This document shows positions 1 to 64,000 of a DNA stretch of 64,000 bases, piece after piece. Below the pieces are notes generated by a model that was not told where the DNA came from, did no database searches, and saw only the letters and a list, made by a program, of their open reading frames with translations. A program made the position numbers and the translations under genes. The DNA comes from Amoebophrya sp. A120 (lineage: Eukaryota > Protista > Dinoflagellata): the NCBI GenBank assembly GCA_905178155.1, contig CAJINV010000003.1, positions 8,538,799-8,602,798 of the forward strand, read 5' to 3'. Within the stretch, counting starts at the first letter, position 1, and each line of letters opens with the position of its first letter.

Positions 1-800
1 TGTGCGGGAGAGCGAGATCATGATCAAGCTCATTCTTTCTGTGATGCAGCTGAAGAAAACTCAAGGTCAAGTAGTATAGATAAAGTGCAAGTGGAACAGC
101 GATAAATGCAAGCAAGTCATCTGATCGGGGGCGAGATCTTCGGTAGCCATCAAAGGAAACTTCTTACTTTTGCCTCTCAGCGCCGGTCTGTTCGAGTTAC
201 ACTACACAACTACAACGACTCGTCCCACCGAAGCTGCGCTTCTAAAGAAGTAAAAACGCACATACCATAGCGCAGACTGGCGGAGGAAGAGCTGCTGAAG
301 TATTGAAAAAAATATTTGCGGCCACGAGTGCATTTTCAAAGTTTTTGCGAGACGTAATTGCTTCCGCGGAGAGGACATGCGCTTTTTCTTTTTGTTTTTC
401 TTTTTGCATCGCGCTTCCGAAAAATAAAAAACTATTTGTGAACACGGACGGACAAGTAGTCACTCGATGAGACTGCGGCAAAGATCTGCTCCTTTGCTAT
501 CCGAGATCTGAAGGCTCTTCAAGCTGCCGTTTATTGTCAATGCGCACGTCGATAATGGATAGTACTTGACTTGATCATAATGTCGTCTTCAACGCTCAAG
601 AATAATACCAACAGGACGACCAACGCACTGACACAGGGTGTCTGACGTGTGCCGCGCTTTTCTGTTCCTCATATTTTCGATGTGGACGCCGCACTATCTA
701 CATATAATTTGAAAAACTCCTTTACTTGACAAACGTCGCGAATTCAAATAATGCCCGCTGAGTCACTGCCTCGCCACTTGTCAACGCTCCAGCGCCAGCC

Positions 801-1086
801 TTATGCGCTGCAAACATGTCTGAGTCTGGCGGGATCAAAAATGTGACGCAGAGAGATGCTGGAAAAAAAAGTCCGCGTTGGTCTTGCATAGCAGGCAGCA
901 AAAGATGCGAGCTCTTTGTCTCCAGGAGGGGACATTGCTTACGCAGACTACTAGGAATAGAGAAGCATCATGTGTCATGCTCGCTGAGCATTGCAGACTT
1001 GTTTCATGCAGCAGATGGTGCAAAAGCTGCGTGACAGGTGTCTGCTTTTTATTTCTTCCAGAACCAAACATCTTTGCATTTGATAA
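801..1086 (-). mobile_element. Introner-like TIR element (about 30-bp degenerate TIRs), same family as 39188-39461
   Basis: The minus-strand end TTATCAAATGCAAAGATGTTTGGTTCTGGAAGA closely matches the 39461 end TTATCAAATGCAAAACTGTCTGGGTCTGGAAGA. The degenerate left arm ttatgcgctgcaaacatgtctgagtctgg starts at 801. Flanks are gcc and gct. Removal joins ...VFVLGRGS|WRWSVDK in frame. Confidence 0.7.
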
Positions 1087-1479
1087 GCTTCCTCTGCCCA
1101 AGACGAAGACGCTCAACTGGGGTTCACCGTCAACCACCCTATTCCGCCTATTAAGAGATTTATAAATATTGCTGTATCAAAACCTTAACCTTTAGAGGAT
1201 CAATTTGTAGCTAAGAAGCAGTGCTAGAAAGAACCACCGAAAAAACAGAGTCTCGCTGCCTCATCTGATCCCCGTCTATGACGTTCTATTAGTCGGAGTT
1301 CATGTAGTATCTGTAAACATCAAAATAGTATCTCATGCAACTCAAAAGTGGGAGGACGACCGCGGTGGATCCGCTTTTCTGCCATCAAATACGGAAATCA
1401 CTCGTTGAGTGGAAGAGATGTAAATGCGATCTCCTTGCTCTTGAGATAAATTGCCGCAAACATTTATACAAAATAGGTG

Positions 1480-4400
1480 CTATACCTCTTCCAGGAAGTC
1501 CTGGACTTCTGCCGGCGTCAGCACTCGAAAAATCCCGTCATCGCGAATTATCGGGAGGAAGAAGCTCACATTGATTCCTGACTGCAACAGCAAGACATAG
1601 CAAAAATTGTTTGCAGTCATCATGCGGTAAGTATTGTGCAAGCGGCAGCAGCTGGAATTCAAATTCATAAAAAGTAGGGCAAACATGAAAAAACGGCTCG
1701 GAAAAAATTGCGATGTGACTAAAAAGAAAGTCTGTCCTGTGCATGCCCAGTCGATGCAGTCCTGAGCTTGTGAGTTCATGGCTGATTGCTTGCATACGAA
1801 CGACGCCAACTTCTATGTTCTCGGAGGTGAGCGCCCCTTCCGCATTTTCGCGCAATGGGATTATCCAAGCAAACACAAACTGTTGAGTTCTCAAACTCAA
1901 ATTCAATTTTACCAGCGTGTACCAGTCTGATCATGCAGCGACATCTTTATAAATATCTATCATATAATTCGTCATACCTCCTCAACAGAAGCGCCAGGGC
2001 CGCCCTCGTTGCGTTTCCACTTCGTTCTACTTACATACTGTACCCTCGTCGGACAGATGACGAAGACGACGACGACGAGATAAGACTGAATATAGTAAAA
2101 TCAAAACTACAGGTGGTTGCCTCAAAATTTTGCTAGGATATTCAGGATGGCGACATGGATGGCGTCTTCGATAGGCAGATCTTCTCGGTATCGCTTCTCC
2201 AGAAAGGTTTTCATGGACTTGTAGTTTTTGCCTGTTGTGCGGTGGTTGTTAGTTCGTTTTCATTCCGTTCTTTCCGTGCTGTCGAAGCAGCGGCTTCTTT
2301 AAGTAATAATAACACGGCCAATGTGAACGTACGCTTACGCAATACTAGGTATGTGTTTGATTACGACACCGGCACAAGAAGTGGAAAAAAAGTAGAACGA
2401 ACTGAAACTGGTGCGTTCTTTTGTTGCATAAACTTTACCAATGGCGCTGGCCTTCCAACCAAAAAACGTTCCTGAAGGGTCCACTTGAAACAGCTGAGGC
2501 GACTTTGTGCTTTTGTCATACCTGATGAGAGTTAAATTAGTGACTCTGGTGGTCGTGAAGCGAGAAATCAACACTCATTGACTTAAACCAGATCTTATCT
2601 TCTGTTTCAACGACGCCGTGACCTTAACTGGATTTTCATGAAACAGAAGCTACTTTGTCCTTTTCCTCAAAAAGCCGAAGCGGGTGCAAGTCTGTGGTGC
2701 ACCCAAAATAATGAAATGATCTTCAGCACAAACACCCACGGGGAGCAAATTTCGCTTGGAGCTGCGTAACAAGTTCGCGGTCGGCCGAGGCGTTGCCGTC
2801 CAAACTCTCATCCGGCCGGCCGGGTCGGTGTGTAAAAAGTGGCACGTTTATCCGCGACCCACGCGCCCGCTGGCCGGATGGAACTTGGGAACGACCGGCC
2901 AAACCTGGCGACAATCGCCCACCTGGGGACCGCGTCGCAAGCGCAAGAAGGGTTTAATGTACTTAATTTCAATTTCTGCACATAGAGCTAGAGGAGAGCC
3001 GCCTGGGATGACGTCACAGGAGCGTTAAATACTTCAAGCATCTTTGGAAAAAGTTGGTGCATGGTCGATAGAGCTCGGGCACTCCACGGCTGTGGTTCTT
3101 GCAGAAAAAAACAGAAACCAAGCAGGAGTAGGTGGCTTGAGGCCGCTCTGCAGCGGAAGCGACCGCTTTTGGCGACCGTCTAGGTCGGAATATTTTACCA
3201 GCGCGCAAAATGAAAATGCTGCCTCGTCTGCTGCAAAGAAGTCGCACAATCTACTTCAGAAGTCGGTGGCTGTGCAGCAGGGATCTGCTCAACCCTACGC
3301 TTCTTCCTGAAGGTTCGCGGCAAAAAAAGCATAAGCACGGAAAAAAAGCACAAAGTTTTTCCTTGTGGCGCACTTAAAAACCATTGGAAGGCTTTCACCA
3401 CAGAGAAGGTTCTTTAGTGCTTTCATCTGCAGCTGTTGTGCAATTTGTCAAAGGTGGAAGAGACCCTCGCGGACCTTCAGAAGGCTTGAAAAACCAATGC
3501 CAGAACAAGGCCTGTTCAGACCTTCTGAAAATTCAGAAAGTAGCGGGTTGAATGTTGTTGCTTTTCGGACAATAGAAGAGCTGGCGCTGTCGCAAGATGC
3601 AAAATATATGACCCTCGCTTTGAACCTTCAGACGAAAAACATCCTTCAGTTTTTTTTTGAGGTTTGCAAGAGTTTCAATTTGCATTTCGATTTCATCTCA
3701 CATGTGTACATCATTCAGATTCATATATATGAAGAAATAGTTATGGTACCCTGCAACCATCATAGAGACGCCAAAGGGCCGCACGCCACCACTTTGCGTA
3801 AATTCCTGCAAAATCATCCACAAGAAATCAAAATTTACCGTACCCAGACACACACAATCTTCAACCACATTCCCTGACGGACAAGCACGAGATTCGGAAT
3901 TCATGCAGATCAAAGAAAACTTATAAACTTGAATTTCCTTTCAAGGATGATGCAGGCATAGCGTGTTCTTGCTTGTTGGCGATCATGTTTTTGTTTTTGT
4001 GCATGTCGGTGTACGGTAATATTTATCTTTGCCACGGATAATAATGTTGGCTAGCTCCCGGGTACACTGGCCACACGGGATCTCCTCTCCATAAATAGCT
4101 GTCGTTTTGGTAATATTTATTGCATATTATATTTATATAGATGTGTAGAAAATATGCATATGGCGCTGTTGTGATAGATTGCACAGATTCGGCATGTGGG
4201 CCTCCGATCGCTGACCAAGCCAAGCCTCTATTTTTCAAAACAGAACGCTATGCTTTTCTCTATGTCGTACAAAAGGCATACACATCTATCTGTTGCGTTC
4301 TTGGGAAGAGAAAGATGACCACGACGAAAAGCCAACTTTTATACATATTGATATTCAGTATCACGGCCGTCTAAGCAGTACAATCTAGATTTACAAACCC

Positions 4401-5819
4401 GATGGCACGGCCCCTATAAAGCAATAATTGTTCTCAGGCAGCCAGCACCACATAGCATGAAAATATTTATTAGGCTTGGGAATCGTAGCGCTTTGACTTC
4501 CGGGTGGGCAAAATGAAAGTGACGTGTCACTTCGCTACGTGGTGCTGCCCATATCAGATTTAATCTGATAGAGCCACTGTTTCATAATCACTACCTTCTT
4601 ATACCTCTACCAGAATGCCATAGTGATAGTACCCGTAAGATACGGAAAAGCAAAAAAAGTGACAGCGTCTACCTCTACACGTCTAAGCAACATGACTTCT
4701 AGTAGCATATACCGGTGTAATTCTGTGCCCGTTTTCTTCCCTGTCTCAAGAGAACCTTGTAGTCGGGGGCCATGCCCGCGTATACCGTGCCAACCTGTAG
4801 TTGATTTTATTGAAAGAAAAATGTGTGAAGACCGGGAATGCGAAACTAGTTGAGATTACAAAAACGGAGCAGAAAAGGATGCAGGTTTTCCCCGAGACGA
4901 GAAAATGAAACACCCTCATTAAATCGTTCCGTTGGTGGAATAATGACGAATATTATTAGCGAAGACTAAGACAGGCAGAGTGGCAATAAATAGAAATTAT
5001 AAAAAAAATCATTAATCCAATACGCCCTTGCACAGATTGTCAATTTTCTTGAACGTCTGCTGATCCATCAGGGGGGAATGTAGTCGCTTTTCCGTAGCCA
5101 ACACGACTCCATCCTTTGCCTTGATTCCGAGGGCGCTCACTCCATTTTCCACGGCTGTTATCATGAGGAAAAATTGCCCCTCCCAATATCGAAAAAAACA
5201 GAGATTGTTCATGCTGATTTCGTGATTTGTGGCGCTAACATGGGGCGCGCCAGATGGCAATTTCTCTTGCTAGGCCAATGTCCGCACCGCGAGCGCGGAG
5301 TGGTTCTTACTCATTACTACAGTTCACTCTCTTCTTTTCTAGCACGGCAGAATAATTTCGATTTATAGTATGCACAATCCGACCGTCAGAAATTGAAAGA
5401 AGTCCGTACTATTCTTTTCAACATATGGGACAGTGGGGTTTTTCATTTTGATAGCTGCCAAGGCGTATTCTATTTGAAACAGCTTGCCGCTCTGGGAGAA
5501 CGTGGTGAGAGAAAATGAATACTCGCTGTCGATTATCCGGTGTGGCAAAAATGCACGTCATTATAGCAGTCTTGGGAGTTCCACATTCCAAATTTGCATC
5601 CACGGCACAGTCGTGAGTAGCTAGTCCGCTGTGCCTGTGTCACGAATCATGCTTCTCATGCTGATTCCAGAATGCAAAGTTGTAGTTTCTTTCCACCACA
5701 AACCCGTACTTAGAGATTGGCTCTCACGGCTCATTTGAGGCATCCGGCACATGCAAGAACTCCATGACAAATATGGTATATATGAGTGCGATTTTACTGA
5801 GGATAACGATGCCCGCCAT
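1480..5819 (-). CDS. PSMA2: 20S proteasome subunit alpha type-2, 10 exons (5807-5819, 5455-5529, 5024-5154, 4713-4794, 4042-4098, 3750-3810, 2439-2521, 2142-2231, 1798-1857, 1480-1544)
   Basis: Joined exons total 717 nt (238 aa + stop): [34 protein letters not shown]...GVVLATEK...[12 protein letters not shown]...[16 protein letters not shown]...[22 protein letters not shown]...FLEKRY...ENIEVGVV...[13 protein letters not shown]. This is collinear with the known alpha-2 sequence. There are 4 GT-AG introns and 5 non-canonical introns. Confidence 0.95.
1545..1797 (-). other. Non-canonical intron 9 of PSMA2 (introner-like)
   Basis: TTC|GTATGC...CGATAA TTC|. Removal gives [12 protein letters not shown]. 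Confidence 0.8.
1858..2141 (-). other. Non-canonical intron 8 of PSMA2 (introner-like)
   Basis: TGA|ATATCC...GGATAA TCC|. Removal restores the conserved AILTLRE. Confidence 0.8.
3811..4041 (-). other. Non-canonical intron 5 of PSMA2 (introner-like)
   Basis: TTA|TTATCC...GGATGA TTT|. Removal restores the conserved Met of (I)MQEFTQSGG. Confidence 0.8.
5155..5454 (-). other. Non-canonical intron 2 of PSMA2 (introner-like)
   Basis: CAG|CTATCA...TGATAA CAG|. Removal gives YALA-AVENG. Confidence 0.85.
5530..5806 (-). other. Non-canonical intron 1 of PSMA2 (introner-like)
   Basis: TCG|TTATCC...GGATAA TCG|: a perfect 6-bp inverted repeat plus a 3-nt direct repeat. Removal gives MAGI-DSEY. Confidence 0.85.
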
Positions 5820-6699
5820 TTTGTCGTTTTCTTGTCGTCAAAATTTAACTGACACACGAAGCCCAAGTCCTTGTTCGCAAATGTTGAAGCTTCGGCGGTC
5901 GGAGTCGCTAGGGAGTCTTCTCTAATACCGCTTCAGGGTGTTAGTTTCTCCTGCTAGTGCTACTTTTGGTCGGCGACACGGTCACGCTCGCGTGGCCGGG
6001 AGATGGATGTCGTGCCTTGCAGCGAATGATGAGTAATAAAGTCTTTGCGATCCCGATCGACCGGCGACACGGGGGATTCAGTAAGTTCCTGCCAGGTTCG
6101 CGCGTCGCTGCTTATCGTTACAGTTGCTCTCGCACTCGCTATTGCCACGATAATGTATGTGTGACGTCGTCGTGATAGATACCGGAGGTTGAGAAGAGGC
6201 CGCGAAATTGAAGAAAGGCGAGCGGGGGAAGACGAAGAGGACGGGCGGCTTGTTAATTGTTCTACTGTTGCTCCAGGTACTCGTACCACTATCGCGGCGA
6301 GTGATGCGGTTTCTGATTCTTTCACGCGTCAACCAGAGCAAACCGGGAAAAATTTGTCTCGTCTATATTCAAACAAAATCTCAAGCTCAACTGAGACCGA
6401 GTCGGTATTGCCGTTTCAATTTATGATCGGAGAACTAGGTTTGCGCCCTCGGAGGTACTCCAAGCAAAACAAATCGAAACAGCCGTAATCCTTGTCCCAA
6501 GAGCGGCGGAGGTATGTAGATGTAGAAGTGGTTAACCCAAAGTAAAGATTTTGCGGCCAGCCGTGCTTCTCCAAACTGTAAGTAAACAAACCTCGTCGAA
6601 AATTTCACGTCGTCTTTCGATTCAGATTCTGAGAAATTATTCACAACCTTGTTCTAGTTCTAGTACACGTTGTTCTACCAGTGACAATAGAAGTAGCCA

Positions 6700-9600
6700 A
6701 CCACTATCCCTAATAAACTCCCTTTGTGATAAGTTATTTCTAGTACTGGCGGCTTTGATTTGCTTGAGTCGCTGAACGGAACTAAAGATTCATGGCTTGG
6801 ATATCGTGGTGATTCGTCGGAGACTCTTACTTTCAAATACAAATACAAACGAGTGCTGGAGAGCTTTTTCCAAAATAGATCCAATTTTTTGACTACCCAT
6901 GCATCCTGGTCCAGCTACAGTCTCACGTCACTATTTTTTATGATGGAAAGAGCTACATACTAATTCTAATGCGTCCGTCTCGGTGAGCGTGAGGCTAAAT
7001 TAAAAATGTCAACGATTGGACATTCATCCAAGTCTAGATCTTCACAAAAATCACCGCACACATGCTGAATGTCTACAGTGAAGGTGTCATATTTTGTTTT
7101 TACATTCTCGTTCCTGGTGTTGTGGATCCAAGTTTGCGTCATGCTCTGGCGTTGGATCAGGGCGGCCGAGGAGCCGCTGCCACGGCAATCGCGCCAAAAA
7201 CAACATTGCATGTAATTCGTGATCGTGATCAGAGGGTTGCATTGAACACCAGCAAGTTCTGTCTCGCAATAATACTGATTGAGATTCTCATCTCGACTAT
7301 GTATCATAATCATAGGCTTCAACATTCGAGTTGCGCCGTCGATGATCTTCATACGGCGACTCTTGTATGTTCCAATTTTTCCTTGTTGAATATCGATGTG
7401 ACTTCATTAGTGTAGCCATTTTCTCCCGAGCTTAATCTTTTTGCCTTACGCAAATTATCATACATATCGATACTACTCAGGAGCAACTTCATCAGCAATG
7501 TGCGTCAGTTAGTCAGGAGCAGTCACTTTGCAGGAGCTGCTGGGCACAAGGTGAAGCTCAGGAGACAGCGGGAGTGCTACGACTATAATAATACAAGACT
7601 GAGCCTGTCCGTCTCCGTTGTTCGTGCCTCTGAAAGCTTTTCTGGCGCCCGCAACTACGAAGGAATACAGTTTCCACGAAATACGCTGCGAAGTTACGAT
7701 TTCCGCCTTTATTACCGGTGAAAACGGGAGCCCGTGTCGGCATCGCTTGCTCTCCGTCCTCAAAAAGCTGTTGTCGCGCGACGTGTCAACTCCTTCTGTT
7801 GCAGAAGTGGCTCGATCTACTCCGTGCGTATGTTTCTTTTCTTTTATTTGAGGATGAATAATCTTGATCTAGTTAGAAACATCAAGGGCACGACCAGGCG
7901 ACATCAGGTCGTGGAGCCTCTTCGTCTCTTGTTACAGTACCTGTGCAGGCTCAGGCAGTGCAGCGACTAGATTTAGTCAAAGAATTCCGGCTGTGCGGCA
8001 GCGCGGGCCTTGCAGTTGTCTTCGCAGTAGCCCTTGGTTTCGCGACGGAAGACAGAGTAGACATCCTTCAGGTCCAGCCTCTGTGTCTGCAGGCGTTGCA
8101 CTGCGGCCGGATCTTTGTTTATCTTCTCGAACTTCTTGCTGACAGCGTCGATTATGCAACATGGGAAACGAGTTATCATCATTTTTCAGAAGTTCTGTGA
8201 GTATATTCGTTCCTTGACATGACCTGTGAATACTACAAATGATATAGCTTCGGCTCATATTCTTATTCGCACTAATTTCTTGGATTGGTCTGGATTGGTT
8301 TATCTCTCAAAACATGTTGGCTTTCGCGCGGTGACGAGTCACAAGCGATGTGATACTCGTCGATAAAACAGAGCAGTTCAGATAAAGTTGTCCCTGTACG
8401 TACTTTTGCTGTACATCTGCCTTTTTCCTTTTGTCATGAGTCTGAATCTATATCACAAGCCCGTGATTCATAAGATTTCTACTTCATATCGACAAGCCCT
8501 GGTGTGGAGCGCGAATCCGATGCCGTCCTCAAACGTGGAGGAGTTTGACTCGGACACGCAAGCACAGGCGGCCAAAAAATGATGATGATGTCTCGCTTCG
8601 TTTTCATAACCAGCAGTGCCGGCACGATCTCTGCCTTGTCCTGCTTCGGCCGCTCTGCGGGGGTGTCGGCGGACGTGTCCGGGTTCCAGTCCGGAGTAAG
8701 GGCCTTGTCCGTGATCCGGTCCAGTAAAAACAGGTAGGTGATTGTGTCCGCAATCTTACCCTCGCCCTTGTCCGCGGCCTCGGCGTTGATCACGGTGCCG
8801 TCCGTGTAAGTGATTTGGTCGACTGGTGTATCTGGCGAGACGCTGTACACAGCAGAACGACTTGCTCGCTTGTATTCGCTGCGGTCTCCGCTTTCACCGT
8901 CCTTGAAATATCGACTCTTGTCCCACTCCAGCTGTTGTGAAAAAGTGGCTTTTGTTGTTCGGGAGATGATCACAGTCATATGCGCAGAGCAGCCGACTAC
9001 AACTCTATAAATATCTAGACAAAAGAACGTACACGTAGAGAATCGGATCGAGGACCTACCATCCTTTCCTCGTCATCCTTTTCACAAAGTCATTAAAAGA
9101 AGAGAGTCTGTCTCTGTACTGCGGAAACGAGGCTTTCCTTGTAGTCCTTCCACTTAGGCAGAAGGTTGGAGATTCGCCGGTCCTGATATGTAGAGCCGAG
9201 ATCAAAAAGGCTCGCCGGCTGCGGCGGCGTCGCCAAGGTCAGGCCGGCTGTTTATCGCAATGAAAAGCCATCACTGCTGCCTCAGAGAAAAGCATTGCTT
9301 GCACTGCGTAGGACGTAGAACAGTTGGTTACCAACTTGCGGAGAGCACACGCACATATAAGCAAGAGTCTGTGCTGCTACAGGGCGCCTTTGTAAGTACA
9401 TGCGGACTTTATCATCTCGTAAATAAGCCTGTAGCTCCTCGGCTGCCCAACTTCAAAATTCTAGGTAGCGCGTCGTGGCTTTCGGCGCTATCATGCTGCA
9501 CAGCGTTCCTATAAATGTCTAATTTATAATGATCAGCGCATTTCTCGAAGATCATTGCAATAGCAATACAAATCACATTTGCAAGCAATGTTCATCCTGG

Positions 9601-9790
9601 GGGCGCGGCGGTGTCCATTCTGATACAACTGCCCCCATCGATATTAGGTTTCCATGCACGGCAGGATTCCACGCAACCTTTTGGAAAGGTGCGTTCGCAG
9701 GCTGTTGCCAGGGTCCAGCCGTATATCCGCCGACCTGTGCAGTCGATGTTTTTGGTTTGTTAAAAATACGGCCTCGGAGGTAGAAGTAAT
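6700..9790 (-). CDS. Hypothetical multi-exon protein(s), partly Cys-rich; boundaries approximate
   Basis: Protein-like minus-strand ORF segments at 9573-9790, 8590-8979, 7980-8165, 7010-7350 and 6770-6920 separated by AT-rich spacers. No family recognised. Confidence 0.45.
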
Positions 9791-11229
9791 CACATTCGAT
9801 AAGCACCATCATAATTTCCGAGGGTGGCTACATTTTTTGTACAGTGCCAGTGGTAAAAATGGTAAAGGCCTTCGAAGAACTTCGTCGATATATTATCGGC
9901 CAGCAAGTAGAACCGAGCCGAGTAGATTAGTTTGCTATTGCGTAAGTTTGTACCTGTACGGCAGGGTCCTGAACGGTCTCTTGCGGCCCCCAGGTCCGGT
10001 ACTGGAGAATGCCCTCCGGGTAAAACAAGCCGAGAACCATAGCCGCGAGGCCAAACAGACTGAAGAGCCAGTACTTGAGAACGCCCTTGCCGCTCCAGTA
10101 CGATGGCAGCTCTTCCTATGGAAGCGAAAATAAGCTCTGCCCCAGGGTCAGATCGTAGCGGGATGCGGGTATGAATGACGTCAGTGCGATTCATTGTGAT
10201 GGGCGTAACTCATACTCAAGAACGAGTCCTGGCTCGTCATGCTTCCGCTGTGTACCAAAATACAACATCGGCCACACCGACGCTTCTGACGACACAGCTT
10301 CTTGTGTTTCCGAATGCAAAAAAACCGCAGCGAACTGATACTGGGGCTTGTTCGACCTTTTTTGGTTTTCATAACTCCACCAGTTCGAGGCCAATCAGCG
10401 CTGGAAAAAAAGCCAGAAAGAAAAACGCACTGATTGCGCCGGAAACGTTGTCCCAGGAAAAACCTCGCGCGTCCACCCCCAGACATGAGCACAAGCGACA
10501 TGAAACAGCTCCTGCAGCACAAGATAAAATTGCCATGGCAGCCTGCCTCGAAGGAACTTTAATTTTATGTACAACCACACCACATAGAGATAGAACTCCA
10601 GCTACTTCATTCTACTACGTAAAATTTTACTCAATATGGCGGGGTCCCTTCGGAATTTTGTGCAAAAAACACTCAAAAGAAGCAAGCTTGTGAGGTTCGT
10701 CGTGTGTTTCTTTTGGTTCAGTCCTCGCATTCTTCATATACAGCCGCGAGGCAATTCATGACATACTTCGTTCTGCCGAGGATGTCTATCCGCATGCTTG
10801 CAAGTCCCGTACCCAGACACGGACACAGAGATCCCACTGCCATCATGTGGGAGTGGTCGCACGGAGGAGGTTTTTGCAGTGATACACGTTATTTAGAAAA
10901 TCCAACTCCCAACCCATAGTCGCGCAAACCACCGCCAATGCCCAGGCTGCGATCACGGGCCCAATCTGTTGTAAATATGTCAATAAACCACGTCTCAACA
11001 TTTTCCTGCCAAGAACAATAAACTCTGGATTGTTTTTCCACGACGGAGGATAAATATCGCAGCTGCAACAACTAGACCGAGTCGACAGTAGCATTCATAA
11101 TTTTCGCAGTTCGTGCCTACACTTTGTGCGGCGAATCCGGATGTAATATATATAAAATCATCTTCATCTGTGACCAAGGGAATATTTGAAAGATCTCGAT
11201 CGAGGAAGGTGGAAGTAAGAGTTGATGTC

Positions 11230-14082
11230 TTACAACTTGGTAGAAGACATGAGCAGGAGTGCCCCTGCTATAACAAAGAATACGAGGAGCTGAGCAGCCC
11301 AAACATAGTCTCCTCCAAAAAGATGCGATAAGGATGACGAAAAACTTTTAATAATATCATTTGATTATACCGTCCAGGCGAGCGTCCACCACCTACTCTG
11401 AAAGCCGATCTTCATTTATCACGATGAGAAGCGTCCCTGCCCCAGAGTCGGCTAGCTGCGAAGTGTTTGCACGGAGAAGCTTTCTACTCAATCATGCGCC
11501 CTAGCAAACTCGGGAAAGCTTGCCGCTTTGGACGAACGGTCAACAGCGCGCTTTCGTGGCTCAGTCTCAGAGTAGCGAGATCTACTCCTGCGCCGCGCTA
11601 CAATATCTAATATCTGCGGCATCTGGTGTCTGCAGAGCTGCATGATGCGGACAGGTTCTGAAGGAAAGCGCGACCGCCCTTAACGCAAGAGAAAAGGTCT
11701 CTACGGGGGTCGTGCGGAACCTGTGCAATGCAAACGCTTCGCTTGCTACTTTCTAGAGGCGTGGCACTTCTCAATTTGATATCATCGGGTAGTGGATCAT
11801 GGGAAAGACACAGAGCACCACCAGGGCCATCCCAATCATGACGGCAGGAGTATACCAGGCATCCTTGGGGAGGTTCATCAGCACGTTTCCTTGCAGTTCG
11901 TCACCATAGGTCATCATGCTGAAGAAAGGAACGGCATCGCACAGAAAATCTTCTACGCCAGCGCAAAAGCCCCCAACTAATCGTCCCGCACTGCTGCATG
12001 CATCTTCTTACCCTTTTTACCTGTCATGCTCGACAAAAATGGACATAAGTATACAAAGCAAGAGCTAGAGCACGCCTACGGTCGTAGGGCAGCACAACTG
12101 GAACATCATCAGAACGGTGCTCATTGATATACGTGATCACATGCTTGAGCTTGTTGTCAAGATCGATATGGTATGTATTACAGATACAGTTCGCAAGAAA
12201 GAATGTATGTTCATGTACATGTTGTAAAGGTTGATCATATACATATTGCAGCCATTCATCAGGAGCGATGCAGTCGACTCATATCTCGTCCAGTTCTTCA
12301 ACAGCTTCTTCTTCGATAAAAATTACTCGTCTGACTATACTGATATGCCACTTGCGAAGTAGACATCAGCCGCTGGGCGTGCACAACTGCATGACAAAAG
12401 GGGGGCGCTTAGATCGATGCTAATAGGCTGGGTAGGCGATTCTGCTCTGATAGAAGAGGAGAAAAAGGCAGAACATGAAGACGGTCGAAATCTTCATGGC
12501 CTTCCCGAATCGCTCGACGCTGCGGTTCTCCATTTCCTGGTACATGGCGGGCATGCCCGGCTGCACGCTGAAGGCCATCACGAGGGACGACATGAGGCCG
12601 AAACTACCGGTGTTGAGGCCGAAGAGACACAGATCCTGGGTCGCATACCAATAGCCTCCCGGGTGGCCTGGCAGCTGGTCCTTCTGCAGCGCGAAGTTGA
12701 CGAAGATGATGATCAGCACGGACAGGTTCACAAAGATACTGAAGTAACTGGTGTAGCTGAGCCACTTGAGGGGGAAGAAGACCAGCGGAGCGAGCTATCA
12801 AGAGTGAAACAATCCTCTCCGTCATGCGATTTTTCGTCAAACAGATACAGAATTCGGCTGACGCGTACGCGCCGCGTACGCAGCTTCGACGAGGAGATTG
12901 ATAGTAAGTAGAAAATAAACAAAGCAGTACAACTAGGAGCGGTCGAGGAATATCATGTCACCATGCTCCTGATGGTTACTTAAACTTAACGTTAACTCTT
13001 CTACTTGTGTTTTATTCGATGACAAAATCAAAATCTGCGGTGCGGTAGAGGATTGTTTTTAGTTTGATACTACCAGCAGTGCGCCGAGGGTGATCAGCGA
13101 GAAGAAACCTACCTTGAATCCGCCAAGGGGAAACTCCGTCCGATCCTGCGTCTCCAAATGCTGCACTTGGCGCGACAGGAGTGCGTCGGCGTAGCTCGTC
13201 TCCGGCTCCAAGGAAAGCATACTTTCCAGGCGGGTACGCATGCTCTCCGGCGCAGTCTCTTCGACCGGAACAAACCGATCCAAGATCCGGAAAACGCTGT
13301 CGCGAAAAGTGATCAGGTAAGACACTAGCACGATCATGTAGCTGATACGCAGGACGGCGGAGCACGTCCAGAACCATAGCCGGCCGCAGCGGACCTTCTC
13401 CAGCAGCTTGTCCATTTCCCAGATCTGGTGCTTCTCAGCCGCGCGGACGAGCCACATGACTGAGACGTAGTTCAGCCACATTAGCAGAGCCGTGATCACA
13501 ACCTGAAGTAGGATTGGTTTTCAATATTTCTCCATCTCCTGCAAGATCAAATTCTCCTACAGTACCGCCGCGCTTTATTTGCGGGCTCGTCGCGATGCAC
13601 GATGTCGCGAATAGTAAATTGATATTGTGCTTCTGCCAGATCATTTCCATTTGCTTATCATGCTTTCCTTTGTTTTTTAATCTCGTTCTACCTTTTTCTG
13701 CACGCAGTTCTTCATTTTTCATAAGAGCCAGTGCCAGAGCAGGTAGTTTCTATTTTTGATCTGAAAAGGCTCAGGCTGCGCGCAAGATCATTTACTTAAA
13801 AAAGTACTCCGATCGATTGCACTGTTTGGACTGATCGCTCTGAAATACAACTACATGAAGTACCGTGTTGATTATCCCAGCAGAAGTGGCGTTCAGGGGC
13901 AGCGACAGAACCCCCGTTCCTAAAGCCGCCAGAACCTGATTCGCAACAGTACCCCAAAAACTGACCGGGTGCGCGACCTCATCCGTCTCCATAGAGGTAT
14001 CTACTTCCGCGTCGTCGTCCTCGTCGTTTATGAGAATGCACAACTCGTCCCCCTCCGTCTCATTTGTCACGCAAAATATCAA
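11230..14082 (-). CDS. Transmembrane amino-acid transporter (AAAP/SLC38-like), multi-exon; both ends uncertain
   Basis: TM1 motif FWGTVANQVLAALGTGVLSLP, then ISYMIVLVSYLITFRD, APLVFFPLKWLSYTSYFSIFVN, MAFSVQPGMPAMYQEM and MTYGDELQGNVLMNLP...LCVFPMIHYP (11783-11930), in family order. Confidence 0.85.
12795..13070 (-). other. Introner-like intron in the transporter gene whose arms read GT...AG
   Basis: Minus strand GTATCAA...TTGATAG, 276 bp. Removal with or without the next 3 nt keeps the frame (GALLV-(L)APLVFF). Confidence 0.7.
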
Positions 14083-16981
14083 ATCTCTATCTCTCCCCTG
14101 CCCTGCATCTTAGAACTGCTTGCATATGCATAAGAGATTCCCGAAGCCGAACGCGAAACAGCACTAAAATTGGTCGTGAAGAATTTGCCATGTTGGGAGA
14201 CTAACGGCAGGGCGTACTTGATGTAACGAATGAGTGAACGACTGGCGGCCCCTGACGCACGTTGTCAGCCCGATGGCCTGGTCTGCCGGCCCGATTTCAT
14301 CCGACTTTTTTTTCTTCCATTAGAGGGTGCACAGGCAGACCATGCAGATAAAATTGTCGTGCAAAACTTATGCACACAATACATTGGCATTGTCATGCAG
14401 AAGCTGCTTCTTTCTCTTTGGCAGCGCTCGCATTGCTGTGAATGCCACAGCCATCCAAATGAGAGCGAGGGGGAGTTGAAGTTGTGCAATTTCATATCGT
14501 CGCTACTCGTCGATGCGGACTTCATAAGGTCATGCTCGATGTTTATCAGAGCGCACAACTCGTCCGCCTCGTCCCCGTCATTTAGCATTGGCAAGCAAAA
14601 CCAAAATACAACATCATCTCTAACGCATACTTATTTATTCCATTTATCTTTTGGAATTGAGCACTTTGTAGTTTTTGCATGACAACAAGTTTTGGAAGAT
14701 GATGATGCCCACGCCTTCATGTGATCCTGATCCCCCTGTGGAGATTTCATAATTTTCAGCATGAGCCAGCTACAACAGTAGGACCAGTTGAGGACTGGCT
14801 TATGTTGCTTCTCAGGCCCTCCACCTGCAAGTGACGGGAAGCGGGGCGGGGAGGTCCTCTGCACTCTCGTAATGTTGTTAGAGCCGGCGCGGGATCTTCG
14901 GGCCTGTCGAACCGGAGCTGCTGCGTTGCTGAGGAGTCCCGAAGTTGGGGACGTCTTGCTTGATGCGACTGCCGCTGCGTCAGCATTGATCATCGTTGAT
15001 GAGGACGAGCTGGCGGCGGCGTAGAAGTTGTTGTCAAAGTCCTCTCGTCCTTCTCCCTCCCCTGCTGCGGCGACCCGATATCGGCCTGTACCGGAGAGCA
15101 GCGTATGAAAATGTCGGGAGGGAAACTTTTATTTGTAGTTCTGGCAGCGGTCGTACTAGCGGAAAAATATCAAAACTTACAATTCGCAGGAAAGCTTGTC
15201 GTGGGCGTCTTGCTGCAACCCGAGGCGGCGAAGATGAGACTGAGCTACAACTATGCAGAGGCAGAGCCTGGACTAGAAAATTGAATGGCGTGCTGAATAT
15301 CACGAGCAGAATCAAAAGTCAAAAACCTACAGCTACAACCTAGAGCGCTCCGATACTTCTACTACGGTGAAATAAAAACCTGGGTCTGGGTGGACTGCGC
15401 ATGCTCACGGCATACGCGTAAATGAAGATTCCCATTTTGTTTCTCTATCTTGTGCCTGGAAAAAATGGGCGAAGGTACGAGCTTTCATTTCTTTTGCCTG
15501 AGTATGGCACTCTAACTTCATCTCCACCCGTGCCGTTTATGATAGGTTCCCAACCGACATTCCCATAGAGTGCCTCTTCTTGGTCGTCGAGAAGGTACCG
15601 CGAGTGCTCCTCCATCCTCCTCGGTGCGACTGCGGATCCTGCGCCGACGGTCCTGCTGCGCGATTGAAGATTTGTCCTCATGCTCGTGGCGGACCAAATC
15701 TTACTGATAATTCGCACCAGTGAATTAGAATTTGTGAAGCAGCGAATCTGCGCTTGCGACACGACAGAAGATGAGGATCTTACCGAGGTGGAGCAGATAA
15801 AACAATAGAAATACAACCAACAGCACAAAGTTTGTATTGCAAATAAGCTCTACTCGGGACAGCTCTTGGCGTTTTTCGATTCCGATGGTCGCACGGAAAA
15901 AAAGGGTTATACTTTACTTGTTGTGATAAGCTCTTCAAAATAAAAACTCTTAGAACACCGCTGCAATAAGATAATGAGGTATAATAAATGCTAATGCTAC
16001 TTGATGTTGATAAATCACGACTCCGAATCACGATAATCCAAAATAAACCTGGTCGCAAAAATATTGTGCAAAAGGAAACTTCATCTAACTACATAGAAGA
16101 CAATTTTCGAAATACATATCATCTTGCGCAAGGAACTAGTTGCTTGATCCCTATTATTGGTAATTTCATGAGGGAAATGACGATAGAGATCCGATTATGT
16201 TCATTTCGATCTGGTGTCCGGGGGATCTTGTCTTTGCTCTGTTTCTGCAGAGAACGGATCAAATTTCATTTCCGACACAGAAGGCGCAGCCGCGATAAAC
16301 GCTTGCATCCGAAGATCTTGAATTCCATACAACGAAATTTGTTGCAGACGGTGGTGGTGCAATTCTTTGACATGATTTTGAATCATATATAGCTCTGATC
16401 CTTGCAAGGCTGACCCCCACATCATCACATCATGCTTCAACTTGAGAAATTTCATGCATAAGCATGCCCATGCATGCAGCTCTCGGAAAAAAAAAGAAGC
16501 TTATCCTTATGTACACAGATCGCGTTGGAGTTGGTCGTTCATTATTCCGACAATCCTCACGATCACCGACTCCGACATCACATCCAACTTGATTCAGACC
16601 GAAGGCGAATGCTGAAGAACCTTTCACTGTCTAGGAGATTCTTTCACGTCGCTCGCGTTTCCGATTGTTGAGGCATTTTCATGAATGTGACAGATCGATA
16701 TCCGTTGTAAGTACTTAAGTAGGCAAGTAGGCCGGGGCACGTTGTTTATGTTTAGTTGACCGAATGAACCTGAGTGTTGGCCGCGCGCTTTGTAGTATAG
16801 GTACAAGTACAAGTAAATTCAGCTGCGAAAGCAACCGCCTATTCAGTTGACCGAATCTTCAATGGCGCAGTTTCTACTGTTGCGTTTGCTCCTTGTAGCA
16901 AGTTAGGACACTCACCGATAATGTAGCATGATTCTTAGCATCTGCAGCGCGCATTCATCAGATCAAGTTAATGGGGCTCAT

Positions 16982-17013
16982 CCTAGTCTAGTGTAGTCTA
17001 GTCTAGTCTAGTC
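16982..17013. repeat. (CTAGT)n microsatellite
   Basis: ctagtctagtgtagtctagtctagtctagtc. Confidence 0.8.
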
Positions 17014-18509
17014 CATGGGGCGGTCGCGGTGGCGGTGGCCTCTTACCAGCAAGCTCGATAGAGCGTGGCAGGGAGCAACGCGATGCTTTGCACCACGGGC
17101 ACACGACTACAAGGTGCAAGTCTTCGACATAAATCTAGGCGTCAAAAAATACAAAAACCAGCAATCATCACAGCGAGACTTTAGAAAACAGACTTTCAGG
17201 GCGGAAAGGAGGTAAATCATGACTTGGAGACCCCCCCCCCCATTTGACGTTGGAAAATGAATCGCCCCGTTGAGGAGCGGGGGCCGACATGTTACAACTG
17301 CGAGCATTTCGCATGCAAATAGAGAAAGAGATAGAAAGACATACTAAACTATACAGAAATCAAGTGGCGAGCTGTTTCTTTCCTCAATTTTGGCTGTGCA
17401 GAGGATCCTCCCTCCCGTAAGCCGTGGCGTAGGACGTTGCGCCGCCCGACGATGCGGCGCGGCGAAAGGGGATAGCTAAATGCTACGACCGAAAAAACTT
17501 GGGCGCCATGCAGCGCAAGGTTACCCGCAAAGGCATGCGGCAAGACAGGTACGTCGTATCTCTCCAACATTAGGGTCGGTCTAATGCTTTAAACAATATC
17601 TCAACTACATCGAGTCAACATCAATGCACAGTGCTTCCAGATGTAGATCTTCTTGCTTGGGACTCCGGGTCGGCAGCCTCTAGATCTTCAAAACACGACG
17701 ACAGGCAGCTGCCGGATTGCAACGTGCAAAGGCAAGAAGCACAGCCGCTGGAATGAAATAGAGCATTTTATTACCCTATCCAGACCACAATTTGAATTTT
17801 CATCATAATCTGAAACGCTTCACGTCCTCTTCCAAAAAAATCTTATGCCCGGAGGAACAAGGAAAGGGACAGGGAGCTAGTTTTTCCGCGCCGGTTCTAG
17901 TCATCCCTAATTTTTATTTTTATCCTTTTGATGGTTTTGTCGTCTATGTCCAAGACTGCAAAAAAATACGTAAAATAAAGTCGTGACGTCGAGTAGTAGC
18001 CGCTGGTGCAGGGTGTGCAAGTTATATGTTCTGTACCTGTAGAAATGCAAATAGATTTTGAACTAACAAGTTGATGTAACGTGGAAAGATAAAGTAGACG
18101 AGCAACAGCAATTCGAAGTAGCGAACTGCTTTGGCTTGTGCATTGTGACAGTGAGACTCCATCAAGCTATGCAATGATGTCCCTATGATACTTGTTCTAG
18201 GGTGCAACGTGATAGTACATGCTTGCTTTTTGCTTTCTCATTCTCAAAGATTTTCGTCGTGCCGTTTTTTTCGTAGTTCGTTCTGTGAAGGCGGGGCATC
18301 TTCTTAGGTGTGGTCTTGTATAATGTTATCATTTATCTTCTATCATTGATAGAAAGATTTAGACCTTATCTTATCACCAGCAACACAGCTTGATGAAAAT
18401 TGATATCACAAATTAAACTCATCGTCTTGATTGTCTCGTTAAGGTTCATAGAAACTGAAACTCCACACCATCTTCACTGTTCTTTTGCCCCGTTCGAAAG
18501 CACATCCTC

Positions 18510-21500
18510 TTACAGTTTTTTTCTACGGTCTAACATCTCCTTCGGAGGATGCAAGGAAAATTCCTTCCGGATTAATGAAGCAAACCACGATAATTCTTTT
18601 TCCTTCTCCCAATTAATATTGTTCCTCGCCCCCCCCGCGCCGGGGTGTCGTCGGTCATTCTTCGTGGTCGGCAAATGGATCGTAATCTTCGTGCTCCTCT
18701 CCCTCCGCAGCGTCCCCAAAGCCCTCCCGGTCTAAATTGAAATCGCAAAACTTTCGAAAAAAATCTGCCGTTCGGCTTGAACAATCCAGCGCGTTTGTGT
18801 TTGCTTTTCCTTTTTTGCGGAACTGCACGCACGAACCAAAAGTATTGCCTGTCGCGACCCTTGTCCCCTCTGTCGTAGGTGCGGACATTTTCTGACCTGC
18901 TGCTCCCCCTTGCAGCTAGGCAAAGGGGCCACGGCCTTGGCTCCCCTTGCGACCTTACGTTTGTGCTTATGCTCTGTCGTTTAGGCTCTGGCAAGGGTGC
19001 AGCTCCTGCTTTATTGATCATATTGGCAGCAGGCCTCACGGGGTCCGGCTTGCGAGTTTCGGGTGAGGCCCTCCGGAGGCTAGAATACATCCTGGGACCG
19101 AAAGCAGTGAAGTCCCAGCATGCCATCGCTCGCGTGAAAAAAACCTGCATGTTTGAAAAAGAGAAATTGGCCTCCCTCCCAAGGTCGAGGGTGCCTGTTG
19201 AGGCCCCCAAGGGTCTTCAATCCAGAGGACGAGATCGGCAAAGAGGGCTTTGTCGTGAGGGCAAAAACGAAAAAAGCTGCGGACTCCGCGCGAGGAGCTT
19301 CTGGAATGCGGGGCGCGAAGGTACTCCCGCTCCAAAGGCAAAGCCATCGCCTCGCTCATTCATGTAGGACTCGCGTTCTTGTGCTTTCCTGGTCCTGGAG
19401 TGTCACGCGACACGCCGCGCGCAAGTATTTGCGGCCTGCGCCTCGGATTTCAGAAACCCGAGTTTTTTTTTTGAAAGTTTTGAGATTTTAATTCTGACCA
19501 CATCATATTCTGCCTTGGCGGCGTCCACGAAGTCCTCCCGAGCTACGGATGCCGGCAGAGCGACCTCCGTGTCTTGAGCTGTATTGCTTGAGCCTCGTAG
19601 TGGCCCGGCAGCCGCGGTGGAACCTCCGTTCGCGTTGGTGTTGCCCTCACCCTCAGCCGGCACTGCGCTAGGTGGGCCAGCCTGTGGCATGGCGATACTT
19701 GCCAACGCGTTGAGATGCAGTTCATTCTCCCGATCTTTCTCGTCGAGCGTGTGGACTTCCAATCTGTATCGGGAAGAAAAAAAAAAGTTTGCCGCAGTCC
19801 CAGTCACAAAGTGAAAGTGGCAGGTTTTGATGCATGATAATAAATCTTTTTTGGAATGTTGCAAAACACAACTAGAAGGGATGCGTGTTCTTTGACATCA
19901 CACGACAGACATTTTGGCTTTGGAAAAATGAACATGCGTGGAGATCGGGATCGCGACAAACTTTTTTTGTCTCTGTATGCTGGATAGGTCGATCTTCGAC
20001 ATCAATGCCTGGAGATTGGGGCTTTCCAACTGCGGCTGGTCTGCCGTCGTTGTCGACGCTCCGGGTGGAGCCAGCAACTTTTCATCCTCATCCTCGTCGT
20101 TTTCGTTACTCGTTGCTCCTTTGCCAGAATGCTCGTGGACAATTCCCCTCCCCCCCCTACGAATCTCGTTGGTGGTGCAAAAACACGTATCCGATCTTTG
20201 GCTTTGGGCTTTGGCGCACGTCGATGCAGTATTGAGAAGTAGGGTTCTTTACCTGACGAGGCTCACGACAGGGACAGCCACATATATAGTAATTATACCA
20301 CCCTGGTGCTGCTATGCAAAAGCTGTTTCGGCGCCAGCAACTTAATAAACTTCTTGAAGATTGGAATTCCCCGTTTTCTTACTCGTCTTGGGGCACCTCA
20401 GAAGAGGAGGAGGGGGAAGCAAAAGCATGCCCACTCTCATAGCCAGGTGGCGGGAGGACCTGTGGTTTTGTCATCGCGATGAATCTCAAGAGGAATAGAA
20501 ACTCAAAGGTTGCATCTCTGCTGCGCTGGCTGCTCGTGCAGGTGTATGCTCGGCTTCTACATTTAGATTTACAATTCACTATCGCGAAGCCTGGAAAAAT
20601 TAAGTCTTCGTTCTGAACTGGCTCTGCCACTGCTTCTGCTTACGACATTTTTAGCCTGCCATAGCTGTAGTCAAGCTCCAATGTCCTCGACGAAGGACTC
20701 GTCATCGTCTTTTATTGCACGACCGAGGTCGGACACATAGAAACAACATCACAGATTTATCATTATCTTACTCACTTACACTTCACAGAAGAGTGCTGTT
20801 ATGCATTCGAATAAATCTATTTTCCTTTTCCGCATGATGATGAAACTAAAAATTTCTATCTCCTGAAGAGGTCGTGATGAAGTATCCTGCTTAATACCCC
20901 ATTGCTTAGCGCCGCCGCCGTAGCGGAGCTCGGACGGTGCGGAATCCTATGCAGTGCAATCATGCCCCCTGCCACGCCACTGGAAGAGTTCGAGTTCGTC
21001 TTGTTGGATCATGGACAGCTCATAATAAACCGGCTGCGCGCAGCGTGCACTAGGCGCACGACGACTTCTTTGGCAAGGACCTTACACTCACACACTTAGT
21101 GCGGTTTACCTTTTACTTTTATAAGGTTACATGTAGAATTTATATAGATATACCTAAACCTAAGTACTTGCCACACGCAGACGCTGCCTTCGAAGTTTTC
21201 TTATTGCACTACGGAAGTCATCTTCATCACGAGAGTGATTTTTGAGTATGTAGTGTACGTAGGCGTTGTAGTGCAAGGAGGTTTTCTTGCAGCAGAACTT
21301 AAGGCATGGGGACATGCTTTCACGGGATAACTCCTGAGACTGCTGCTGGAGCTCAACGGGGGCGGTAGTTCTATCCAGCGTAGAATGCCCCTCAGGCTCG
21401 ACCCCACTTCCTCTTCGTAATCGTAAAGCAGTACACCCACACAGACGCAGCTGCGTAGCGCAATTCATCAAAATAAATCTTCAACACACGACATCTTTAA

Positions 21501-23170
21501 ACCTTTTTTGCACGTAATTGCATTTGATGATGTAAGTACAACTTACTATTCATCTTTTTTCATACCAAGAATTGAAATTCCCGAGAACAAGGGAGATTTT
21601 ACGCAGCATAGATACGCCTGGTGGAGGCAGTATTGTCGAGAAGGTCGCATTCTTGCTCTGCAGTCCGTTCGAACCTGACGACGACGCCGTTGGGGGCGCA
21701 CCAACGCCATGGCTGGCACTTGTTGCCAGGGGAGATTTTATTTTGGTGATCCCCGCGCGGGTATCAACTGCAAAGGTATCAGACTCAGGTACATCAAATC
21801 ACATGATTGCTGTCTAGCTGTGCTTGTTGATCTTCTGAATGTGATGTGTGACAGGAGTGTTGATACAGAGTCCTTTTATTTTTCATTCTGGAAGACGAAG
21901 AATTCGCCAGCCGCATCCGCATGCAACTTGAATTTATAGAATTTTTACCCAGTGAGATACTTTTGCAAGGCATAGCGGGACGTGTTCGAGGGTGGCGGTG
22001 GCAGCACGTCTGAGGCTGGAGAAATCCGATTGCGCACTGAAGAGCTGGCTGGCGTGATGGCGGTGTTGTCTCTTTCATGTTGCGCGACCACTGTGGACCC
22101 AGTCGCAGCACTTCCTTGTTCCCCGGTATCAATGGAAAGGCCTGCACCCCAGCTACGTTTGGCATGATGAAGACCACGGTTAGCTGCACCGGTCGACGAG
22201 GACGTCGCTGCACTCGCAACGCCACCCGCAGTATGGCCGCTCCCATTCCAATGCAGACCATGAGCTTGAGCTTGAGGGGCTGCAACAGTGCCCGTGCTGC
22301 GTCCTCCACCACCCTGGCCGGTGACGCTGTGATCTCCACCACTTCGACTTCTTTCCGTGGCACCGGCGGCCTGCGCCTGGTGCTCGTCGGATTGTAACAA
22401 GGAGTCTCCGGGCGCGGGCCGATTTCGAAAAGGACCGTTTTTCCCCCCGTCGCTTACCTCCAGGTTGCGCACCGAAGCTGAGTCGTGGTCCATGAACTCT
22501 GCATGCGGTGCGAACTCTTGCAGCGGCAAAATCCCGTCCGGCGGCGGTTGCGAAAAAGGGTTTTGATTGTACGTATACAAGTGCTCCGGCGCGGAAGAGC
22601 CCCCGGCGGTAGCGTCGTCGGAGGACAACATCTCCGAAGCATCGTCACAAATAATATCACGGATGTCAGTATGGCAGTGCCAAGTGGAAACTCGTCAAAA
22701 GGGAAAAAAATGTCGTAAGTAGTTGCTGGACTTTCCGCACTTTTTTGCGGGGCCGGGAAACCACATACTCGCGTCATACTTGTTTCCAACTCCACCAGCT
22801 TCGCTCTTTGCTCATGTCATAATTCTACATGAAAAATCAGGCTTGTTGTCCGAGGCTTCATGTGGCCTCCATGCAATGCAGACGCTTTGTTATATTATGT
22901 TCATGTTGTCATTGTCAAGCTGCATCTCCCCGGCAAACTACCTATTTCCATTCTGTCGATTTTCTACGTGACACACTTCGATTCATAATCAGCAATCTGT
23001 TTTAGCACTGTATCTTCCTCCTGAAGATGGCCTTCAAGTTTGTTGTTATTGTTGCTGGTTGTGGTGGAGGACATCTTGTGATATAAATCTCCCATAAACG
23101 GCGTATCGTGTTCTTGCTGTCCCAACAGATCCGCTGGCGGAGGTGGGCCCCGACCGGCGCTCAGCTGTAA
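18510..23170 (-). CDS. Hypothetical low-complexity multi-exon protein; may be the 3' part of the neighbouring CSD gene
   Basis: GC-rich, Ala/Ser/Gly-rich minus-strand ORF segments (21945-22631, 19490-19770, 18655-18888). Exon structure not resolved. Confidence 0.35.
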
Positions 23171-24419
23171 TTTGAATTTTAAATAAACGCAGCTGCGGAG
23201 CCACGATGCATTTTTTATTTTAGCTTTTTAACACATCGAACTCGTCAGGTACGCAGAAAAGCGGTCTTCTCTTGTCTACTACACATCGAACTGGTGTTTT
23301 TTTTTTTAATTTTCACTTAGTAAAACAGCGCAAGTCACTTGCACTTGCCGACCACATCGCGCGGGGCCTGCGCCGCGATTGCAAATTTACTACGACCCGG
23401 GAATAATTAAGTCGCGCTTCAGGGTCGGCAAAAGAAAAGTTAGGGCATGGCAAAACAATGCCAATGAGATTGCTGGCGCATCACCTCTATCTGTGTGAGG
23501 AACACACAGACGCTCGAAGACTAAAGATAAAAAATACGGCAGGAGTAGCAAGCACAAAACTAAACGAGGGCACCTCGAAAAAAAAAATCCAGACCTACTC
23601 TGCCACAAATGTCAATGACGTACGGAAGTAATTGGTATTGGCTTCAAATCATCTTCAGTACCTGTGGTTTATCCTGTGCAAAAACGTCCCCGCCCCATTC
23701 TTGGTATAATGATTGAATCTGTAGTACTACTCACATTCAGCAAGCGAATGTCAAAAGAAGATACTAGGGCATACCTGCTATGGTATATCATGCAGCCCGT
23801 GCCTTCCTCGTCCCCGCAACATGAGTAGAGGCACACTCTGTAAATTGTTAACGTAGTGGTTCTGTACCTGTAGTGCAAGGACACCGGGGATTCCGCATTT
23901 CTATCCCAGTAAGTAGAACAACATGCTGGAGCTGCAGGCGCGACGGCGACCGCGAGCGGTTGCATAAAATCAAAATGAAATTAGGATGATTAAGGAAATA
24001 ACAGCACCTCATAAAACCAAAGGCACAAAAATGACGCTCTTCCTTGCTCTGGCTTTGCCCTTATTTGAAGGGTTGATATCTCGACAGAACCTATGGGGTG
24101 GGCACGTTTTTACATAGGATACTGTTGGTTCTGCAGATGGTGGCCTGTTGCTGCAGGGGGAACTGGCGCCGGCAGTGGCATAGGCATGTTTTTGTGCGCC
24201 ATGCTCTTGCTATGCGCACCAGCCATGTTTAGGGCGTTCTTGTTAGACGCACTGCCCGTATTTCTTGGCGTGAATTCAGTCCGAGACCCGATGTCTTCGA
24301 ACGAAATTGCAATCGGCTTGTTGTGTCTTTATAGAGGGCAAGTGAGCGATCTTGGCGATGAAACGAGTGCTGCTAGCAAGGCCTACTTTCAAGAAAAGCA
24401 CAAGTCGCATTGTGCCATG

Positions 24420-27400
24420 TTGCGATTTTGGAGCTTATTTCAGCCGTTTCGTCATGCAAGAAGCGCAGCAAATCCAAAATCAGGGAAAGTATACTTAATT
24501 CCATGCGTTCTTGGTTTACTTAGTGTTAGTTCCGGACTGATTTGATGAGGAAGAGCGGACTAGGGAAAAATCCACTACCCACACGAGGAGGAGGACCAGC
24601 TGCGTTCTAGCAGCACGCGGAAAGAAGAAGATCACCCACTTTCCCTCCATAGTCCCCCGCTCTGGACGCGGTTCACGCCCAGTGTACTTGTATGGAAGCG
24701 TCAGGATAGCAATCGACAAAGTTGAAAAAATTGTAAATGCAGTGCGTTTCTCTTTCTTGTGTTCTAGGAGGGCACGCGAGTGAGAGCAATTGTCAGCCTG
24801 TTTGGGATTGTTATAGGAGATAGAGCTGCTAGAATGAAAGTAAATCAGTAGCACGACCGAGCTCGTCTTTTTTGCCGACGAAGCATGACAGTGACAAAAT
24901 GGATTTCGGTGCTCGGAAAATTTGTCCTGCGCTGCTTAGAAATTCTTGGATTCCCAAGTGGCACCGAAATTGTGCATCGCAAAGCTTTCACCTTGGTGGA
25001 TTTCGATCGTGACGCTCCCATAAGTACTGGTCGTCGCCCCGGGCCCCGGTGCCGCAGCAAGCGGTAGCTGTGGTTTCGGGAAAAACGAGGGACCGCCTCC
25101 TGCGGCGGCGCCTGCACCTGCCAGTTGTGGCTTGCTAGCAGACATCGTCGTCATCGGTGACGAGGTTGACTTGTTACGGTTTTCCATGGCTGAGGCTTGC
25201 CAAAGTGCTGCGTGGAATGCGTCACTGGTAGTAGACGCAACTGCCCCGGCGCTGCTCTTGGAAGACGCAGCGGCCGCTCCTCCGGGATGCTGGCGGGGCT
25301 GTGGCTGCGAGGAATGGAGGGCGGTAGTAGAGCGCTCCAGGGGGGCAACACCCGTTTTATGGAGGAGCGCGCCTCCATCAGCAGCGGCCAGTGGTGCTGC
25401 AGCTACTACTGCTCCTGCACTAGTACTTGCAGGCGGCGGCGACGCATCGGCCTGACTAGTTGTACCGACGTCCCGCTTGGTGCTGGTCCCATTTCGCAGC
25501 TGAAAATGCAGCGCCGGAAAAAAAGCCTTTCCAACAACAGACGCGATACTTTCAGCGGGAGGTAGCCCTTCTTGTTCTCCCGACACAAGGTCCGCGTTGA
25601 ACCAGACCTCTTGACCAACAACTACGTGCCTTGGCCACACCCCTTCTGGGAGGTGGTCATGCCCGATGTCAATTTTCGGTGTCCCGAACTCCGCTGCCGC
25701 TTCCGGGCAGTCTATGCTCCCGCCGCTTCGCGAGATCCATACACCGATCCTGCCCCGGAATTCGAGCGTCTTCCGTGCGCTTTCGAGGACCTCGTCAAGT
25801 TCATCGCCCGTCGGTCCGCCGCCTCGTAACAAGCCTCCCGATGCAGGAGCGGTGCTGCTGCCACCAGTAATGGCATTAGCGGCTGCACCAGCTGGTGCGC
25901 TGTGCGGCCCGCGGTCCAGTTGATCGCCTGAAGCAAGGCTTTCGACGTCCCTCGGCTGATGATTCGCGGTCAGCTGGAAACCGTCTGCAGCGCCAGGAGG
26001 AGGTCCCCCGTGTTGCTCTCCGTGCCGTCCGGCTGTGGACGAGGCACTGCTCGAGGAAGTGGTTGGGTGTAACTGCGGATGGAGGACGTCCGTTGTCGTC
26101 GGGAGCGGACCTTTGGCGCGTTGCTGGTGCTGCTGGCTGAGCAGGAGGGGGCTCGGCTGTGGATTCCCTTTCCCGCCGCCGCTGTACAGCTGGTCCAAGG
26201 GCGTGAGGCCCAGGACCGACTTGGCCCAGGCCTTGCTCGTGCGCCGCTGGGAATCCGTGATGTCGTTGGCTTTCCGTGTAGTCAGCATGTACAGTGCCTT
26301 GAACGCCTTGCCCTTCTCCGCCGAGACCACCTGCCCGCCCCCCTTGGCGGCTAGCAAAGGCGTCGCGATGTCTTCGCCGTCGGCCATCTTGTCCATCAGC
26401 TCGTCCAAGTATCGGAGTCCAAAAGGGCAGCTCCCCCACTGTCCCTGTCCTTTGGTGGGCATCTTCACTGGTGCCCAGCAAAGGCGCAGCTAACTTATTT
26501 TGCGTGACATGATCAAATTTACGCAGGTGTTACGCACGATCGCAGATGAAGATGAAGTACTGCTTGGGCGGGTGCTGCTCCTGGATCCTGACATGCAAAC
26601 ACTGCAGCTGAAAAAAAGCAGGGCAGCTGCTGGTGGATAGGATAAATTGCCATCATTTTCTTGCAAGAAAAAACATGACAGAAAAAGACTGCGATACAAG
26701 GGGAAGGGCGGGCCGACGAGCTGTGCACTCTGATACTAAGCGTTTTCCATCGATGCGGTCCCACGCCTGCGCGCCAACTAGTTCCCGGATCACACCACGA
26801 AACCATTCGCGGCTGTCTTCACTGATAGGAATTAGCTTGGGGCTGGCGTGCCGATTCCCGCTAGTTGTACTAGCGCCGTTGGGTCGGCCGGAAAGTTGAT
26901 GCTGATCGTCCCCTGTGCCACCTGCGGTGGGAGGAAGGACCACCACGTCGCTGGTGCTGCTGCCGGCTGGAACATGTTGCGTGTTGGCGGCGTTGGAGAC
27001 AGCAGATGCCGCAGTGGCGGCGCTCCTGCTGCCCGGCCTGTTGAGGCTGACTGCGTCAAGCATACTGTCGAACGGATTCGGCAGCGCGAGCGGGACATGC
27101 GGATGTAGTGTGACGGCCTTGTGACCAAAGCCCGCGCTGTATGAGAGTGCACAATCCACCACCCTCCCACTGATTTTTTGGTCGGCATTCTTCACACGCA
27201 ACACGAGCTCTGGCAAAGCAGGCTTTCTTTACATGACAAATTGACGACCGTCGATTCTAGTGCTGTTTCGGCTTCCGGAATCTCTCATCATGCGAGGTGT
27301 GCCAAGAACAAGCATGAAGCGGGTGGCTGTGGTAGATACTTTGCATGAAGACCACAAATGAGGGGGAGGGGGAATCGTGCAATCTCATACGCTGCGGCGC

Positions 27401-28835
27401 CTTTCCTCCTCGTCCGTGCACGGTTTCAGAAAGAAGCTCACCCGCGTCGTTCCGTCCGAACGTAGCGCTGCCATCTGTCGTCGGTCCGCTTGCAGGGGCA
27501 CATTCTCAAACTCTGGACAACGCAAAACCAAACGCTCCGACGTTTCGCCGCTGTTACGACCTGAATGCTCAGGACCTCCGTCCTGCGCCGTGTCTCGTGC
27601 TTTGTCGTCTTTGAGCGACAAGTCTGCACGTGCAGCTGCAGGTTCAGGCGTCTCCGACTCAATCGTACCGTGGTAGAGCGTGTTTTCCGCAACTTCGAAG
27701 ACCCGCCCATCGTCGCACATTACACGTGTCTTCGGCTTGCTCAGAGGTGGTTTGGAAACCAATCCCAGCGGTGCAGCACCGGTAGGCGCAGCGCCTATTT
27801 CTCCGGTAGTTTTTGTTTTGCTGATCTCCGCGCCGTCCTCTTCCCGGCCGCGCGGTGTCAACGCGGTCGGCAGTATGCAGTGCAAATATGTCTGGGTGTG
27901 GACGAAGACTGCAAGGTTTAGCTTTTGGTTTATCATGCTTGGCCTGCTGCATGGTGATGGCCCACAAAGAGGACAAAGAACAAATCTGTCATGCGAGTTA
28001 CCCATGCGACCGAAAGCTGAATTTCTGTGATGCTGGTGAACAAGCAGTCTGCCATGCAGAATATTCAACGAGTATAGCTATAGGAACTCAAAAAGTTGTG
28101 GTCATGATTGGTCGTCACAACTATTGAGGCGCCCCTCGTCTAATCAGCATCATATAAAATAAGTTTAAGTTTCCAGACGCAGCAGACGTATTGATATTTG
28201 CATTTGATAGGCAGTGCGACGCCGAACAGGGTGGGCGCAGGAAGTTGCAGGTACGCGACGCAAGAAGGAGCACCTTTTGCGTCCTTGCTATATGCAAACG
28301 TGAACTCCACCTCCTCTCCGATTTCGAAGCCTTCCACTTTGGTGCCGTCGATATGGAGGTTTCAGGTGGGAAATAATGAACAAAATAGACGATCATGCTG
28401 GGACTGCTCGCATTTGTGAATGAAACGCGACGCGCCAAAACCAAAAAGTCCGCGCATTGCAGGGGGCACCTCCGTGTCGTATCTTTGCCGACCTAAACAG
28501 CATGACAAATTCGGTCTAAGAGCTAGTGAAATTCAAGTTCGCCACGCATCGCTTAGAAATGGCTGCTCCAAGTTCCACTTGTACTATTTCCTACCTGGGT
28601 GTGACACATTCATATTCGGGCACACGAAAATACAGATCCTGATCCGGGAAGAAAGGGTGCAGAGCCTTGCTCTGCAGAAACCCGTACCTGATAGGTCGTT
28701 TAATCTTGTTTAGATTTCAAAAAAGAATACGTCGTGAAAGTGACGATACATAAACATAGAATGCATTATCGTGCTACTTATCATACCCTGTTGAGTCGCC
28801 AGAAGATTTTCGATCTGAGCGAGCGAACGTCCCTA
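24420..28835 (-). CDS. Multi cold-shock/OB-fold-domain nucleic-acid-binding protein, multi-exon; ends uncertain
   Basis: Spliced GTFARSDRKSSGDSTGYGFLQSKALHPFFPDQDLYFRV (RNP1/RNP2-like, 28835-28621). Also EGFEIGEEVEFTFAY, FRGRIGVWISRSGGSIDCPE...VGQEVWFNA and YHGTIES. Long ORF 24936-26468. Confidence 0.6.
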
Positions 28836-29109
28836 GCGAGCACCCATAGTTAGAAAGAAGCTCGGCTCCCCTTCAAAGAAAGGGCCCAGGCGAATTCAAT
28901 AAAATCAAAGAGCACAGCAATAATTTCGGAGGCCGGGGGGGATCTCCTTCAGTGGACTTCAGCACGTGCGATCAATCTCTCTTTAGTCTCAGCTATCGCG
29001 GCCTCCATGGCCTTCCGAGACGCTAAGCTGACGCCGCGAAAACCACCATCAGTGGCGAATTTCCTTAAAGAACTCCTCCCGCTGGAGAGCGCCGTCACTA
29101 GCGGTGCCC

Positions 29110-29525
29110 TCATAGGTGTACCCCACTCCCTCTTCCCCGCTGGGAAGCGCCCCGCAAAGGCGGAGTGGCACCGTTGCGCACTCAGAGCGCGCTACTAGCT
29201 GCCATTCTTTCCTGCGCAATCCCAATCCTCATCCTCCTAACTCCCTCCTCCCCGCTGGGAAGCGCCCTCATTGGTGGAGTGGCACTGGGGCGCAGTCAGA
29301 GCGCGCTGGCAGCCCGCCTTTCCTACGCAATCTTCCCAACTCCCTCTTCCCTGCTGGGAAGCACCCTCATTGGTGTAGTAGCTGCACATCTGTGGCGCAG
29401 TCAAACCAGGGTAGCTGCTGCCATTCTTTCCTACGCAATCTTCCTAGCTCCCCCTTCTCCGCTGGGAAGAACCCTTATTGGTGTTGTGGCACTGTCGTGC
29501 ACTCAGAGCGCGCTAGCAGCTACCA
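29110..29525. repeat. Degenerate tandem repeat, about 4 units of 95-115 bp
   Basis: Recurring ctccc(t/c)ctt(c)cccgctgggaagcgccc...gtggcac...cagagcgcgct...ttcctacgcaatc. Confidence 0.85.
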
Positions 29526-31772
29526 GCTTGTACTTATTTCTTGACGCAAGGGCAAGAGCGACAAGGTTCTATATACTTTACTTTTTCTGAATACGTGAAT
29601 GCATTACAGCGCAAATGGAAATGTCGGACAACGTCCACGCTGGCTCTTTCCACAATCCCACCCAGAGGGGCCGCGGAACTTGAAGACCAACAACGCCACG
29701 CGTTAGGATCAGCTTCTAGGAATCATGTACCGGCCCAAATCTTTCAAATAGAAATAAGAAAGGGGGAAAACTACTCCTGCGAGTCACCCCACGAAAAGTA
29801 TCTACTTCTACAGCTACAAAGGTAGCTGTGTCATTAAGATTTTCTGATGGGGATTTTTGCATATTTGCATGGTGGTGGAGTTCGAGTTACCAAAACTCAA
29901 GAAACTGCAGCAAGTATATTGTGGACATATTACGCGCAAGTCGTAGTACCTTTGGTATGCTGGAACAAAAAAACACTTTCACAATCACGGTTTTGTAAGT
30001 TTACGTTTTGCAATACATAGCAATTGCGCGTGCGTGCGTAGAAATCTGACATGTCGTATTCTTGTTCGTTTGGGAGCAGAACGAGAACCATATAAAAACC
30101 TTGACTCCTGTGATGCATTAGCACTACTCAGTAAAAACTACAATGGACGAGGAGTCTTTTTCAATTCCGATTCGCAAAATTGCACGGAACTACAAGTGGC
30201 ACAACCTAAAAGTGATTGCAGTCGTGTTTTCTTTTTGAATACTTGGCCCGGAAAACATTTTTTCACAACTCCTTTGAGAGGCTTGTGTCCGAGGTGCTGG
30301 TGCGCGAGCTCGGTGGCACGAAACGGGTCCAACCCCCGTCCGAGAAGAACTCTTCCATGCTTTACTAAAATCTCATTTTGCATCTGACGAACAAGTTCGG
30401 GTTCTGCAACAGAAAATCACTTTCACCCCTGTGCCTGTTGATCAACATTTTTTCATCCATGATGCGTGTGCAGCGTGCCCATGTTGCCAATGATGAAGAT
30501 GCAGATCCTCGCTATCATTTATTTATTCATAGTGGACAACTGTGGTAATATATACAAAAAGGAGTCTTTCTCTTTGTCTTCTGGTTGCACTGCAGATAGT
30601 TTTTAGGCAGCATCATGTAGAAATCGATAAATCAATGCCGAGTTGCAGCCAGGTGGTGACGATTTTCAAAGGATACGGCATCCAAGTGGCCAAGCACGTC
30701 ATCGGGACTTCCCAACACGGATGGGGCGACGGGGTCCGGCATTGCGTTAAAGTTCACGTCTCCAGGTATCATACAGAAACAGAATCGAGCGCGCGCTTCT
30801 TAAGATGACCGGGAAAAATCCTCCCGCGTGCAGGTGTGTAATCCTAGAAGTAGAGAAATAGAACAACAACTGCAGTAGTGAGAAAAAATTCGGCATACAG
30901 AGCAAGAACCTTCGAGCTTGTACATCTGTGAGAGAAAGTCTATGGAGTTCTAAAGCGTTTTTACGCTATCAGCTGTTACATGAGTGCGCGATGTAAGAAT
31001 AGCACGAGGGGAAGGGGGGGCTTGCAGCTCTCGCCTATAGTACAAACTCGGCACGGAGGACGTCCATGCTACGTATTCAACCCTTCGAGCATTTGTCACG
31101 CGAAGCAGCCTGATCGCGTGGATGCAGAGATAGAAATCCTGCGCGACGAATTCATGTAACGTTTGAATATTCCATAAAGTTAAGAGAAACTACATCACAA
31201 AAAACGCGGCATGCCTGAGGAAGACGCTGTGGCCTCGTCTATGTATCGACAGCGACCACGTGTGTCTATATCTGCATTGCAAATCACTTTCATCTTACAC
31301 GATCATCGAGACACTCACTTCATAATTTTCTGATTCTGTGTGATACTGTGCGTGTTTGCGGCGTGGACTGATGAGGAGCCTCGGTAGCTTTTGTCGTGCT
31401 CGTATGAAAATGGACATATTGTCCCCCTCCGCATCACCATCACTTGAGGAGCATCTGCAGCGCGACCGACAAGAGCGTTAATGTCTACGTCAACGCACTT
31501 ACGTAGAACAAAAAAAAACGTACATAGCTCCTCCTGCAGTCGTAGCATCTTCATGCTTGAGAAGTAAAGTTCGTTAACCTCACCTCACGAGTCGCGCAGA
31601 TCGCGTCTGGGCATATGGCAGCACCCGAGCCCTCCGAGCAGGCGCTTAAGCTTTAGGCCCTTGTCACATGCAAGAACTGGAAGGAAGGACGAGGAAGACT
31701 CGGACACCAGCGGTCATACATACATAGGACTTTGGATTTTGGATGAAAACTGAGCGGCGGGGGAGTCGTGAT

Positions 31773-34700
31773 CTACTTTGATAGGTGGTCGAAGACCTGT
31801 TGCGCGGCTTTGTTTCCTCCGGTAGAGCCGGTGCTTCGTGCCGACCGTGGCGGCGGGAGCACGTCCGCGCCAGCTTTGGGAGTCTTTTTGCCTCCCGCGC
31901 TGGAAGAGCCCGGCGCGGCGGCGGCGGCGGGGACGGCGCCGCTGGATAACGAGGTCGCGTTGTTCTTGTTCAGGGTTTCCACCTTCCCCTGTTCCGTCAC
32001 GCGACCAAACAGAATGGGGGGCACCACCACTGCAGCTGCGCCGGCACGGGGCTGCGTCGAGGACGAGTTCTTACTTTTGCTAGCGTTGCCTTTGGCCGCA
32101 GCAGCTTTTTTGCTCTCCGAAAACTCGGAGCCGGACTCCATATCCATAGGCATTCCTAGTTCTTCCGCCGCAGTAGACCGTATGAAAGTGGACAAGAACT
32201 GCTCCCTCGTGTTTCCCTCAAAAGAAAAGCTAGATACGCATCTATAGACGCGACGCAAATAGCTGTTATATTATACATACACATAGAACTGGAGCTGCCT
32301 GGAGCTTTTGCAAGGCCAGTTCACGCCCAGAGTGTGGTGCTTGAGTGCTGTGGGGCTTCCTCCAGCACTTGGTAGTTGTGTATGGAAACACAAGCAGATA
32401 GGATGCGTCTGGAAGTTCGACGAGTTACTTACGATTTGGCATACATATTTATTGTATTCAATTCGTATCATTTTCATTTTGCGTGACAAGTGAGCGGGTG
32501 CACAGGTAGAGCAAGGAGTTGTGCACTATTATAGCCTGCGCTTCGGTTGGAGGCTGTTCTCCTGCGTGCCCCGTCCGGGAATGCTGTGGGACGGGTGGCG
32601 GCAATAGTTTTCCCTGCCCCGGCCCGCCCACGTGTTCGTATCCGACCCTGGGCCTCTTGCTTCCCGTGGGCGCGGTCGCATTTGTTGCAGCACCGCCGGG
32701 GTGGTTCCTTTGCTTGCTTCCCGCCGCCTTGCTGCCTTTGCCTTTCTGCGGTCTTTTTTGAGAAAAGTCGGCGTTTGTTTGTTGTTGCTGCCCTGCCGAT
32801 ATGTGAGTCGTTGTGGACCGTGTATCAAGCTGAAAAGCTGCCCACACCCTAAAAATGTCATGCATATTTATTATAATCATGCAAGAAGAAAACGGCTCGC
32901 TAACAAGAACATGCAACAATGCTAGTAGGAGTTCGCAGTGACAACTTCTGACATCATGACGCAGGGCGGCCGGGCACTTGTCATCTTGATAGGTTGGCCC
33001 ATTGTTTCTAGATGGAGACCGATCCTCACCGTCCCCGGATGAGGAGGAGGAAGAGCTGGAGGACTCCTCGGACCGCTTACGCTTTTTTGCCGGACCAGGT
33101 TGCGTTCCGCCAGGGGGCAACACATTCGGCGGGCCATAGCCAGCGAAGCTCATCGGGTGCCCGCTTGGTGGTGCCTGTGCTGCCGACGTGTTCGGGGAGG
33201 ACAATGCGTGCTGCTGCGGGGGTGCGACATGTTGTGGGTGCGGAGGAACTCCGCCAGGAGGGGGCGCCTGAGGTCCTCCCGGGGGAAAGTACGAATACAA
33301 CGGCGGCGGGGGAGCAGGTCCTCCGGTGCTCGATGTTGGGTCATACTGGTGTGGCGGTGGAGGTGGTGCACCGGGATGGTGGTAGGGAGGCGGAGGTGCC
33401 CCTGCTCCGGGCGGCGGGCCCGGCCCGACTTTGCCGAACGCGCCGGGTCCTCGTTGGTGGTAGAGTGCCATGCCAGGGGGTGGAGCTCCGGCAGCTGGTC
33501 CTCCTGCGGCCGCTGGTCCTGGTCCTCCTCCCCGGTACGCGGCATTGTACTTGCCGCCCGGCGGCGGGCCAGCCGGCGGTGGTCCGGCTGCTCCCCAGGC
33601 CGCGGGCGGAGCGCCTTTCGTAGCAACGGGTGGCGGTGCGACCAGCTTTCCCTTGGCGTTAGTCTTTCCGTGCTGCACCAGCCCGGGATCCAGTGCGACG
33701 TGGCCGGGCGGAAGAACTCCGCCGGGTGGCTGACCCAGGGGAACGGCGATATTTGTTCCTGGGTTGTACTGGTGGTGGTAGCTACCTTGTGGCGGTCCGT
33801 AAAAGCTCATAGTCTGCTGGGGCGGGGGGCCCGGGGCGGCTACGCCGGCGGCAGGAGGGCCGGCAAGTCCGGCACCCGGTGCCGGAGGGGGTGGCCCAGC
33901 TGCCGGCGCTCCCCCCGTATTCACGTGCGGGCGCGGGTGGTGCTGGTGCTGGCCGACCGGCGCGACCGCATTCGATGCTCCTACGACAGCCGGGTCGGCA
34001 GATACTGTTGCTCCACCTGCGTTGCCCGGCAAGCTTCCCCCCGTGCCTCCTCCTGGCAGGGCTGCAGTAACCCCTGGGGGCGCGGTGCCGGCGGCTGCTG
34101 CATTCGCCGGGCCTCCGTAGGGGTTCAGACCTTGCACTGCGCCGAGGTCTTCCTTGCTGCGCTCCTGCTGCTGTTCTTTTCGCTCTTTCTTCTTGGCTTT
34201 CTTTTCCTTCTTCTCTTGCTCCTTTTTGGCTTGCTTTTCTTCTTTCTTCTGTTTCTTTTCCTCGTCCTTCTTCTTCCGTTTTGCCTCTTTTCGAGCCTTT
34301 TTGTCGTCGTCTTCCCGGTCTTGCGCTGCGCTTGCACTGCTTCCGACGCCGGTCTTCTTGTTCGCTCCTGCGCTACCACTTTCTTCCTTGTGTGCCTCGT
34401 CAAGACTTGGAGACGGGGATCGACTGCGCTTTCCGCCAGTAGCAGCTGTAGGAATATATGCTGGCACTTCATCTTCTGCTGACGGCGCGACGGCAACACG
34501 CTTTGGCGGCAGCGGTACTAGGGGCAACTTCCTCAGCGATGTCGAAGTAGAACCCGCTTGCTCGCCCACGCCCTCCGCCATTTGGGGGGGCGCTGTCTCA
34601 TCATCCGGCGTTCGTGCTGGACCCGCGGCCGTGCGCGCGATTACAGGAACATTCCTCCGACGGCGACCCGGGACCTCCATTGCTCCTTCTTCAAACGTCG

Positions 34701-34900
34701 TGGACTCGCACTTCCTTCCGTTGCTGAAGATGTGTGCGCGTCTACCTTGCAGCACGGGTTATTCTGGGTCAGGGCCAGACAGTAGAGTACTTGAGTGGTA
34801 CCGTAGCCCTTGTTCCTGAGCCAAAAATAGCAGCTGTTTTCTTTTCGCAATCGCTGGATATCAGCCACGGATCGGCGGATAGGATCCAGCCAACACGGAG
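31773..34900 (-). CDS. Pro/Gly/Ala-rich protein with a Lys/Glu-rich tract; multi-exon, ends uncertain
   Basis: 765-codon ORF 32458-34755 with poly-Pro and KKEEKKQ runs and an NLS-like PAKKRKR. Further exon 31773-32258. Probable upstream exons at 35900-36700. Confidence 0.6.
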
Positions 34901-37900
34901 CTTATAATTTCAAATTTGTTCTGGCGTTGATGTTCCTACTACTTTCGCTTGGTATTATTCTGGCGTTACTACGCAGTATTCGTATAATATTGTCACGACT
35001 TCGACGGGTTCGGCCTCATCAGCTTCTGTGCCTGCTTTAGTGCTCGCGACTGTGCTGGCAGGTCCGCCGACTTTTCACTTTTGACAGCCCGCAGGAGCAC
35101 CCTCATCATCTATAACCTCGCAAGCTACAACTTCATCGCGCTTTTCTTAAAATAGAAAACAATAGCTTGATGTTAGCTTCTATCTACTCAGTCACCGCCA
35201 CCGCTCGCATTGTAGTGCGAGACAAGCTTCGTCTTCGTGTCGCTCCGTAAGCATAAAACTGCCCTCAATAATGGCTTCTCTCTCGGCGTTTTCGTCTAAC
35301 TGTTCTTATTCCATCATCTGTATAAAATTAAAACGCAAGAACATACAGTTACAGAAAAATAAATCAAAGAAGTCAGTGGCAATTTCTTCTCGATCCTATT
35401 CGTACTTTCAATGAGTCTGCAGCTGCGTGAAACAATGATCCACGACTGGTGCGCGGTAGCAACAACATCGAACAACTGCTCTGTTGGTTGAAAGGCACTA
35501 CATAAAAGAAACCTGCTAGAAGTGCTGTCGTTAGAAATAAAATGCGTCGCTGTGGTGATAAAATCAAAATGTTATATCGAGGCAAAGAAATAATATAGGG
35601 CTCCTTGATGTCTGCGATCATGTACTGAATCAACGAACACGATCAAATTGATTTCACACTTACGATAATCTATAATTTGACTTCAGCCAGCGCACTCTGG
35701 TGTATTATGTAGTAGTGATCGATGCTAGATCTCTGGAAGTATCCATTAGTTGCGCAGCGTCATTTATTTAAAGTACTTAGCATCAATATTCTTGTTCATC
35801 TTCAAGCACAGAACAGAAACTCAGACTCGCTGCGCTCATCTATCGTCCTCCCTCACCACAACTCAGAAAAGGCACCCCAGAAATGTCACCACCTAGTTCG
35901 GCCCGTTCACTTCGTTACCGCGGAGCAATAGGACTTCGAGACCAGCAGTACGTCAACGACTGCAATGCGCCGCAGCGCAGGAGCAAGGAAGTCCCGACTC
36001 TTCCCAGTTGCAGCACGATAACGCTCGTCACTTATGTCATCCACTACTTCGGTCAATACATCGTACTAGAATCCGAATGCTAATACTATATACATATTCA
36101 TATTCTGTTAAGCGGAACCGTGACCATCGCCACCCCCGCCTGTCCGGCCTGAACCGCCAGCGGGCGAGCAACTGGAAATGCGCCACCCTGTGTTCGCTGC
36201 AGTACTTCCAGGACATTCATCAGGGAAACACTGTTCTAATTTTTAGACATGTCGAACGCACTGCGCGCGAGCAGTCAAAGCCTGGCCCCTTTTATAGGGG
36301 GGGCTCGGGGCTCCGCGTTAGCAAAGAGGCAGAACTCGCAATCCGTTCAAGGCGGGCACCAAATCTGTCCGGACGAAGTCAGTGCGTGCCAGAAGAAGTA
36401 GTGTCTCAATTGCAATATTTACTTCCGTGCGAAATTTTTCCGGTGCGGTTTCATTTATCTGCCGAAGGGAAATGATTTTATAAACCAATTTGCCGCTCAT
36501 CTTGCGCCCATAATCCGGGAGGCTGCAGCGTCGAAGTGTTTGCTTATTTATTATATACATCAAGACATACATGATCTGGTGAAAACCTACTTCGAATCCT
36601 CGCGCCAGCACTTCGCTTGTTTTCATGATGATCAGCCAAGTTATTTCAGCACTCTCCTCAAACACTGGCGATCAGTTCCGAAGACTCGCGGATCAGGCCC
36701 AATGCTTCAAGACGTGGATGATATGCCGTGCACCAAATAAAACGTCCCCAGCTTCCCGATCATGTTGTTATGCAAATCTGAGGCCCAGGCCGCCTCGATT
36801 CGCAAGATGCTGCCTCCTTCTGCGGATTTTGCAGCACGGAGTTACCTTCCGAGGCCCGGTCGGCTGCGCCCCCCCCCCCCCCCCCCCCCCGGGGAGCGTA
36901 TCCCGGCAGGATCCCTTGCGGACCCCTTTGCTACGAGCAGGAATGCGTCTTTTCGCCTTGCCCAAATTCCTTTTCCTCCTGATACTAATTCAAAAATCAT
37001 TATCAATATGTAATTGTAATATCCATGATGGGCTGTCTTGCTTCACTTTCTGAGGGCGCCGCCAGCCCACTTCTCTTGTTGTTATTGATCTTGTAAGTAA
37101 CTGCTGCTGCTTAGTGGATGAAAAAAGGCTCGGAGCTTAGTGGATGAAAAAGAGCTCGAAGGCGGCCGAACTTGAAAAAAATCTAAGGGGCATAGCCATA
37201 TTTTCTTGTCTTTATCATACTAACAAAAAAGCAAAGTCCAGCCTTTTGGCGTAACCCTCGTCACGAAATAAAGTTGGAGTTTGTAGTGATTATTTCTTAG
37301 TTGCAGGGACGGAAGAGCGTGACGACGAAAAAAAAAGACAAACCCTGCGTCGCTTCGTTTCTTCCTCAGTCTGGGATCAACACAATCACGATCACAGGTC
37401 CAATCGAGCTACGAGAAATATTCTTCAACGGGAGCTTCCCGTAGTACGACAAAAGGCAGTCGCACACACAGAAGCCAACTGGCGCTGTCGTTGTGCTTAG
37501 TTGATAAAAAAAGATAAACGCCGTCCTTTGCTTCTCATAATTTGATATATCATATATCCTACTTATTTTGCTCTACCGAGGCAGCTTCCTTGGTTTGATC
37601 TCTCGAAATATCATTACCAAAATTCTATTTTAGTCACTAGCAGCGCGCACACTAATCCTAATGTACGTACGTGGCGACGGCGGGCAGAAGTTATCGCCTA
37701 GTAGATCTCATAGCAGGCAAGGATGTCGAAAATGATTGCGGGAACATAAAAAAAAACACTCTACTTTTGCATATACTTATAATAGGTTTATTAGTGTCTG
37801 GCGCCAGCCAAGGGAGTACAGCGCAACTTTTCAAGGGAGCCAAGGGAGTAAGATAAAAAAGCAGTCGCGCGCGCCAATGTGATCGGCATATAGCAAAAAT

Positions 37901-38915
37901 TTTTTGCGGCGCGCGCTGCGCGCGCGCGGATCGACATCTGTGTGCACACAACAAAAATTTTTGGGGCCGCGCGCTGCGCGCGCGCAGCGAGGCACGTGCA
38001 ACATGTAGGACATGCGCCCACGCGTGGGAATGTTGCGAAGCATCAGCGCGAAGCAGGCAGCATAGGCTACGCGTGTGGGCTTTAAACTTGCTGCGCGTTC
38101 CAACGGCCACTGCAACTCTTCCCCGATTGTTTGGAGAGAGTCGAAGTGGCCGCTTCAACATTTCCATTTCGTATTCTCTGTTCTGCATGGCGTTGAATCT
38201 GGTCACGCAGAACCCCACACGAAAGATCTCGCCAAGCAAATTGCTGAAGTGGCTGCCTCAACTTCCCCCGGACAACGGAAACGCGACGTGGCCACGGCAA
38301 CAGTTTACGCGTTCCTTCGGCTCCACGCTCTATGTTGCCAGGCAGAGGCCACCAGGCCGCCCCGGCAACTCTTGTTGACGGGGGCGACTCTAGAGGCCCT
38401 CACCTTCTTCAAGAGGCCAGGGCCTTCGGCAGCGGGCCAAACCTGGGGCCGCAGCGGGGGGGGCAGCAGGGCCCAAACCGGCGACCGGTAAGCGCGCCCA
38501 TAGCATGCATTTTGGCGATGATTTAAGGGAAAGCAATTTGCACAAGTTTCATCTTCCTCCCTTCGCTCCCTTGGCTCCCTTCGAAGTTTCACTCCCTTGC
38601 CTATAAAATCCTCTATTATAAATAAAAAATAACGCGAACAAGGGACGTCTTGTCTGCTCCTTGGCACTCTACTTTTGCGTCGCCGCTTTGGATTTCGATC
38701 TGGTAAATAAAATCTCAATCAATCTAAAAGTGCGTGAGTCTAATTGGACGAAATGTGGTGCCGTGGGGATAATTTACTTACGTATTATTATACAAAGATA
38801 GCACTCAGTATGTATATGTTGCCGCATCAGTCGTGTGGTGACATCGTCTCTCTATGAACAACAGTGGCGCATATTGTGATACATTTTCGTTGTCGTCCCA
38901 CGTCGCTCTAGTCAG

Positions 38916-41900
38916 CTAGCGTTGTCCGCGCGTAAGTCCCACGGGGCGCCACGCAAGCAACCCGTCCGCATTCGTCGCGCACCGAGAGTCGACTTTTTGC
39001 ATGAAACAGACACGGAGATGGTACTCCACTCGAAACGCTAGCAAAGTGTCATGGAATTCCGGCTTCGAGTCATCATCTGACATACTATCCAGCCTGGACG
39101 ACTTTTGCCCCAGCTCTTTTGCAACATCCTTTGCTTCCTCCGACTGATCGTCGCAACAAATTAGCAGGAGATCCCGTAGCCGCAGCATTATCAAATGCAA
39201 AAGTATCATCTGGGTCTGGAAGAATGCAACTTGTGATGTTGCATCTGGATTTGTATTGCATGAGCAGAAAAGGGAATGTAGTTTTTGCTCCGCGGATAGG
39301 GCATTTGTCATGCAAAATAGGCATCAAGAACCCCGCGAAAAATCTGTGATGCTATGGCATGCATCACAGACGTCATGCTCATGGCTCATGCTGCACCTCA
39401 TGCACAACGTGCATGACAAGTCTCAGAATCTTCCAGACCCAGACAGTTTTGCATTTGATAAGCATCATGTTTTGGCGAAACTCGAGAACCACCTCGGCTC
39501 CAATCTTGTTGTCTTCGCCCGGCGCCGGTGGAAGCCACATCCAGGACCGCGGCGTCAGGTGCTCGCGGGTCACGCAATGCTGCGCAGCCGGACTGTTCGT
39601 CGCGCCGCCTTCCACGTTGTGAGCCAAGGCGCAGCCAATGAGGCCATAGTAGTACTGGCGCTCGCAGTTTTTTGGTTCGGATGCGACGCAGTCGGGAAGA
39701 CCAGCAGCGGGCTGCGACTGGAACCACATAGAGCTCTTCAGAGCGGCGGAATTGTCGTCCCCCGTGTTCCTGAAGTACGGTGTCTTCTCGATAAGCTCGC
39801 CGAGCCTGCCCTCATGCACCACCGACGGGCTGACGTCATTAAAATTGCACCCCCAGACGACTGACAACTTGTAGTTCTTCTTGCTGTCGCTCCTCTTGTT
39901 GTTGTCGCCTGTAATTTGCGTTTTCGAAATAGTCATCAGTGGCCACATAGCGAAGGGGTCGAATAGCTCGTCTTGGTCGTCGTTCTTGCGAAAGAGGTTT
40001 TCCGGGTCGTCAACCTGCTGTTTGAGTGCGATGCCCGGCTCGTCAGAGTCTATCAATTTCAAAAGCGTTTGCGTTTGTCCTTTATCGCGTCCAAAATAAA
40101 TAATTTTTTTTTTTTCGATAAGTTCGTGGCTACGATATTTTGTTGCAGCCGCATAACGGTCTTGGAGAGTCTTGGTTGCGTCTTCCTCTTGGCCCGAGTT
40201 GGAGGCGGCCTCCGCTTTGCCTTTGAGTGTCTCCGCTTTGAGTTTCTCCGCTTTGAGTTTCTCCACGTTCCTTATGTTTCTGTAGAAGAAGCCGGAAAAG
40301 CCTGCACGGCTGCCAAAGCTCGAAAATAACGAGGCAAGATGGCCTATTCAAACAAAATGTGTCACCGTCAATGTTTTAGCATGTTCAAGTTCATTTTGCG
40401 ACCCAAAGAATTTGACTTTTCGTTGTATCCAACGCGTGCCCATGTCTATCAGCTGTTGCAAATGTGGCACGGGAGCACCAGACTTCGAGCATGGTGGCCC
40501 GGGGAGTTGTTGAACGCAGTCCAGAAGCCCTGCGGAAAGGCTTTGCCGTTGTACAGACCGACAGCGCGGCTCCAGAACGTCCGGCGCGGGGCGGCTTTCT
40601 TTTGGCTGTCCGGGACACGATCTTCGCCGGGGGGGTTCTGCGTGGCGTGTCATATAATCAACTACTACCGACGCCGGGTTATTCGGAATTTTAAGGGTGC
40701 AAAGAAATGGCTTCTCGGGAGGCGGGCCCGACCCTGCCGGAAGCCTGAGTGGATAGCTAAAGCAAAAACGTTTTGAATATGACAAACACTAGCGCGCAAC
40801 CTTTATCATCAAGCCACTGCGCCACGCTTCAGCGTTTTAGCTAGCTGCTGCCACAACTGCGCTCGTTCGTCGCGTTTCTATTTTGCGCCAGCTTCTTCGT
40901 AGTAATCTTTCAGGTGCTTGGCCATTGCTTCTCTGTGTTGGATCATCCTCTTCGAGCCCAGCTGCAGGACAAAGCAGTTCCAGTTTTGTCAACAACCAAA
41001 ACGCTCTTTCGCCAAAAACAACAAAACGTCATAAGTGCGTAGGTCTACAGCAGGCGGAGGGCGAGGGCTTTGGGTTTAAAAGCAGCTTGAAAAGCAAGCA
41101 GCTTGATACGAAATCAGAGCAGCTTGGAAAAACTGCAAAGGCGGAAGCTAATCCCCCTGGCACTCTCGCTCTGCCTCTGGCCCCACCTGGGGCCACAGCG
41201 ATAGCCCCAGGCGGATTAGCTTCAAACAATTCTTGCAGCTTTTTCGAGCTGCAGCTGCTTTCTTTTCATTTCCACCGCCAGCCGCTGACCTTTCTATTAG
41301 TCCCAAGCTGCTTCCGCACCCCGATCGCCTGCGGTTGTAGATCTCAGTCGGCCACTTGCTTTGAAGCGTTTCCGTTTATTTTGGTCACTGCTGACAAAGC
41401 TGGCGCCTGCTGCAGCTCGATAAAGATGAGCATCGGCCTAAAGTAGAAGATTGCCGATAGTAGCTGCCCCAGCGGGGGGTAGTGAGGTCCGTCCTTGCGC
41501 TTTTTCTGTCTTCGTGCCAAAAAAAAGGACGCGACTTCTCTGCCCACCATGCCTCCGGGAGTACTGTTATGCACGACGGCGCCCGCGGCGGCGGTCGATA
41601 ACCAATTCGCTCCACAGCTGGCATCCCTTTGGCTTCGAATCGGGAAGCCTTCCCGCCCGCATGCTATGGCCCCGCCAGGGCCGGCCCCCACCAGGGTCGG
41701 CCCCTTGGGAGCCCCAAATCGGGCCCACAGCATGGAGGCTGGCTCCCTCGCTTTTTGCTTTTGGCGGCCTTTGCGTTTTTTGATTTTTTTTGTGGAAAAC
41801 ATAGGCGCGCTCTTTGCCCTGCTCCCCCGTTTATAAGTGCCCGACTTTTCATTCTGGCTGGCTTGGCGGCCTCCAAATGGAGACCAAAACGAGGCCCATC

Positions 41901-44900
41901 GTGTGCGGGCTCGCTTTCTTTTTCCCCCCGCCAATCTTTGGGCGCCCCTTTTTGCTTGGGCGCCCAAAATCGGCGGAAACAGGTGCGCGCAAGGCGCCTC
42001 AGAAAGGCGCCCCTTTTGCCAGCTCCCCTGCGTCATTTTATCAAGCGCGAATCGATAGAATTGGGCTGGGCTAGTTTGCCACCAAAGCCCCGGCCGCTTG
42101 ATCACTGCAAGTCCTATCCTGGTATAGATACTAACTACCTTGGCACAAAAGAGCGCAAGCGTCAGTGTGAGTTTGAGTTTCGGCGTTGGGCTTGGGTTTG
42201 AGTCTCAGCGTTGGGCTTGTGTCTGAGTTTCAAGATGGAGCTTGGGTCTGAGTTTCAGCATTGAGCTTGGGTCTGAGTCTCAGCATTGAGCTTGAGTTTG
42301 AGTCTCAGAGTTGAGCTGTAGTCTCAGCATTGCGCTTGAGTTTGGGTCTCAGCGTTCAGCTTGAGTCTGAGTCTCAACATTCAGCCTGAGTGTCAGTCTC
42401 AGTCTCGACTTCGAGTTTCAGAATCCGCTTGGAGTTTGAGTTTCGCTTTCGAGCGAGCGACTTCAAGACGGCCGGCGGACAAACGAAAGTCGTCCGAGCC
42501 GACGGCCGTCGGACGGCCAAAAGTTGTCTGACGGCCGTCGAACGGCCAAAAGTCGCCCGATGGTCGTCGGACAGCCAAAAATCGCACGACGGCCGTCGGA
42601 CGGCCAGAAGTTGCCCAACGAACGGCCCAAAAGTCGCCCGGCGGCCGTCGGACAGCCAAAAGTCGTCCGACGGCCGTCGGACGGCCCGAAATTGTCCGAC
42701 AGCCAGAAGTCGTCCGCCGGCCAGAAGTTGTCCGACGACCGTCGGACAACCAAAAGTCGTCCGACGGCCGTCGGACGGCCAAAATTCGTCCGGCGGCCCT
42801 CGGGCAGCCAAAAGCTGTCCGACGGCCCAAAAGTCGCCCGAAGGCCGTCGGGCGCCCAAAAGTCGTCCGACGGCTCCGAAGTTGCCCGACGGCCGTCGGA
42901 CAGCCGAGAGTCGTCCGACGGCCGTCGGATACCCAAAAGTCGTCCGACGGCGGTCGGACAACCGAAAGTCATCCGACGGCCGTCGGACAGCCCAAAGTCG
43001 TCCGAAGGCCGTCGGGCCAGCCAATGCCAAAAATCGTCCCGATCGTTCGGGGCCGGGTTGATCAGATTGGGCGCGCCGAAGCCGAGGCAACCAGATCGGG
43101 AACGCTGCAGCCGGGGCGATCAGACTGGGCGCGCCGGAGCCGGGACGACCAGACTTGGCGCGCCGGAAATGGAGCGACCAATCTGGGCGCGCCGGGGCCG
43201 CGACGACCAGGCCACATTGGGCGCGCCGCGGCTTTGTTTTGGGGCCGGCGCTTTTTTCTTTTTGGTTTGCTATCTAGATGATGCTAGCTGGCGTTTGCAT
43301 TTCTTCTGATGCCTACTTCCGGGCGAAGCTGGCTTTGCTAGTTTTCTATGTCAAAAAACGCGCCCGGCCGCTTGAAAACTGCCGGCCGTTCTTCACGGTA
43401 GGTGCCAAAAAAGCCGCTAGGATAAAACGCTCGCGGCCTCACTACATATCAGCGACCGACGGGGGCCAATAAAAAATGCCTATGGAGAAATTGACGCAAA
43501 ACGAAAACGCGAGCGAGTGCAGTGATGGCAACTAGCTACCAAACGAAGCTGATAGAGTAGCTTTCTGTTGATGAAGGTAGAAGCTGCGCGCTGGCGTTAT
43601 ATAGCTCCATCCCATAGCTGAGCTGCAGCAGTTTACTCCTTTTGCTGAGCTGCGGAAGTTAAAATTTTGCGACGGGAAAGAGAACGGCCCGCGTCGAGTT
43701 TTTTTTTGCATGTAGCTACGTACAATTTTTTTTGGAAGGTGGCGGCGTCACGTTTTGACATTTTTGGAATCGCGTTCACTCATGGAATCACGTTAACGGA
43801 ATCACGTTTGCGACGGAATCGCGTTTGTCTAATCGAGTTGAGAGAGTGAAACAACTCAGACGCCGAAATGCCCACAACGCACCTAAACGAACGCCGGGCG
43901 GACCCAGCGGTCCGCCGGGACCAATGACGCGCCCCGCCGGCCAAGGCGCTGGCCAACGGGAGCCAGGAGAACCCCAGGCAAGCGGCAGAAAAACCGCGCA
44001 GGCCGGCAGGGTGCGGGGCCACCACCTCCCAAGAACGAGAGGAGAGAGTCGTCGGCCAGGGCAGCCGACCAGAAACCCCAAACCCTACACCCTAAACCCA
44101 AGCCCGAACGCAGCTAAGCTGATTCCATCAACTTGATTCCGCTCTAAACGTGATTCCAACTTGAAAACGTGATTCCGCTTCCAACCATTTTTTTTTGCAT
44201 GTAATTACAAACGTTTTTGCTTCAGCTATCCACCCAGGCCTCCGGCAGGGTCGGGCCCGCGTCCTGAGTTCAGGCTTCCGGCAGGGTCGGTTCCGCATCC
44301 TGAGCAGCTTTTTTTGAGGGCCGACCCTACAAATTCCGAATAACCCGGCTTCGGTATCGGTAGTAGTTGACTATATGACATGGCGCGGCTTGAGATGTTT
44401 GGTTGCTCCTGAGAGTCTGGGGCTCTTGTCACTCCTTGACCAAGGGCCTCCAGCAAAGGACCTTCAGAACCCAGAAAAAAAAACAGCAAAACTTCGAGCA
44501 AATTTGACGACGACCCGGTGAAAAATCCCGGAAGTTTTGCACATTGCACGGCATGGCGGGCGAGGTTTCTTGCGAGGCATATTTGTGACAGGTGACAAAT
44601 CTGCAAACCCTTGCATTTTGCACGGTATGGTGGACGATTGCGCGTTGGCCAAAAAATCTTGTAGCGCATCATAAATTTTTGGTCCGTGCGCAATCGTCCA
44701 CCACACAGCGCAAAATGCAAAACTCGTGGGATTTCTTGTCGCCGGTTCCTGCTTTGGGCTCTCAAAGTCCACCATACCGAGCAAAATGCGCGATTTTTAA
44801 GATTTGCCACCGGGCCATCGTCAAACTTGCTCAAAGCTTTGCTTTTTTTTTTTGGGTTGTGGACGTCCTTTGCTGGAGGCCTTTGAAAGGGAGTGATAGG

Positions 44901-47900
44901 TGCCAGACATTCTCAGGAGCAACCCGACATGACGAGCCGCACTATCCCGATCGTCCGTGGCCGGAAACCGGGTCGCTGAAGTGGTAGAGGACAGCCTCCC
45001 ACGCAAGGACCTTCTGGGGCCGTGGTTTTGGTCTGTGTAGCAGCAGTGCCGTTCTGGGACATTTCTGGACCAACTTCAAGTTCAACATGCTGGATTAGCA
45101 TGCTTGAAATATTGCAGGTAGCTTGCCGCATTCGCAACATGAACATTTGGCTTTTGGCAATTCGGCAGAAATGCATACTCATAGGAAACCCATCAAAAGC
45201 CAATTTTTTTGCTCAAAATGAATACCAATACGCCAAAACGGTGACGGTGACAAATTTTCCCTGAATACGGCCTATTTGCGAAAAGCGCTCTGGCTCCTCA
45301 CTTTTCCTTCTGATTTCGTCTCTGATTTCGGTAAGATCTGGCTGCTTCGTAGTTTCGCCTCCGATGTTGATCATTTTCTTTTCCTTCTCTGCGCTAGGAG
45401 CAAGATGACTTAATTTATTCCACAAGAAGGAGAAGCCCAAGCCCAACCTAGATTCCCCATCTTTGCTTGTGTCAACGGAACTGCTAGAGCTATCTGTGCC
45501 AAGTCTTTGTTCTCGTCGTTCTTCGGGCAACTTGAACAAGTCGTCGTAAGGGATGAAGCGCAGGTCCTCCTCTATCTGTTTAACAATTTCTTTCCTGTTT
45601 TCCTTCGCCTTCTCCTCGTCCTCGTCGTCTTTGGGCTCTAAGTTCATGTCGCGCAGCGCTTGCTCGCATGCTTCAGCTTTTTCATGGGGTGTTGGTGTAG
45701 CATCATGAGCGGCATCAGCACCAGCAGCATATGTTGGGCCACCAGGAGCAGTAGGAGCACGGCCGGAAGGGTTGCAGTCGCCAGGTTCCCAGGCATCGCC
45801 CACGAATTTTCGAGGACGATCCAACAGCTCTGCTTCTACTTTTTTTTCTTGCTCGTTACGCTCCTCTTTATTACTATTAGCAGGTTCTCCTCCAAGGGGA
45901 AACACTGTAAATTTTGGAAGTGCGACTGCCTCGGAACACGAACCGAGACCGCGGAAAAATCGCTTCGTGTTCAAGTCTCGTGGTGTTATTGAATCGAGCC
46001 AGTTCTTCGCTTCTTTCAATGTGCCATGACAGTAGAGTTGTTTATCCGCATCCCGTGTCTCTATGATCTCCTTCTCCTGCTCCTTGTTCAGGATCTTCAG
46101 CACTGTGTGCGTCTCGAGCGCGGTTCCTCGCCGTTCACGCCTTGGATCGTCTGCGGGCGGATCTCTGATCAATAGCTCATCCCGCAATCGCGGCTCGCCC
46201 AACTCAGCGTGTGGTTGTAGTGTGTTCTTGACCGGGACGTGTATTGCTGCGCGGCTGTGTAACCTCGCCTTTGTAGCTGTCCACAGCGGAGGATCTTTGT
46301 AGGACCTCCATTTGCAGCCAAGGACTTCAGGCGTTGGATCAGGTGGAATAGCAACCCGCTTGGCCTTTCCTTGAGTAAAAGGTCGCCGCCATTTGTTCTT
46401 GCTTCGGTAGTCACGCAATGCGGTTGTCTTGTGTCCGCTTCGTGTTTGCGGTCGAAGAAAATCAGCCCTGCGATCTTCCCGAAGAGGGTCTGGTGAAATG
46501 GAGAGAGCTGGATCATCAGGTGTATCGAACCGATCGAAAACTAGCGCTGCTCCAGGATCGCTTGTTTGGGCGGCTGCTCTCCCGCCAGGCCGCCCGTCTA
46601 CCCGCCCGGTGCAATGCAATGCAATATGGTGCGCAATCCACGCATTGCACAAGCGGGCATATCGGTGCACGTTGATCTTAGGGCGGAAAAGTCGGCAAAT
46701 CGCATCATTTTTGACAGCGCACTTTTTGGGGGGGCAAAAAAATTGTGGCTGTTGGGGGTATCAACACTGCTTTTTTTCCTGTTGGCCATGTAGCCGCTGG
46801 CGCCACTCTTCGTTGTCACGGTCCGCCATCCGACCCTCCCCTTTTTCCAATAGAAGCGCAGTACTTTGTTGAAGTTGCACAGGCCTGCGGCTCTCCGGCG
46901 CGGGAAGCCGCGCCCCCTCTCCCGCATCCAATTCCGTACGCGCCCAGACATCTTCTCGTCTCCCCTCTGCGGCCGGACGTTGAAAATGCGGACGCGCCAA
47001 CAATCAAGTGCTTCCGGGGGGGGTGCCGAAGGGGGGGGGGTAAGGGGGTCCGCTTGGGCTACCGTTGGGCTACCATTTTGGGACCTGCCAAGTCAGCAGT
47101 TTCCAATGGGGATTTGGGGGTCGGCATAGGCTACCGAAAGGGTACCCGGAGGGGGTACCCGGAAGGGGTGTCCGAAGGGGGCAAAAATGCCCCCCCCCTG
47201 ACCACCCCCCTTGCCGGGCCTTCTTTTCCGGGCGACGGGCCTCGTCGAGCCCCGGTCACGGAGGCGGCCCGGCCACTGTTCGAAGAGCGGGCCCACGACA
47301 CAGCGCCCGGCCATCTGGACGACAACGCACAGAGCGAAGGCGTTGTGGCCTGCTTCTGGTCTTGGTGTTGCGACATTTCCAAAGCTCAGCTACCATGTTT
47401 CCTGTGGAAAAGATCAAGTGACATGCGAGGCGTGTCGGCTTCCAAGATGTTGCGCCCCCAACAAAAAAACTTTTTTTACCCCCCCAATAAGTGCGCTGGC
47501 AAAAATGATGCGATTTGCCGATTTTTCCGCCCTAATGATCTGTGGGACCAAATCAAATTGGTAACGCTTAACTTGAGCGTGCAGGGCTTCTTGGTGTTTT
47601 TTCGGTGCGTGGCTCGAGGCCTCCTCCTCCTGGCGAGATGGGTTGAACGGCACCTCGCATGGACTCAGAGGTAGCTTGTCCACTAGAACTGGAGTTGACC
47701 ACGGGTTGTTAAAATTCTTCTCGTCATGCTTGCTCTGACTCTGAGCACCATCCGCCGCGCTGCTGCCGTCTACTAGGCTCCGGAGGGCGAACGCGTCAGA
47801 GTACACCCTTCTACCATAATTCAAGTCGCTGTCACTTTCACCTTCACCTTGTTTGGATTTTCGTTTTCCACCTTCGAAAACGGTGAAAAAATAATTACTC

Positions 47901-49420
47901 CAGTCCACTTTGATCCCAGAGTCGTCTTTGCACTCTGAAGTCCACTTTGATCCCAGAGTCTTCGACGCCTGCTCGCGACATATGACCGCCTTGTCTGTTC
48001 CTCGACCTTGTTGAAAACTCCACTCCAGTGTGATTCGCGAGGCCCTGACAATATGCCACATTGCTCTAGCACTAGCAGCAACTTGTTCTACGGAACTGCC
48101 ACGCCCGTCGTCCCTGGGTCTCTGGCTACTTGTACTTGATGATATTGATATCTTCTTCTTCTCGCTATCGTCTTCAAATAAAACTCGTACCGGAAGCAGT
48201 TGCTTCCACAGAGCGTGCCTCCGTGCTTTTCTAAGATGCCAAAGCAAATTTGCATTTTGCATTTCCGAGGAGGCCTTCGCTTTCGTGGAGGCTTCGAGGG
48301 CACTGAGAGCATTTCCACTCTCGCGCGTCCGTGTCTCCAGCATTTCACGCGGTCCAAGAAGCATGGTCACATCACTATAGCGCAGCAAACCAGACGCCAA
48401 AATCCACTCGACTGCCGCCTGGAGTTGCGGCGCGTCCTGCCACGACCAAGGCATATCTTCCGGCCGGACATGCATTACTTCAGGATTTCTCGGATCAATA
48501 AACGACAACGCGCGAGCGAGTTCTACGCGGAGAGCGGAGAGAAGCAGAGGGTGCTCATTCGCAGGAAGTAATACCTCGAGCGCGCGAAGGTCCTCGCGAG
48601 CTTGGAGAACTTCGCTTTGGAACTGTGCGGCAATATCTCGGAACACGTCGTCAACGGCATCTAAAAATGCCCTTCCAGCAGCTCGCTGGCCCTGGTGCGC
48701 TTCCAGGCTGCCACTTGTAATTGACCCGCCGGCCCCGCCCGCTACGGACGTTGAAGAACGACCAGCAGTGGGATCGAAGAGCTTCGCGAATACACGAGGT
48801 GGCAAAACTTCCGTCAGGATCCACCTTATCGTGACTTGCAACACCTGGTGCAATTCGAGCCGATTGCGTGCCTCGTCAACCGTCAGCCAGCCTTCTACTT
48901 TCTTCCATAAAAAGTTCTCGTCGTGGAAGCTGTTGTCGCGCACGCCAATGGCGGCAGGCCCTTGCTGTTGAAGCGCGTGAGTCTCAAGCACACCGAGGTA
49001 CATACGCGCCCATTCCACAACTTGCTCTCCTAGTCGAAGATACTGTTCGCGAGCCACCACACACAGCGCTGCTCCAAAAGTGAAAGGGATATGGTCGTCA
49101 CTATTGTTGGGGATGTCTTCCGGTAAATATTCCGCCCAAGCTTCGGCTTCGTAGGGGCCGCGTGGTTCCATGTATTTCACAAGACTTGCTGGCGCATCTG
49201 CTCCTCTTCCTTTGCCCTTGTCTGGTCGACGATGGAAATGAAGCCCGTGCCTTGCCTCATAAGGTGCGTACTTGATGCCGTTTCCAGGGTCTTCCTTTTT
49301 GCTGCTCCTCGTGGTTCCACCTGATTTTGGCGATTGGTTTCTTTCAGGCGTAGGCATCCCAACGACCCCCAAAGATAAGCGACGCAAAAGAAAAGCAAGG
49401 ACGAAAAATCTGAACGCCAC
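38916..49420 (-). CDS. Large orphan protein, about 1475 codons after removing three TIR insertions (exons 47542-49420, 45269-46669, 39462-40340, 38916-39184)
   Basis: Four ORFs join in frame (DLVP-LHRY, SQIG-HLAS, QNMM-LRLR), 4428 nt with no internal stop. Hydrophobic N-terminal stretch FRFFVLAFLLRRLSLGVVG. The 5' end probably lies in a further upstream exon. Confidence 0.7.
39188..39461 (-). mobile_element. Young introner/MITE with about 35-bp TIRs and GCA direct repeat
   Basis: gca|ttatcaaatgcaaaagtatcatctgggtctggaaga ... tcttccagacccagacagttttgcatttgataa|gca, 274 bp. Confidence 0.9.
42165..42445. repeat. Hexamer-based minisatellite (TGAGTY / TGAGCT / TCAGCA)
   Basis: tgagtctcagcattgagcttgggtctgagtctcagc... 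repeated. Confidence 0.85.
42490..43020. repeat. Palindromic minisatellite, unit about 29 bp, core GTCCGACGGCCGTCGGAC
   Basis: Repeated aaagtc-gtccgacggccgtcggac-(a/g)gcc. The core is a perfect 18-bp palindrome. Confidence 0.9.
44446..44880. mobile_element. Nested MITE-like foldback (about 80-bp TIRs, internal hairpin)
   Basis: gcctccagcaaaggac...atttgacga..ccggtg versus caccgg..tcgtcaaac...gtcctttgctggaggc. Inner inverted pair at 44611-44660 and 44672-44720. Confidence 0.75.
46673..47541 (-). mobile_element. 869-bp TIR element (about 90-bp TIRs, G-rich interior), frame-restoring
   Basis: tgatcttagggcggaaaagtcggcaaatcgcatcatttttg... versus ...caaaaatgatgcgatttgccgatttttccgccctaatgatct. Confidence 0.9.
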
Positions 49421-50052
49421 TAGTAATCAGCCAGCGCAGTATCCGGTTGGTAACGCACTCCGGTGCGTCTCGTTTGTAGTTTAGGTTTTCTTTCCTTTCC
49501 AATTTAAACTAGCACAGCGGTGCCTGTAGCAGGGTGCTTAGAGGTTATGTTCCAGGTTTTGCTTTGCTAAAGCATGCAAGCCGTAATAGTTTCCCGTGAA
49601 GAAGCTAATGCATCTGTGGCGTTGATCTTGATGTGCAGATTGGTCGGTCAAGCATGAATTTGCAATGCATATTCCGACCATTTCGCGACGCGGCAGCTTC
49701 TCCTCTTCCCTTTTCGTGATCGCGCCCAACATTTGGCGAGCGGCAGAGGAGTCTACGGCTATTCTACGAGCTAGATCAGAGCTATTCTGTATGGCGAAAA
49801 GATTTCCGGGGCCTTTGATCTTGCTGGTGCTTTGATCTTCAGGGTGATCCGTTGACCAAGTTGCGACGCTAGTGCTCATCTACGGCATATTTGGGCTTTG
49901 CGGAATCGATCACGGCTATGGCTTGTTTGTCTTGCTAATCACGACCGGTGGACGGCAACGCGTGCTCCACCTCAAAAGTAAGACGATAAAGCTATGGACT
50001 TGTTCTGTTCCCACCAATCTTGGGGCGGTCGGGGAAGCAAGTGATCACCGTG

Positions 50053-53000
50053 CTACGGAACCAAAATGGAAGATTTACCCATCCTGCTGGCGACGGTGAA
50101 GCTCCATGCTGCATGCTGGCCAAAGTCTTCTAAGCTCAATCGCTCACCTTCCATCTTCTTCGAAATGGACGTCAGGGTCTGAGGTGCCGTGCTACCTGAC
50201 GACCTTGCAAGGGTGCTGAAAAAGCCACCCCAGCAAAGCTCTCCTATCTTCTCCTCGCGTGCTTTCCCGTTCTTGTTTGTTCTTGCTTGCACCTTTGACA
50301 CCGGGCCCTTTTGTCCGTCGTCGTCCACGTAATGAAGAGGCTGCACGCCAGGACGGTGATGAAAGGGCAAATCCGCAAACTCTGCCTTTAGATGGTTCCA
50401 CAAGAATTGCCCTTCAGATGGGCCTCCAACCTCAGCCCGTTCGTCACCGGTAACTGGATCGTATTGAAGGTCGGGAGCAGCAAAACTATACGCCTTATTG
50501 CGACTCCGAGTCCTCAAACCATCGAAGTTAGCCTCTCGAAGCCGCGGCTCCGTGGACATCCATGGATAAGGCGTTAGCAGAGAGCTATCTTCAACGCCAG
50601 AGCCTTGCGTTTTTTTCTGCAGAAAAAGGCTGGCGCCGAGGTTCTGAAGACAGAACCGCTTCCAGATGGTCCGGGGGAAACCGTCACGGCGGTCCATGAC
50701 CGACCCGGTGTCTCCTGGTCCCTCTTCATCTTCGTCGTCTTTTTGCCAAGTAAGCACTGGCCCCTCGTCTTCGTCAGTGCCTTCCATAGAATTGTCATCG
50801 GACTTTGGCTTAATGGGGTTGCCCTCCTCCACCACATATGGGAACTCTTCCCGGATAGACGTAGCAGGACTGTTCGAGCCCGAGCGGAAAACTGCGGCAA
50901 CAAGCACATCAAGCCAGTTCAATGCTGCCCGTCCATCCAGAAGGTGATACTCGTGGTCCTCTCTGTCGTCGTAGGCTTCATCCGTGTCGTCCCCCGCCTT
51001 CCGAGCAATCCAACGCTCTGCCTGCATTGGGTTAATAAATCTCCTTAGCCGAGGCTCCGGCAGTGCGGAGGGGCGCTGAGCCCCACGCGTAAAAATCGCC
51101 TGCAGTGTCGGGTCGGTAAGAATTTGGCGCCCGCCCACCTTCTTTGCGTTAGCGTCTTCGCTTTTGGGGTACATGGTAACCCAAAACGGGGCCTCGCTAT
51201 CGTCGCCCGATGCCGGTGCAACTGTTCCGCCGGTGAAAGTTGCCTCTTCGTCACCGTCCCCAGCCGGCCATGCTTTAGAGCTTAGACATCCGTTGGAATC
51301 TTAGTGGGTGACTTTGCGGCAATATTAGGGGACTTGCGTCAAGCAGCACCCGTGAAAACGCTGGCGCGCTCGCCCCCAGGAGACAAATCCCGGGCACAAA
51401 TGAAGACGAGAAAGAAAAATCAGACATCAACGGAAGAGGAGGCTCCAAAGAAGCCACCATACCTTTGGCATTCTTGACGCAGTTTTTCCTTTATTGAAAA
51501 GACGCAGGCTCCAGTCGCGAGGGGCTGCAAAATTTTTCACTGGTAATCTTGCAGCAAGTGCTCCTTTTTTCCCAACCGTACTTGGTGCGGCCAAGTCGGC
51601 CACCCCTGCTTTCGGACATTTATCACGCGGAAGTCGTTGGCTTTGACTGTGATTTTGTGGCGATTTTACGGCTAGGGCTACCTTCCAGGTTTAGACGTTC
51701 TAGTCCGAATGCTATGACCAATATTTTGGCGATCAAATTTGACGCCATAAAAGGAACATTTTATCGGCTGCAAAATCGTTCGCAATTTCTTGCTGTGCTA
51801 CGTTTTACGCGAAAGCCGCAACATGCGAGTTCGCACGAATAGAGACGGCGGTGGCAGTGCGAACTTTCTTGCCTGTCATATTTTGTAGCCGTCACGCACA
51901 AAAAAAATGAGAAACAAAACTAGAAGCGCAATCGAAGCGCCAAAGAAGCAATCGCATCCGGCTACTTCGCTGGCGCCCATTGCGTCACCGTACGCGCTGC
52001 CTCTTGCGCAGTGCGTCCCAACAATGGCAAGGTTGAAAGTACAAAAACAAAAAGAAATAAATATAAAGCGCGCCTCACGAAAGTTGCTGAGCATGATGCT
52101 GCAGAGGCAAGCGCGCGCCAAGCTGCCCATGCAATGGAAACAGTCGCACACCCCCAAGGCGGGCAAATAAACGAACAAAAACAACCGAGCTTTTTCAATA
52201 TTGCAGAAAAATCACCACGCTAATACCTAACGTCTGTCCAGGCTGTAGCAGGTGATGCTCTTGCTTGCGGCGGGTGCACCACTTTGTTAAATTTTTCTAT
52301 GAAGTCTCTCTGTTCCCCGTCGCGCGGTGGTGGAACCCATACAAACCCATCCTGATGTATTGCGTCCAGTGTGCCGCGCGGTAGCTGCTGTCCTACGAGT
52401 TTGGGCGAGCTGAAGAGCGACGCCGCGACTTTCTTTGTAAAGCGGGTATCCGTGTTCCGCGTCACGACCCACATCGACTCCCCAGGCGTGCTGTCACCAG
52501 CGGACGTGGTTATTTCGAGGCCATCGTCTAAAACAGCAGAGTTTTCTGCAATTTGTTCACCAACCACTGTCTTTATCACGCCAAACCAAGCCAGCCCGTT
52601 GATAAAGATCATCATTAGGTCGAACACATCCTGAGAAACACACAGACACGACAATCCTACTGTGGGAGTTCCCTTCTTGCTTGTATCTCTTTATTTCTGT
52701 GCTCGACGACCTGTCCTAGACTTTTGGCCGCGAGCGTTGTGCCCGTGAGCTTCTTGTGTTCATTTCAAAGTATCAAGCGTTATCATGTTGGACCAAAGAT
52801 GTACACCGGCAAACCGGCGCACATTTTGCGGAGCCGAAGGTGAAGCGCCGGCGAACCTCCTACCGGGGTGTAGATGCCGCAGACCCAGACCTCACTGGGG
52901 ATGGGCTGCGTACACACTCCCCTCACAGGCAGAAGGCTCACGCCCGGTCGGCTTCCCTCTCCTCCGGCGGCTGCCGGCAAACCGGCGCACATTCTCAATT

Positions 53001-56000
53001 TGCACGGAGCGAAGCCCCGCGCGCCTGGCAGAGTTTGCGTTCACCGCTTGTGCTCCTCGAAACTCCGGGCCAACGCAGTTTGCGCCCACCTAAAGGAGGA
53101 CGCTCGGAACAGGTCGCCGAACACCTTCCCTGGCAGAGCAGGGTCACCCTTTCGGGTGAACGGGTTCACACTTCCTTTTCTTGGCCGCGTGTCTCGCACG
53201 CTGCTTGTCCGCCAAATGCTGCCGTCGTCCTGTGCTCTCCAGCATCTCCCGAGCGCCCTTGTACACTAGCCAAGGGATCCGCCCTGGCTCCAGCTCCTGC
53301 ACCGAGGTCGGGAGCGCTTGCTGCAGCGCAGCTATCTTCTCTAAGCGTGTCAGTGGATCGCTTAGGTTGCGAGCGCTGGCAATCCACGCCCAGCAAATGT
53401 CTCGACCAGCTGTGTCCTTGTGCAGTTGATGGAGAAGGATCTGCGACGCGAAGTTGCCGCATGAACCCTTCACGATGCTATAGCACTCGGCCGCGTTGTC
53501 GACGTGATGCACCACTAACGCGTCGCCGGGGGCGAGGTCCGCGGCGAAGAACAGATGCGCCACATGCGCGCAAAGGGTCTCGAAGAACGCGATGTCCGGC
53601 TTCAGGTGCGCCACCCAGGACGGCAACTCCTGCACGTGGAACGTGAAACCATGCCCGCGCGAGTGGTCTGCGTTCAGCATCAGCGCGCCAATGTAGATGC
53701 CGCGCGCTCGCGTGCAATACCGCCCCGGCCTCGACGGCTTCGCTTTTGTGAAGTCGTCCAAAGACGCGTCGCCATACACATGGATAACCCGGGATGGAAA
53801 CCCCTTGCGGATTATCTTTGGCCGAAGGCTACCTGCCTGCAGCTGCAAAAGGAGGACCGTCTCAAGCAGCTGTCTGCGTTCTCTTGGGTCCTTGATGCGC
53901 CTACTGAGCTTGTCGCTGCGCCAAACATCAAGACCCCGCACAACACCAACAGCACCTGCATCGAGCTGCGCGCAGTGTTGGAAGAGCCCTCGCACGGTCT
54001 CGACAGCCTCCCTAGTGGCACCGCGACGCCGTATTGCACCCAGTAAGCCGGACAGAAGCTCCTGGAGGTGCGCGACCTTCTCAGCCGCGGGGGCGACCGA
54101 CAGATACTGCTCGCACCTTGAACGTGTATAAGCCAGCCCGAGCGCCACCAGGCTCCGCTGCTGGATGTCCCTTTCGCCCCCGGACGGCAGGTAGTTACGG
54201 TCTTGCTTGGCCGCCTGCTGCGGAAAGCCACACAACGATAAAAACAGATCGACAAGAGCCGAGCTATGTGGCATACTTTTCACCCTATCCATGAGATGGA
54301 TATCATCTATGTACACTGGTGCCAGTTTGCGTAGAATACAAACCAGCACCAGCATGATAGCCCCTGAGCAGGCGACATCCTCATACACGGACACTATGCT
54401 ACCGAAAACTGTCACCAGGCTCTCGATGACGTCCCAACGCCGCGCCGCGGTCTTTCGCTTCTGGGGGACCAACCCGCTTGCGAAGGCTTCCTCCTCCTCC
54501 GCCGTGAGCCTGGGGACGACGAACACGCTTTTCGTCCTGTCCGCTACTGCGAAGTTGTAATAATAGGACTCCACGTCCTTCGTCTCGCTTGCTGGGATGA
54601 AACTGGACGCCACGTCCCTCTCAAGCATCTCAAGATCGGGATCGTCTTCAAACACAGAGGGCGGGGCGGGCTCGTAGCACGGCCGACCTGCGACGCCCGC
54701 GTCGCGCACCTCCTTCAAGAAAGTGCGCTCGTCGAAAATGTCCTGCGTGACGTCTCTTTTGCACTGGAACAAGGTGACGGGCCGAACGTTGCTACTCGCC
54801 AGCCGCGTCACGATCTCGCACGATGCGCGACCCCCCAAGAGCCTCATCCTCTCTCGAACTTTGACGCAGGCATTGTGCCTGCGCAGGTCAATGCAGAGGC
54901 GCGCTCTGTTCTTCTGCTTCACCGGGAAGCAGACAGCAGGCCGGGACTTTGCCTGCTCGACCTTGACCCACTTGCCCGTAGCCAACATCTTGGCCGCCTG
55001 GCGTTGCATCTCCTTGATGTCCCCAGGCTCGGCCCATGTGTCCGCGGGTATCTTGCGCGCCTCTTCAGCGCTGAATATCTCCGCTCTCTTTTGTTCCTGG
55101 GCCTCGTCACGATGGGGGAGGCCAATGTCATCCGCAACCGATACCCAAAGGCCCGAGGGGTCTATGTCCTCGTCGGTTTTGAAACCGGCGACGATCTTCT
55201 CTCGCAGCCCGAGAACCTTCCGCCTGCGCTCGGGCGAGAGGCTCGCGACGTCGCAAGCCCGGGCCAATAACCGAAGGAAGAAGGCCCACTGCTTATCTTT
55301 GTACACGAACCGAACATCTGCAGACATCTGCGCGAGCAGAGCCCCATTTTCCTGAGCTGAATCCGAATGGACTTGCAGTAGCCACCCTGCTAGCCGCTGG
55401 GTCGCGACGTTTATCTCATCGGCGGAAGAGCTCTTCACCTCGTCGATGACTGGCAAAAAGAAATCCGGAAGGACATCCCGGCGCCCGTATGTCCGCGCAG
55501 TATCGCGCTGCACCACCGCCCCCAGCGGGTTTCCCGGCCTACTATGGTCCTCGGCGCCCATTCGCGATAGATAGACTTCTAGATAGACTACGCGCAAAAG
55601 GAGAAAGAGCGCTTCGCTTGTTAAGGTTGGTAGGCCGGGCAGAAATCAATGTAAACAAAATCAAAACACAATCAAAAACACAAAGCAAGGGAATCAATAT
55701 GCTCAGAGGTCGCTGTGTGTCATATCATTCGAAAAGCAAATCAACCCACATCCCGGACCTACCAAATCAACCTCACCTCGTCCCGGCTTCTGCGACGCCC
55801 ATCTTCCTTACCCAACTGCGCCGAGACTGAACACGGCCCGAGGCCTTTGAACCGAACAAGCACAAGAGGGAGCCGCCCGCTGCGGATAGCAACTGAAAGG
55901 GCCTCCACCCTTGGCCTTCATCCTTGATGTACACAGCAACGGCATTCATCTTGATTGGACAGTAAAACGCTACCGGTTCCGCACAAAATTACATCGAGCG

Positions 56001-59000
56001 CGAGCACTGAGTGGCCAAACAGCTGGCAAGCTCAGTCGTTTCAACATTCATCATCGTGTGTTCTTGAGTGAGTGGTCTCTCCCGTCTGCAAAACATCTCC
56101 CCGAATCGAGTCGATGCGGCAAACCGGCGCACATTTTCGACCACCGTGCTGGCGTGTGATTCTTGTGGACGAGGTCCGGCAAACCTGCGCACATTTTGGA
56201 AGGACTCGTCGAGGGACTGGCGGAGGCGCACCTCCGGGACAGCATGCACCAGGCTTGCGGGGCATGCCCGGCAAACCAGCGCACATTCCTGACACGATGA
56301 GTTCCTGAGTGATATGATATCTACCGAAGTCATGGAGACGACAGTTTTCCTGAGTTACAGACGGCGGACCTAAGGCTCGGTCGCTTTCTCCTTCAAATGG
56401 CCCTCCGACAATCCGAAGCCCTTGCTCTTGTTGATGTACTGCATGAGACTCAAGCTCCCGCCATGCTTAAGCTTGCAGGCAGCTGCCGCCATAGGAGCAG
56501 GAGCCCTTCAAGTACAGCTCGCAGATCATGTCCCTCGCCTGCTTCTTGTTCGCCGGGGCGCCCGCGTCGCCACCCCCGGGACGCTTGTTCCCCAGGGCTT
56601 TCAACTTCTGCTCGAACCGCGCCTCCAACTTGGACAGCTTGGCATCCGTCGCGTCGTCGGCCTTCTTCAACAACAGCGAGCTCTTCACCTCGGTCTTGAG
56701 TCCGACGGTCAAAGCCATCCGGATGCGCCACTGGTACTGCTGCCCGGCCGCCACCCCGGCGGGGGCGGGCGCCATCACGCGAAAGGCACTCTCAGCGGAA
56801 TCCCACCAGATCTTGAACACGGCGGCCTTACCGTCGCCGGACTCATGTCCCTTGCCCATCGCCTGCGTCGTGATGAACGTGTGCGCAGCAGTCATGTGGT
56901 CCATCAGTATGGCCCCGATCGAGAGCAGGCAGGACACGAAGATGAAGGGCGTGAAGTCGGGCTCCTTCTTCACAACTGTGATGCACTTGGCTAAGGTTTC
57001 CGCCTCATAGTGGCGGCGCACCTTCGTGACCTGCTGGAAGTTGGGCTTGTACTCCTCGGGGACGTCCGCCACGGAGTTGTTGAAGGCCTGGATCTGGGCC
57101 GGGGTAGCCGGAACCGCGATGCCCGCGTCCGCGAACAACCCGGCAAGGCCCTGCGCGAGCGCCTGACTAGCGGCCATCCTGTTTTGTTCTGCTGTGATAA
57201 AAGTAGTGAACTACGGGTAGAATGCGATGAGGGATGCGAATTCTCGCTCCTAAGACTAAACGCTGAAACTGTTGCGACGCGCTGTCGTCGTGAGTCCTGT
57301 CACTGTTGCGAATTTTTGGTGCGGAACAATGTAACGAACTACCCGGCCAAGCCGCGGCGCGCGGTGCGCGGGGGAGCATTGATCGCGAAGAGTGTGTATT
57401 CGTTGAACTGTCTCAAATTTTTATCAATCATTTCCATCAGGGCGCAGTCTGATCTCAATCGTTGGAGGTGCATTTGCTCGCGAGATGATCATCATTGTAG
57501 CAGAGACGCTTGCACGAGTGGCCAGGGCAAAGCAAATTGCTCTGTCACATTCACTGCACGATTGCCCTCGTAGCGTAACTCTGTATCAATGTTCTTCCAC
57601 CTTCCGACCTGCGCGATCTCCTCCCGTGGCAGGCCTCCCTGCGCAGCGGCAGACGCTCCTCCGACCCTGAAGGAGTAGAGGTTCCACAGCTTCCGCCCGT
57701 CCTGCTTCTCCTCCATGTCGCACCGGCGGACTACCTCTTCCATGCATTTTCGCAAATGCGCGCCCGGTGCTGCGGCGTAGCCGGCCCACGCGTTATCCTC
57801 TATCGCATGAACCGGACAGAGCACCCGCCCAAGGCCCAAGGGCTGAACGGCACTGCAGCAGCAACGCATTCGGGCGTGCCAGCCTCGCTCATACTGGTCT
57901 ACTTTGGATTTACTGACAAATGAGTGGACGCGCCACTCCCCGCCCGCCTTGTAGACCTCCCGGGAGGTGTTCCTGAACTCATCGGGCCGCTGAAACAAAA
58001 ACCAGGCGGAGACGCAGAAGTCCAGAAAGACGCCGAGGTCGTAGGTCTTGCCCTTGGTAACGGCGAAAGGGGCCGCGCCTGACTTGATGGCGTCCACTTT
58101 CTTCCAAAATGACAGCAGGGCGGGATGCTGCTGCACCTGTATGACCCCCTTTTGCAGCTGCGTGAAGCAGCGGCTGTAGTCCTTCTGCTCTGCGTCGGTC
58201 AGTGGCCTGACGCAAGACATGCGGGCCTTGACATGTGCGAGCATGATGTGCCGCGACTTTGGGATGTTGTCACACCGCGCCAAGGCCGCGGCCGTGGCCT
58301 TGATCCTTTCGGAGCTCCAGGGCTCCGCTGGGTCCCACTTGAAGTGGGAGCAGATGGGTTGACAATACGTCTCGAACGCCTTCTGCTGCTGCTTCTTCGT
58401 CGCCGCGGAGAGTTTCTGGCCCTCGAACTCCTGGGCCAGTTCCTCAACTGCTGCCGGGTTCGCACTTAGTCCGGCGAGAACGTCGCCGATCTTCCCCGGC
58501 AAACCGGCGGATCTTCCCCGGCAAACCGGCGCACATTTTCTGGTGACTATCTCCGGCTACTGCCTTCTTCTCCTCCCGGACGAACCTCCGCTTCTTGGCG
58601 GGCTCATGCGGGTGACCCTTATCGCTGCCCAGCGGCGGGTCGCTAGATTCCTGAGGGCCGGCGCCCTGGCATTCCTGAGGTTCGCGCACGTCGACATCGC
58701 AGCCGAAGAGGACGTCGGCCCCGGCTCCGATCATCGCAAGGTAATCCGCGTCCATTTTTCTTTCCGTAGTTCTGGCTTTGCACAGCTTGAAAAAAAAATT
58801 CTTGGGCCCTTGCACTATGTTGAACTGCAACACCTGTACGGCTGTCCCTTGCCTATGGCTATGATCATCAACGAGCGCGGGATCTGGTCTACCTAATGAT
58901 ATCCATTATCACGCCAAACCAAGCCAGCCCGTTGATAAAGATCGTCATTAGGTCGAACACATCCTGAGAAACACACAGACACGACAATCCTACTGTGGGA

Positions 59001-62000
59001 GTTCCCTTCTTGCTTGTATCTCTTTATTTCTGTGCTCGGCGACCTGTCCTAGACTTTTGGCCGCGAGCGTTGTGCCCGTGAGCTTCTTGTGTTCATTTCA
59101 AAGTATCAAGCGTTATCATGTTGGACCAAAGATGTACACCGGCAAACCGGCGCACATTTTGCGGAGCCGAAGGTGAAGCGCCGGCGAACCTCCTACCGGG
59201 GTGTAGATGCCGCAGACCCAGACCTCACTGGGGATGGGCTGCGTACACACTCCCCTCACAGGCAGAAGGCTCACGCCCGGTCGGCTTCCCTCTCCTCCGG
59301 CGGCTGCCGGCAAACCGGCGCACATTCTCAATTTGCACGGAGCGAAGCCCCGCGCGCCTGGCAGAGTTTGCGTTCACCTCTTGTGCTCCTCGAAACTCCG
59401 GGCCAACGCAGTTTGCGCCCACCTAAAGGAGGACGCTCGGAACAGGTCGCCGAACACCTTCCCTGGCAGAGCAGGGTCACCCTTTCGGGTGAACGGGTTC
59501 ACACTTCCTTTTCTTGGCCGCGTGTCTCGCACGCTGCTTGTCCGCCAAATGCTGCCGTCGTCCTGTGCTCTCCAGCATCTCCCGAGNCCTTGCACTATGT
59601 TGAACTGCAACACCTGTACGGCTGTCCCTTGCCTATGGCTATGATCATCAACGAGCGCGGGATCTGGTCTACCTAATGATATTGATTTTGTCGGCGCCGA
59701 AGTGGTCGCGACGAGTGGGGATGTCGTCCCACCTCGCAGAATACGTCGAGTCTTGGTCGAGGTATCTACTTACTTCCATTCCAGTTCCTGAAAGCGGTAT
59801 GTCATCCGTGAAGTACGAATCGAAATCCGGCGAGAGCCGTAGCCCGGCGTACGCTGCGTTCACAATCGGAGGAGAAATCGCTATTTGGCGAAAGTCAAAC
59901 AGTTCCCCAGGAAAACGAGAAATCGGGGCAGCTTTTGCCAAGAAGTACCCGGCTGCAATTTTGTTTCGCCTACTTTTCGCCTCTTTTGCAGCCAAGGGGC
60001 GATGCAAAGAGGCCGGGTTTCTTTTCTCAGTTGCCTGGTGGAGGTCGAGGTCGGTCTCGATGCCCCGTCTTTGACTTTGGGCGTCCTCGACCATCTGCTC
60101 GTTTATTTCCGCTTCTATTGCTCTTCTGCTTGGCTTTGGCCAGCGCAAATTTGGAGAGCCAATTTGAATTTGTGCGGTCGGCCAGCGCAAATTTGGAGAG
60201 CCAATCTGTTCCGGCGTGTACACGCGGCCTTCCTCTTCGGCCTCACGGTCACGAAAGTTACCGATTCGCTCCCCCGCGCCAAGCAGCTTGTTCAGCTCCG
60301 CCAACACTTCAATCTCGTCGTTTGCGTGTGTCGGGAACCGGTTGGCGCGGCGGTTCTCGTCAACTTCCTTCAGCGGTATCTGGTGAAGAGGTTCTCGGAC
60401 ATGCGCATCCCACATCATGTGTTCCTGGTCCATCGTGTTTCTGCTTTTGGGCGAATCGGCTCCCCCGATATTTGGCGACAGCTTTTTCGCAAAATGCAAA
60501 CCAATTTGACGCTGTGCCGCCCACCGTATCTGATCTCTGTGCGCGTCCTACTCCGATGAACTCGCCCCCCACCCCCAAAACACTATTGTTATTTGGGTGA
60601 TCCAAAAAGCACACGTCGGGGGTTCAAATAGTTCCTTTTTTGGTGACCAAGTAACGCGTTTTTTTGTTTACGTGCCTCACGCTCTCCTGGACCTGAGGGC
60701 ATTGGCTTCTAAAATAGCGCAGCGCTTGACCTCAAAACCCTTGGTATTTCGGCGACAAAGTGCTGTCGGTATCTGCTTGGTCGCAGAGGATTTCGGCAGC
60801 GAGAACAGGACCGGGGTCGTCTTGGTAAGGTTCTTGGAGTAGTACTAGGCACCCGGCTGGGGAGGAAGCGCGCGCCGGCCGGTGGTTCACAAAGAGGTAG
60901 ACGGGCATGAAGTTTCCGTGCGCGTAACTTTATACACCAAGGCACGCCTCAGCTTTTTGGTGGAGTAGTTGGAACAAAACAGCTGGCGCCAGCGCCACAC
61001 TTAATTATTGGAATGAATTTTGCTGATCTACTCCAGCGCAGGAGAAGACATCTCGCGCGAAACTTCATACACCTTGGTATACTGCAGTCAGCGACGCAAC
61101 TTTTTTCGTCTTTTGTAGCCATCATGCTGCACAAGCAGATATAATGTCGGCGCTTCGCGTTCGGCAACCCGGATTACACTCGCCGGCGGCCCGGCGCAGA
61201 TTTTTGGCGCGTTCCACATCGAACACACCATGCGGATTAGCGATCAAAAGGCGCTCGCCGAAGTCATCGGCTTTGCATATTAATTACGGATAGGCTTTTC
61301 TTGCCGGTAAAATAACGGCTTTTTTGGCGGCTGCAAATCCATGTACTATCCGATTTGCGGCCCATGCACATGCAAAACAAAAACAGCCGGGGCATATAGT
61401 TTGCTGCATGAATGCAGCTAAAGATGACCAAAACTCCTGCTACTTTATGCCGTGGCATAGAACGCCACGCGCCGCATTATGATGCACTTTCCGCGGAGGA
61501 GGTGTAATAGATAACGCGCCAAAGATCTTCGCGAGCTTTCTAAATTTGAAGAAGCCTCCGCTCACGGCTGACAGCATGGCAAACGTGGCGCGGGCCCGAT
61601 GGTTCGGGGCGATGTATTTGGCGACGTGGTTGGATCGTGTTCTCTCATAAAGATTTACCACCCCTACTTATCTCCTATTGCTTTGCCAGGCACAGCATGC
61701 GTTTCTGCGGCGCCCCACGTCCTCTCGCTGTCGGGCATCTCCGCGACCAAATGCCGCGACTTTGTCGAAATGTTGAAGCAGCCTCTGCAGCCAAGCAGTG
61801 CGCTACTTGTACTTGGTGAGCAGATAGCGAAGCAATTGTGTATTTTCTGATCAAAATAAGGCGCGTCACTTGCTTACCAAAAGGCGCGCGTTTTCTTTTT
61901 GGTTGTTTAGTTATCCAATCCAAGAACGAAGCGAGCCCATTTGGCGTATGTCGGCGGTCCTCCCGGCAAGTCCACAGGACGCAGGCCCCGGCCCACCAAG

Positions 62001-63907
62001 GCGGAGCCGCAGCCGAGGAGAACCCAGCACAGAGAGCGGATGAACCTCGGAACAGGAGGGCCAGCCGACGAGCGCCAAAGAGGCGACAGCGCGGAAGTAA
62101 GATGTTAAATCGCAATTATAGAAGGCGTTGCGGAAGCCGCAAGGCAACGTCACAAGCGTGACGCGAATAGCAACAAAATGCTGCAGTAGCCAAAGCTGGC
62201 TAGTGTCACAAGCGTGACGTCACAAGCGTGACGTCACAAGCGTGACAAAAACTAGCAACAAAGATGTTGCAGGAGCCAAAGGAGCTGGCGGGCCAAAGCT
62301 GCCGGTGTCACAAGCGTGGCGTCACAAGCGTGACATGAGTAGGCAAAACTGCCAAGCGAGCAAAGCTGCTCAATAGCTGCGAAAAAAGCAGGAAAATCAA
62401 AAAGCTTTGACCTTCCATCGCGCGCCCGCTGCCCGATTCATGCATGTATTGGATCCAGCTAACTAAATAGCTCCCGCGCCAAGGCTCGAGCGACGCTCAC
62501 AGGCTCGTTTACTCTTTCCTTGCTGCGTATGCATTTTAAAAAGGGCATGTGCTTGGGTGGGACATAACACGGGCGTTTTGGGGGGGGTGGGGGGCGAGTT
62601 CATTGGCGTACGTCCGAGTTGATGTCGTAGTGCTTCGTCTTTGCCACTTTGGTGCGGCTGTCGCCGTCATTGTAGTTGCCAGATAGTTTGTTCTGCGTTT
62701 CGACATTGTCGGGCTCTATTGCCTTGACGCGGGGGTACAGACGGTTTTCGTCGTAGGCCTATGGGGGGAAAGCTGGGAAATGTTTCGCACCTATATCGTG
62801 CTAGCTCGCACGGCAGACCGTGCTAGGTATTACGAGATAGGCATGAAGCGCTTGCACTACTTTATTTTTCGTTGATACGTAACTGCGGTCCGCTGGAAAT
62901 GGTACGTGGCTGTCGCCACTATCGCCGAGCGGTGTGATGCCGTGTGCCTCTCTGCTCGCGAAATTACGGACGACGTGGCTGCAATACTGCTTGAGTTCGG
63001 CGTTGGGACATGTGCGGATGTCAGTTTTGCGCACGTACGTGCGTGCGAAGCGACTTTGTGAGATTGGCGCTTGCGCGCGCGCCGAGATTTTTGCGAGGAG
63101 AGCGCATGCATGCTTCCTGTTTTGGAAAGTGCGCGCTCGCGCGAAGAGTCTGTCCGGAGCGCACGCCACGCGTGCAACACTTAGTCTGCGATCGGGCGCA
63201 CGATCCTGCGATCTTGCACGTTTGCGATCGCAAGCGCGCACGGGAGCTCTGTTCGGACCGCGCGCGCGCGCAAGGCTTGGTCTGCGGTCGCACGCTCGAT
63301 CCTGCGATCTCGCGACCTTGATTGCGACTGCAAGATCGCAAGCGCGCGCGCAAGGCTTGGCTTGCGATCGCCGCGTGCGCGCGGGCCTACGACTTTGCGA
63401 TCGCGCAAACGTCTGCGCGTGCGCGTTCGCGCGCAAGCGCAAATCGCGCAAAGTTGCACGCACGCACTAGCACGCACGCAAAACTCACAGGACATCCAAA
63501 TTTTTTTGGGGCATACAAAAATTTTCCGGTGTCAAAATTTCATAATCGGGCAGTTCCAGTTCCTGTGGCCCTTTGCGCTCCTTGAAGACATATGTGTAGC
63601 CATCTATCATACGGTACCCGGTTTGTTGCCTTTTATCATCCTCCTGGTCCTGACCACCACCACCCATCCTGCGTCGATCTGTAACTACCTGCGACAGAGA
63701 ACCACTTTGCTCGACCCAACGGTCGCCGCTCTGAGTTTCCACTGCATCTGGAAGCTGGCTCTGCCAAGCGGTATAGAAGCCTGTGCCACTCAACAAAGTT
63801 CCGCCGAGAATCAATCGGTGGCTGTCGTCGACTTTTTGTTCTTGCGCATCCGGGTGGAGCCAGCCCTTGCCCTCATCTATGAATGGACAAGTTGATGTTC
63901 GCGACAT
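50053..63907 (-). CDS. Large orphan gene or pseudogene hosting the YR retroelement and three further insertions; structure partly inferred
   Basis: ORF blocks 63546-63907, 62612-62759, 59683-60544, 52220-52569 and 50053-51299. In-frame joins DINSD-AHRDQ and GADKI-TVVGEQ are clear. Two other joins leave an in-frame TAG. Confidence 0.55.
51491..52201 (-). mobile_element. 711-bp introner-like insertion
   Basis: Arms ttattgaaaa / ttttcaatat (9 of 10 inverted match). Confidence 0.5.
52600..52631 (+). other. Internal complementary region (ICR)-like copy of the element's end-to-end junction
   Basis: TGATAAAGA-TC-ATCATTAGGTCGAACACATCC versus the minus-strand junction TGATAAAGA-AT-ATCATTAGGTAGACCAGATCC: 27 of 32 identical, same spacing. 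Confidence 0.8.
53144..55597 (-). CDS. Reverse transcriptase + RNase H (DIRS-like pol)
   Basis: RT motifs RLCIDLRRHN, KDVESYYYNF, VFG and YIDD. RNase H motifs VYGDAS, IAFFETL, HHVDN and WIASARNLSDPLTR. No DDE integrase, protease or methyltransferase seen. Confidence 0.92.
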   Translation of the reverse strand: MRVVYLEVYLSRMGAEDHSRPGNPLGAVVQRDTARTYGRRDVLPDFFLPVIDEVKSSSADEINVATQRLAGWLLQVHSDSAQENGALLAQMSADVRFVYKDKQWAFFLRLLARACDVASLSPERRRKVLGLREKIVAGFKTDEDIDPSGLWVSVADDIGLPHRDEAQEQKRAEIFSAEEARKIPADTWAEPGDIKEMQRQAAKMLATGKWVKVEQAKSRPAVCFPVKQKNRARLCIDLRRHNACVKVRERMRLLGGRASCEIVTRLASSNVRPVTLFQCKRDVTQDIFDERTFLKEVRDAGVAGRPCYEPAPPSVFEDDPDLEMLERDVASSFIPASETKDVESYYYNFAVADRTKSVFVVPRLTAEEEEAFASGLVPQKRKTAARRWDVIESLVTVFGSIVSVYEDVACSGAIMLVLVCILRKLAPVYIDDIHLMDRVKSMPHSSALVDLFLSLCGFPQQAAKQDRNYLPSGGERDIQQRSLVALGLAYTRSRCEQYLSVAPAAEKVAHLQELLSGLLGAIRRRGATREAVETVRGLFQHCAQLDAGAVGVVRGLDVWRSDKLSRRIKDPRERRQLLETVLLLQLQAGSLRPKIIRKGFPSRVIHVYGDASLDDFTKAKPSRPGRYCTRARGIYIGALMLNADHSRGHGFTFHVQELPSWVAHLKPDIAFFETLCAHVAHLFFAADLAPGDALVVHHVDNAAECYSIVKGSCGNFASQILLHQLHKDTAGRDICWAWIASARNLSDPLTRLEKIAALQQALPTSVQELEPGRIPWLVYKGAREMLESTGRRQHLADKQRARHAAKKRKCEPVHPKG
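56370..57177 (-). pseudogene. Gag-like protein with C-terminal CCCH zinc finger, frameshifted by a 4-bp duplication
   Basis: The ORF ends CELYLKGSCSYGGSC-LQA*. Deleting one copy of gcag-gcag (56475-56482) gives C-x7-C-x5-C-x3-H (CELYLKGSCSYGGSCKLKH), continuing to a stop at 56370. Confidence 0.8.
57492..58755 (-). CDS. Tyrosine recombinase (DIRS-like); 5' part frameshifted by a 22-bp tandem duplication
   Basis: QRPDEF (R), SKSKVDQ (K), CPVHA, YSFRVGGASAAA, GRW and LRYEG (Y). Deleting one 22-mer at 58488-58531 fuses the upstream MDADYL... ORF in frame. Confidence 0.9.
58906..59682 (-). mobile_element. Second, head-to-tail copy of the YR element, collapsed at an assembly gap (N at 59587)
   Basis: 58906-59586 repeats 52573-53253 with at least 3 substitutions. 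59588-59682 repeats 58808-58902. Confidence 0.75.
60548..62611 (-). mobile_element. 2064-bp TIR element with GTC direct repeat; reads GT...AG on the minus strand
   Basis: gtc|ctactccgatgaactcgccccccacccccaaaac ... gttttggggggggtggggggcgagttcattggcgtac|gtc. Removal joins DINSD-AHRDQ in frame. Confidence 0.85.
62149..62334. repeat. Six copies of the quasi-palindromic 14-mer GTCACAAGCGTGAC
   Basis: Copies at 62149, 62205, 62219, 62233, 62307 (1 mismatch) and 62321. Confidence 0.85.
62793..63545 (-). other. Intron/insertion rich in GCGC and TGCGATC repeats
   Basis: Separates ORF blocks. Arms atatcg / tcataa. Low-complexity gcgcgc and tgcgatc array at 63060-63480. Confidence 0.5.
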
Positions 63908-64000
63908 ATTGGCGAGAGGAATAAATCCGGGTTAGGTGCTGAATATATTCAGCGAAGGTGATGAATAAATTACGGCCGCCACCGCAATCTGTTCATCACC

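Follow-up and report, generated by a model that had tools for sequence, protein, structure and literature searches.

Mismatched flanks of non-canonical introns in Amoebophrya sp. A120: most likely worn 5-base insertion footprints, with one recombinase retroelement as the probable exception

The window that we analyzed is a 64,000-nt stretch of the Amoebophrya sp. A120 genome (contig CAJINV010000003.1). It contains non-canonical introns, one of them in a proteasome alpha-2 gene, together with inverted-repeat elements and a 7.1-kb retroelement that encodes a tyrosine recombinase. Non-canonical introns number in the tens of thousands in Amoebophrya, and the available text of the source paper leaves their spread and splicing unsettled (PMC7789003). 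A first-pass annotation of the window had proposed that the 3-nt flanks of these introns are often not duplications and may be recombinase coupling sequences.

We monitored splicing with contigs X3 and X4, which are presumed RNA from one sample; no matching run is registered as RNA. Both contigs pass precisely over seven GT-AG introns, and on this ground we accepted them as spliced. Contigs X9 and X10 gave nothing usable on splicing. In X3 and X4, we found that nine of nine non-canonical introns were cut out at one fixed position, among 15 of the 26 joints. The introns and elements are as follows, with flanking 5-mers given as exon side/intron side and the inner triplets in parentheses.

798..1086, minus strand: non-canonical intron in the proteasome alpha-2 gene; AAGCT/AGGCT (AGC/GGC); RNA joint
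1545..1797, minus strand: non-canonical intron, weakest arms of the set; GTTCG/ATTCG (TTC/TTC); RNA joint
1858..2141, minus strand: non-canonical intron; CTGAA/ATCCC (TGA/TCC); RNA joint with zero slide, unambiguous cut
3811..4041, minus strand: non-canonical intron, GATG ending the 3' arm; ATTAT/ATTTT (TTA/TTT); RNA joint
5155..5454, minus strand: non-canonical intron; GCAGC/ACAGC (CAG/CAG); RNA joint
5530..5806, minus strand: non-canonical intron; ATCGT/ATCGA (TCG/TCG); RNA joint
8149..8609, minus strand: non-canonical intron, absent from the first-pass list; CTGGT/ATCGA (TGG/TCG); RNA joint
9249..9626, minus strand: non-canonical intron, absent from the first-pass list; AGTTG/AACAG (GTT/ACA); RNA joint
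12792..13070, minus strand: non-canonical intron; GGTAG/GCTCG; arms and open frame, contig piece stops at 13070
19763..19987, minus strand: non-canonical intron; CGACC/CAGAT (GAC/AGA); unambiguous cut, spanned by the loose end of X3 and X4
31236..31784: candidate for the CAC/ACG pair, 3' end ambiguous
39185..39461, minus strand: predicted intron whose arms are the best in the TAT class; ATGCT/ATGCT (TGC/TGC); arms and open frame
40341..45268, minus strand: predicted 4.9-kb intron with nested inverted-repeat elements; GGCCG/GGCCA (GCC/GCC); BLAST arms and open frame
40648..44380, unstranded: nested TGT…ACA inverted-repeat element; perfect 5-bp repeat TGGCG
46674..47536, minus strand: predicted intron, TTA…TAA element with long arms; perfect 5-bp repeat; frame kept on removal
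60545..62611, minus strand: predicted intron, TAC…GTA element; perfect 5-bp repeat; GAC/GAC triplets

Ten of the eleven triplet pairs in the first-pass annotation could be located, six backed by RNA and four by DNA only; the CAC/ACG pair is tentative. The range given there (1545..59685) fits less well, as AGC/GGC lies before its start and the only good case of GAC/GAC lies beyond its end. Two three-member intron families occur within the window, and 39185-39461, 798-1086, and 27870-28210 form one arm family.

We found that the introns are removed by one rule. In every one of the nine RNA joints, the skipped length equals the arm span plus 5 nt. The sole cut compatible with all nine falls behind base four of the flanking 5-mer and so keeps four upstream bases. 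The "arm + 3 nt" cut proposed earlier holds as a rule: it is allowed by 9/9 joints, and two of the nine allow no other. The RNA joints restored the proteasome alpha-2 frame as a 239-aa protein that contains both motifs quoted in the annotation, ILTLRE and IMQEF, and matches Proteasome_A_N (E=2.9e-11). That boundaries are set by distance from the arms was borne out in that the cut is fixed relative to the arms and the RNA-backed introns share no conserved terminal dinucleotide; sequence also plays in, with TAT at intron positions +2 to +4 in 9/9 cases, resembling the GTA donors of the same genome. The ends of the folded 1858-2141 intron pair, but its stability is not above that of shuffles (z -0.67).

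For the flank counts, we set aside a plain motif scan, whose 118 noisy pairs entered none of them. A matrix scan gave 28 pairs: 9 training introns, 9 that were kept, and 10 that were dropped, namely, 3 alternative pairings and 7 with scores of 23 to 31, near the shuffled maximum of 29. The kept pair 21758-21975 (score 29.0, 5/5 flank match) lies within the shuffled range and a dropped pair scored 30.9 (2/5), so the choice of arm-only introns was not entirely blind; counts from the RNA-backed introns alone go in the same direction. Intron 14540-14872 was spotted via its repeat and was left out of the match counts. From 24 candidate rows, tandem-repeat rows and weak TGT pairs were discarded, including 44396-44929 (3/5). 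No repeat was found at the BLAST ends of 37833-38581.

We found that the repeat outside the TAT…ATA arms is 5 nt long and that the triplet described earlier is its center. In 23 introns, the inner triplet bases match at 47/69 positions versus 19.4 expected by permutation, and the two outer positions match at 29/46 versus 12.7. Position by position, the matches are 15, 16, 18, 13, and 14 against 7.0, 6.4, 5.7, 7.3, and 5.7 in permutations. A repeat of 3 nt only was rejected, since matches are as frequent at the outer two positions as at the three inner ones. When only the 10 RNA-backed introns are counted, the figures are 17/30 inner (p=0.0015) and 12/20 outer (p=0.005). Mismatched triplets are thus real, as had been claimed, but "often not duplications" was an overstatement: of the 23 triplets, 10 match in full, 6 have two matching bases, 5 have one, and 2 have none. 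Perfect 5-mers occur in 4/23 TAT introns and in 3/3 long-arm elements with TTA, TAC, or TGT ends. The perfect repeats of these three come close to what the annotation had itself named as evidence against its reading, perfect duplication in young copies.

The pattern of mismatches is mixed. Six of the eight single mismatches are transitions, five of these pairing an exon-side G with an intron-side A, as against 11/31 transitions among multiple mismatches. Mean flank identity (0.66) is near mean arm-to-arm identity (0.69), with a cross-intron background of 0.57. Across the 23 introns of the TAT type, mismatch shows no trend with arm decay (triplets, rho 0.06; 5-mers, rho 0.12); the worst-armed intron has a perfect triplet, and the TGA/TCC intron has 9/10 arm matches. 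Overdispersion is not significant for 5-mer counts (p=0.08) and is present for triplet counts (p=0.02). In the two small families, the outer bases are locus specific: 11/12 match within the locus and 2/12 are common to family members. Judged by sequence, this is the signature of target duplication. The inner triplet, not the outer bases, is common to related introns (11/18 versus 4.5 expected, p=0.002), with AGC, TGC, and TGC in one family and ACG, AGC, and ACA in the other; the nominal p for this sharing runs from 0.0008 to 0.16 across seven thresholds, with both families of three chosen post hoc. The lack of an arm-decay trend and the triplet sharing are weak signals that keep a role for a recombinase open.

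The 7.1-kb retroelement has the following parts.

52570..59682, minus strand: recombinase retroelement plus one triplet, 7113 nt; in-frame removal predicted by the intron rule
52573..53253, unstranded: repeat A, starting TTATCA on the plus strand; 678/681 identical to A'
53144..55645, minus strand: open frame of 833 codons with a visible YIDD motif, likely RT/RNase H
56467..57210, minus strand: 247-codon open frame, possibly gag-like; CCCH-like motif at its end (weak Pfam zf-CCCH, E 0.07-0.12)
57492..58556, minus strand: Cre-like tyrosine recombinase with catalytic R, K, R, W, and Y in place (E=1e-8, E=1.7e-6)
58808..58902, unstranded: repeat B, ending TGATAT on the plus strand; 95/95 identical to B'
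58903..58905, minus strand: internal junction triplet between B and A', TGG on the sense strand
58906..59682, unstranded: A' + B' unit, 777 nt; only N of the window at the seam (59587)
59683..59685, minus strand: exon-side triplet TCA

The element (52570-59685) ends in TATCA…TGATA and is flanked by the triplets TCA/AGA. Its flanking 5-mers, ATCAA/AAGAC, show no target-site duplication, and it carries three different triplets (TCA, TGG, and AGA), although its split repeats are 99.6-100% identical. This near identity suggests that the element is likely young. Its computed removal gives an in-frame join of 403 codons, so that by the intron rule it would leave the transcript in frame; a search for a longer homolog of the host exon gave none. 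The encoded enzyme has a tyrosine recombinase fold, and it matches Cre (E 1.7e-6) far better than it does Tn1549 Int (E 0.02); the first residue of its H-x-x-R motif is Tyr, as in most relatives, the closest of which come from Amoebophrya strain AT5.2. Metagenome and viral scans with a narrow alignment gave no matches, and a scan with a wider alignment gave one isolated recombinase frame (L001), which is bounded by direct repeats of 56 bp and has uninformative ends. The 833-codon frame has no direct Pfam match; among its atlas neighbors, at 0.95-0.97, are clusters in which 10-100% of members carry RVT_1 or RT_RNaseH. The arms of the element pair over 5 bp only, versus 30-50 nt in introns, and are not similar to any arm of the introns (top score 18; cross-pair median 14, 95th percentile 24.5).

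All of these data taken together suggest, at a probability of about 0.6, that the 5-mers are decayed target-site duplications of cut-and-paste transposons and that the 7.1-kb element came in by tyrosine recombination without duplication, with ends that would fit the same rule. Ordinary transposons most likely left the mismatched flanks, as 5-base insertion footprints that have since worn. According to this model, insertion via a 5-bp staggered cut would duplicate the target, and the four-plus-one repeat bases that lie inside the intron would later drift, with some selection toward A right after the 3' arm. The splicing machinery would take N-TAT as a relaxed donor and cut a fixed distance past the 3' arm. 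An element landing in an exon would then survive only if it added exactly the arm span plus 5, and unrelated classes, the recombinase element included, would share one geometry because only this length survives. Above-chance 5-nt repeats fit the published Amoebophrya picture of 3-5-nt repeats and a Ginger-like 5-bp target-site duplication, with decay added.

Some observations fit this model less well. No transposase gene was recognized in the window by Pfam in 18 frames, those of 40300-45300 being partly scanned. Mismatch independent of arm decay, triplet overdispersion, and inner-triplet sharing in families also point the other way, and a recombinase element with TATC…GATA ends and a 5-nt spacer would be a striking coincidence. 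For A120 families, the published automated target-site duplication weights also lie only at about 0.5-0.9 in almost every row covered, though the rows of other species are similar (PMC12130899).

In an alternative account, the Cre-like retroelement would drive the TAT…ATA introns, set their splice code through its 5-bp arms and 5-nt crossover spacer, and be itself spliced out. Introns would then move as circles with a 5-nt crossover spacer. Each junction would begin with donor and target bases joined in a heteroduplex, and its repair or replication would leave some flanks perfect, some patchy, and some unrelated from birth. This account is tentative, and we think it rather unlikely. The autonomous element does have the intron terminal motif and 5-nt spacer (TGATA-N5-TATCA) and three different triplets despite near-identical repeats; the introns show no age trend, overdispersed triplets, and a random-like transition rate at multiple mismatches. 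Crossover regions of Tn1549 are 5-7 nt and non-homologous (PMC5871717), and solo A2B2 units are known in VIPER/SIRE and Ngaro. However, the short arms of the element are unlike those of the introns, its nearest recombinase relatives are in AT5.2, where introns are reported to be 99.98% canonical, and the long-arm elements have perfect repeats. DIRS or Crypton is also the final class of no A120 family among 53 of the 58 rows (PMC12130899).

Integration guided by homology, as in DIRS1-like elements, would instead pair a family-borne 3-nt core with a matching genomic triplet and would make no duplications. DIRS1-like elements have a 3-bp junction and end triplets such as CTT/CAT (PMC3266345), and the inner-triplet sharing within families is what this predicts. 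We consider it improbable: it leaves the locus-specific outer matches unexplained, and neither flank of the recombinase element (TCA or AGA) equals its own junction triplet TGG. Moreover, a family-specific target preference of a transposase would give the same sharing signal.

It is very improbable that the youth or layout of the element is an artefact of gene-conversion homogenization or of a tandem copy collapsed at an assembly gap. The only N of the window does sit at the A'/B' seam, and in-frame removal has a one-in-three chance anyway. In contrast, the seam coincides with a 7-nt sequence common to A and B, as a real junction predicts; the recombinase and pol frames are open, and even with a tandem copy the three triplets would differ. 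Finally, the strict form of the first-pass proposal, in which every triplet is a Tn916-type coupling sequence unrelated to its target, suits the recombinase element and the 7/23 triplets that match at one base or none, but it is hardly credible as a general rule because homology-free coupling predicts chance-level matches and the flanks match far above chance.

We concluded that the first-pass annotation is partly supported: its observation largely holds, and its interpretation, a recombinase crossover with differing, non-duplicated triplets, holds for one element only, the 7.1-kb retroelement. The window offers a precise and testable splice rule, with N-TAT at the 5' end and, at the 3' end, ATA followed by four bases. 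It also offers a candidate autonomous element whose ends would satisfy this rule without target duplication. Introns could be gained en masse by site-specific recombination if that element is their driver. If it only converged on the rule, it would show how a retroelement can pass for an intron by imitating a splice code private to its host.

Several known systems resemble parts of this picture. In Tn916 and Tn1549, short inverted ends enclose a crossover region of 5-7 nt without homology, comparable to the three unrelated spacers of the element (PMC5871717), but they are bacterial DNA elements, whereas the enzyme in the window is nearer to Cre and most introns show duplication. In the dinoflagellate Polarella glacialis, the DIRS/Ngaro-derived introner families fam3 and fam5 are recombinase retroelements or solo repeats that act as introns; they use GT/GC/GA-AG sites, and the full fam5 element has a 5-bp target-site duplication, neither of which is seen in the window element (PMC12130899). 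Ngaro, VIPER, and PAT-like elements share with it the A…B-A-B repeats near 100% identity, the lack of target duplication, the tyrosine recombinase frame, and, if its other two frames are rightly read, RT/RNase H-like and gag-like frames (PMC8547959, PMC6681497). Their A1-ORFs-B1A2B2 layout differs from that of the window element, whose frames are antisense in the order recombinase, gag-like, pol, and whose ends bear the host intron motif. It thus departs from Ngaro sensu stricto (A1-gag-RT/RH-YR-B1A2B2 in sense), and its end triplets (TCA and AGA versus TGG) depart from DIRS1-like elements, in which end triplets equal the 3-bp circular junction.

Closer to the introns is A120 introner family 38, labeled "Ginger, 5-bp TSD, TA/TA termini" (Gozashti et al. 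2025, PMC12130899), with TA…TA termini, a 5-bp flanking repeat, and terminal inverted repeats of ~30-60 nt; in the window elements, no integrase frame was found, and many 5-mers are imperfect. The introner elements of Amoebophrya A25 and A120 (Farhat et al. 2021, PMC7789003) are also non-canonical introns of similar length with terminal inverted repeats and direct repeats of 3-5 nt, and in A120 their arms are described as starting with TAT and having a downstream A-run. In the available text of that paper, where splicing occurs with respect to the arms is variable or unknown, and no mobilizer is named, whereas in the window one cut rule covers all nine RNA joints and a recombinase element has the same termini.

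We mapped two runs from one sample, presumed to be RNA, on positions 1-20000 of the window, whose genes are eukaryotic and lie on the minus strand, and we inspected 15 of the 26 joints. Seven of these 15 are GT-AG introns with GTA donors (7/7), and eight are noncanonical; a ninth noncanonical intron came from the loose end of a run. We found that the stretch skipped is 5 nt longer than the interval running from TAT through the final arm base in 9/9 noncanonical introns. The only cut that fits all nine joints keeps four upstream bases, and the joints 1858-2141 and 19763-19987 permit that single cut and no alternative. As the first-pass annotation claimed, the conserved motifs of PSMA2 are recovered when the introns are removed: the proteasome alpha-2 subunit reconstructed from the joints is 239 aa long and has both quoted motifs. 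An A directly follows the 3' arm in 8/10 RNA-backed introns. We concluded that the intron geometry is real and sharper than its published version. At 1148-9953, the RNA-backed GT-AG introns start GTA(T/A/C) (7/7) and the noncanonical ones start N-TAT, and thus the 5' arm is at the same time a donor-like motif.

We compared flanks in 23 introns, 10 supported by RNA and 13 recognized from arms and open frames. A matrix scan returned 28 pairs in the real window and 0 to 2 in each of five shuffles; some of its rows were dropped, and the choice of those kept may be biased. With the arms set at TAT…ATA, the five flanking bases (5-mers; the inner three form the triplet) matched in 15, 16, 18, 13, and 14 of 23 introns, against 7.0, 6.4, 5.7, 7.3, and 5.7 expected from permuted flanks. 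In the RNA subset, 17/30 inner (p=0.0015) and 12/20 outer (p=0.005) positions matched. In two families of three introns, the outer bases matched within the locus (11/12) and were seldom common to members (2/12). They are thus locus specific, the pattern that true target duplication predicts. The repeat had been read as a 3-nt flank; it is 5 nt, and the arm used in that reading takes in one repeat base per end. Mismatched triplets are nonetheless real, since 10 of the 11 pairs reported were located, six with RNA support; CAC/ACG is a tentative match. Most pairs lie within the range given for them, 1545-59685, but two located pairs fall outside it. We also found TGG/TCG, GTT/ACA, and GAC/AGA. 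Altogether, 10 triplets were perfect and 6, 5, and 2 had one, two, and three mismatches (n=23). Mean identity was 0.66 for flanks, similar to the arm-to-arm value of 0.69, and 6/8 single mismatches were transitions, 5 of them toward A directly after the 3' arm.

Three elements with long arms and different ends (46678-47535, 60549-62610, and 40648-44380) also have perfect 5-mers; the last of them lies within the following feature.

40341-45268: inferred 4.9-kb intron, containing nested inverted-repeat elements 40648-44380 and 44385-44940

Also within this intron, palindromic units form a tandem array at about 42480-43020, and a short run resembling AACCCT lies near 44070-44100. The element 46674-47536 has TTA-purine ends, a motif described for strain A25, among TAT-type introns; by computation, it is removable in frame under the same cut rule. 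At least one large host frame with long exons spans 39379-60547 on the minus strand, and a search for a Pfam match or longer homolog found none. No direct repeat was found at the BLAST ends of the inverted-repeat element 37833-38581. A direct repeat of about 110 nt occurs in three to four diverged copies at 29120-29525. At 17026-17110, reads and contigs from three runs show many differences and loose ends; the stretch probably represents a fragment of a conserved RNA or of a repeat.

52573-59682: recombinase element, frames on the minus strand, arranged as A, three frames, B, 3-nt junction, A', B'

A and A' are identical at 678/681 positions and B and B' at 95/95; the sole N of the window falls where A' and B' meet, in a 7-nt sequence common to A and B. 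The 354-codon recombinase frame has 103 relatives, the closest from Amoebophrya AT5.2. It keeps R146, K174, R253, W276, and Y285 and matches Cre by profile comparison (E=1e-8); its predicted fold (pLDDT 92) also resembles Cre (E=1.7e-6), with Tn1549 Int at E=0.02. Similarity of the 833-codon frame to RT/RNase H clusters is at lead level, and the CCCH match of the middle frame is weak. On the sense strand, the ends TATCA…TGATA are the intron end motif, and the three spacers read ATCAA, ATGGA, and AAGAC. With <0.5% divergence between the repeats, it is implausible that each triplet gained two substitutions, unless the repeats were reset by conversion; the insertion thus made no duplication. By computation, excision of 7113 nt under the intron rule would leave a 403-codon host frame open, an outcome with a chance of 1/3 by itself. 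Taken alone, the A'B' unit (58906-59682, 777 nt) has a complete intron end motif and looks like a solo AB or SIRE unit; solo units of this kind could function as short introns. A canonical intron contains, at 4349-4363, a second TGATA-N5-TATCA similar to the internal junction of the element (2 in the window versus 0.02 expected). In L001, a sequence from a wider metagenome/viral profile scan, a related recombinase frame (2441-3588) sits between 56-bp direct repeats (2449-2504 and 3533-3588); pol and gag were looked for near this frame and not found.

We propose that transposons and the recombinase element are two routes into one splice code, with a probability of about 0.6. Most introns would come from transposons with a 5-bp staggered cut, so that the intron would take in one base of the repeat at its 5' end and four at its 3' end, and these would drift. 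Because GTA begins all seven canonical donors, N-TAT would be a donor in which the first base is free. The A that follows the 3' arm may serve as a branch point set at a fixed distance; excerpts of PMC2483917 describe fixed-distance branch points in Yarrowia, Trichomonas, and Giardia. The recombinase element would insert without duplication and persist in an exon, since its ends and spacer contribute an equal length. The earlier reading of the flanks as coupling sequences fails as a general rule, since flank matches far exceed permutation, but suits this one young element.

Several observations argue against simple decay. Flank match showed no dependence on arm score (rho 0.06 for triplets and 0.12 for 5-mers, n=23), although arms may be held by selection and would then be a poor clock. 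Triplet counts were overdispersed (p=0.02; 5-mers not significantly, p=0.08), and introns with several mismatches looked random (transitions, 11/31). Related introns had the inner triplet in common in 11/18 cases versus 4.5 expected (p=0.002), in a test of six introns grouped after the fact; across seven thresholds, p was 0.0008 to 0.16, and outer positions never fell below p=0.29. We treat this sharing as a lead only. In the main alternative, the recombinase would mobilize the introns, and their flanks would be imperfect at birth through heteroduplex repair, for which the 5-7-nt crossover of Tn1549 offers a model (PMC5871717, in part). We consider this less likely: the recombinase element's arms resemble those of no intron family in the window, and AT5, source of the closest recombinase relatives, is reported to have nearly all-canonical introns.

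Full-text searches, Roy et al. 2023 left out, returned listings and partial texts, none of which proposed a recombinase for these introns; the portions of PMC12005148, PMC9860276, and PMC11282704 consulted likewise hold nothing on such an origin. The intron arms of the window fit the A120 introns of Farhat et al. (PMC7789003), where the portions seen give 3-5-nt repeats, with a 5-bp example, and name no mobilizer. This fit and the AT5.2 origin of the closest recombinase relatives suggest an Amoebophrya host. According to excerpts of Gozashti et al. 2025 (PMC12130899), most A120 families are TIR elements, and fam38 is a Ginger with a 5-bp target-site duplication (TSD) and TA/TA termini; among 53/58 rows, stray DIRS or Crypton hits occur for fam5, fam86, and fam93, whose final classes are different. 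For Ginger2/TDD elements, TSDs of 4-5 bp and TGT termini are described (PMC2836005, excerpt). The same excerpts of Gozashti et al. list DIRS-derived introners in Polarella. Most DIRS1-like elements have a flank equal to the internal junction (PMC3266345, excerpt), whereas the internal junction triplet of the recombinase element equals neither flank.

Follow-up and report, generated by a model that had tools for sequence, protein, structure and literature searches.

Coding content and boundaries of the insertion

The window, a 64,000-nt stretch of the Amoebophrya sp. A120 genome, carries on its minus strand an insertion (59682-52570) that lies in sense orientation within a host open reading frame (ORF). 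Its genes specify a divergent tyrosine recombinase (YR), a reverse transcriptase (RT) of LTR type with RNase H and a candidate gag-like protein. The upstream host exon (59683..60547, minus strand) has an open frame and is covered with 0 mismatches by contigs 10 and 11 of run X7; no homologue was found for it among longer proteins. The downstream exon (52227..52569, minus strand) would itself end, on its 3' side, at a likely GT donor. The insertion opens with ATATCA at 59682 and closes with TGATAA, which runs to 52573 and is followed by AGA (52572-52570). The original prediction had described these same ends, ATATCA...TGATAA plus 3 nt, with a start that we corrected from 59685 to 59682. As in the non-canonical introns of this genome, the ends are TAT...ATA and not GT-AG, and the chance of both fitting the intron core is about 3e-5, given the motif frequency.

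The YR gene (57492..58755, minus strand) occupies two frames, split by a 22-nt tandem duplication at ~58488-58531, with the catalytic part at 58556-57492. Its product shares 47-51% identity with three proteins of strain AT5.2 and weakly matches the C-terminus of Cre (E 0.044-0.064), with the Arg, Trp and Tyr aligned; its look-alikes in the Atlas were Phage_integrase clusters (0.97). In all four sequences compared, the first His of the H-x-x-R motif is replaced by Tyr. The structure model was poor (pLDDT 44.5), returned no match at E <=0.001 in the fold search and was set aside. Judged from its sequence, where the signal is weak, the element likely encodes a divergent YR instead of a DDE integrase. 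The ORF that follows (56467..57177, minus strand) ends in a C-terminal CCCH-type knuckle (weak zf_CCCH_4 match, E 0.07) and had no homologue in our search; its position suggests a gag. It is shortened by a 4-nt duplication near 56475 that is missing from an X1 contig of depth 42, which represents a sister copy. With these two frameshifts, in the YR gene and the gag-like ORF, the assembled unit does not qualify as the autonomous element that had been proposed.

The RT/RNase H gene (53144..55561, minus strand) is intact, with 805 aa and a YIDD motif, and its assignment draws on 115 relatives, an alignment and a structure model (pLDDT 81.6) that matched the RTs of CaMV, HIV, MMLV and Ty3 at E 3e-10 to 3e-7; a weak RVT_1 match was found in 8 of the 51 relatives scanned. 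An LTR-type RT with RNase H is consistent with membership of the DIRS order. Like those of the YR, relatives of the RT occur in AT5.2 at 47-51% identity, and its Atlas look-alikes include clusters with few members on record, most of them from Euglenozoa or Perkinsozoa. Pfam returned nothing significant for the element's own proteins or for 14 other ORFs of the window. Scanning metagenomes with the YR alignment yielded no related stretch among 272, and there were no related loci among 39 in viral contigs or among 36 and 48 in two scans of prokaryote genomes; the RT alignment found a single metagenomic relative among 145 (L001), which is distant (22%), has the order gag-RT-YR and is truncated by the end of its contig.

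In content, the element resembles Ngaro, VIPER/TATE, PAT and SymbioDIRS, for which PMC6681497, PMC8547959 and PMC5890265 describe a YR, an LTR-type RT with RNase H and a gag-like ORF, the last being putative in this element; a size of ~6 kb and the lack of a target duplication are further points in common with Ngaro, VIPER, PAT and SymbioDIRS. It differs from the Ngaro/VIPER group in its gene order (YR, gag-like, RT), in ends that coincide with a host splice motif and in a long RNA stem. With DIRS1-like elements (PMC3266345, PMC7192593) it would share the integration model, with a 3-bp circle junction and a trinucleotide at each end. The long inverted repeats and internal complementary region described for DIRS1 are absent, the element having only an imperfect end stem of ~40 nt.

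Head-to-tail units and copy number

As assembled, the insertion begins with the first 95 nt of a unit 1 (59588..59682), which start with ATATCA at the 5' splice boundary and include the 5' side of the terminal stem (59681-59643). After a single N at 59587, an assembly gap, come the last 681 nt of this unit (58906..59586), which end in TGATAA and differ from the end of unit 2 at 3 positions. Unit 2 (52573..58902) is a complete YR retroelement of 6,330 nt; all these parts are on the minus strand. The two units meet in a head-to-tail joint (58897..58911, minus strand) where inverted TGATA and TATCA arms enclose a 5-nt core with the 3-nt spacer TGG (58905-58903). The joint is likely a YR site, and its predicted fold is a 32-pair hairpin (z -3.85). 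The arrangement of arm, 3 nt and arm, which had been suggested as the joint of a circle, is thus already in the window, at 58911-58897.

Read depth indicates that the single N likely hides ~5.55 kb, the internal region of a second sister unit, which likely makes the intron a head-to-tail dimer measuring about 12.7 kb. The exact 5' and 3' ends are present in two copies each (depth 87.7 and 88 against about 44), RT-like sequence precedes both copies of the exact 3' end (depth 88.3) and the YR region is reached from both 5' ends (depths 39.9 and 48.6). The dimer is deduced from depth, no single read spanning both units. It is unlikely that the assembly is instead correct as drawn (7.1 kb, A-B-A-ORFs-B), as a permuted split-direct-repeat element or as a solo AB repeat beside a full copy. 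This is the layout that the window shows, and PMC8547959 and PMC6681497 provide precedents in the solo AB repeats of Cafeteria Ngaro and in SIRE/VIPER, respectively; but it demands three exact end copies, at a depth of about 133 that neither end reached, and it sits poorly with the RT-like sequence before both 3' ends and with 59587-59652, which is without any contig. Self-comparison of unit 2 showed only repeats of <=30 nt; LTRs, split direct repeats and an internal complementary region are all absent from it. The permuted element was dropped after depth arithmetic and self-comparison, and a collapsed dimer best accounts for the apparent A and B repeats. In this the unit departs from Ngaro, VIPER and PAT, which carry split direct repeats (A1-ORFs-B1-A2-B2).

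By depth, the family has about 5-7 copies. One diverged sister, carried by a contig of 13 kb, has its 3' end at the identical base, and a second passes into a different flank no more than 4 nt from the 5' start, so that both informative sisters agree with the element on an end.

Predicted terminal stem and likely removal from the transcript

The ends of the insertion are predicted to pair in an imperfect stem, rich in G·U and about 40 nt long. The 3' side of this stem lies together with the TGATAA end (52573) and the AGA tail at 52570..52615 (minus strand), a segment that would leave with the intron at the junction described below. The end duplex reaches -37.8 kcal/mol (z -5.1), a value matched in none of 300 shuffles, and no other part of the element pairs better with its first 45 nt than this 3' segment does. 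G·U accounts for 6 of the 32 pairs, and the antisense duplex reaches merely -24.1. For comparison, we used the PSMA2 gene (1484..5819, minus strand), in which removal of five non-GT-AG introns (5806-5530, 5454-5155, 4041-3811, 2141-1858 and 1797-1545) and four GT-AG introns leaves a continuous 238-aa proteasome alpha-2 frame; the three arm pairs previously noted in this gene (TTATCC/GGATAA, CTATCA/TGATAA and ATATCC/GGATAA) are all present. All five non-canonical introns have an end-stem z <= -2.2, whereas none of the four GT-AG introns shows an excess, and the element scores in the same range as the former. The stem scores of seven further introns, picked by the census, are high by construction and were excluded from the evidence.

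The junction expected from removal of the insertion (59683|52569) occurs in one contig of X7, a likely RNA run, and is not listed for the DNA run X1. In this contig (contig 10; 306 nt, depth 4.8), 38 letters align to exon 1 without a mismatch, and the 30 loose letters shown all equal exon 2 (window 52540-52569). In X1, both flanks of the filled site are found at unique depth and the empty-site joint is unlisted. X7 behaves as RNA, since the multi-copy 3' region, mostly covered at 2-7 times unique depth in X1, has no cover in it. The junction comes from a single contig of one sample whose RNA status is a guess and which is not the sample of X1; X8 and X9 do not cover the host exons, and among the raw-read RNA runs, X4 and X6 have 0 reads on the window and X5 has 223 partial reads at 49450-49617, which provide no test of splicing. 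As contigs drop rare variants, such a junction could also come from DNA, through an allele without the insertion or a product of its excision. The intron rule does join exon 1 to exon 2 in an open frame, as had been stated; however, any clean insertion into an ORF would do so, which makes this weak evidence on its own, and we rejected it as evidence of splicing.

We consider it fairly probable that the locus holds a low-copy YR retrotransposon, likely a head-to-tail pair of ~12.7 kb, inserted in sense in a host exon and likely removed by non-canonical splicing. The exact cut-out in a likely-RNA contig makes it likely that the element survives as a giant non-standard intron. The predicted stem would join both element ends, as in the short introns. 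The YR would integrate a circular copy at a site composed of arm, 5-nt core and arm, and full identity of the core may not be needed, as judged from the one complete insertion site (n = 1), whose flanks match at 2 of 5 positions and show no target-site duplication. Integration would add the element plus 5 nt, exactly what the intron rule takes out, by which the host frame would survive; given this equality, the element likely shares, or has adapted to, the host splice signal as a stealth device. The earlier idea that one terminal signal serves both recombination and splicing is plausible: splicing at it has been seen once, and recombination is suggested by the YR gene, by flanks that are not duplicated and by the joint between the two units.

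Quite unlikely, in our estimate, is an ordinary, unspliced Ngaro/VIPER-like insertion, in which the X7 junction would come from an empty allele or a sub-lineage and the likeness of the arms from the inverted-repeat sites of YRs. The uncertain origin and low depth of the X7 contig leave room for it, and the AT5.2 relatives show the family to be independent of non-canonical splicing. Against it, the multi-copy 3' region, expected in DNA, is missing from X7; X8 and X1 share the flank of a sister copy (30/30), suggesting a common genotype; the cut coincides with the intron register and takes the 3-nt tail along; and a G·U-rich, strand-biased stem suits RNA and not a double-stranded YR site.

If removal by splicing is correct, the intron rule can likely take out at least 7 kb (likely 12.7 kb), and length would therefore not be limiting; the splice signal may be merely TAT...ATA plus the terminal stem, with the element plus 5 nt removed. 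Group II introns are likewise RT-encoding insertions rendered harmless through splicing, and the element is alike in outline, although its splicing is likely host-dependent and its integration likely due to the YR. Rfam gave 0 matches in the window.

Possible transposition through RNA, and the short introns

For studying the removal and the spread of non-canonical introns in Amoebophrya, the locus contributes a protein-coding substrate. As a tentative extension of the giant-intron reading, the spliced-out intron may itself be the transposition RNA. Splicing would free a copy of full length that keeps its two ends and the 3' tail of the donor; the joined ends would form the arm/core/arm site, the RT would copy it and the YR would integrate it. 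Joining of the ends would replace the split repeats by which other YR retrotransposons rebuild theirs, and the locus may thus reveal how a retrotransposon does so without terminal repeats. It is conceivable, on this basis, that a nuclear retro-intron has dropped its terminal repeats because non-canonical splicing by the host releases a full-length RNA; its joined ends might, with similar reservation, act as the recombinase site and ferry a few bases from the last host gene to the next. The unit lacks LTR, split repeat and internal complementary region, yet keeps an intact RT. The junction cores differ from each other (TCA, TGG and AGA), and because just one of the three can be the target's, two close sisters carried different cores; in DIRS1, by contrast, the trinucleotide (NTT) is described as fixed in the family (PMC3266345). 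An excised piece, once circularised, would also have the layout of joint 58911-58897, and nonconventional introns of euglenids leave as full-length circles according to PMC11282704. Circular or back-joined RNA was unseen, however (no joints listed, at low depth), variable cores are also expected from a YR-excised DNA circle carrying flank bases, and the absence of split repeats is drawn from one locus and depth arithmetic. If true, an element of the DIRS order and the non-canonical splicing of its host would together have produced a life cycle like that of group II introns.

A general link between YR retrotransposons and introns is already in print for the dinoflagellate Polarella glacialis (PMC12130899, sd07), where the DIRS-class introner families 3 and 5 represent VIPER/Ngaro-like YR retrotransposons that make introns; they differ from the element in having GT/GC/GA-AG sites and LTRs, and family 5 consists mostly of solo LTRs. 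The non-canonical introns of Amoebophrya A25 and A120 (PMC7789003) are closer to it in their inverted ends starting with TAT (A120), terminal hairpin and non-GT-AG removal; those analysed are 40-1000 nt long and are described as lacking transposase genes, whereas the element measures 7.1 kb as assembled (likely 12.7) and encodes RT and YR. Amoebophrya introner elements are also bordered by a direct repeat of 3-5 nt, absent here.

In the window, the short intron at 39185..39461 (minus strand), noted earlier as 39188-39461, can be removed in frame as 39461-39185; it has an inverted repeat of 15 nt, and its 5-nt direct repeat is perfect. Among seven registers tested, TAT...ATA ends with 5-nt flanking repeats fitted best; a 3-nt repeat was rejected, as 5 nt fits better. 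A 5-nt direct repeat at 4/5 or better was found in 11 of 33 short-intron candidates, against 0.25 in shuffles; the motif-based census sets include background (44 candidates versus 20.2 in shuffles, and 33 versus 18.4). Of six short introns defined independently, five agree at 4-5 of the 5 positions and one has no repeat.

It had been proposed that these introns are substrates or derivatives of the YR element, a family that would mobilise them in trans: excised or circularised introns, with the direct repeat as core, would integrate at matching 5-mers. The element and the short introns do have ends, stem and 5-nt accounting in common, one short intron lacks the repeat, no transposase was reported for A120 by Farhat et al. 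and, in PMC3266345, PMC7192593 and PMC3212892, the short direct repeats on either side of YR elements are described as the cores of recombination. We nevertheless regard mobilisation in trans as unlikely, and the short introns of this parasite, which number in the thousands, probably do not owe their spread to the YR retrotransposon. Most real short introns carry the repeat that this young insertion lacks, and none of 25 candidates in the window has homology to the element beyond the hexamer (best E 0.048). Two distantly related introns (14028-14497 and 27139-27390; 73% over 67 nt) have unlike direct repeats. The few copies of the element contrast with 29,850 repeated introns in A120, and its close relatives occur in AT5.2, whose introns are reported to be 99.98% canonical. 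With such relatives, the direction of evolution becomes testable from public genomes; if they already bear these ends, the recombinase site might, as a rather improbable scenario, be the origin of the Amoebophrya non-canonical splice signal.

No DDE element with TAT...ATA ends was found in the window, which, like the missing transposase of A120, counts against a DDE origin of the short introns. Among the 58 published A120 families, 45 are TIR DNA and none was finally classed as DIRS (PMC12130899). Family 38 of the same set, a Ginger-like TIR introner noted as '5-bp TSD, TA/TA termini', resembles the element in these termini and differs from it in its size (about 808 bp), integrase-like ORFs and 5-bp duplication, and is a DDE-type candidate for the short introns. 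It is more likely that a DDE integrase or transposase making 5-bp target duplications has spread the short introners.

Genes and coding state of the insertion

A host reading frame is interrupted by an insertion at 59682-52570 (minus strand), which starts with ATATCA and ends with TGATAA followed by AGA. It carries, in order, genes for a tyrosine recombinase (YR), a gag-like ORF and an RT/RNase H. Three proteins of Amoebophrya sp. AT5.2 are 47-51% identical to the YR, whose Atlas look-alikes fall in Phage_integrase clusters (0.97), and the alignment with the catalytic C-terminus of Cre is weak (E 0.044-0.064). The gag-like ORF has a weak CCCH match. The RT/RNase H is intact (805 aa, 115 relatives), and its confidently predicted model (pLDDT 81.6) is structurally closest to the RTs of CaMV, HIV, MMLV and Ty3. 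In AT5.2, gene models g19904 and g19906 give the best YR and RT matches, and one further model there has a YR-like part followed by an RT-like part; the YR-RT order is therefore likely conserved in that strain. Taken with the TAT-type intron ends, the AT5.2 matches would assign the window to Amoebophrya, with a signature resembling that of A120 (PMC7789003). Proteins P0049, P0054 and P0057, distant relatives of the N-terminal part of the RT protein, contain a 2OG-Fe(II) oxygenase domain. A metagenome contig (L001, 4522-14710) holds a distant YR retroelement ordered gag-like, RT, YR, with an RT 22% identical, that runs off the contig end.

Two coding frames are disrupted in the assembled unit. 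A duplication of 22 nt splits the YR N-terminus from the catalytic frame, and one of 4 nt, absent from a DNA contig of depth 42, cuts the gag-like ORF short. Each unit has six copies of a motif of about 22 nt (minus strand, approximate positions 59327, 59159, 58538, 56285, 56196, 56136, 52994 and 52826), for which a role in promotion or packaging is conceivable; one copy lies within the YR 5' region, adjoining the frameshifting duplication. Self-comparison of a single unit found no repeats longer than 30 nt, and the unit thus differs from Ngaro, VIPER, PAT and SymbioDIRS, to which the available parts of the reports attribute split repeats (PMC6681497, PMC8547959, PMC5890265), and from DIRS1, for which ITR/ICR are described in the accessible portion of PMC3266345.

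Probable head-to-tail copies at the locus

As drawn, the locus reads A-N-B-TGG-A-ORFs-B, where N is the assembly gap at 59587. In the DNA run X1, where a single copy has a depth of about 44, values of 87.7 and 88-92.6 were obtained for the exact 5' and 3' ends, respectively; both contigs entering the 3' end come from RT-like sequence (summed depth 88.3), and the 5' end continues into two YR-region variants at depths of 39.9 and 48.6. No X1 cover was found for 59587-59652. These end depths, RT-like entries and YR-region variants are most simply explained by a head-to-tail pair of sister units, about 12.7 kb in all, with one interior lost in N. The junction cores are TCA, TGG and AGA; no more than one of them can belong to the target, so the cores differed between these two close sisters.

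The end of X1 contig 3 at 52600 indirectly implies a further copy, with a tail starting AG. On a 13-kb contig, a diverged sister ends at exactly this 3' base; a further one passes into another flank no more than 4 nt from the 5' start. Total depth suggests about five copies of the 5' end and six to seven of the 3' end in the family. Elsewhere, a repeat at 46760-47535, at about 10-25x unique depth, lies between two long ORFs; its other copies exit at 47535 into different flanks, and on inspection by eye the repeat did not conform to the intron rule. Tandem-like arrays with 25-29-nt and 14-nt repeats occur at 42151-43273 and 62148-63466.

Probable removal of the element from the host transcript

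The original prediction was that the element may itself be a giant intron, whose removal would join exon 1 (ending at 59683) to exon 2 (starting at 52569). When contigs were aligned to 58650-60250, the run X7, guessed to be RNA and taken from a different sample than the DNA, gave three contigs. One of them, contig 10 (306 nt, depth 4.8), matches 59683-59720 with no mismatch, and its loose letters (30 shown) are those of 52540-52569. The predicted junction is thus present in one contig of one sample, among the loose ends and pieces displayed. X7 gave no cover of 58920-59675, an interval whose repeated part X1 covers at mostly 2-7x unique depth, and the X7 share of words from 52000-59500 is 0.03, as expected of exon 2 alone. 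In X1, both flanks of the filled site are assembled at unique depth (contigs 47508-52600 and 59653-63948). An empty-site joint was absent among the joints listed (four in one listing, plus the listing for 58650-60250). The element is very probably spliced out of the host transcript, and the intron half of the prediction is likely right. Since the introns analysed by Farhat et al. span 40-1000 nt according to the available text (PMC7789003), an intron of this size falls outside that set.

Pairing of the 45 nt at the start of the element with the 45 nt at its end gives -37.8 kcal/mol (z -5.1, 0/300 shuffles), against only -24.1 on the opposite strand, and the best partner of the 5' end anywhere in the element is the true 3' end. 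The sense strand is also favoured in four of six short introns. End-duplex z ranges from -2.2 to -5.9 in the five non-canonical PSMA2 introns, with an excess in 0/4 GT-AG introns. The element stem is gapped, 6 of its 32 pairs are G·U, and its perfect inverted portion is limited to TGATA/TATCA around a 5-nt core; as modelled, these features would be more in keeping with a splicing RNA stem than with an extended double-stranded YR site.

X9 contig 13, likely RNA (on 58855-58906), joins an unrelated flank to a sister's 5' end; this sister therefore also lies in transcribed sequence, caught unspliced. Reads of the RNA run X5 map to 49450-49617 only (223 reads, 90-95% identity, one joint skipping 81 nt). 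With no Rfam match for that interval, a conserved non-coding or repeated piece is the suggested reading.

Short introns and the proposed mechanism

PSMA2 has a continuous 238-aa frame once five non-GT-AG and four GT-AG introns are taken out, confirming the non-GT-AG introns first proposed from the sequence. A census of inverted-end pairs (100-600 nt, flanks ignored) gave 33 candidates against 18.4 in 20 shuffles. Among seven registers, flank identity was highest at 5 nt (0.53; others 0.21-0.39), with at least four of the five positions agreeing in 11/33 candidates (0.25 in shuffles) and in five of six introns defined by reading frame; in the sixth, one position agrees. TAT...ATA bounded by 5-nt direct repeats is thus the best description of the short introns, and their splice rule takes out the element plus exactly 5 nt. 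The accessible text of PMC7789003 reports the same TAT-type ends for A120 introns, with a 5-bp example in a supplement legend.

The mechanism proposed here builds on the genes, the ends, the unduplicated flanks and one precise junction, with the stem as its predicted part. The YR would integrate a circular copy bearing an arm/5-nt core/arm site, following the model put forward for DIRS and Crypton elements in PMC7192593 and PMC3212892. Integration would add the element plus 5 nt and the host rule would remove the same amount, leaving the insertion silent; a second copy would later have landed at the end of the first. It is conceivable, if doubtful, that the spliced-out intron supplies both ends and a donor-derived core for rebuilding a unit that has no terminal repeats, in a retro-intron cycle. 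Alternatively, the ends would be rebuilt through YR excision of a DNA circle.

That this YR family also mobilises the short non-canonical introns, the other half of the prediction, is improbable and likely wrong. The young YR insertion matches at 2/5 flank positions, albeit at one site, against mostly 4-5 of 5 in short introns; YR cores may nevertheless mimic target duplications. No sequence is common to the element and 25 short candidates (best E 0.048), one distantly related intron pair has differing repeats, and the element family is small. Near relatives of the element occur in AT5.2, which is reported to have 99.98% canonical introns in the accessible part of Farhat et al. (PMC7789003); the gene models of that strain were made with Augustus (PMC6482013), which is not known to call introns of this type. 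In favour of a YR, the same part of Farhat et al. records no transposase in A120. Against it, none of 58 A120 families is DIRS in Gozashti et al. 2025 (45 TIR DNA, 4 non-LTR, 9 unknown); family 5 has a DIRS peptide match yet is classed as TIR, and TA/TA termini and a 5-bp TSD are given for the Ginger-like family 38 (PMC12130899).

Intron-making YR retrotransposons have already been published for Polarella, as families 3 and 5, which use GT/GC/GA-AG sites (PMC12130899). Full-text literature searches found no report in which the Amoebophrya non-canonical rule removes a coding YR element, and no YR link to Amoebophrya non-canonical introns; 'Recombinase' has no matches in the text and supplement of PMC7789003.

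A TGATA/5-nt/TATCA joint at 4349-4363, within a 614-nt GT-AG intron of PSMA2 (4712-4099), possibly represents a head-to-tail pair of short elements nested in that canonical intron. Candidates 14028-14497, 26409-26736 and 27139-27390 have similar arms and weak internal similarity, and may belong to a single old introner family whose 5-nt repeats differ.

Follow-up and report, generated by a model that had tools for sequence, protein, structure and literature searches.

The locus described here raises the question of whether a 32-nt patch lying close to one end of a retrotransposon serves to bring both ends of that element together. It was found in a 64,000-nt stretch of the Amoebophrya sp. A120 genome (GCA_905178155.1, contig CAJINV010000003.1, positions 8,538,799 to 8,602,798), referred to here as the window, whose numbering is used throughout. 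A first-pass annotation had described the patch as a minimal version of the internal complementary region (ICR) by which DIRS-1-type elements join their ends, and had proposed that it could serve for circularisation or self-priming and could also align the excision points in pre-mRNA.

The element, E1 (Table 1), combines reverse transcriptase (RT)/RNase H, tyrosine recombinase (YR) and gag-like ORFs with the lack of a target duplication, as is characteristic of YR retrotransposons. Its ends are fixed to within one base because a contig of run X3 joins position 52569 to 59683, with one ambiguous letter and no other differences over 1187 nt of flank; in this single insertion, no target duplication was found beyond that ambiguous T. 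The RT is supported by 190 relatives at E values up to 0.001, by RVT_1 in 3 of 33 aligned members and by a profile match to HIV-2 RT (E 3e-4), and the YR by conserved R, K, R, W and Y residues, a weak Cre match (E 0.064) and integrase clusters (0.97). Pfam searches with nine window ORFs gave no significant family, and for a methyltransferase following RNase H there was no Pfam match in the 33 relatives or the window ORFs, pol stopping shortly past the RNase H motifs. The closest proteins (49-53% identity) bear adjacent gene numbers, and the two RTs that were looked up came from Amoebophrya sp. AT5.2. The N-terminus of the YR is likely encoded in another frame (58444-58905), to judge from its resemblance to the N-termini of the AT5.2 relatives. 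An exact 22-nt tandem duplication (58488-58531) is found where the N-terminal frame changes to the catalytic YR frame, and it may be a lesion or a very small intron, or stem from faulty assembly.

No relative with ends was found in genome contigs, and metagenome contigs gave one relative among 115 candidates. This contig (L001) has all three genes intact (YR, gag and RT/RNase H, at 310-7236) and arranged as in E1, with 29% identity in the RT, and stops without ends 22 nt past the RT stop, as expected if a repeat starts there. Protein scans of viral contigs yielded no confirmed relative, an 18-mer scan of them two matches that diverged on both sides, and a further protein search three known matches plus a marginal one.

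On the sense strand, the element reads B-spacer-A-B-YR-gag-RT-A, which is the order of split direct repeats, but with its internal pair shifted ahead of all ORFs. In the window as assembled, A starts at 52573 and 58906 and B at 58808 and 59588, with a single N separating A2 from B2. Single-copy sequence in DNA run X1 had a depth of 43-46 and the exact E1 interior one of 39-50, with a sister copy (E2, ~90% identical) at equal depth alongside, whereas two-copy depths were displayed by the B of E1 (87.7), the B of E2 (99.1) and a 48-nt contig without differences over the B1-A2 junction (81.1). The same pattern was observed in X2 (for each DNA run, 8 of the 12 records were read directly and the other 4 were deduced from depth bins). 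A two-copy B and junction together with a one-copy interior show that E1 and E2 have split direct repeats. The same difference in depth rules out tandem full copies collapsed at the N, and an artefactual B1-A2 junction is ruled out by the presence of the 48-nt contig in both X1 and X2. A 60-nt contig over the junction region had a depth of 133. Behind A2, two contigs each in X1 and X2 exit at 59379, and the X1 depth falls to 8.27 in bin 59404-59707; A2 probably ends at 59379, and the true length of E1 is probably ~6.95-7.0 kb, about 150 nt below that assembled. The spacer after A2 starts with a complement to the last ~20 nt of A, so that a second hairpin can form at the inner end of A2 (59353-59379), and A1 has a weaker counterpart at the same place. 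A 20-22-nt motif occurs eight times in the element (52798-59328) and seemingly also in contigs unrelated to it, with loose ends at 59159 and 59302; it is possibly a protein-binding site.

This structure changes two points of the first-pass annotation. The opposite terminus that it placed 6.3 kb away (at 58902) is the internal B1 of the split repeat, the real terminus being the identical end at 59682. Likewise, the view of a minimal splint with only hexamer inverted terminal repeats (ITRs) did not hold: besides the split repeats, 52572-52621 and 58852-58902 form a gappy inverted repeat of ~50 nt, whose score was reached by 1 of 2000 shuffles, although the region was picked after the fold had been seen. 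No long inverted repeat was found at the element ends.

Table 1. Positions of the element E1, its repeats and end signals, and the adjoining host exons in the window.
Feature	Position	Strand	Remarks
Whole tyrosine-recombinase retrotransposon E1	52570..59682	-	7113 nt assembled; X3 joined contig and ORFs
Left terminus, outer arm of 9-bp stem	52570..52578		Sense-strand 3' end; first 2-3 bases unlike A2, match patch
Left arm of degenerate ~50-nt terminal inverted repeat	52572..52621		Overlaps ICR; partner is the last 51 nt of B
Direct repeat A1	52573..53046		Inner end inferred from A2 exit; loose ends behind 59379 in X1, X2
21-nt loop	52579..52599		Same sequence and orientation in 3 left ends and 2 internal copies seen
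Mini-ICR copy 1	52600..52631		9 nt pair with left end, ~21 nt with right end
RT/RNase H ORF	53144..55645	-	YIDD; RNase H motifs near C-terminus; ends without methyltransferase domain
Gag-like ORF, C-terminal Cys/His knuckle	56467..57210	-	Assigned by position; weak Pfam CCCH match; same position in L001
Tyrosine recombinase (YR) ORF	57492..58556	-	R, K, YxxR, W, Y residues
Direct repeat B1	58802..58902		~101 nt, no differences, depth 87.7 (two copies)
B1-A2 junction, loop and ICR copy 2	58888..58965		3-nt spacer 58903-58905; ICR copy 2 58933-58964
Direct repeat A2	58906..59379		
Likely mis-assembled stretch	59380..59587		A1 continuation and one N, replacing short unique A2-B2 spacer
Direct repeat B2, right terminus	59588..59682		Sense-strand 5' end
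Host exon downstream of insertion	52249..52569	-	X3 contig, no differences; open frame
Host exon upstream of insertion	59683..60548	-	X3 contig

The description of the patch itself was accurate. Sequence comparison confirmed that 52570-52578 and 52600-52608 are exact reverse complements separated by 21 nt and forming a 9-bp stem (an exact 9-mer partner within 60 nt has a chance p of ~2e-4), and that 52611-52631 is identical at 18 of 21 positions to the reverse complement of 58880-58900, the mismatches at 52621, 52624 and 52627 falling on every third base. When the real ends were joined bluntly (59660-59682 plus 52571-52580), 28 positions matched the patch with one bulge. The score of 42 is far above chance: 300 Markov-1 random sequences as long as the element reached at most 24, and the best scores in window positions 1-52500 and in the element body were 22 and 19. 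The internal B1-A2 junction scored 32. The spacing had been called junction-exact, and it is so in either of two registers, one ungapped with two mismatches beside the join, the other with one bulged base and none there. Joined ends plus patch fold into one hairpin (RNA -34.7, DNA -19.5 kcal/mol), with 0 of 300 shuffles as low on either strand, and the internal junction plus patch fold less stably (-28.6 and -14.1 kcal/mol, respectively). The patch is present twice (52600-52631 and 58933-58964), and the stretch 58888-58965 folds locally as a 32-bp imperfect hairpin with the same sequence in E2. Internal junction, joined ends and patch complement have the common form RTGAT(A/G)-5 nt-TATCA. The 32-nt patch is therefore a real feature, and it is probably functional.

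To see how the patch behaves in other copies, we compared the three left ends seen, which belong to one family (E1, its sister E2 and a third copy, E3; flanks were assigned to E2 and E3 by sequence type, without bridging contigs). In all three, TTATCA is preceded by CT (TCT in E1 and E3, GCT in E2), in agreement with the patch, and CCA stands in that place at the internal junction; the X3 joined contig places the outermost left bases of E1 within the element. Each of the three right ends finishes with GATAT, after which TGAT follows in E1 and CCAT in E2 and E3. CCAT is the sequence of the internal junction and may reflect a target preference or a longer end. Between E2 and E1 there were no differences at the 78 positions compared over 58888-58965, against 14 at 119 neighbouring positions (Fisher p 0.001), and none in the 32 nt of the ICR alone (p 0.04); position 58944 was excluded from this count, as the A2 allele of the window occurs in no contig and E2 agrees with A1. 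The conserved block ends at 58965, one base beyond the ICR, and takes in the right end, the junction, the loop and the ICR. Since the loop is unpaired, this conservation is no proof of pairing and may reflect protein binding or gene conversion instead. The patch of E3 has a 4-nt insertion, which breaks the pairing with the left end, and two T>C changes, one of them opposite an uncompensated change in the right end, near which lies another insertion. E3 has one A and one B only; it looks like a solo remnant and is likely a decayed, dead copy. No compensatory change between patch and ends was found in E1-E3, the last 30 letters of the aligned pieces being uncovered, which leaves out one E3 pair. 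The first-pass annotation had expected the patch to be conserved and to covary with the ends: it is conserved in one intact sister, but covariation is absent and the pairing is broken in the likely dead E3. By hand depth arithmetic, an X3 contig may carry 27 nt of a left end (52571-52597) near a short right-end piece (~58889-58906) and E2 flank; most of E2 may be missing from it through a reverse-transcriptase skip over the end-to-end stem or through a nested splice.

These comparisons bear on the possibility that the patch is the idle leftover of a local inverted duplication, the split repeats alone rebuilding the ends. Duplications did occur, since B has a second patch-like stretch (16 of 19 aligned positions, a level reached by 1.5% of 3000 shuffles), and both the three unrepaired mismatches and the decay of E3 without compensation would suit a relic. 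A relic would not account for the lack of differences in E2 over the 78 positions, nor for terminal bases that follow the patch in every left end, and we regard it as rather unlikely.

We favour, with a probability of roughly 0.5, the explanation that the patch is an ICR within the terminal repeat that splints both single-stranded cDNA ends for joining before recombinase integration. This DIRS-like role is supported because the terminal bases of 3/3 left ends follow the patch and E2 conserves it, and it is unproven because no compensatory change was found and E3 breaks the pairing; the evidence comes from three insertions of one family. In the mechanism that we propose, the split repeats would supply the overlap to rebuild full ends from a shorter RNA, following the PAT/Ngaro model. 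In the cDNA, the left end would fold back and pair with the patch over its first 9 nt, the right end would pair over the ~21 nt that follow, and a nick would remain where the two ends meet. Once sealed, the join would form a site in which two inverted 6-nt arms flank 5 nt, and the YR would insert the sealed join without target duplication, the 2-3 outermost left bases travelling with the element. As a side effect in the sense RNA, the predicted end-to-end hairpin would let the host remove the element in the way of introner hairpins. In DIRS-1, the ICR is required for retrotransposition and acts after first-strand synthesis, on a cDNA that is single-stranded (PMC7192593, in excerpt). The patch of E1 may also be redundant, since elements with split repeats are presumed to restore their ends with no need of an ICR. 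How the ends of YR retrotransposons are joined is so far mostly a matter of models, with tests confined to DIRS-1, and here the signals (end, loop, patch and junction) lie within ~80 nt, small enough to be rebuilt from oligonucleotides for a recombinase assay.

Folded single-stranded sites of phages and integrons are bound and cut by tyrosine recombinases, and the patch could accordingly be the second half of a recombination site, either as a folded hairpin duplex in single-stranded DNA or as an extra double-stranded YR site. The form common to the junction, the joined ends and the patch complement would fit such a site, as would the one long hairpin of junction and patch with its mismatch at every third base, and the conservation of the loop; tyrosine recombinases acting on single-stranded substrates exist (excerpts of PMC3442271 and PMC4792948). 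Taken alone, a folded site does not account for the differences between the left terminus and A2, which fall exactly at the positions expected from the patch. We consider it possible though doubtful, and compatible with the splint as a later step.

A different role, also put forward in the first-pass annotation, is priming of reverse transcription by the 9-bp hairpin at the 3' terminus of the element RNA. The stem does end exactly at the sense-strand 3' terminus, at which excision as an intron would leave a free 3' end, and hairpin priming has been proposed for DIRS-1 (as reported in the excerpt of PMC7192593). Yet the sense-strand hairpin is no more stable in its context than shuffles (z -0.27 as RNA), and priming with the RNA hairpin kept would flip the loop, which has a constant orientation in 3/3 left ends (p ~0.125 under random flipping). 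According to the same excerpt, the DIRS-1 ICR is unnecessary to start reverse transcription. Self-priming thus appears very unlikely.

The splint would act on cDNA, and we also considered the fate of the element in host transcripts. The X3 contig skips E1 together with two non-canonical inserts (51270-52248 and 60549-62615), yielding an 848-aa open frame. The joined form 52569/59683 has a depth of 0 in DNA runs X1 and X2, and runs X3 and X4 carry E3 flanks common to X1 and X2. X3 is a different sample from X1 and X2, is only guessed to be RNA and contains no E1 interior or E1 junction. We lean towards splicing as the cause of the skip, an empty allele in that sample being possible. Should E1 be spliced out of host genes, it would connect YR retrotransposons with the non-canonical introns of Amoebophrya, for which there is no explanation so far. 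Of the two inserts, 60549-62615 has terminal inverted repeats (TIRs) and a 5-nt direct repeat, and 51270-52248 has neither clearly. A typical introner was seen at 39189-39460; its TAT...ATA inverted repeat is perfect over 13 nt, and its direct repeat has 5 nt. Nested inverted-repeat pairs at 40336-45276 and 46674-47540, with a 25/29-nt tandem array at 42143-43196, probably represent additional TIR inserts within this region of the host gene.

Could the patch then be mainly a long-range pre-mRNA clamp that unites the 5' and 3' cut points for splicing? The skip in a likely-RNA contig with its long open frame, the absence of the joined form from the DNA runs and the E3 flanks common to all four runs are consistent with it, as are a predicted duplex of 5' end and patch of -23.8 kcal/mol, against -4.6 for the terminal hexamers alone, and the use of terminal inverted repeats by Amoebophrya introners (excerpt of PMC7789003). 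In contrast, constrained folding of the two ends predicts that the sense RNA prefers the end-to-end ITR fold (-48.0 kcal/mol) over the splint (-45.3), a difference of 2.7 that is small and within model error. This ITR fold, with 1 free base 5' and 4 free bases 3' around a TAT...ATA stem, opens the patch. The 3' end of insert 51270-52248 misfits this geometry, and 60549-62615 is ambiguous through its 5-nt direct repeat. As the X3 skip may also be an empty allele, we find the clamp unlikely; alignment of the cut points by the patch, as originally suggested, is plausible, but the ITR fold also joins these points and is predicted to be the better one.

For DNA of either strand and for antisense RNA, the prediction is reversed and favours the splint by 3.9-4.7 kcal/mol, or 4.0-4.7 for the two DNA strands, again margins within model error. 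A tentative model, which we hold to be improbable at present, is a two-state switch: the host would splice the RNA-folded 7-kb element as an intron, yielding an exact-ended template, and the cDNA would refold onto the patch for integration by the YR. Such an element would amount to a retro-intron of the nucleus, whose group-II-like life cycle is assembled from unrelated parts. It would also be a living form that combines split direct repeats with an ICR; an intermediate of this kind has not been observed according to the excerpt of PMC4157794.

The comparison with known systems is limited to what excerpts of the cited papers describe. DIRS1-like elements such as Dictyostelium DIRS-1 (PMC3266345) share with E1 the YR, gag and RT/RNase H, an ICR complementary to both ends, the lack of a target duplication, a short junction motif carried by the left end, the target motif at the right end being another one, and a partly complementary "divergent ITR". 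In contrast to them, E1 has two copies of its ICR, which lies within the terminal repeat at a distance of 30 nt from the end; it measures 32 nt, compared with 88 for DIRS-1, and the survey (PMC3266345) gives sums of 85-130. E1 also has split direct repeats and the YR first, and lacks a strictly complementary ITR of 31-304 nt and a methyltransferase. The ends of the element would thus work like those of DIRS, yet membership in DIRS1 fails for want of the long ITR and the methyltransferase, an assignment made by features.

With Ngaro, VIPER/TATE and PAT-like elements (PMC8547959, PMC6681497, PMC4157794), E1 shares the A1...B1A2...B2 sense order; Ngaro and VIPER likewise lack a methyltransferase, which PAT-like elements have after RNase H, and the solo-like remnant E3 resembles those of Cafeteria Ngaros. 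E1 differs from this group in that its internal pair lies upstream of all ORFs, and not downstream of the YR or between methyltransferase and YR, and in that the sequence of its internal junction departs from that of the joined ends; E1 has in addition an ICR-like patch and a degenerate ITR. Its gene order is YR-gag-RT, where Ngaro and VIPER have gag first. The element departs from Ngaro/VIPER in both repeat position and gene order. SymbioDIRS of Symbiodinium (PMC5890265) is likewise from a dinoflagellate and has split repeats, a divergent RT missed by Pfam and a shuffled recombinase/Pol order, but it is arranged as A-coding-B-A-B and has a cytosine methyltransferase, and the excerpt of its description makes no mention of an ICR.

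Amoebophrya introners (PMC7789003; PMC12130899) lie in genes and are skipped by RNA contigs without GT-AG ends, much as E1 is skipped by the X3 contig guessed to be RNA, and they resemble E1 in a terminal inverted repeat starting with TAT and in a predicted end-to-end hairpin. They differ from the 7-kb coding E1 in being short and non-coding and in their 3-5-nt direct repeats; no such boundary repeat was found in E1, whose flanks differ and share 1 letter. Introners of A120 have been attributed to TIR, LTR and non-LTR elements (PMC12130899). The words "DIRS" and "Ngaro" do not occur in the main text of that paper, and DIRS, Ngaro, recombinase and VIPER gave no matches in the text supplement of PMC7789003. 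We found no published element with both an ICR and split repeats, and no DIRS-type introner, in the sources at hand; further supplements or repeat databases may list the family.

In the portions of the literature considered, ITR plus ICR and split direct repeats are treated as alternative designs (PMC7192593, PMC3266345, PMC7789003, PMC12130899, PMC8547959, PMC6681497, PMC4157794, PMC13465315, PMC5890265, bioRxiv 10.64898/2026.05.21.726589), and intermediates between the two were not observed (PMC4157794). ICRs and split repeats are each known, and a shuffled ORF order together with split repeats is known in dinoflagellates (PMC5890265); the element described here unites the two end designs that define the main subgroups of YR retrotransposons.
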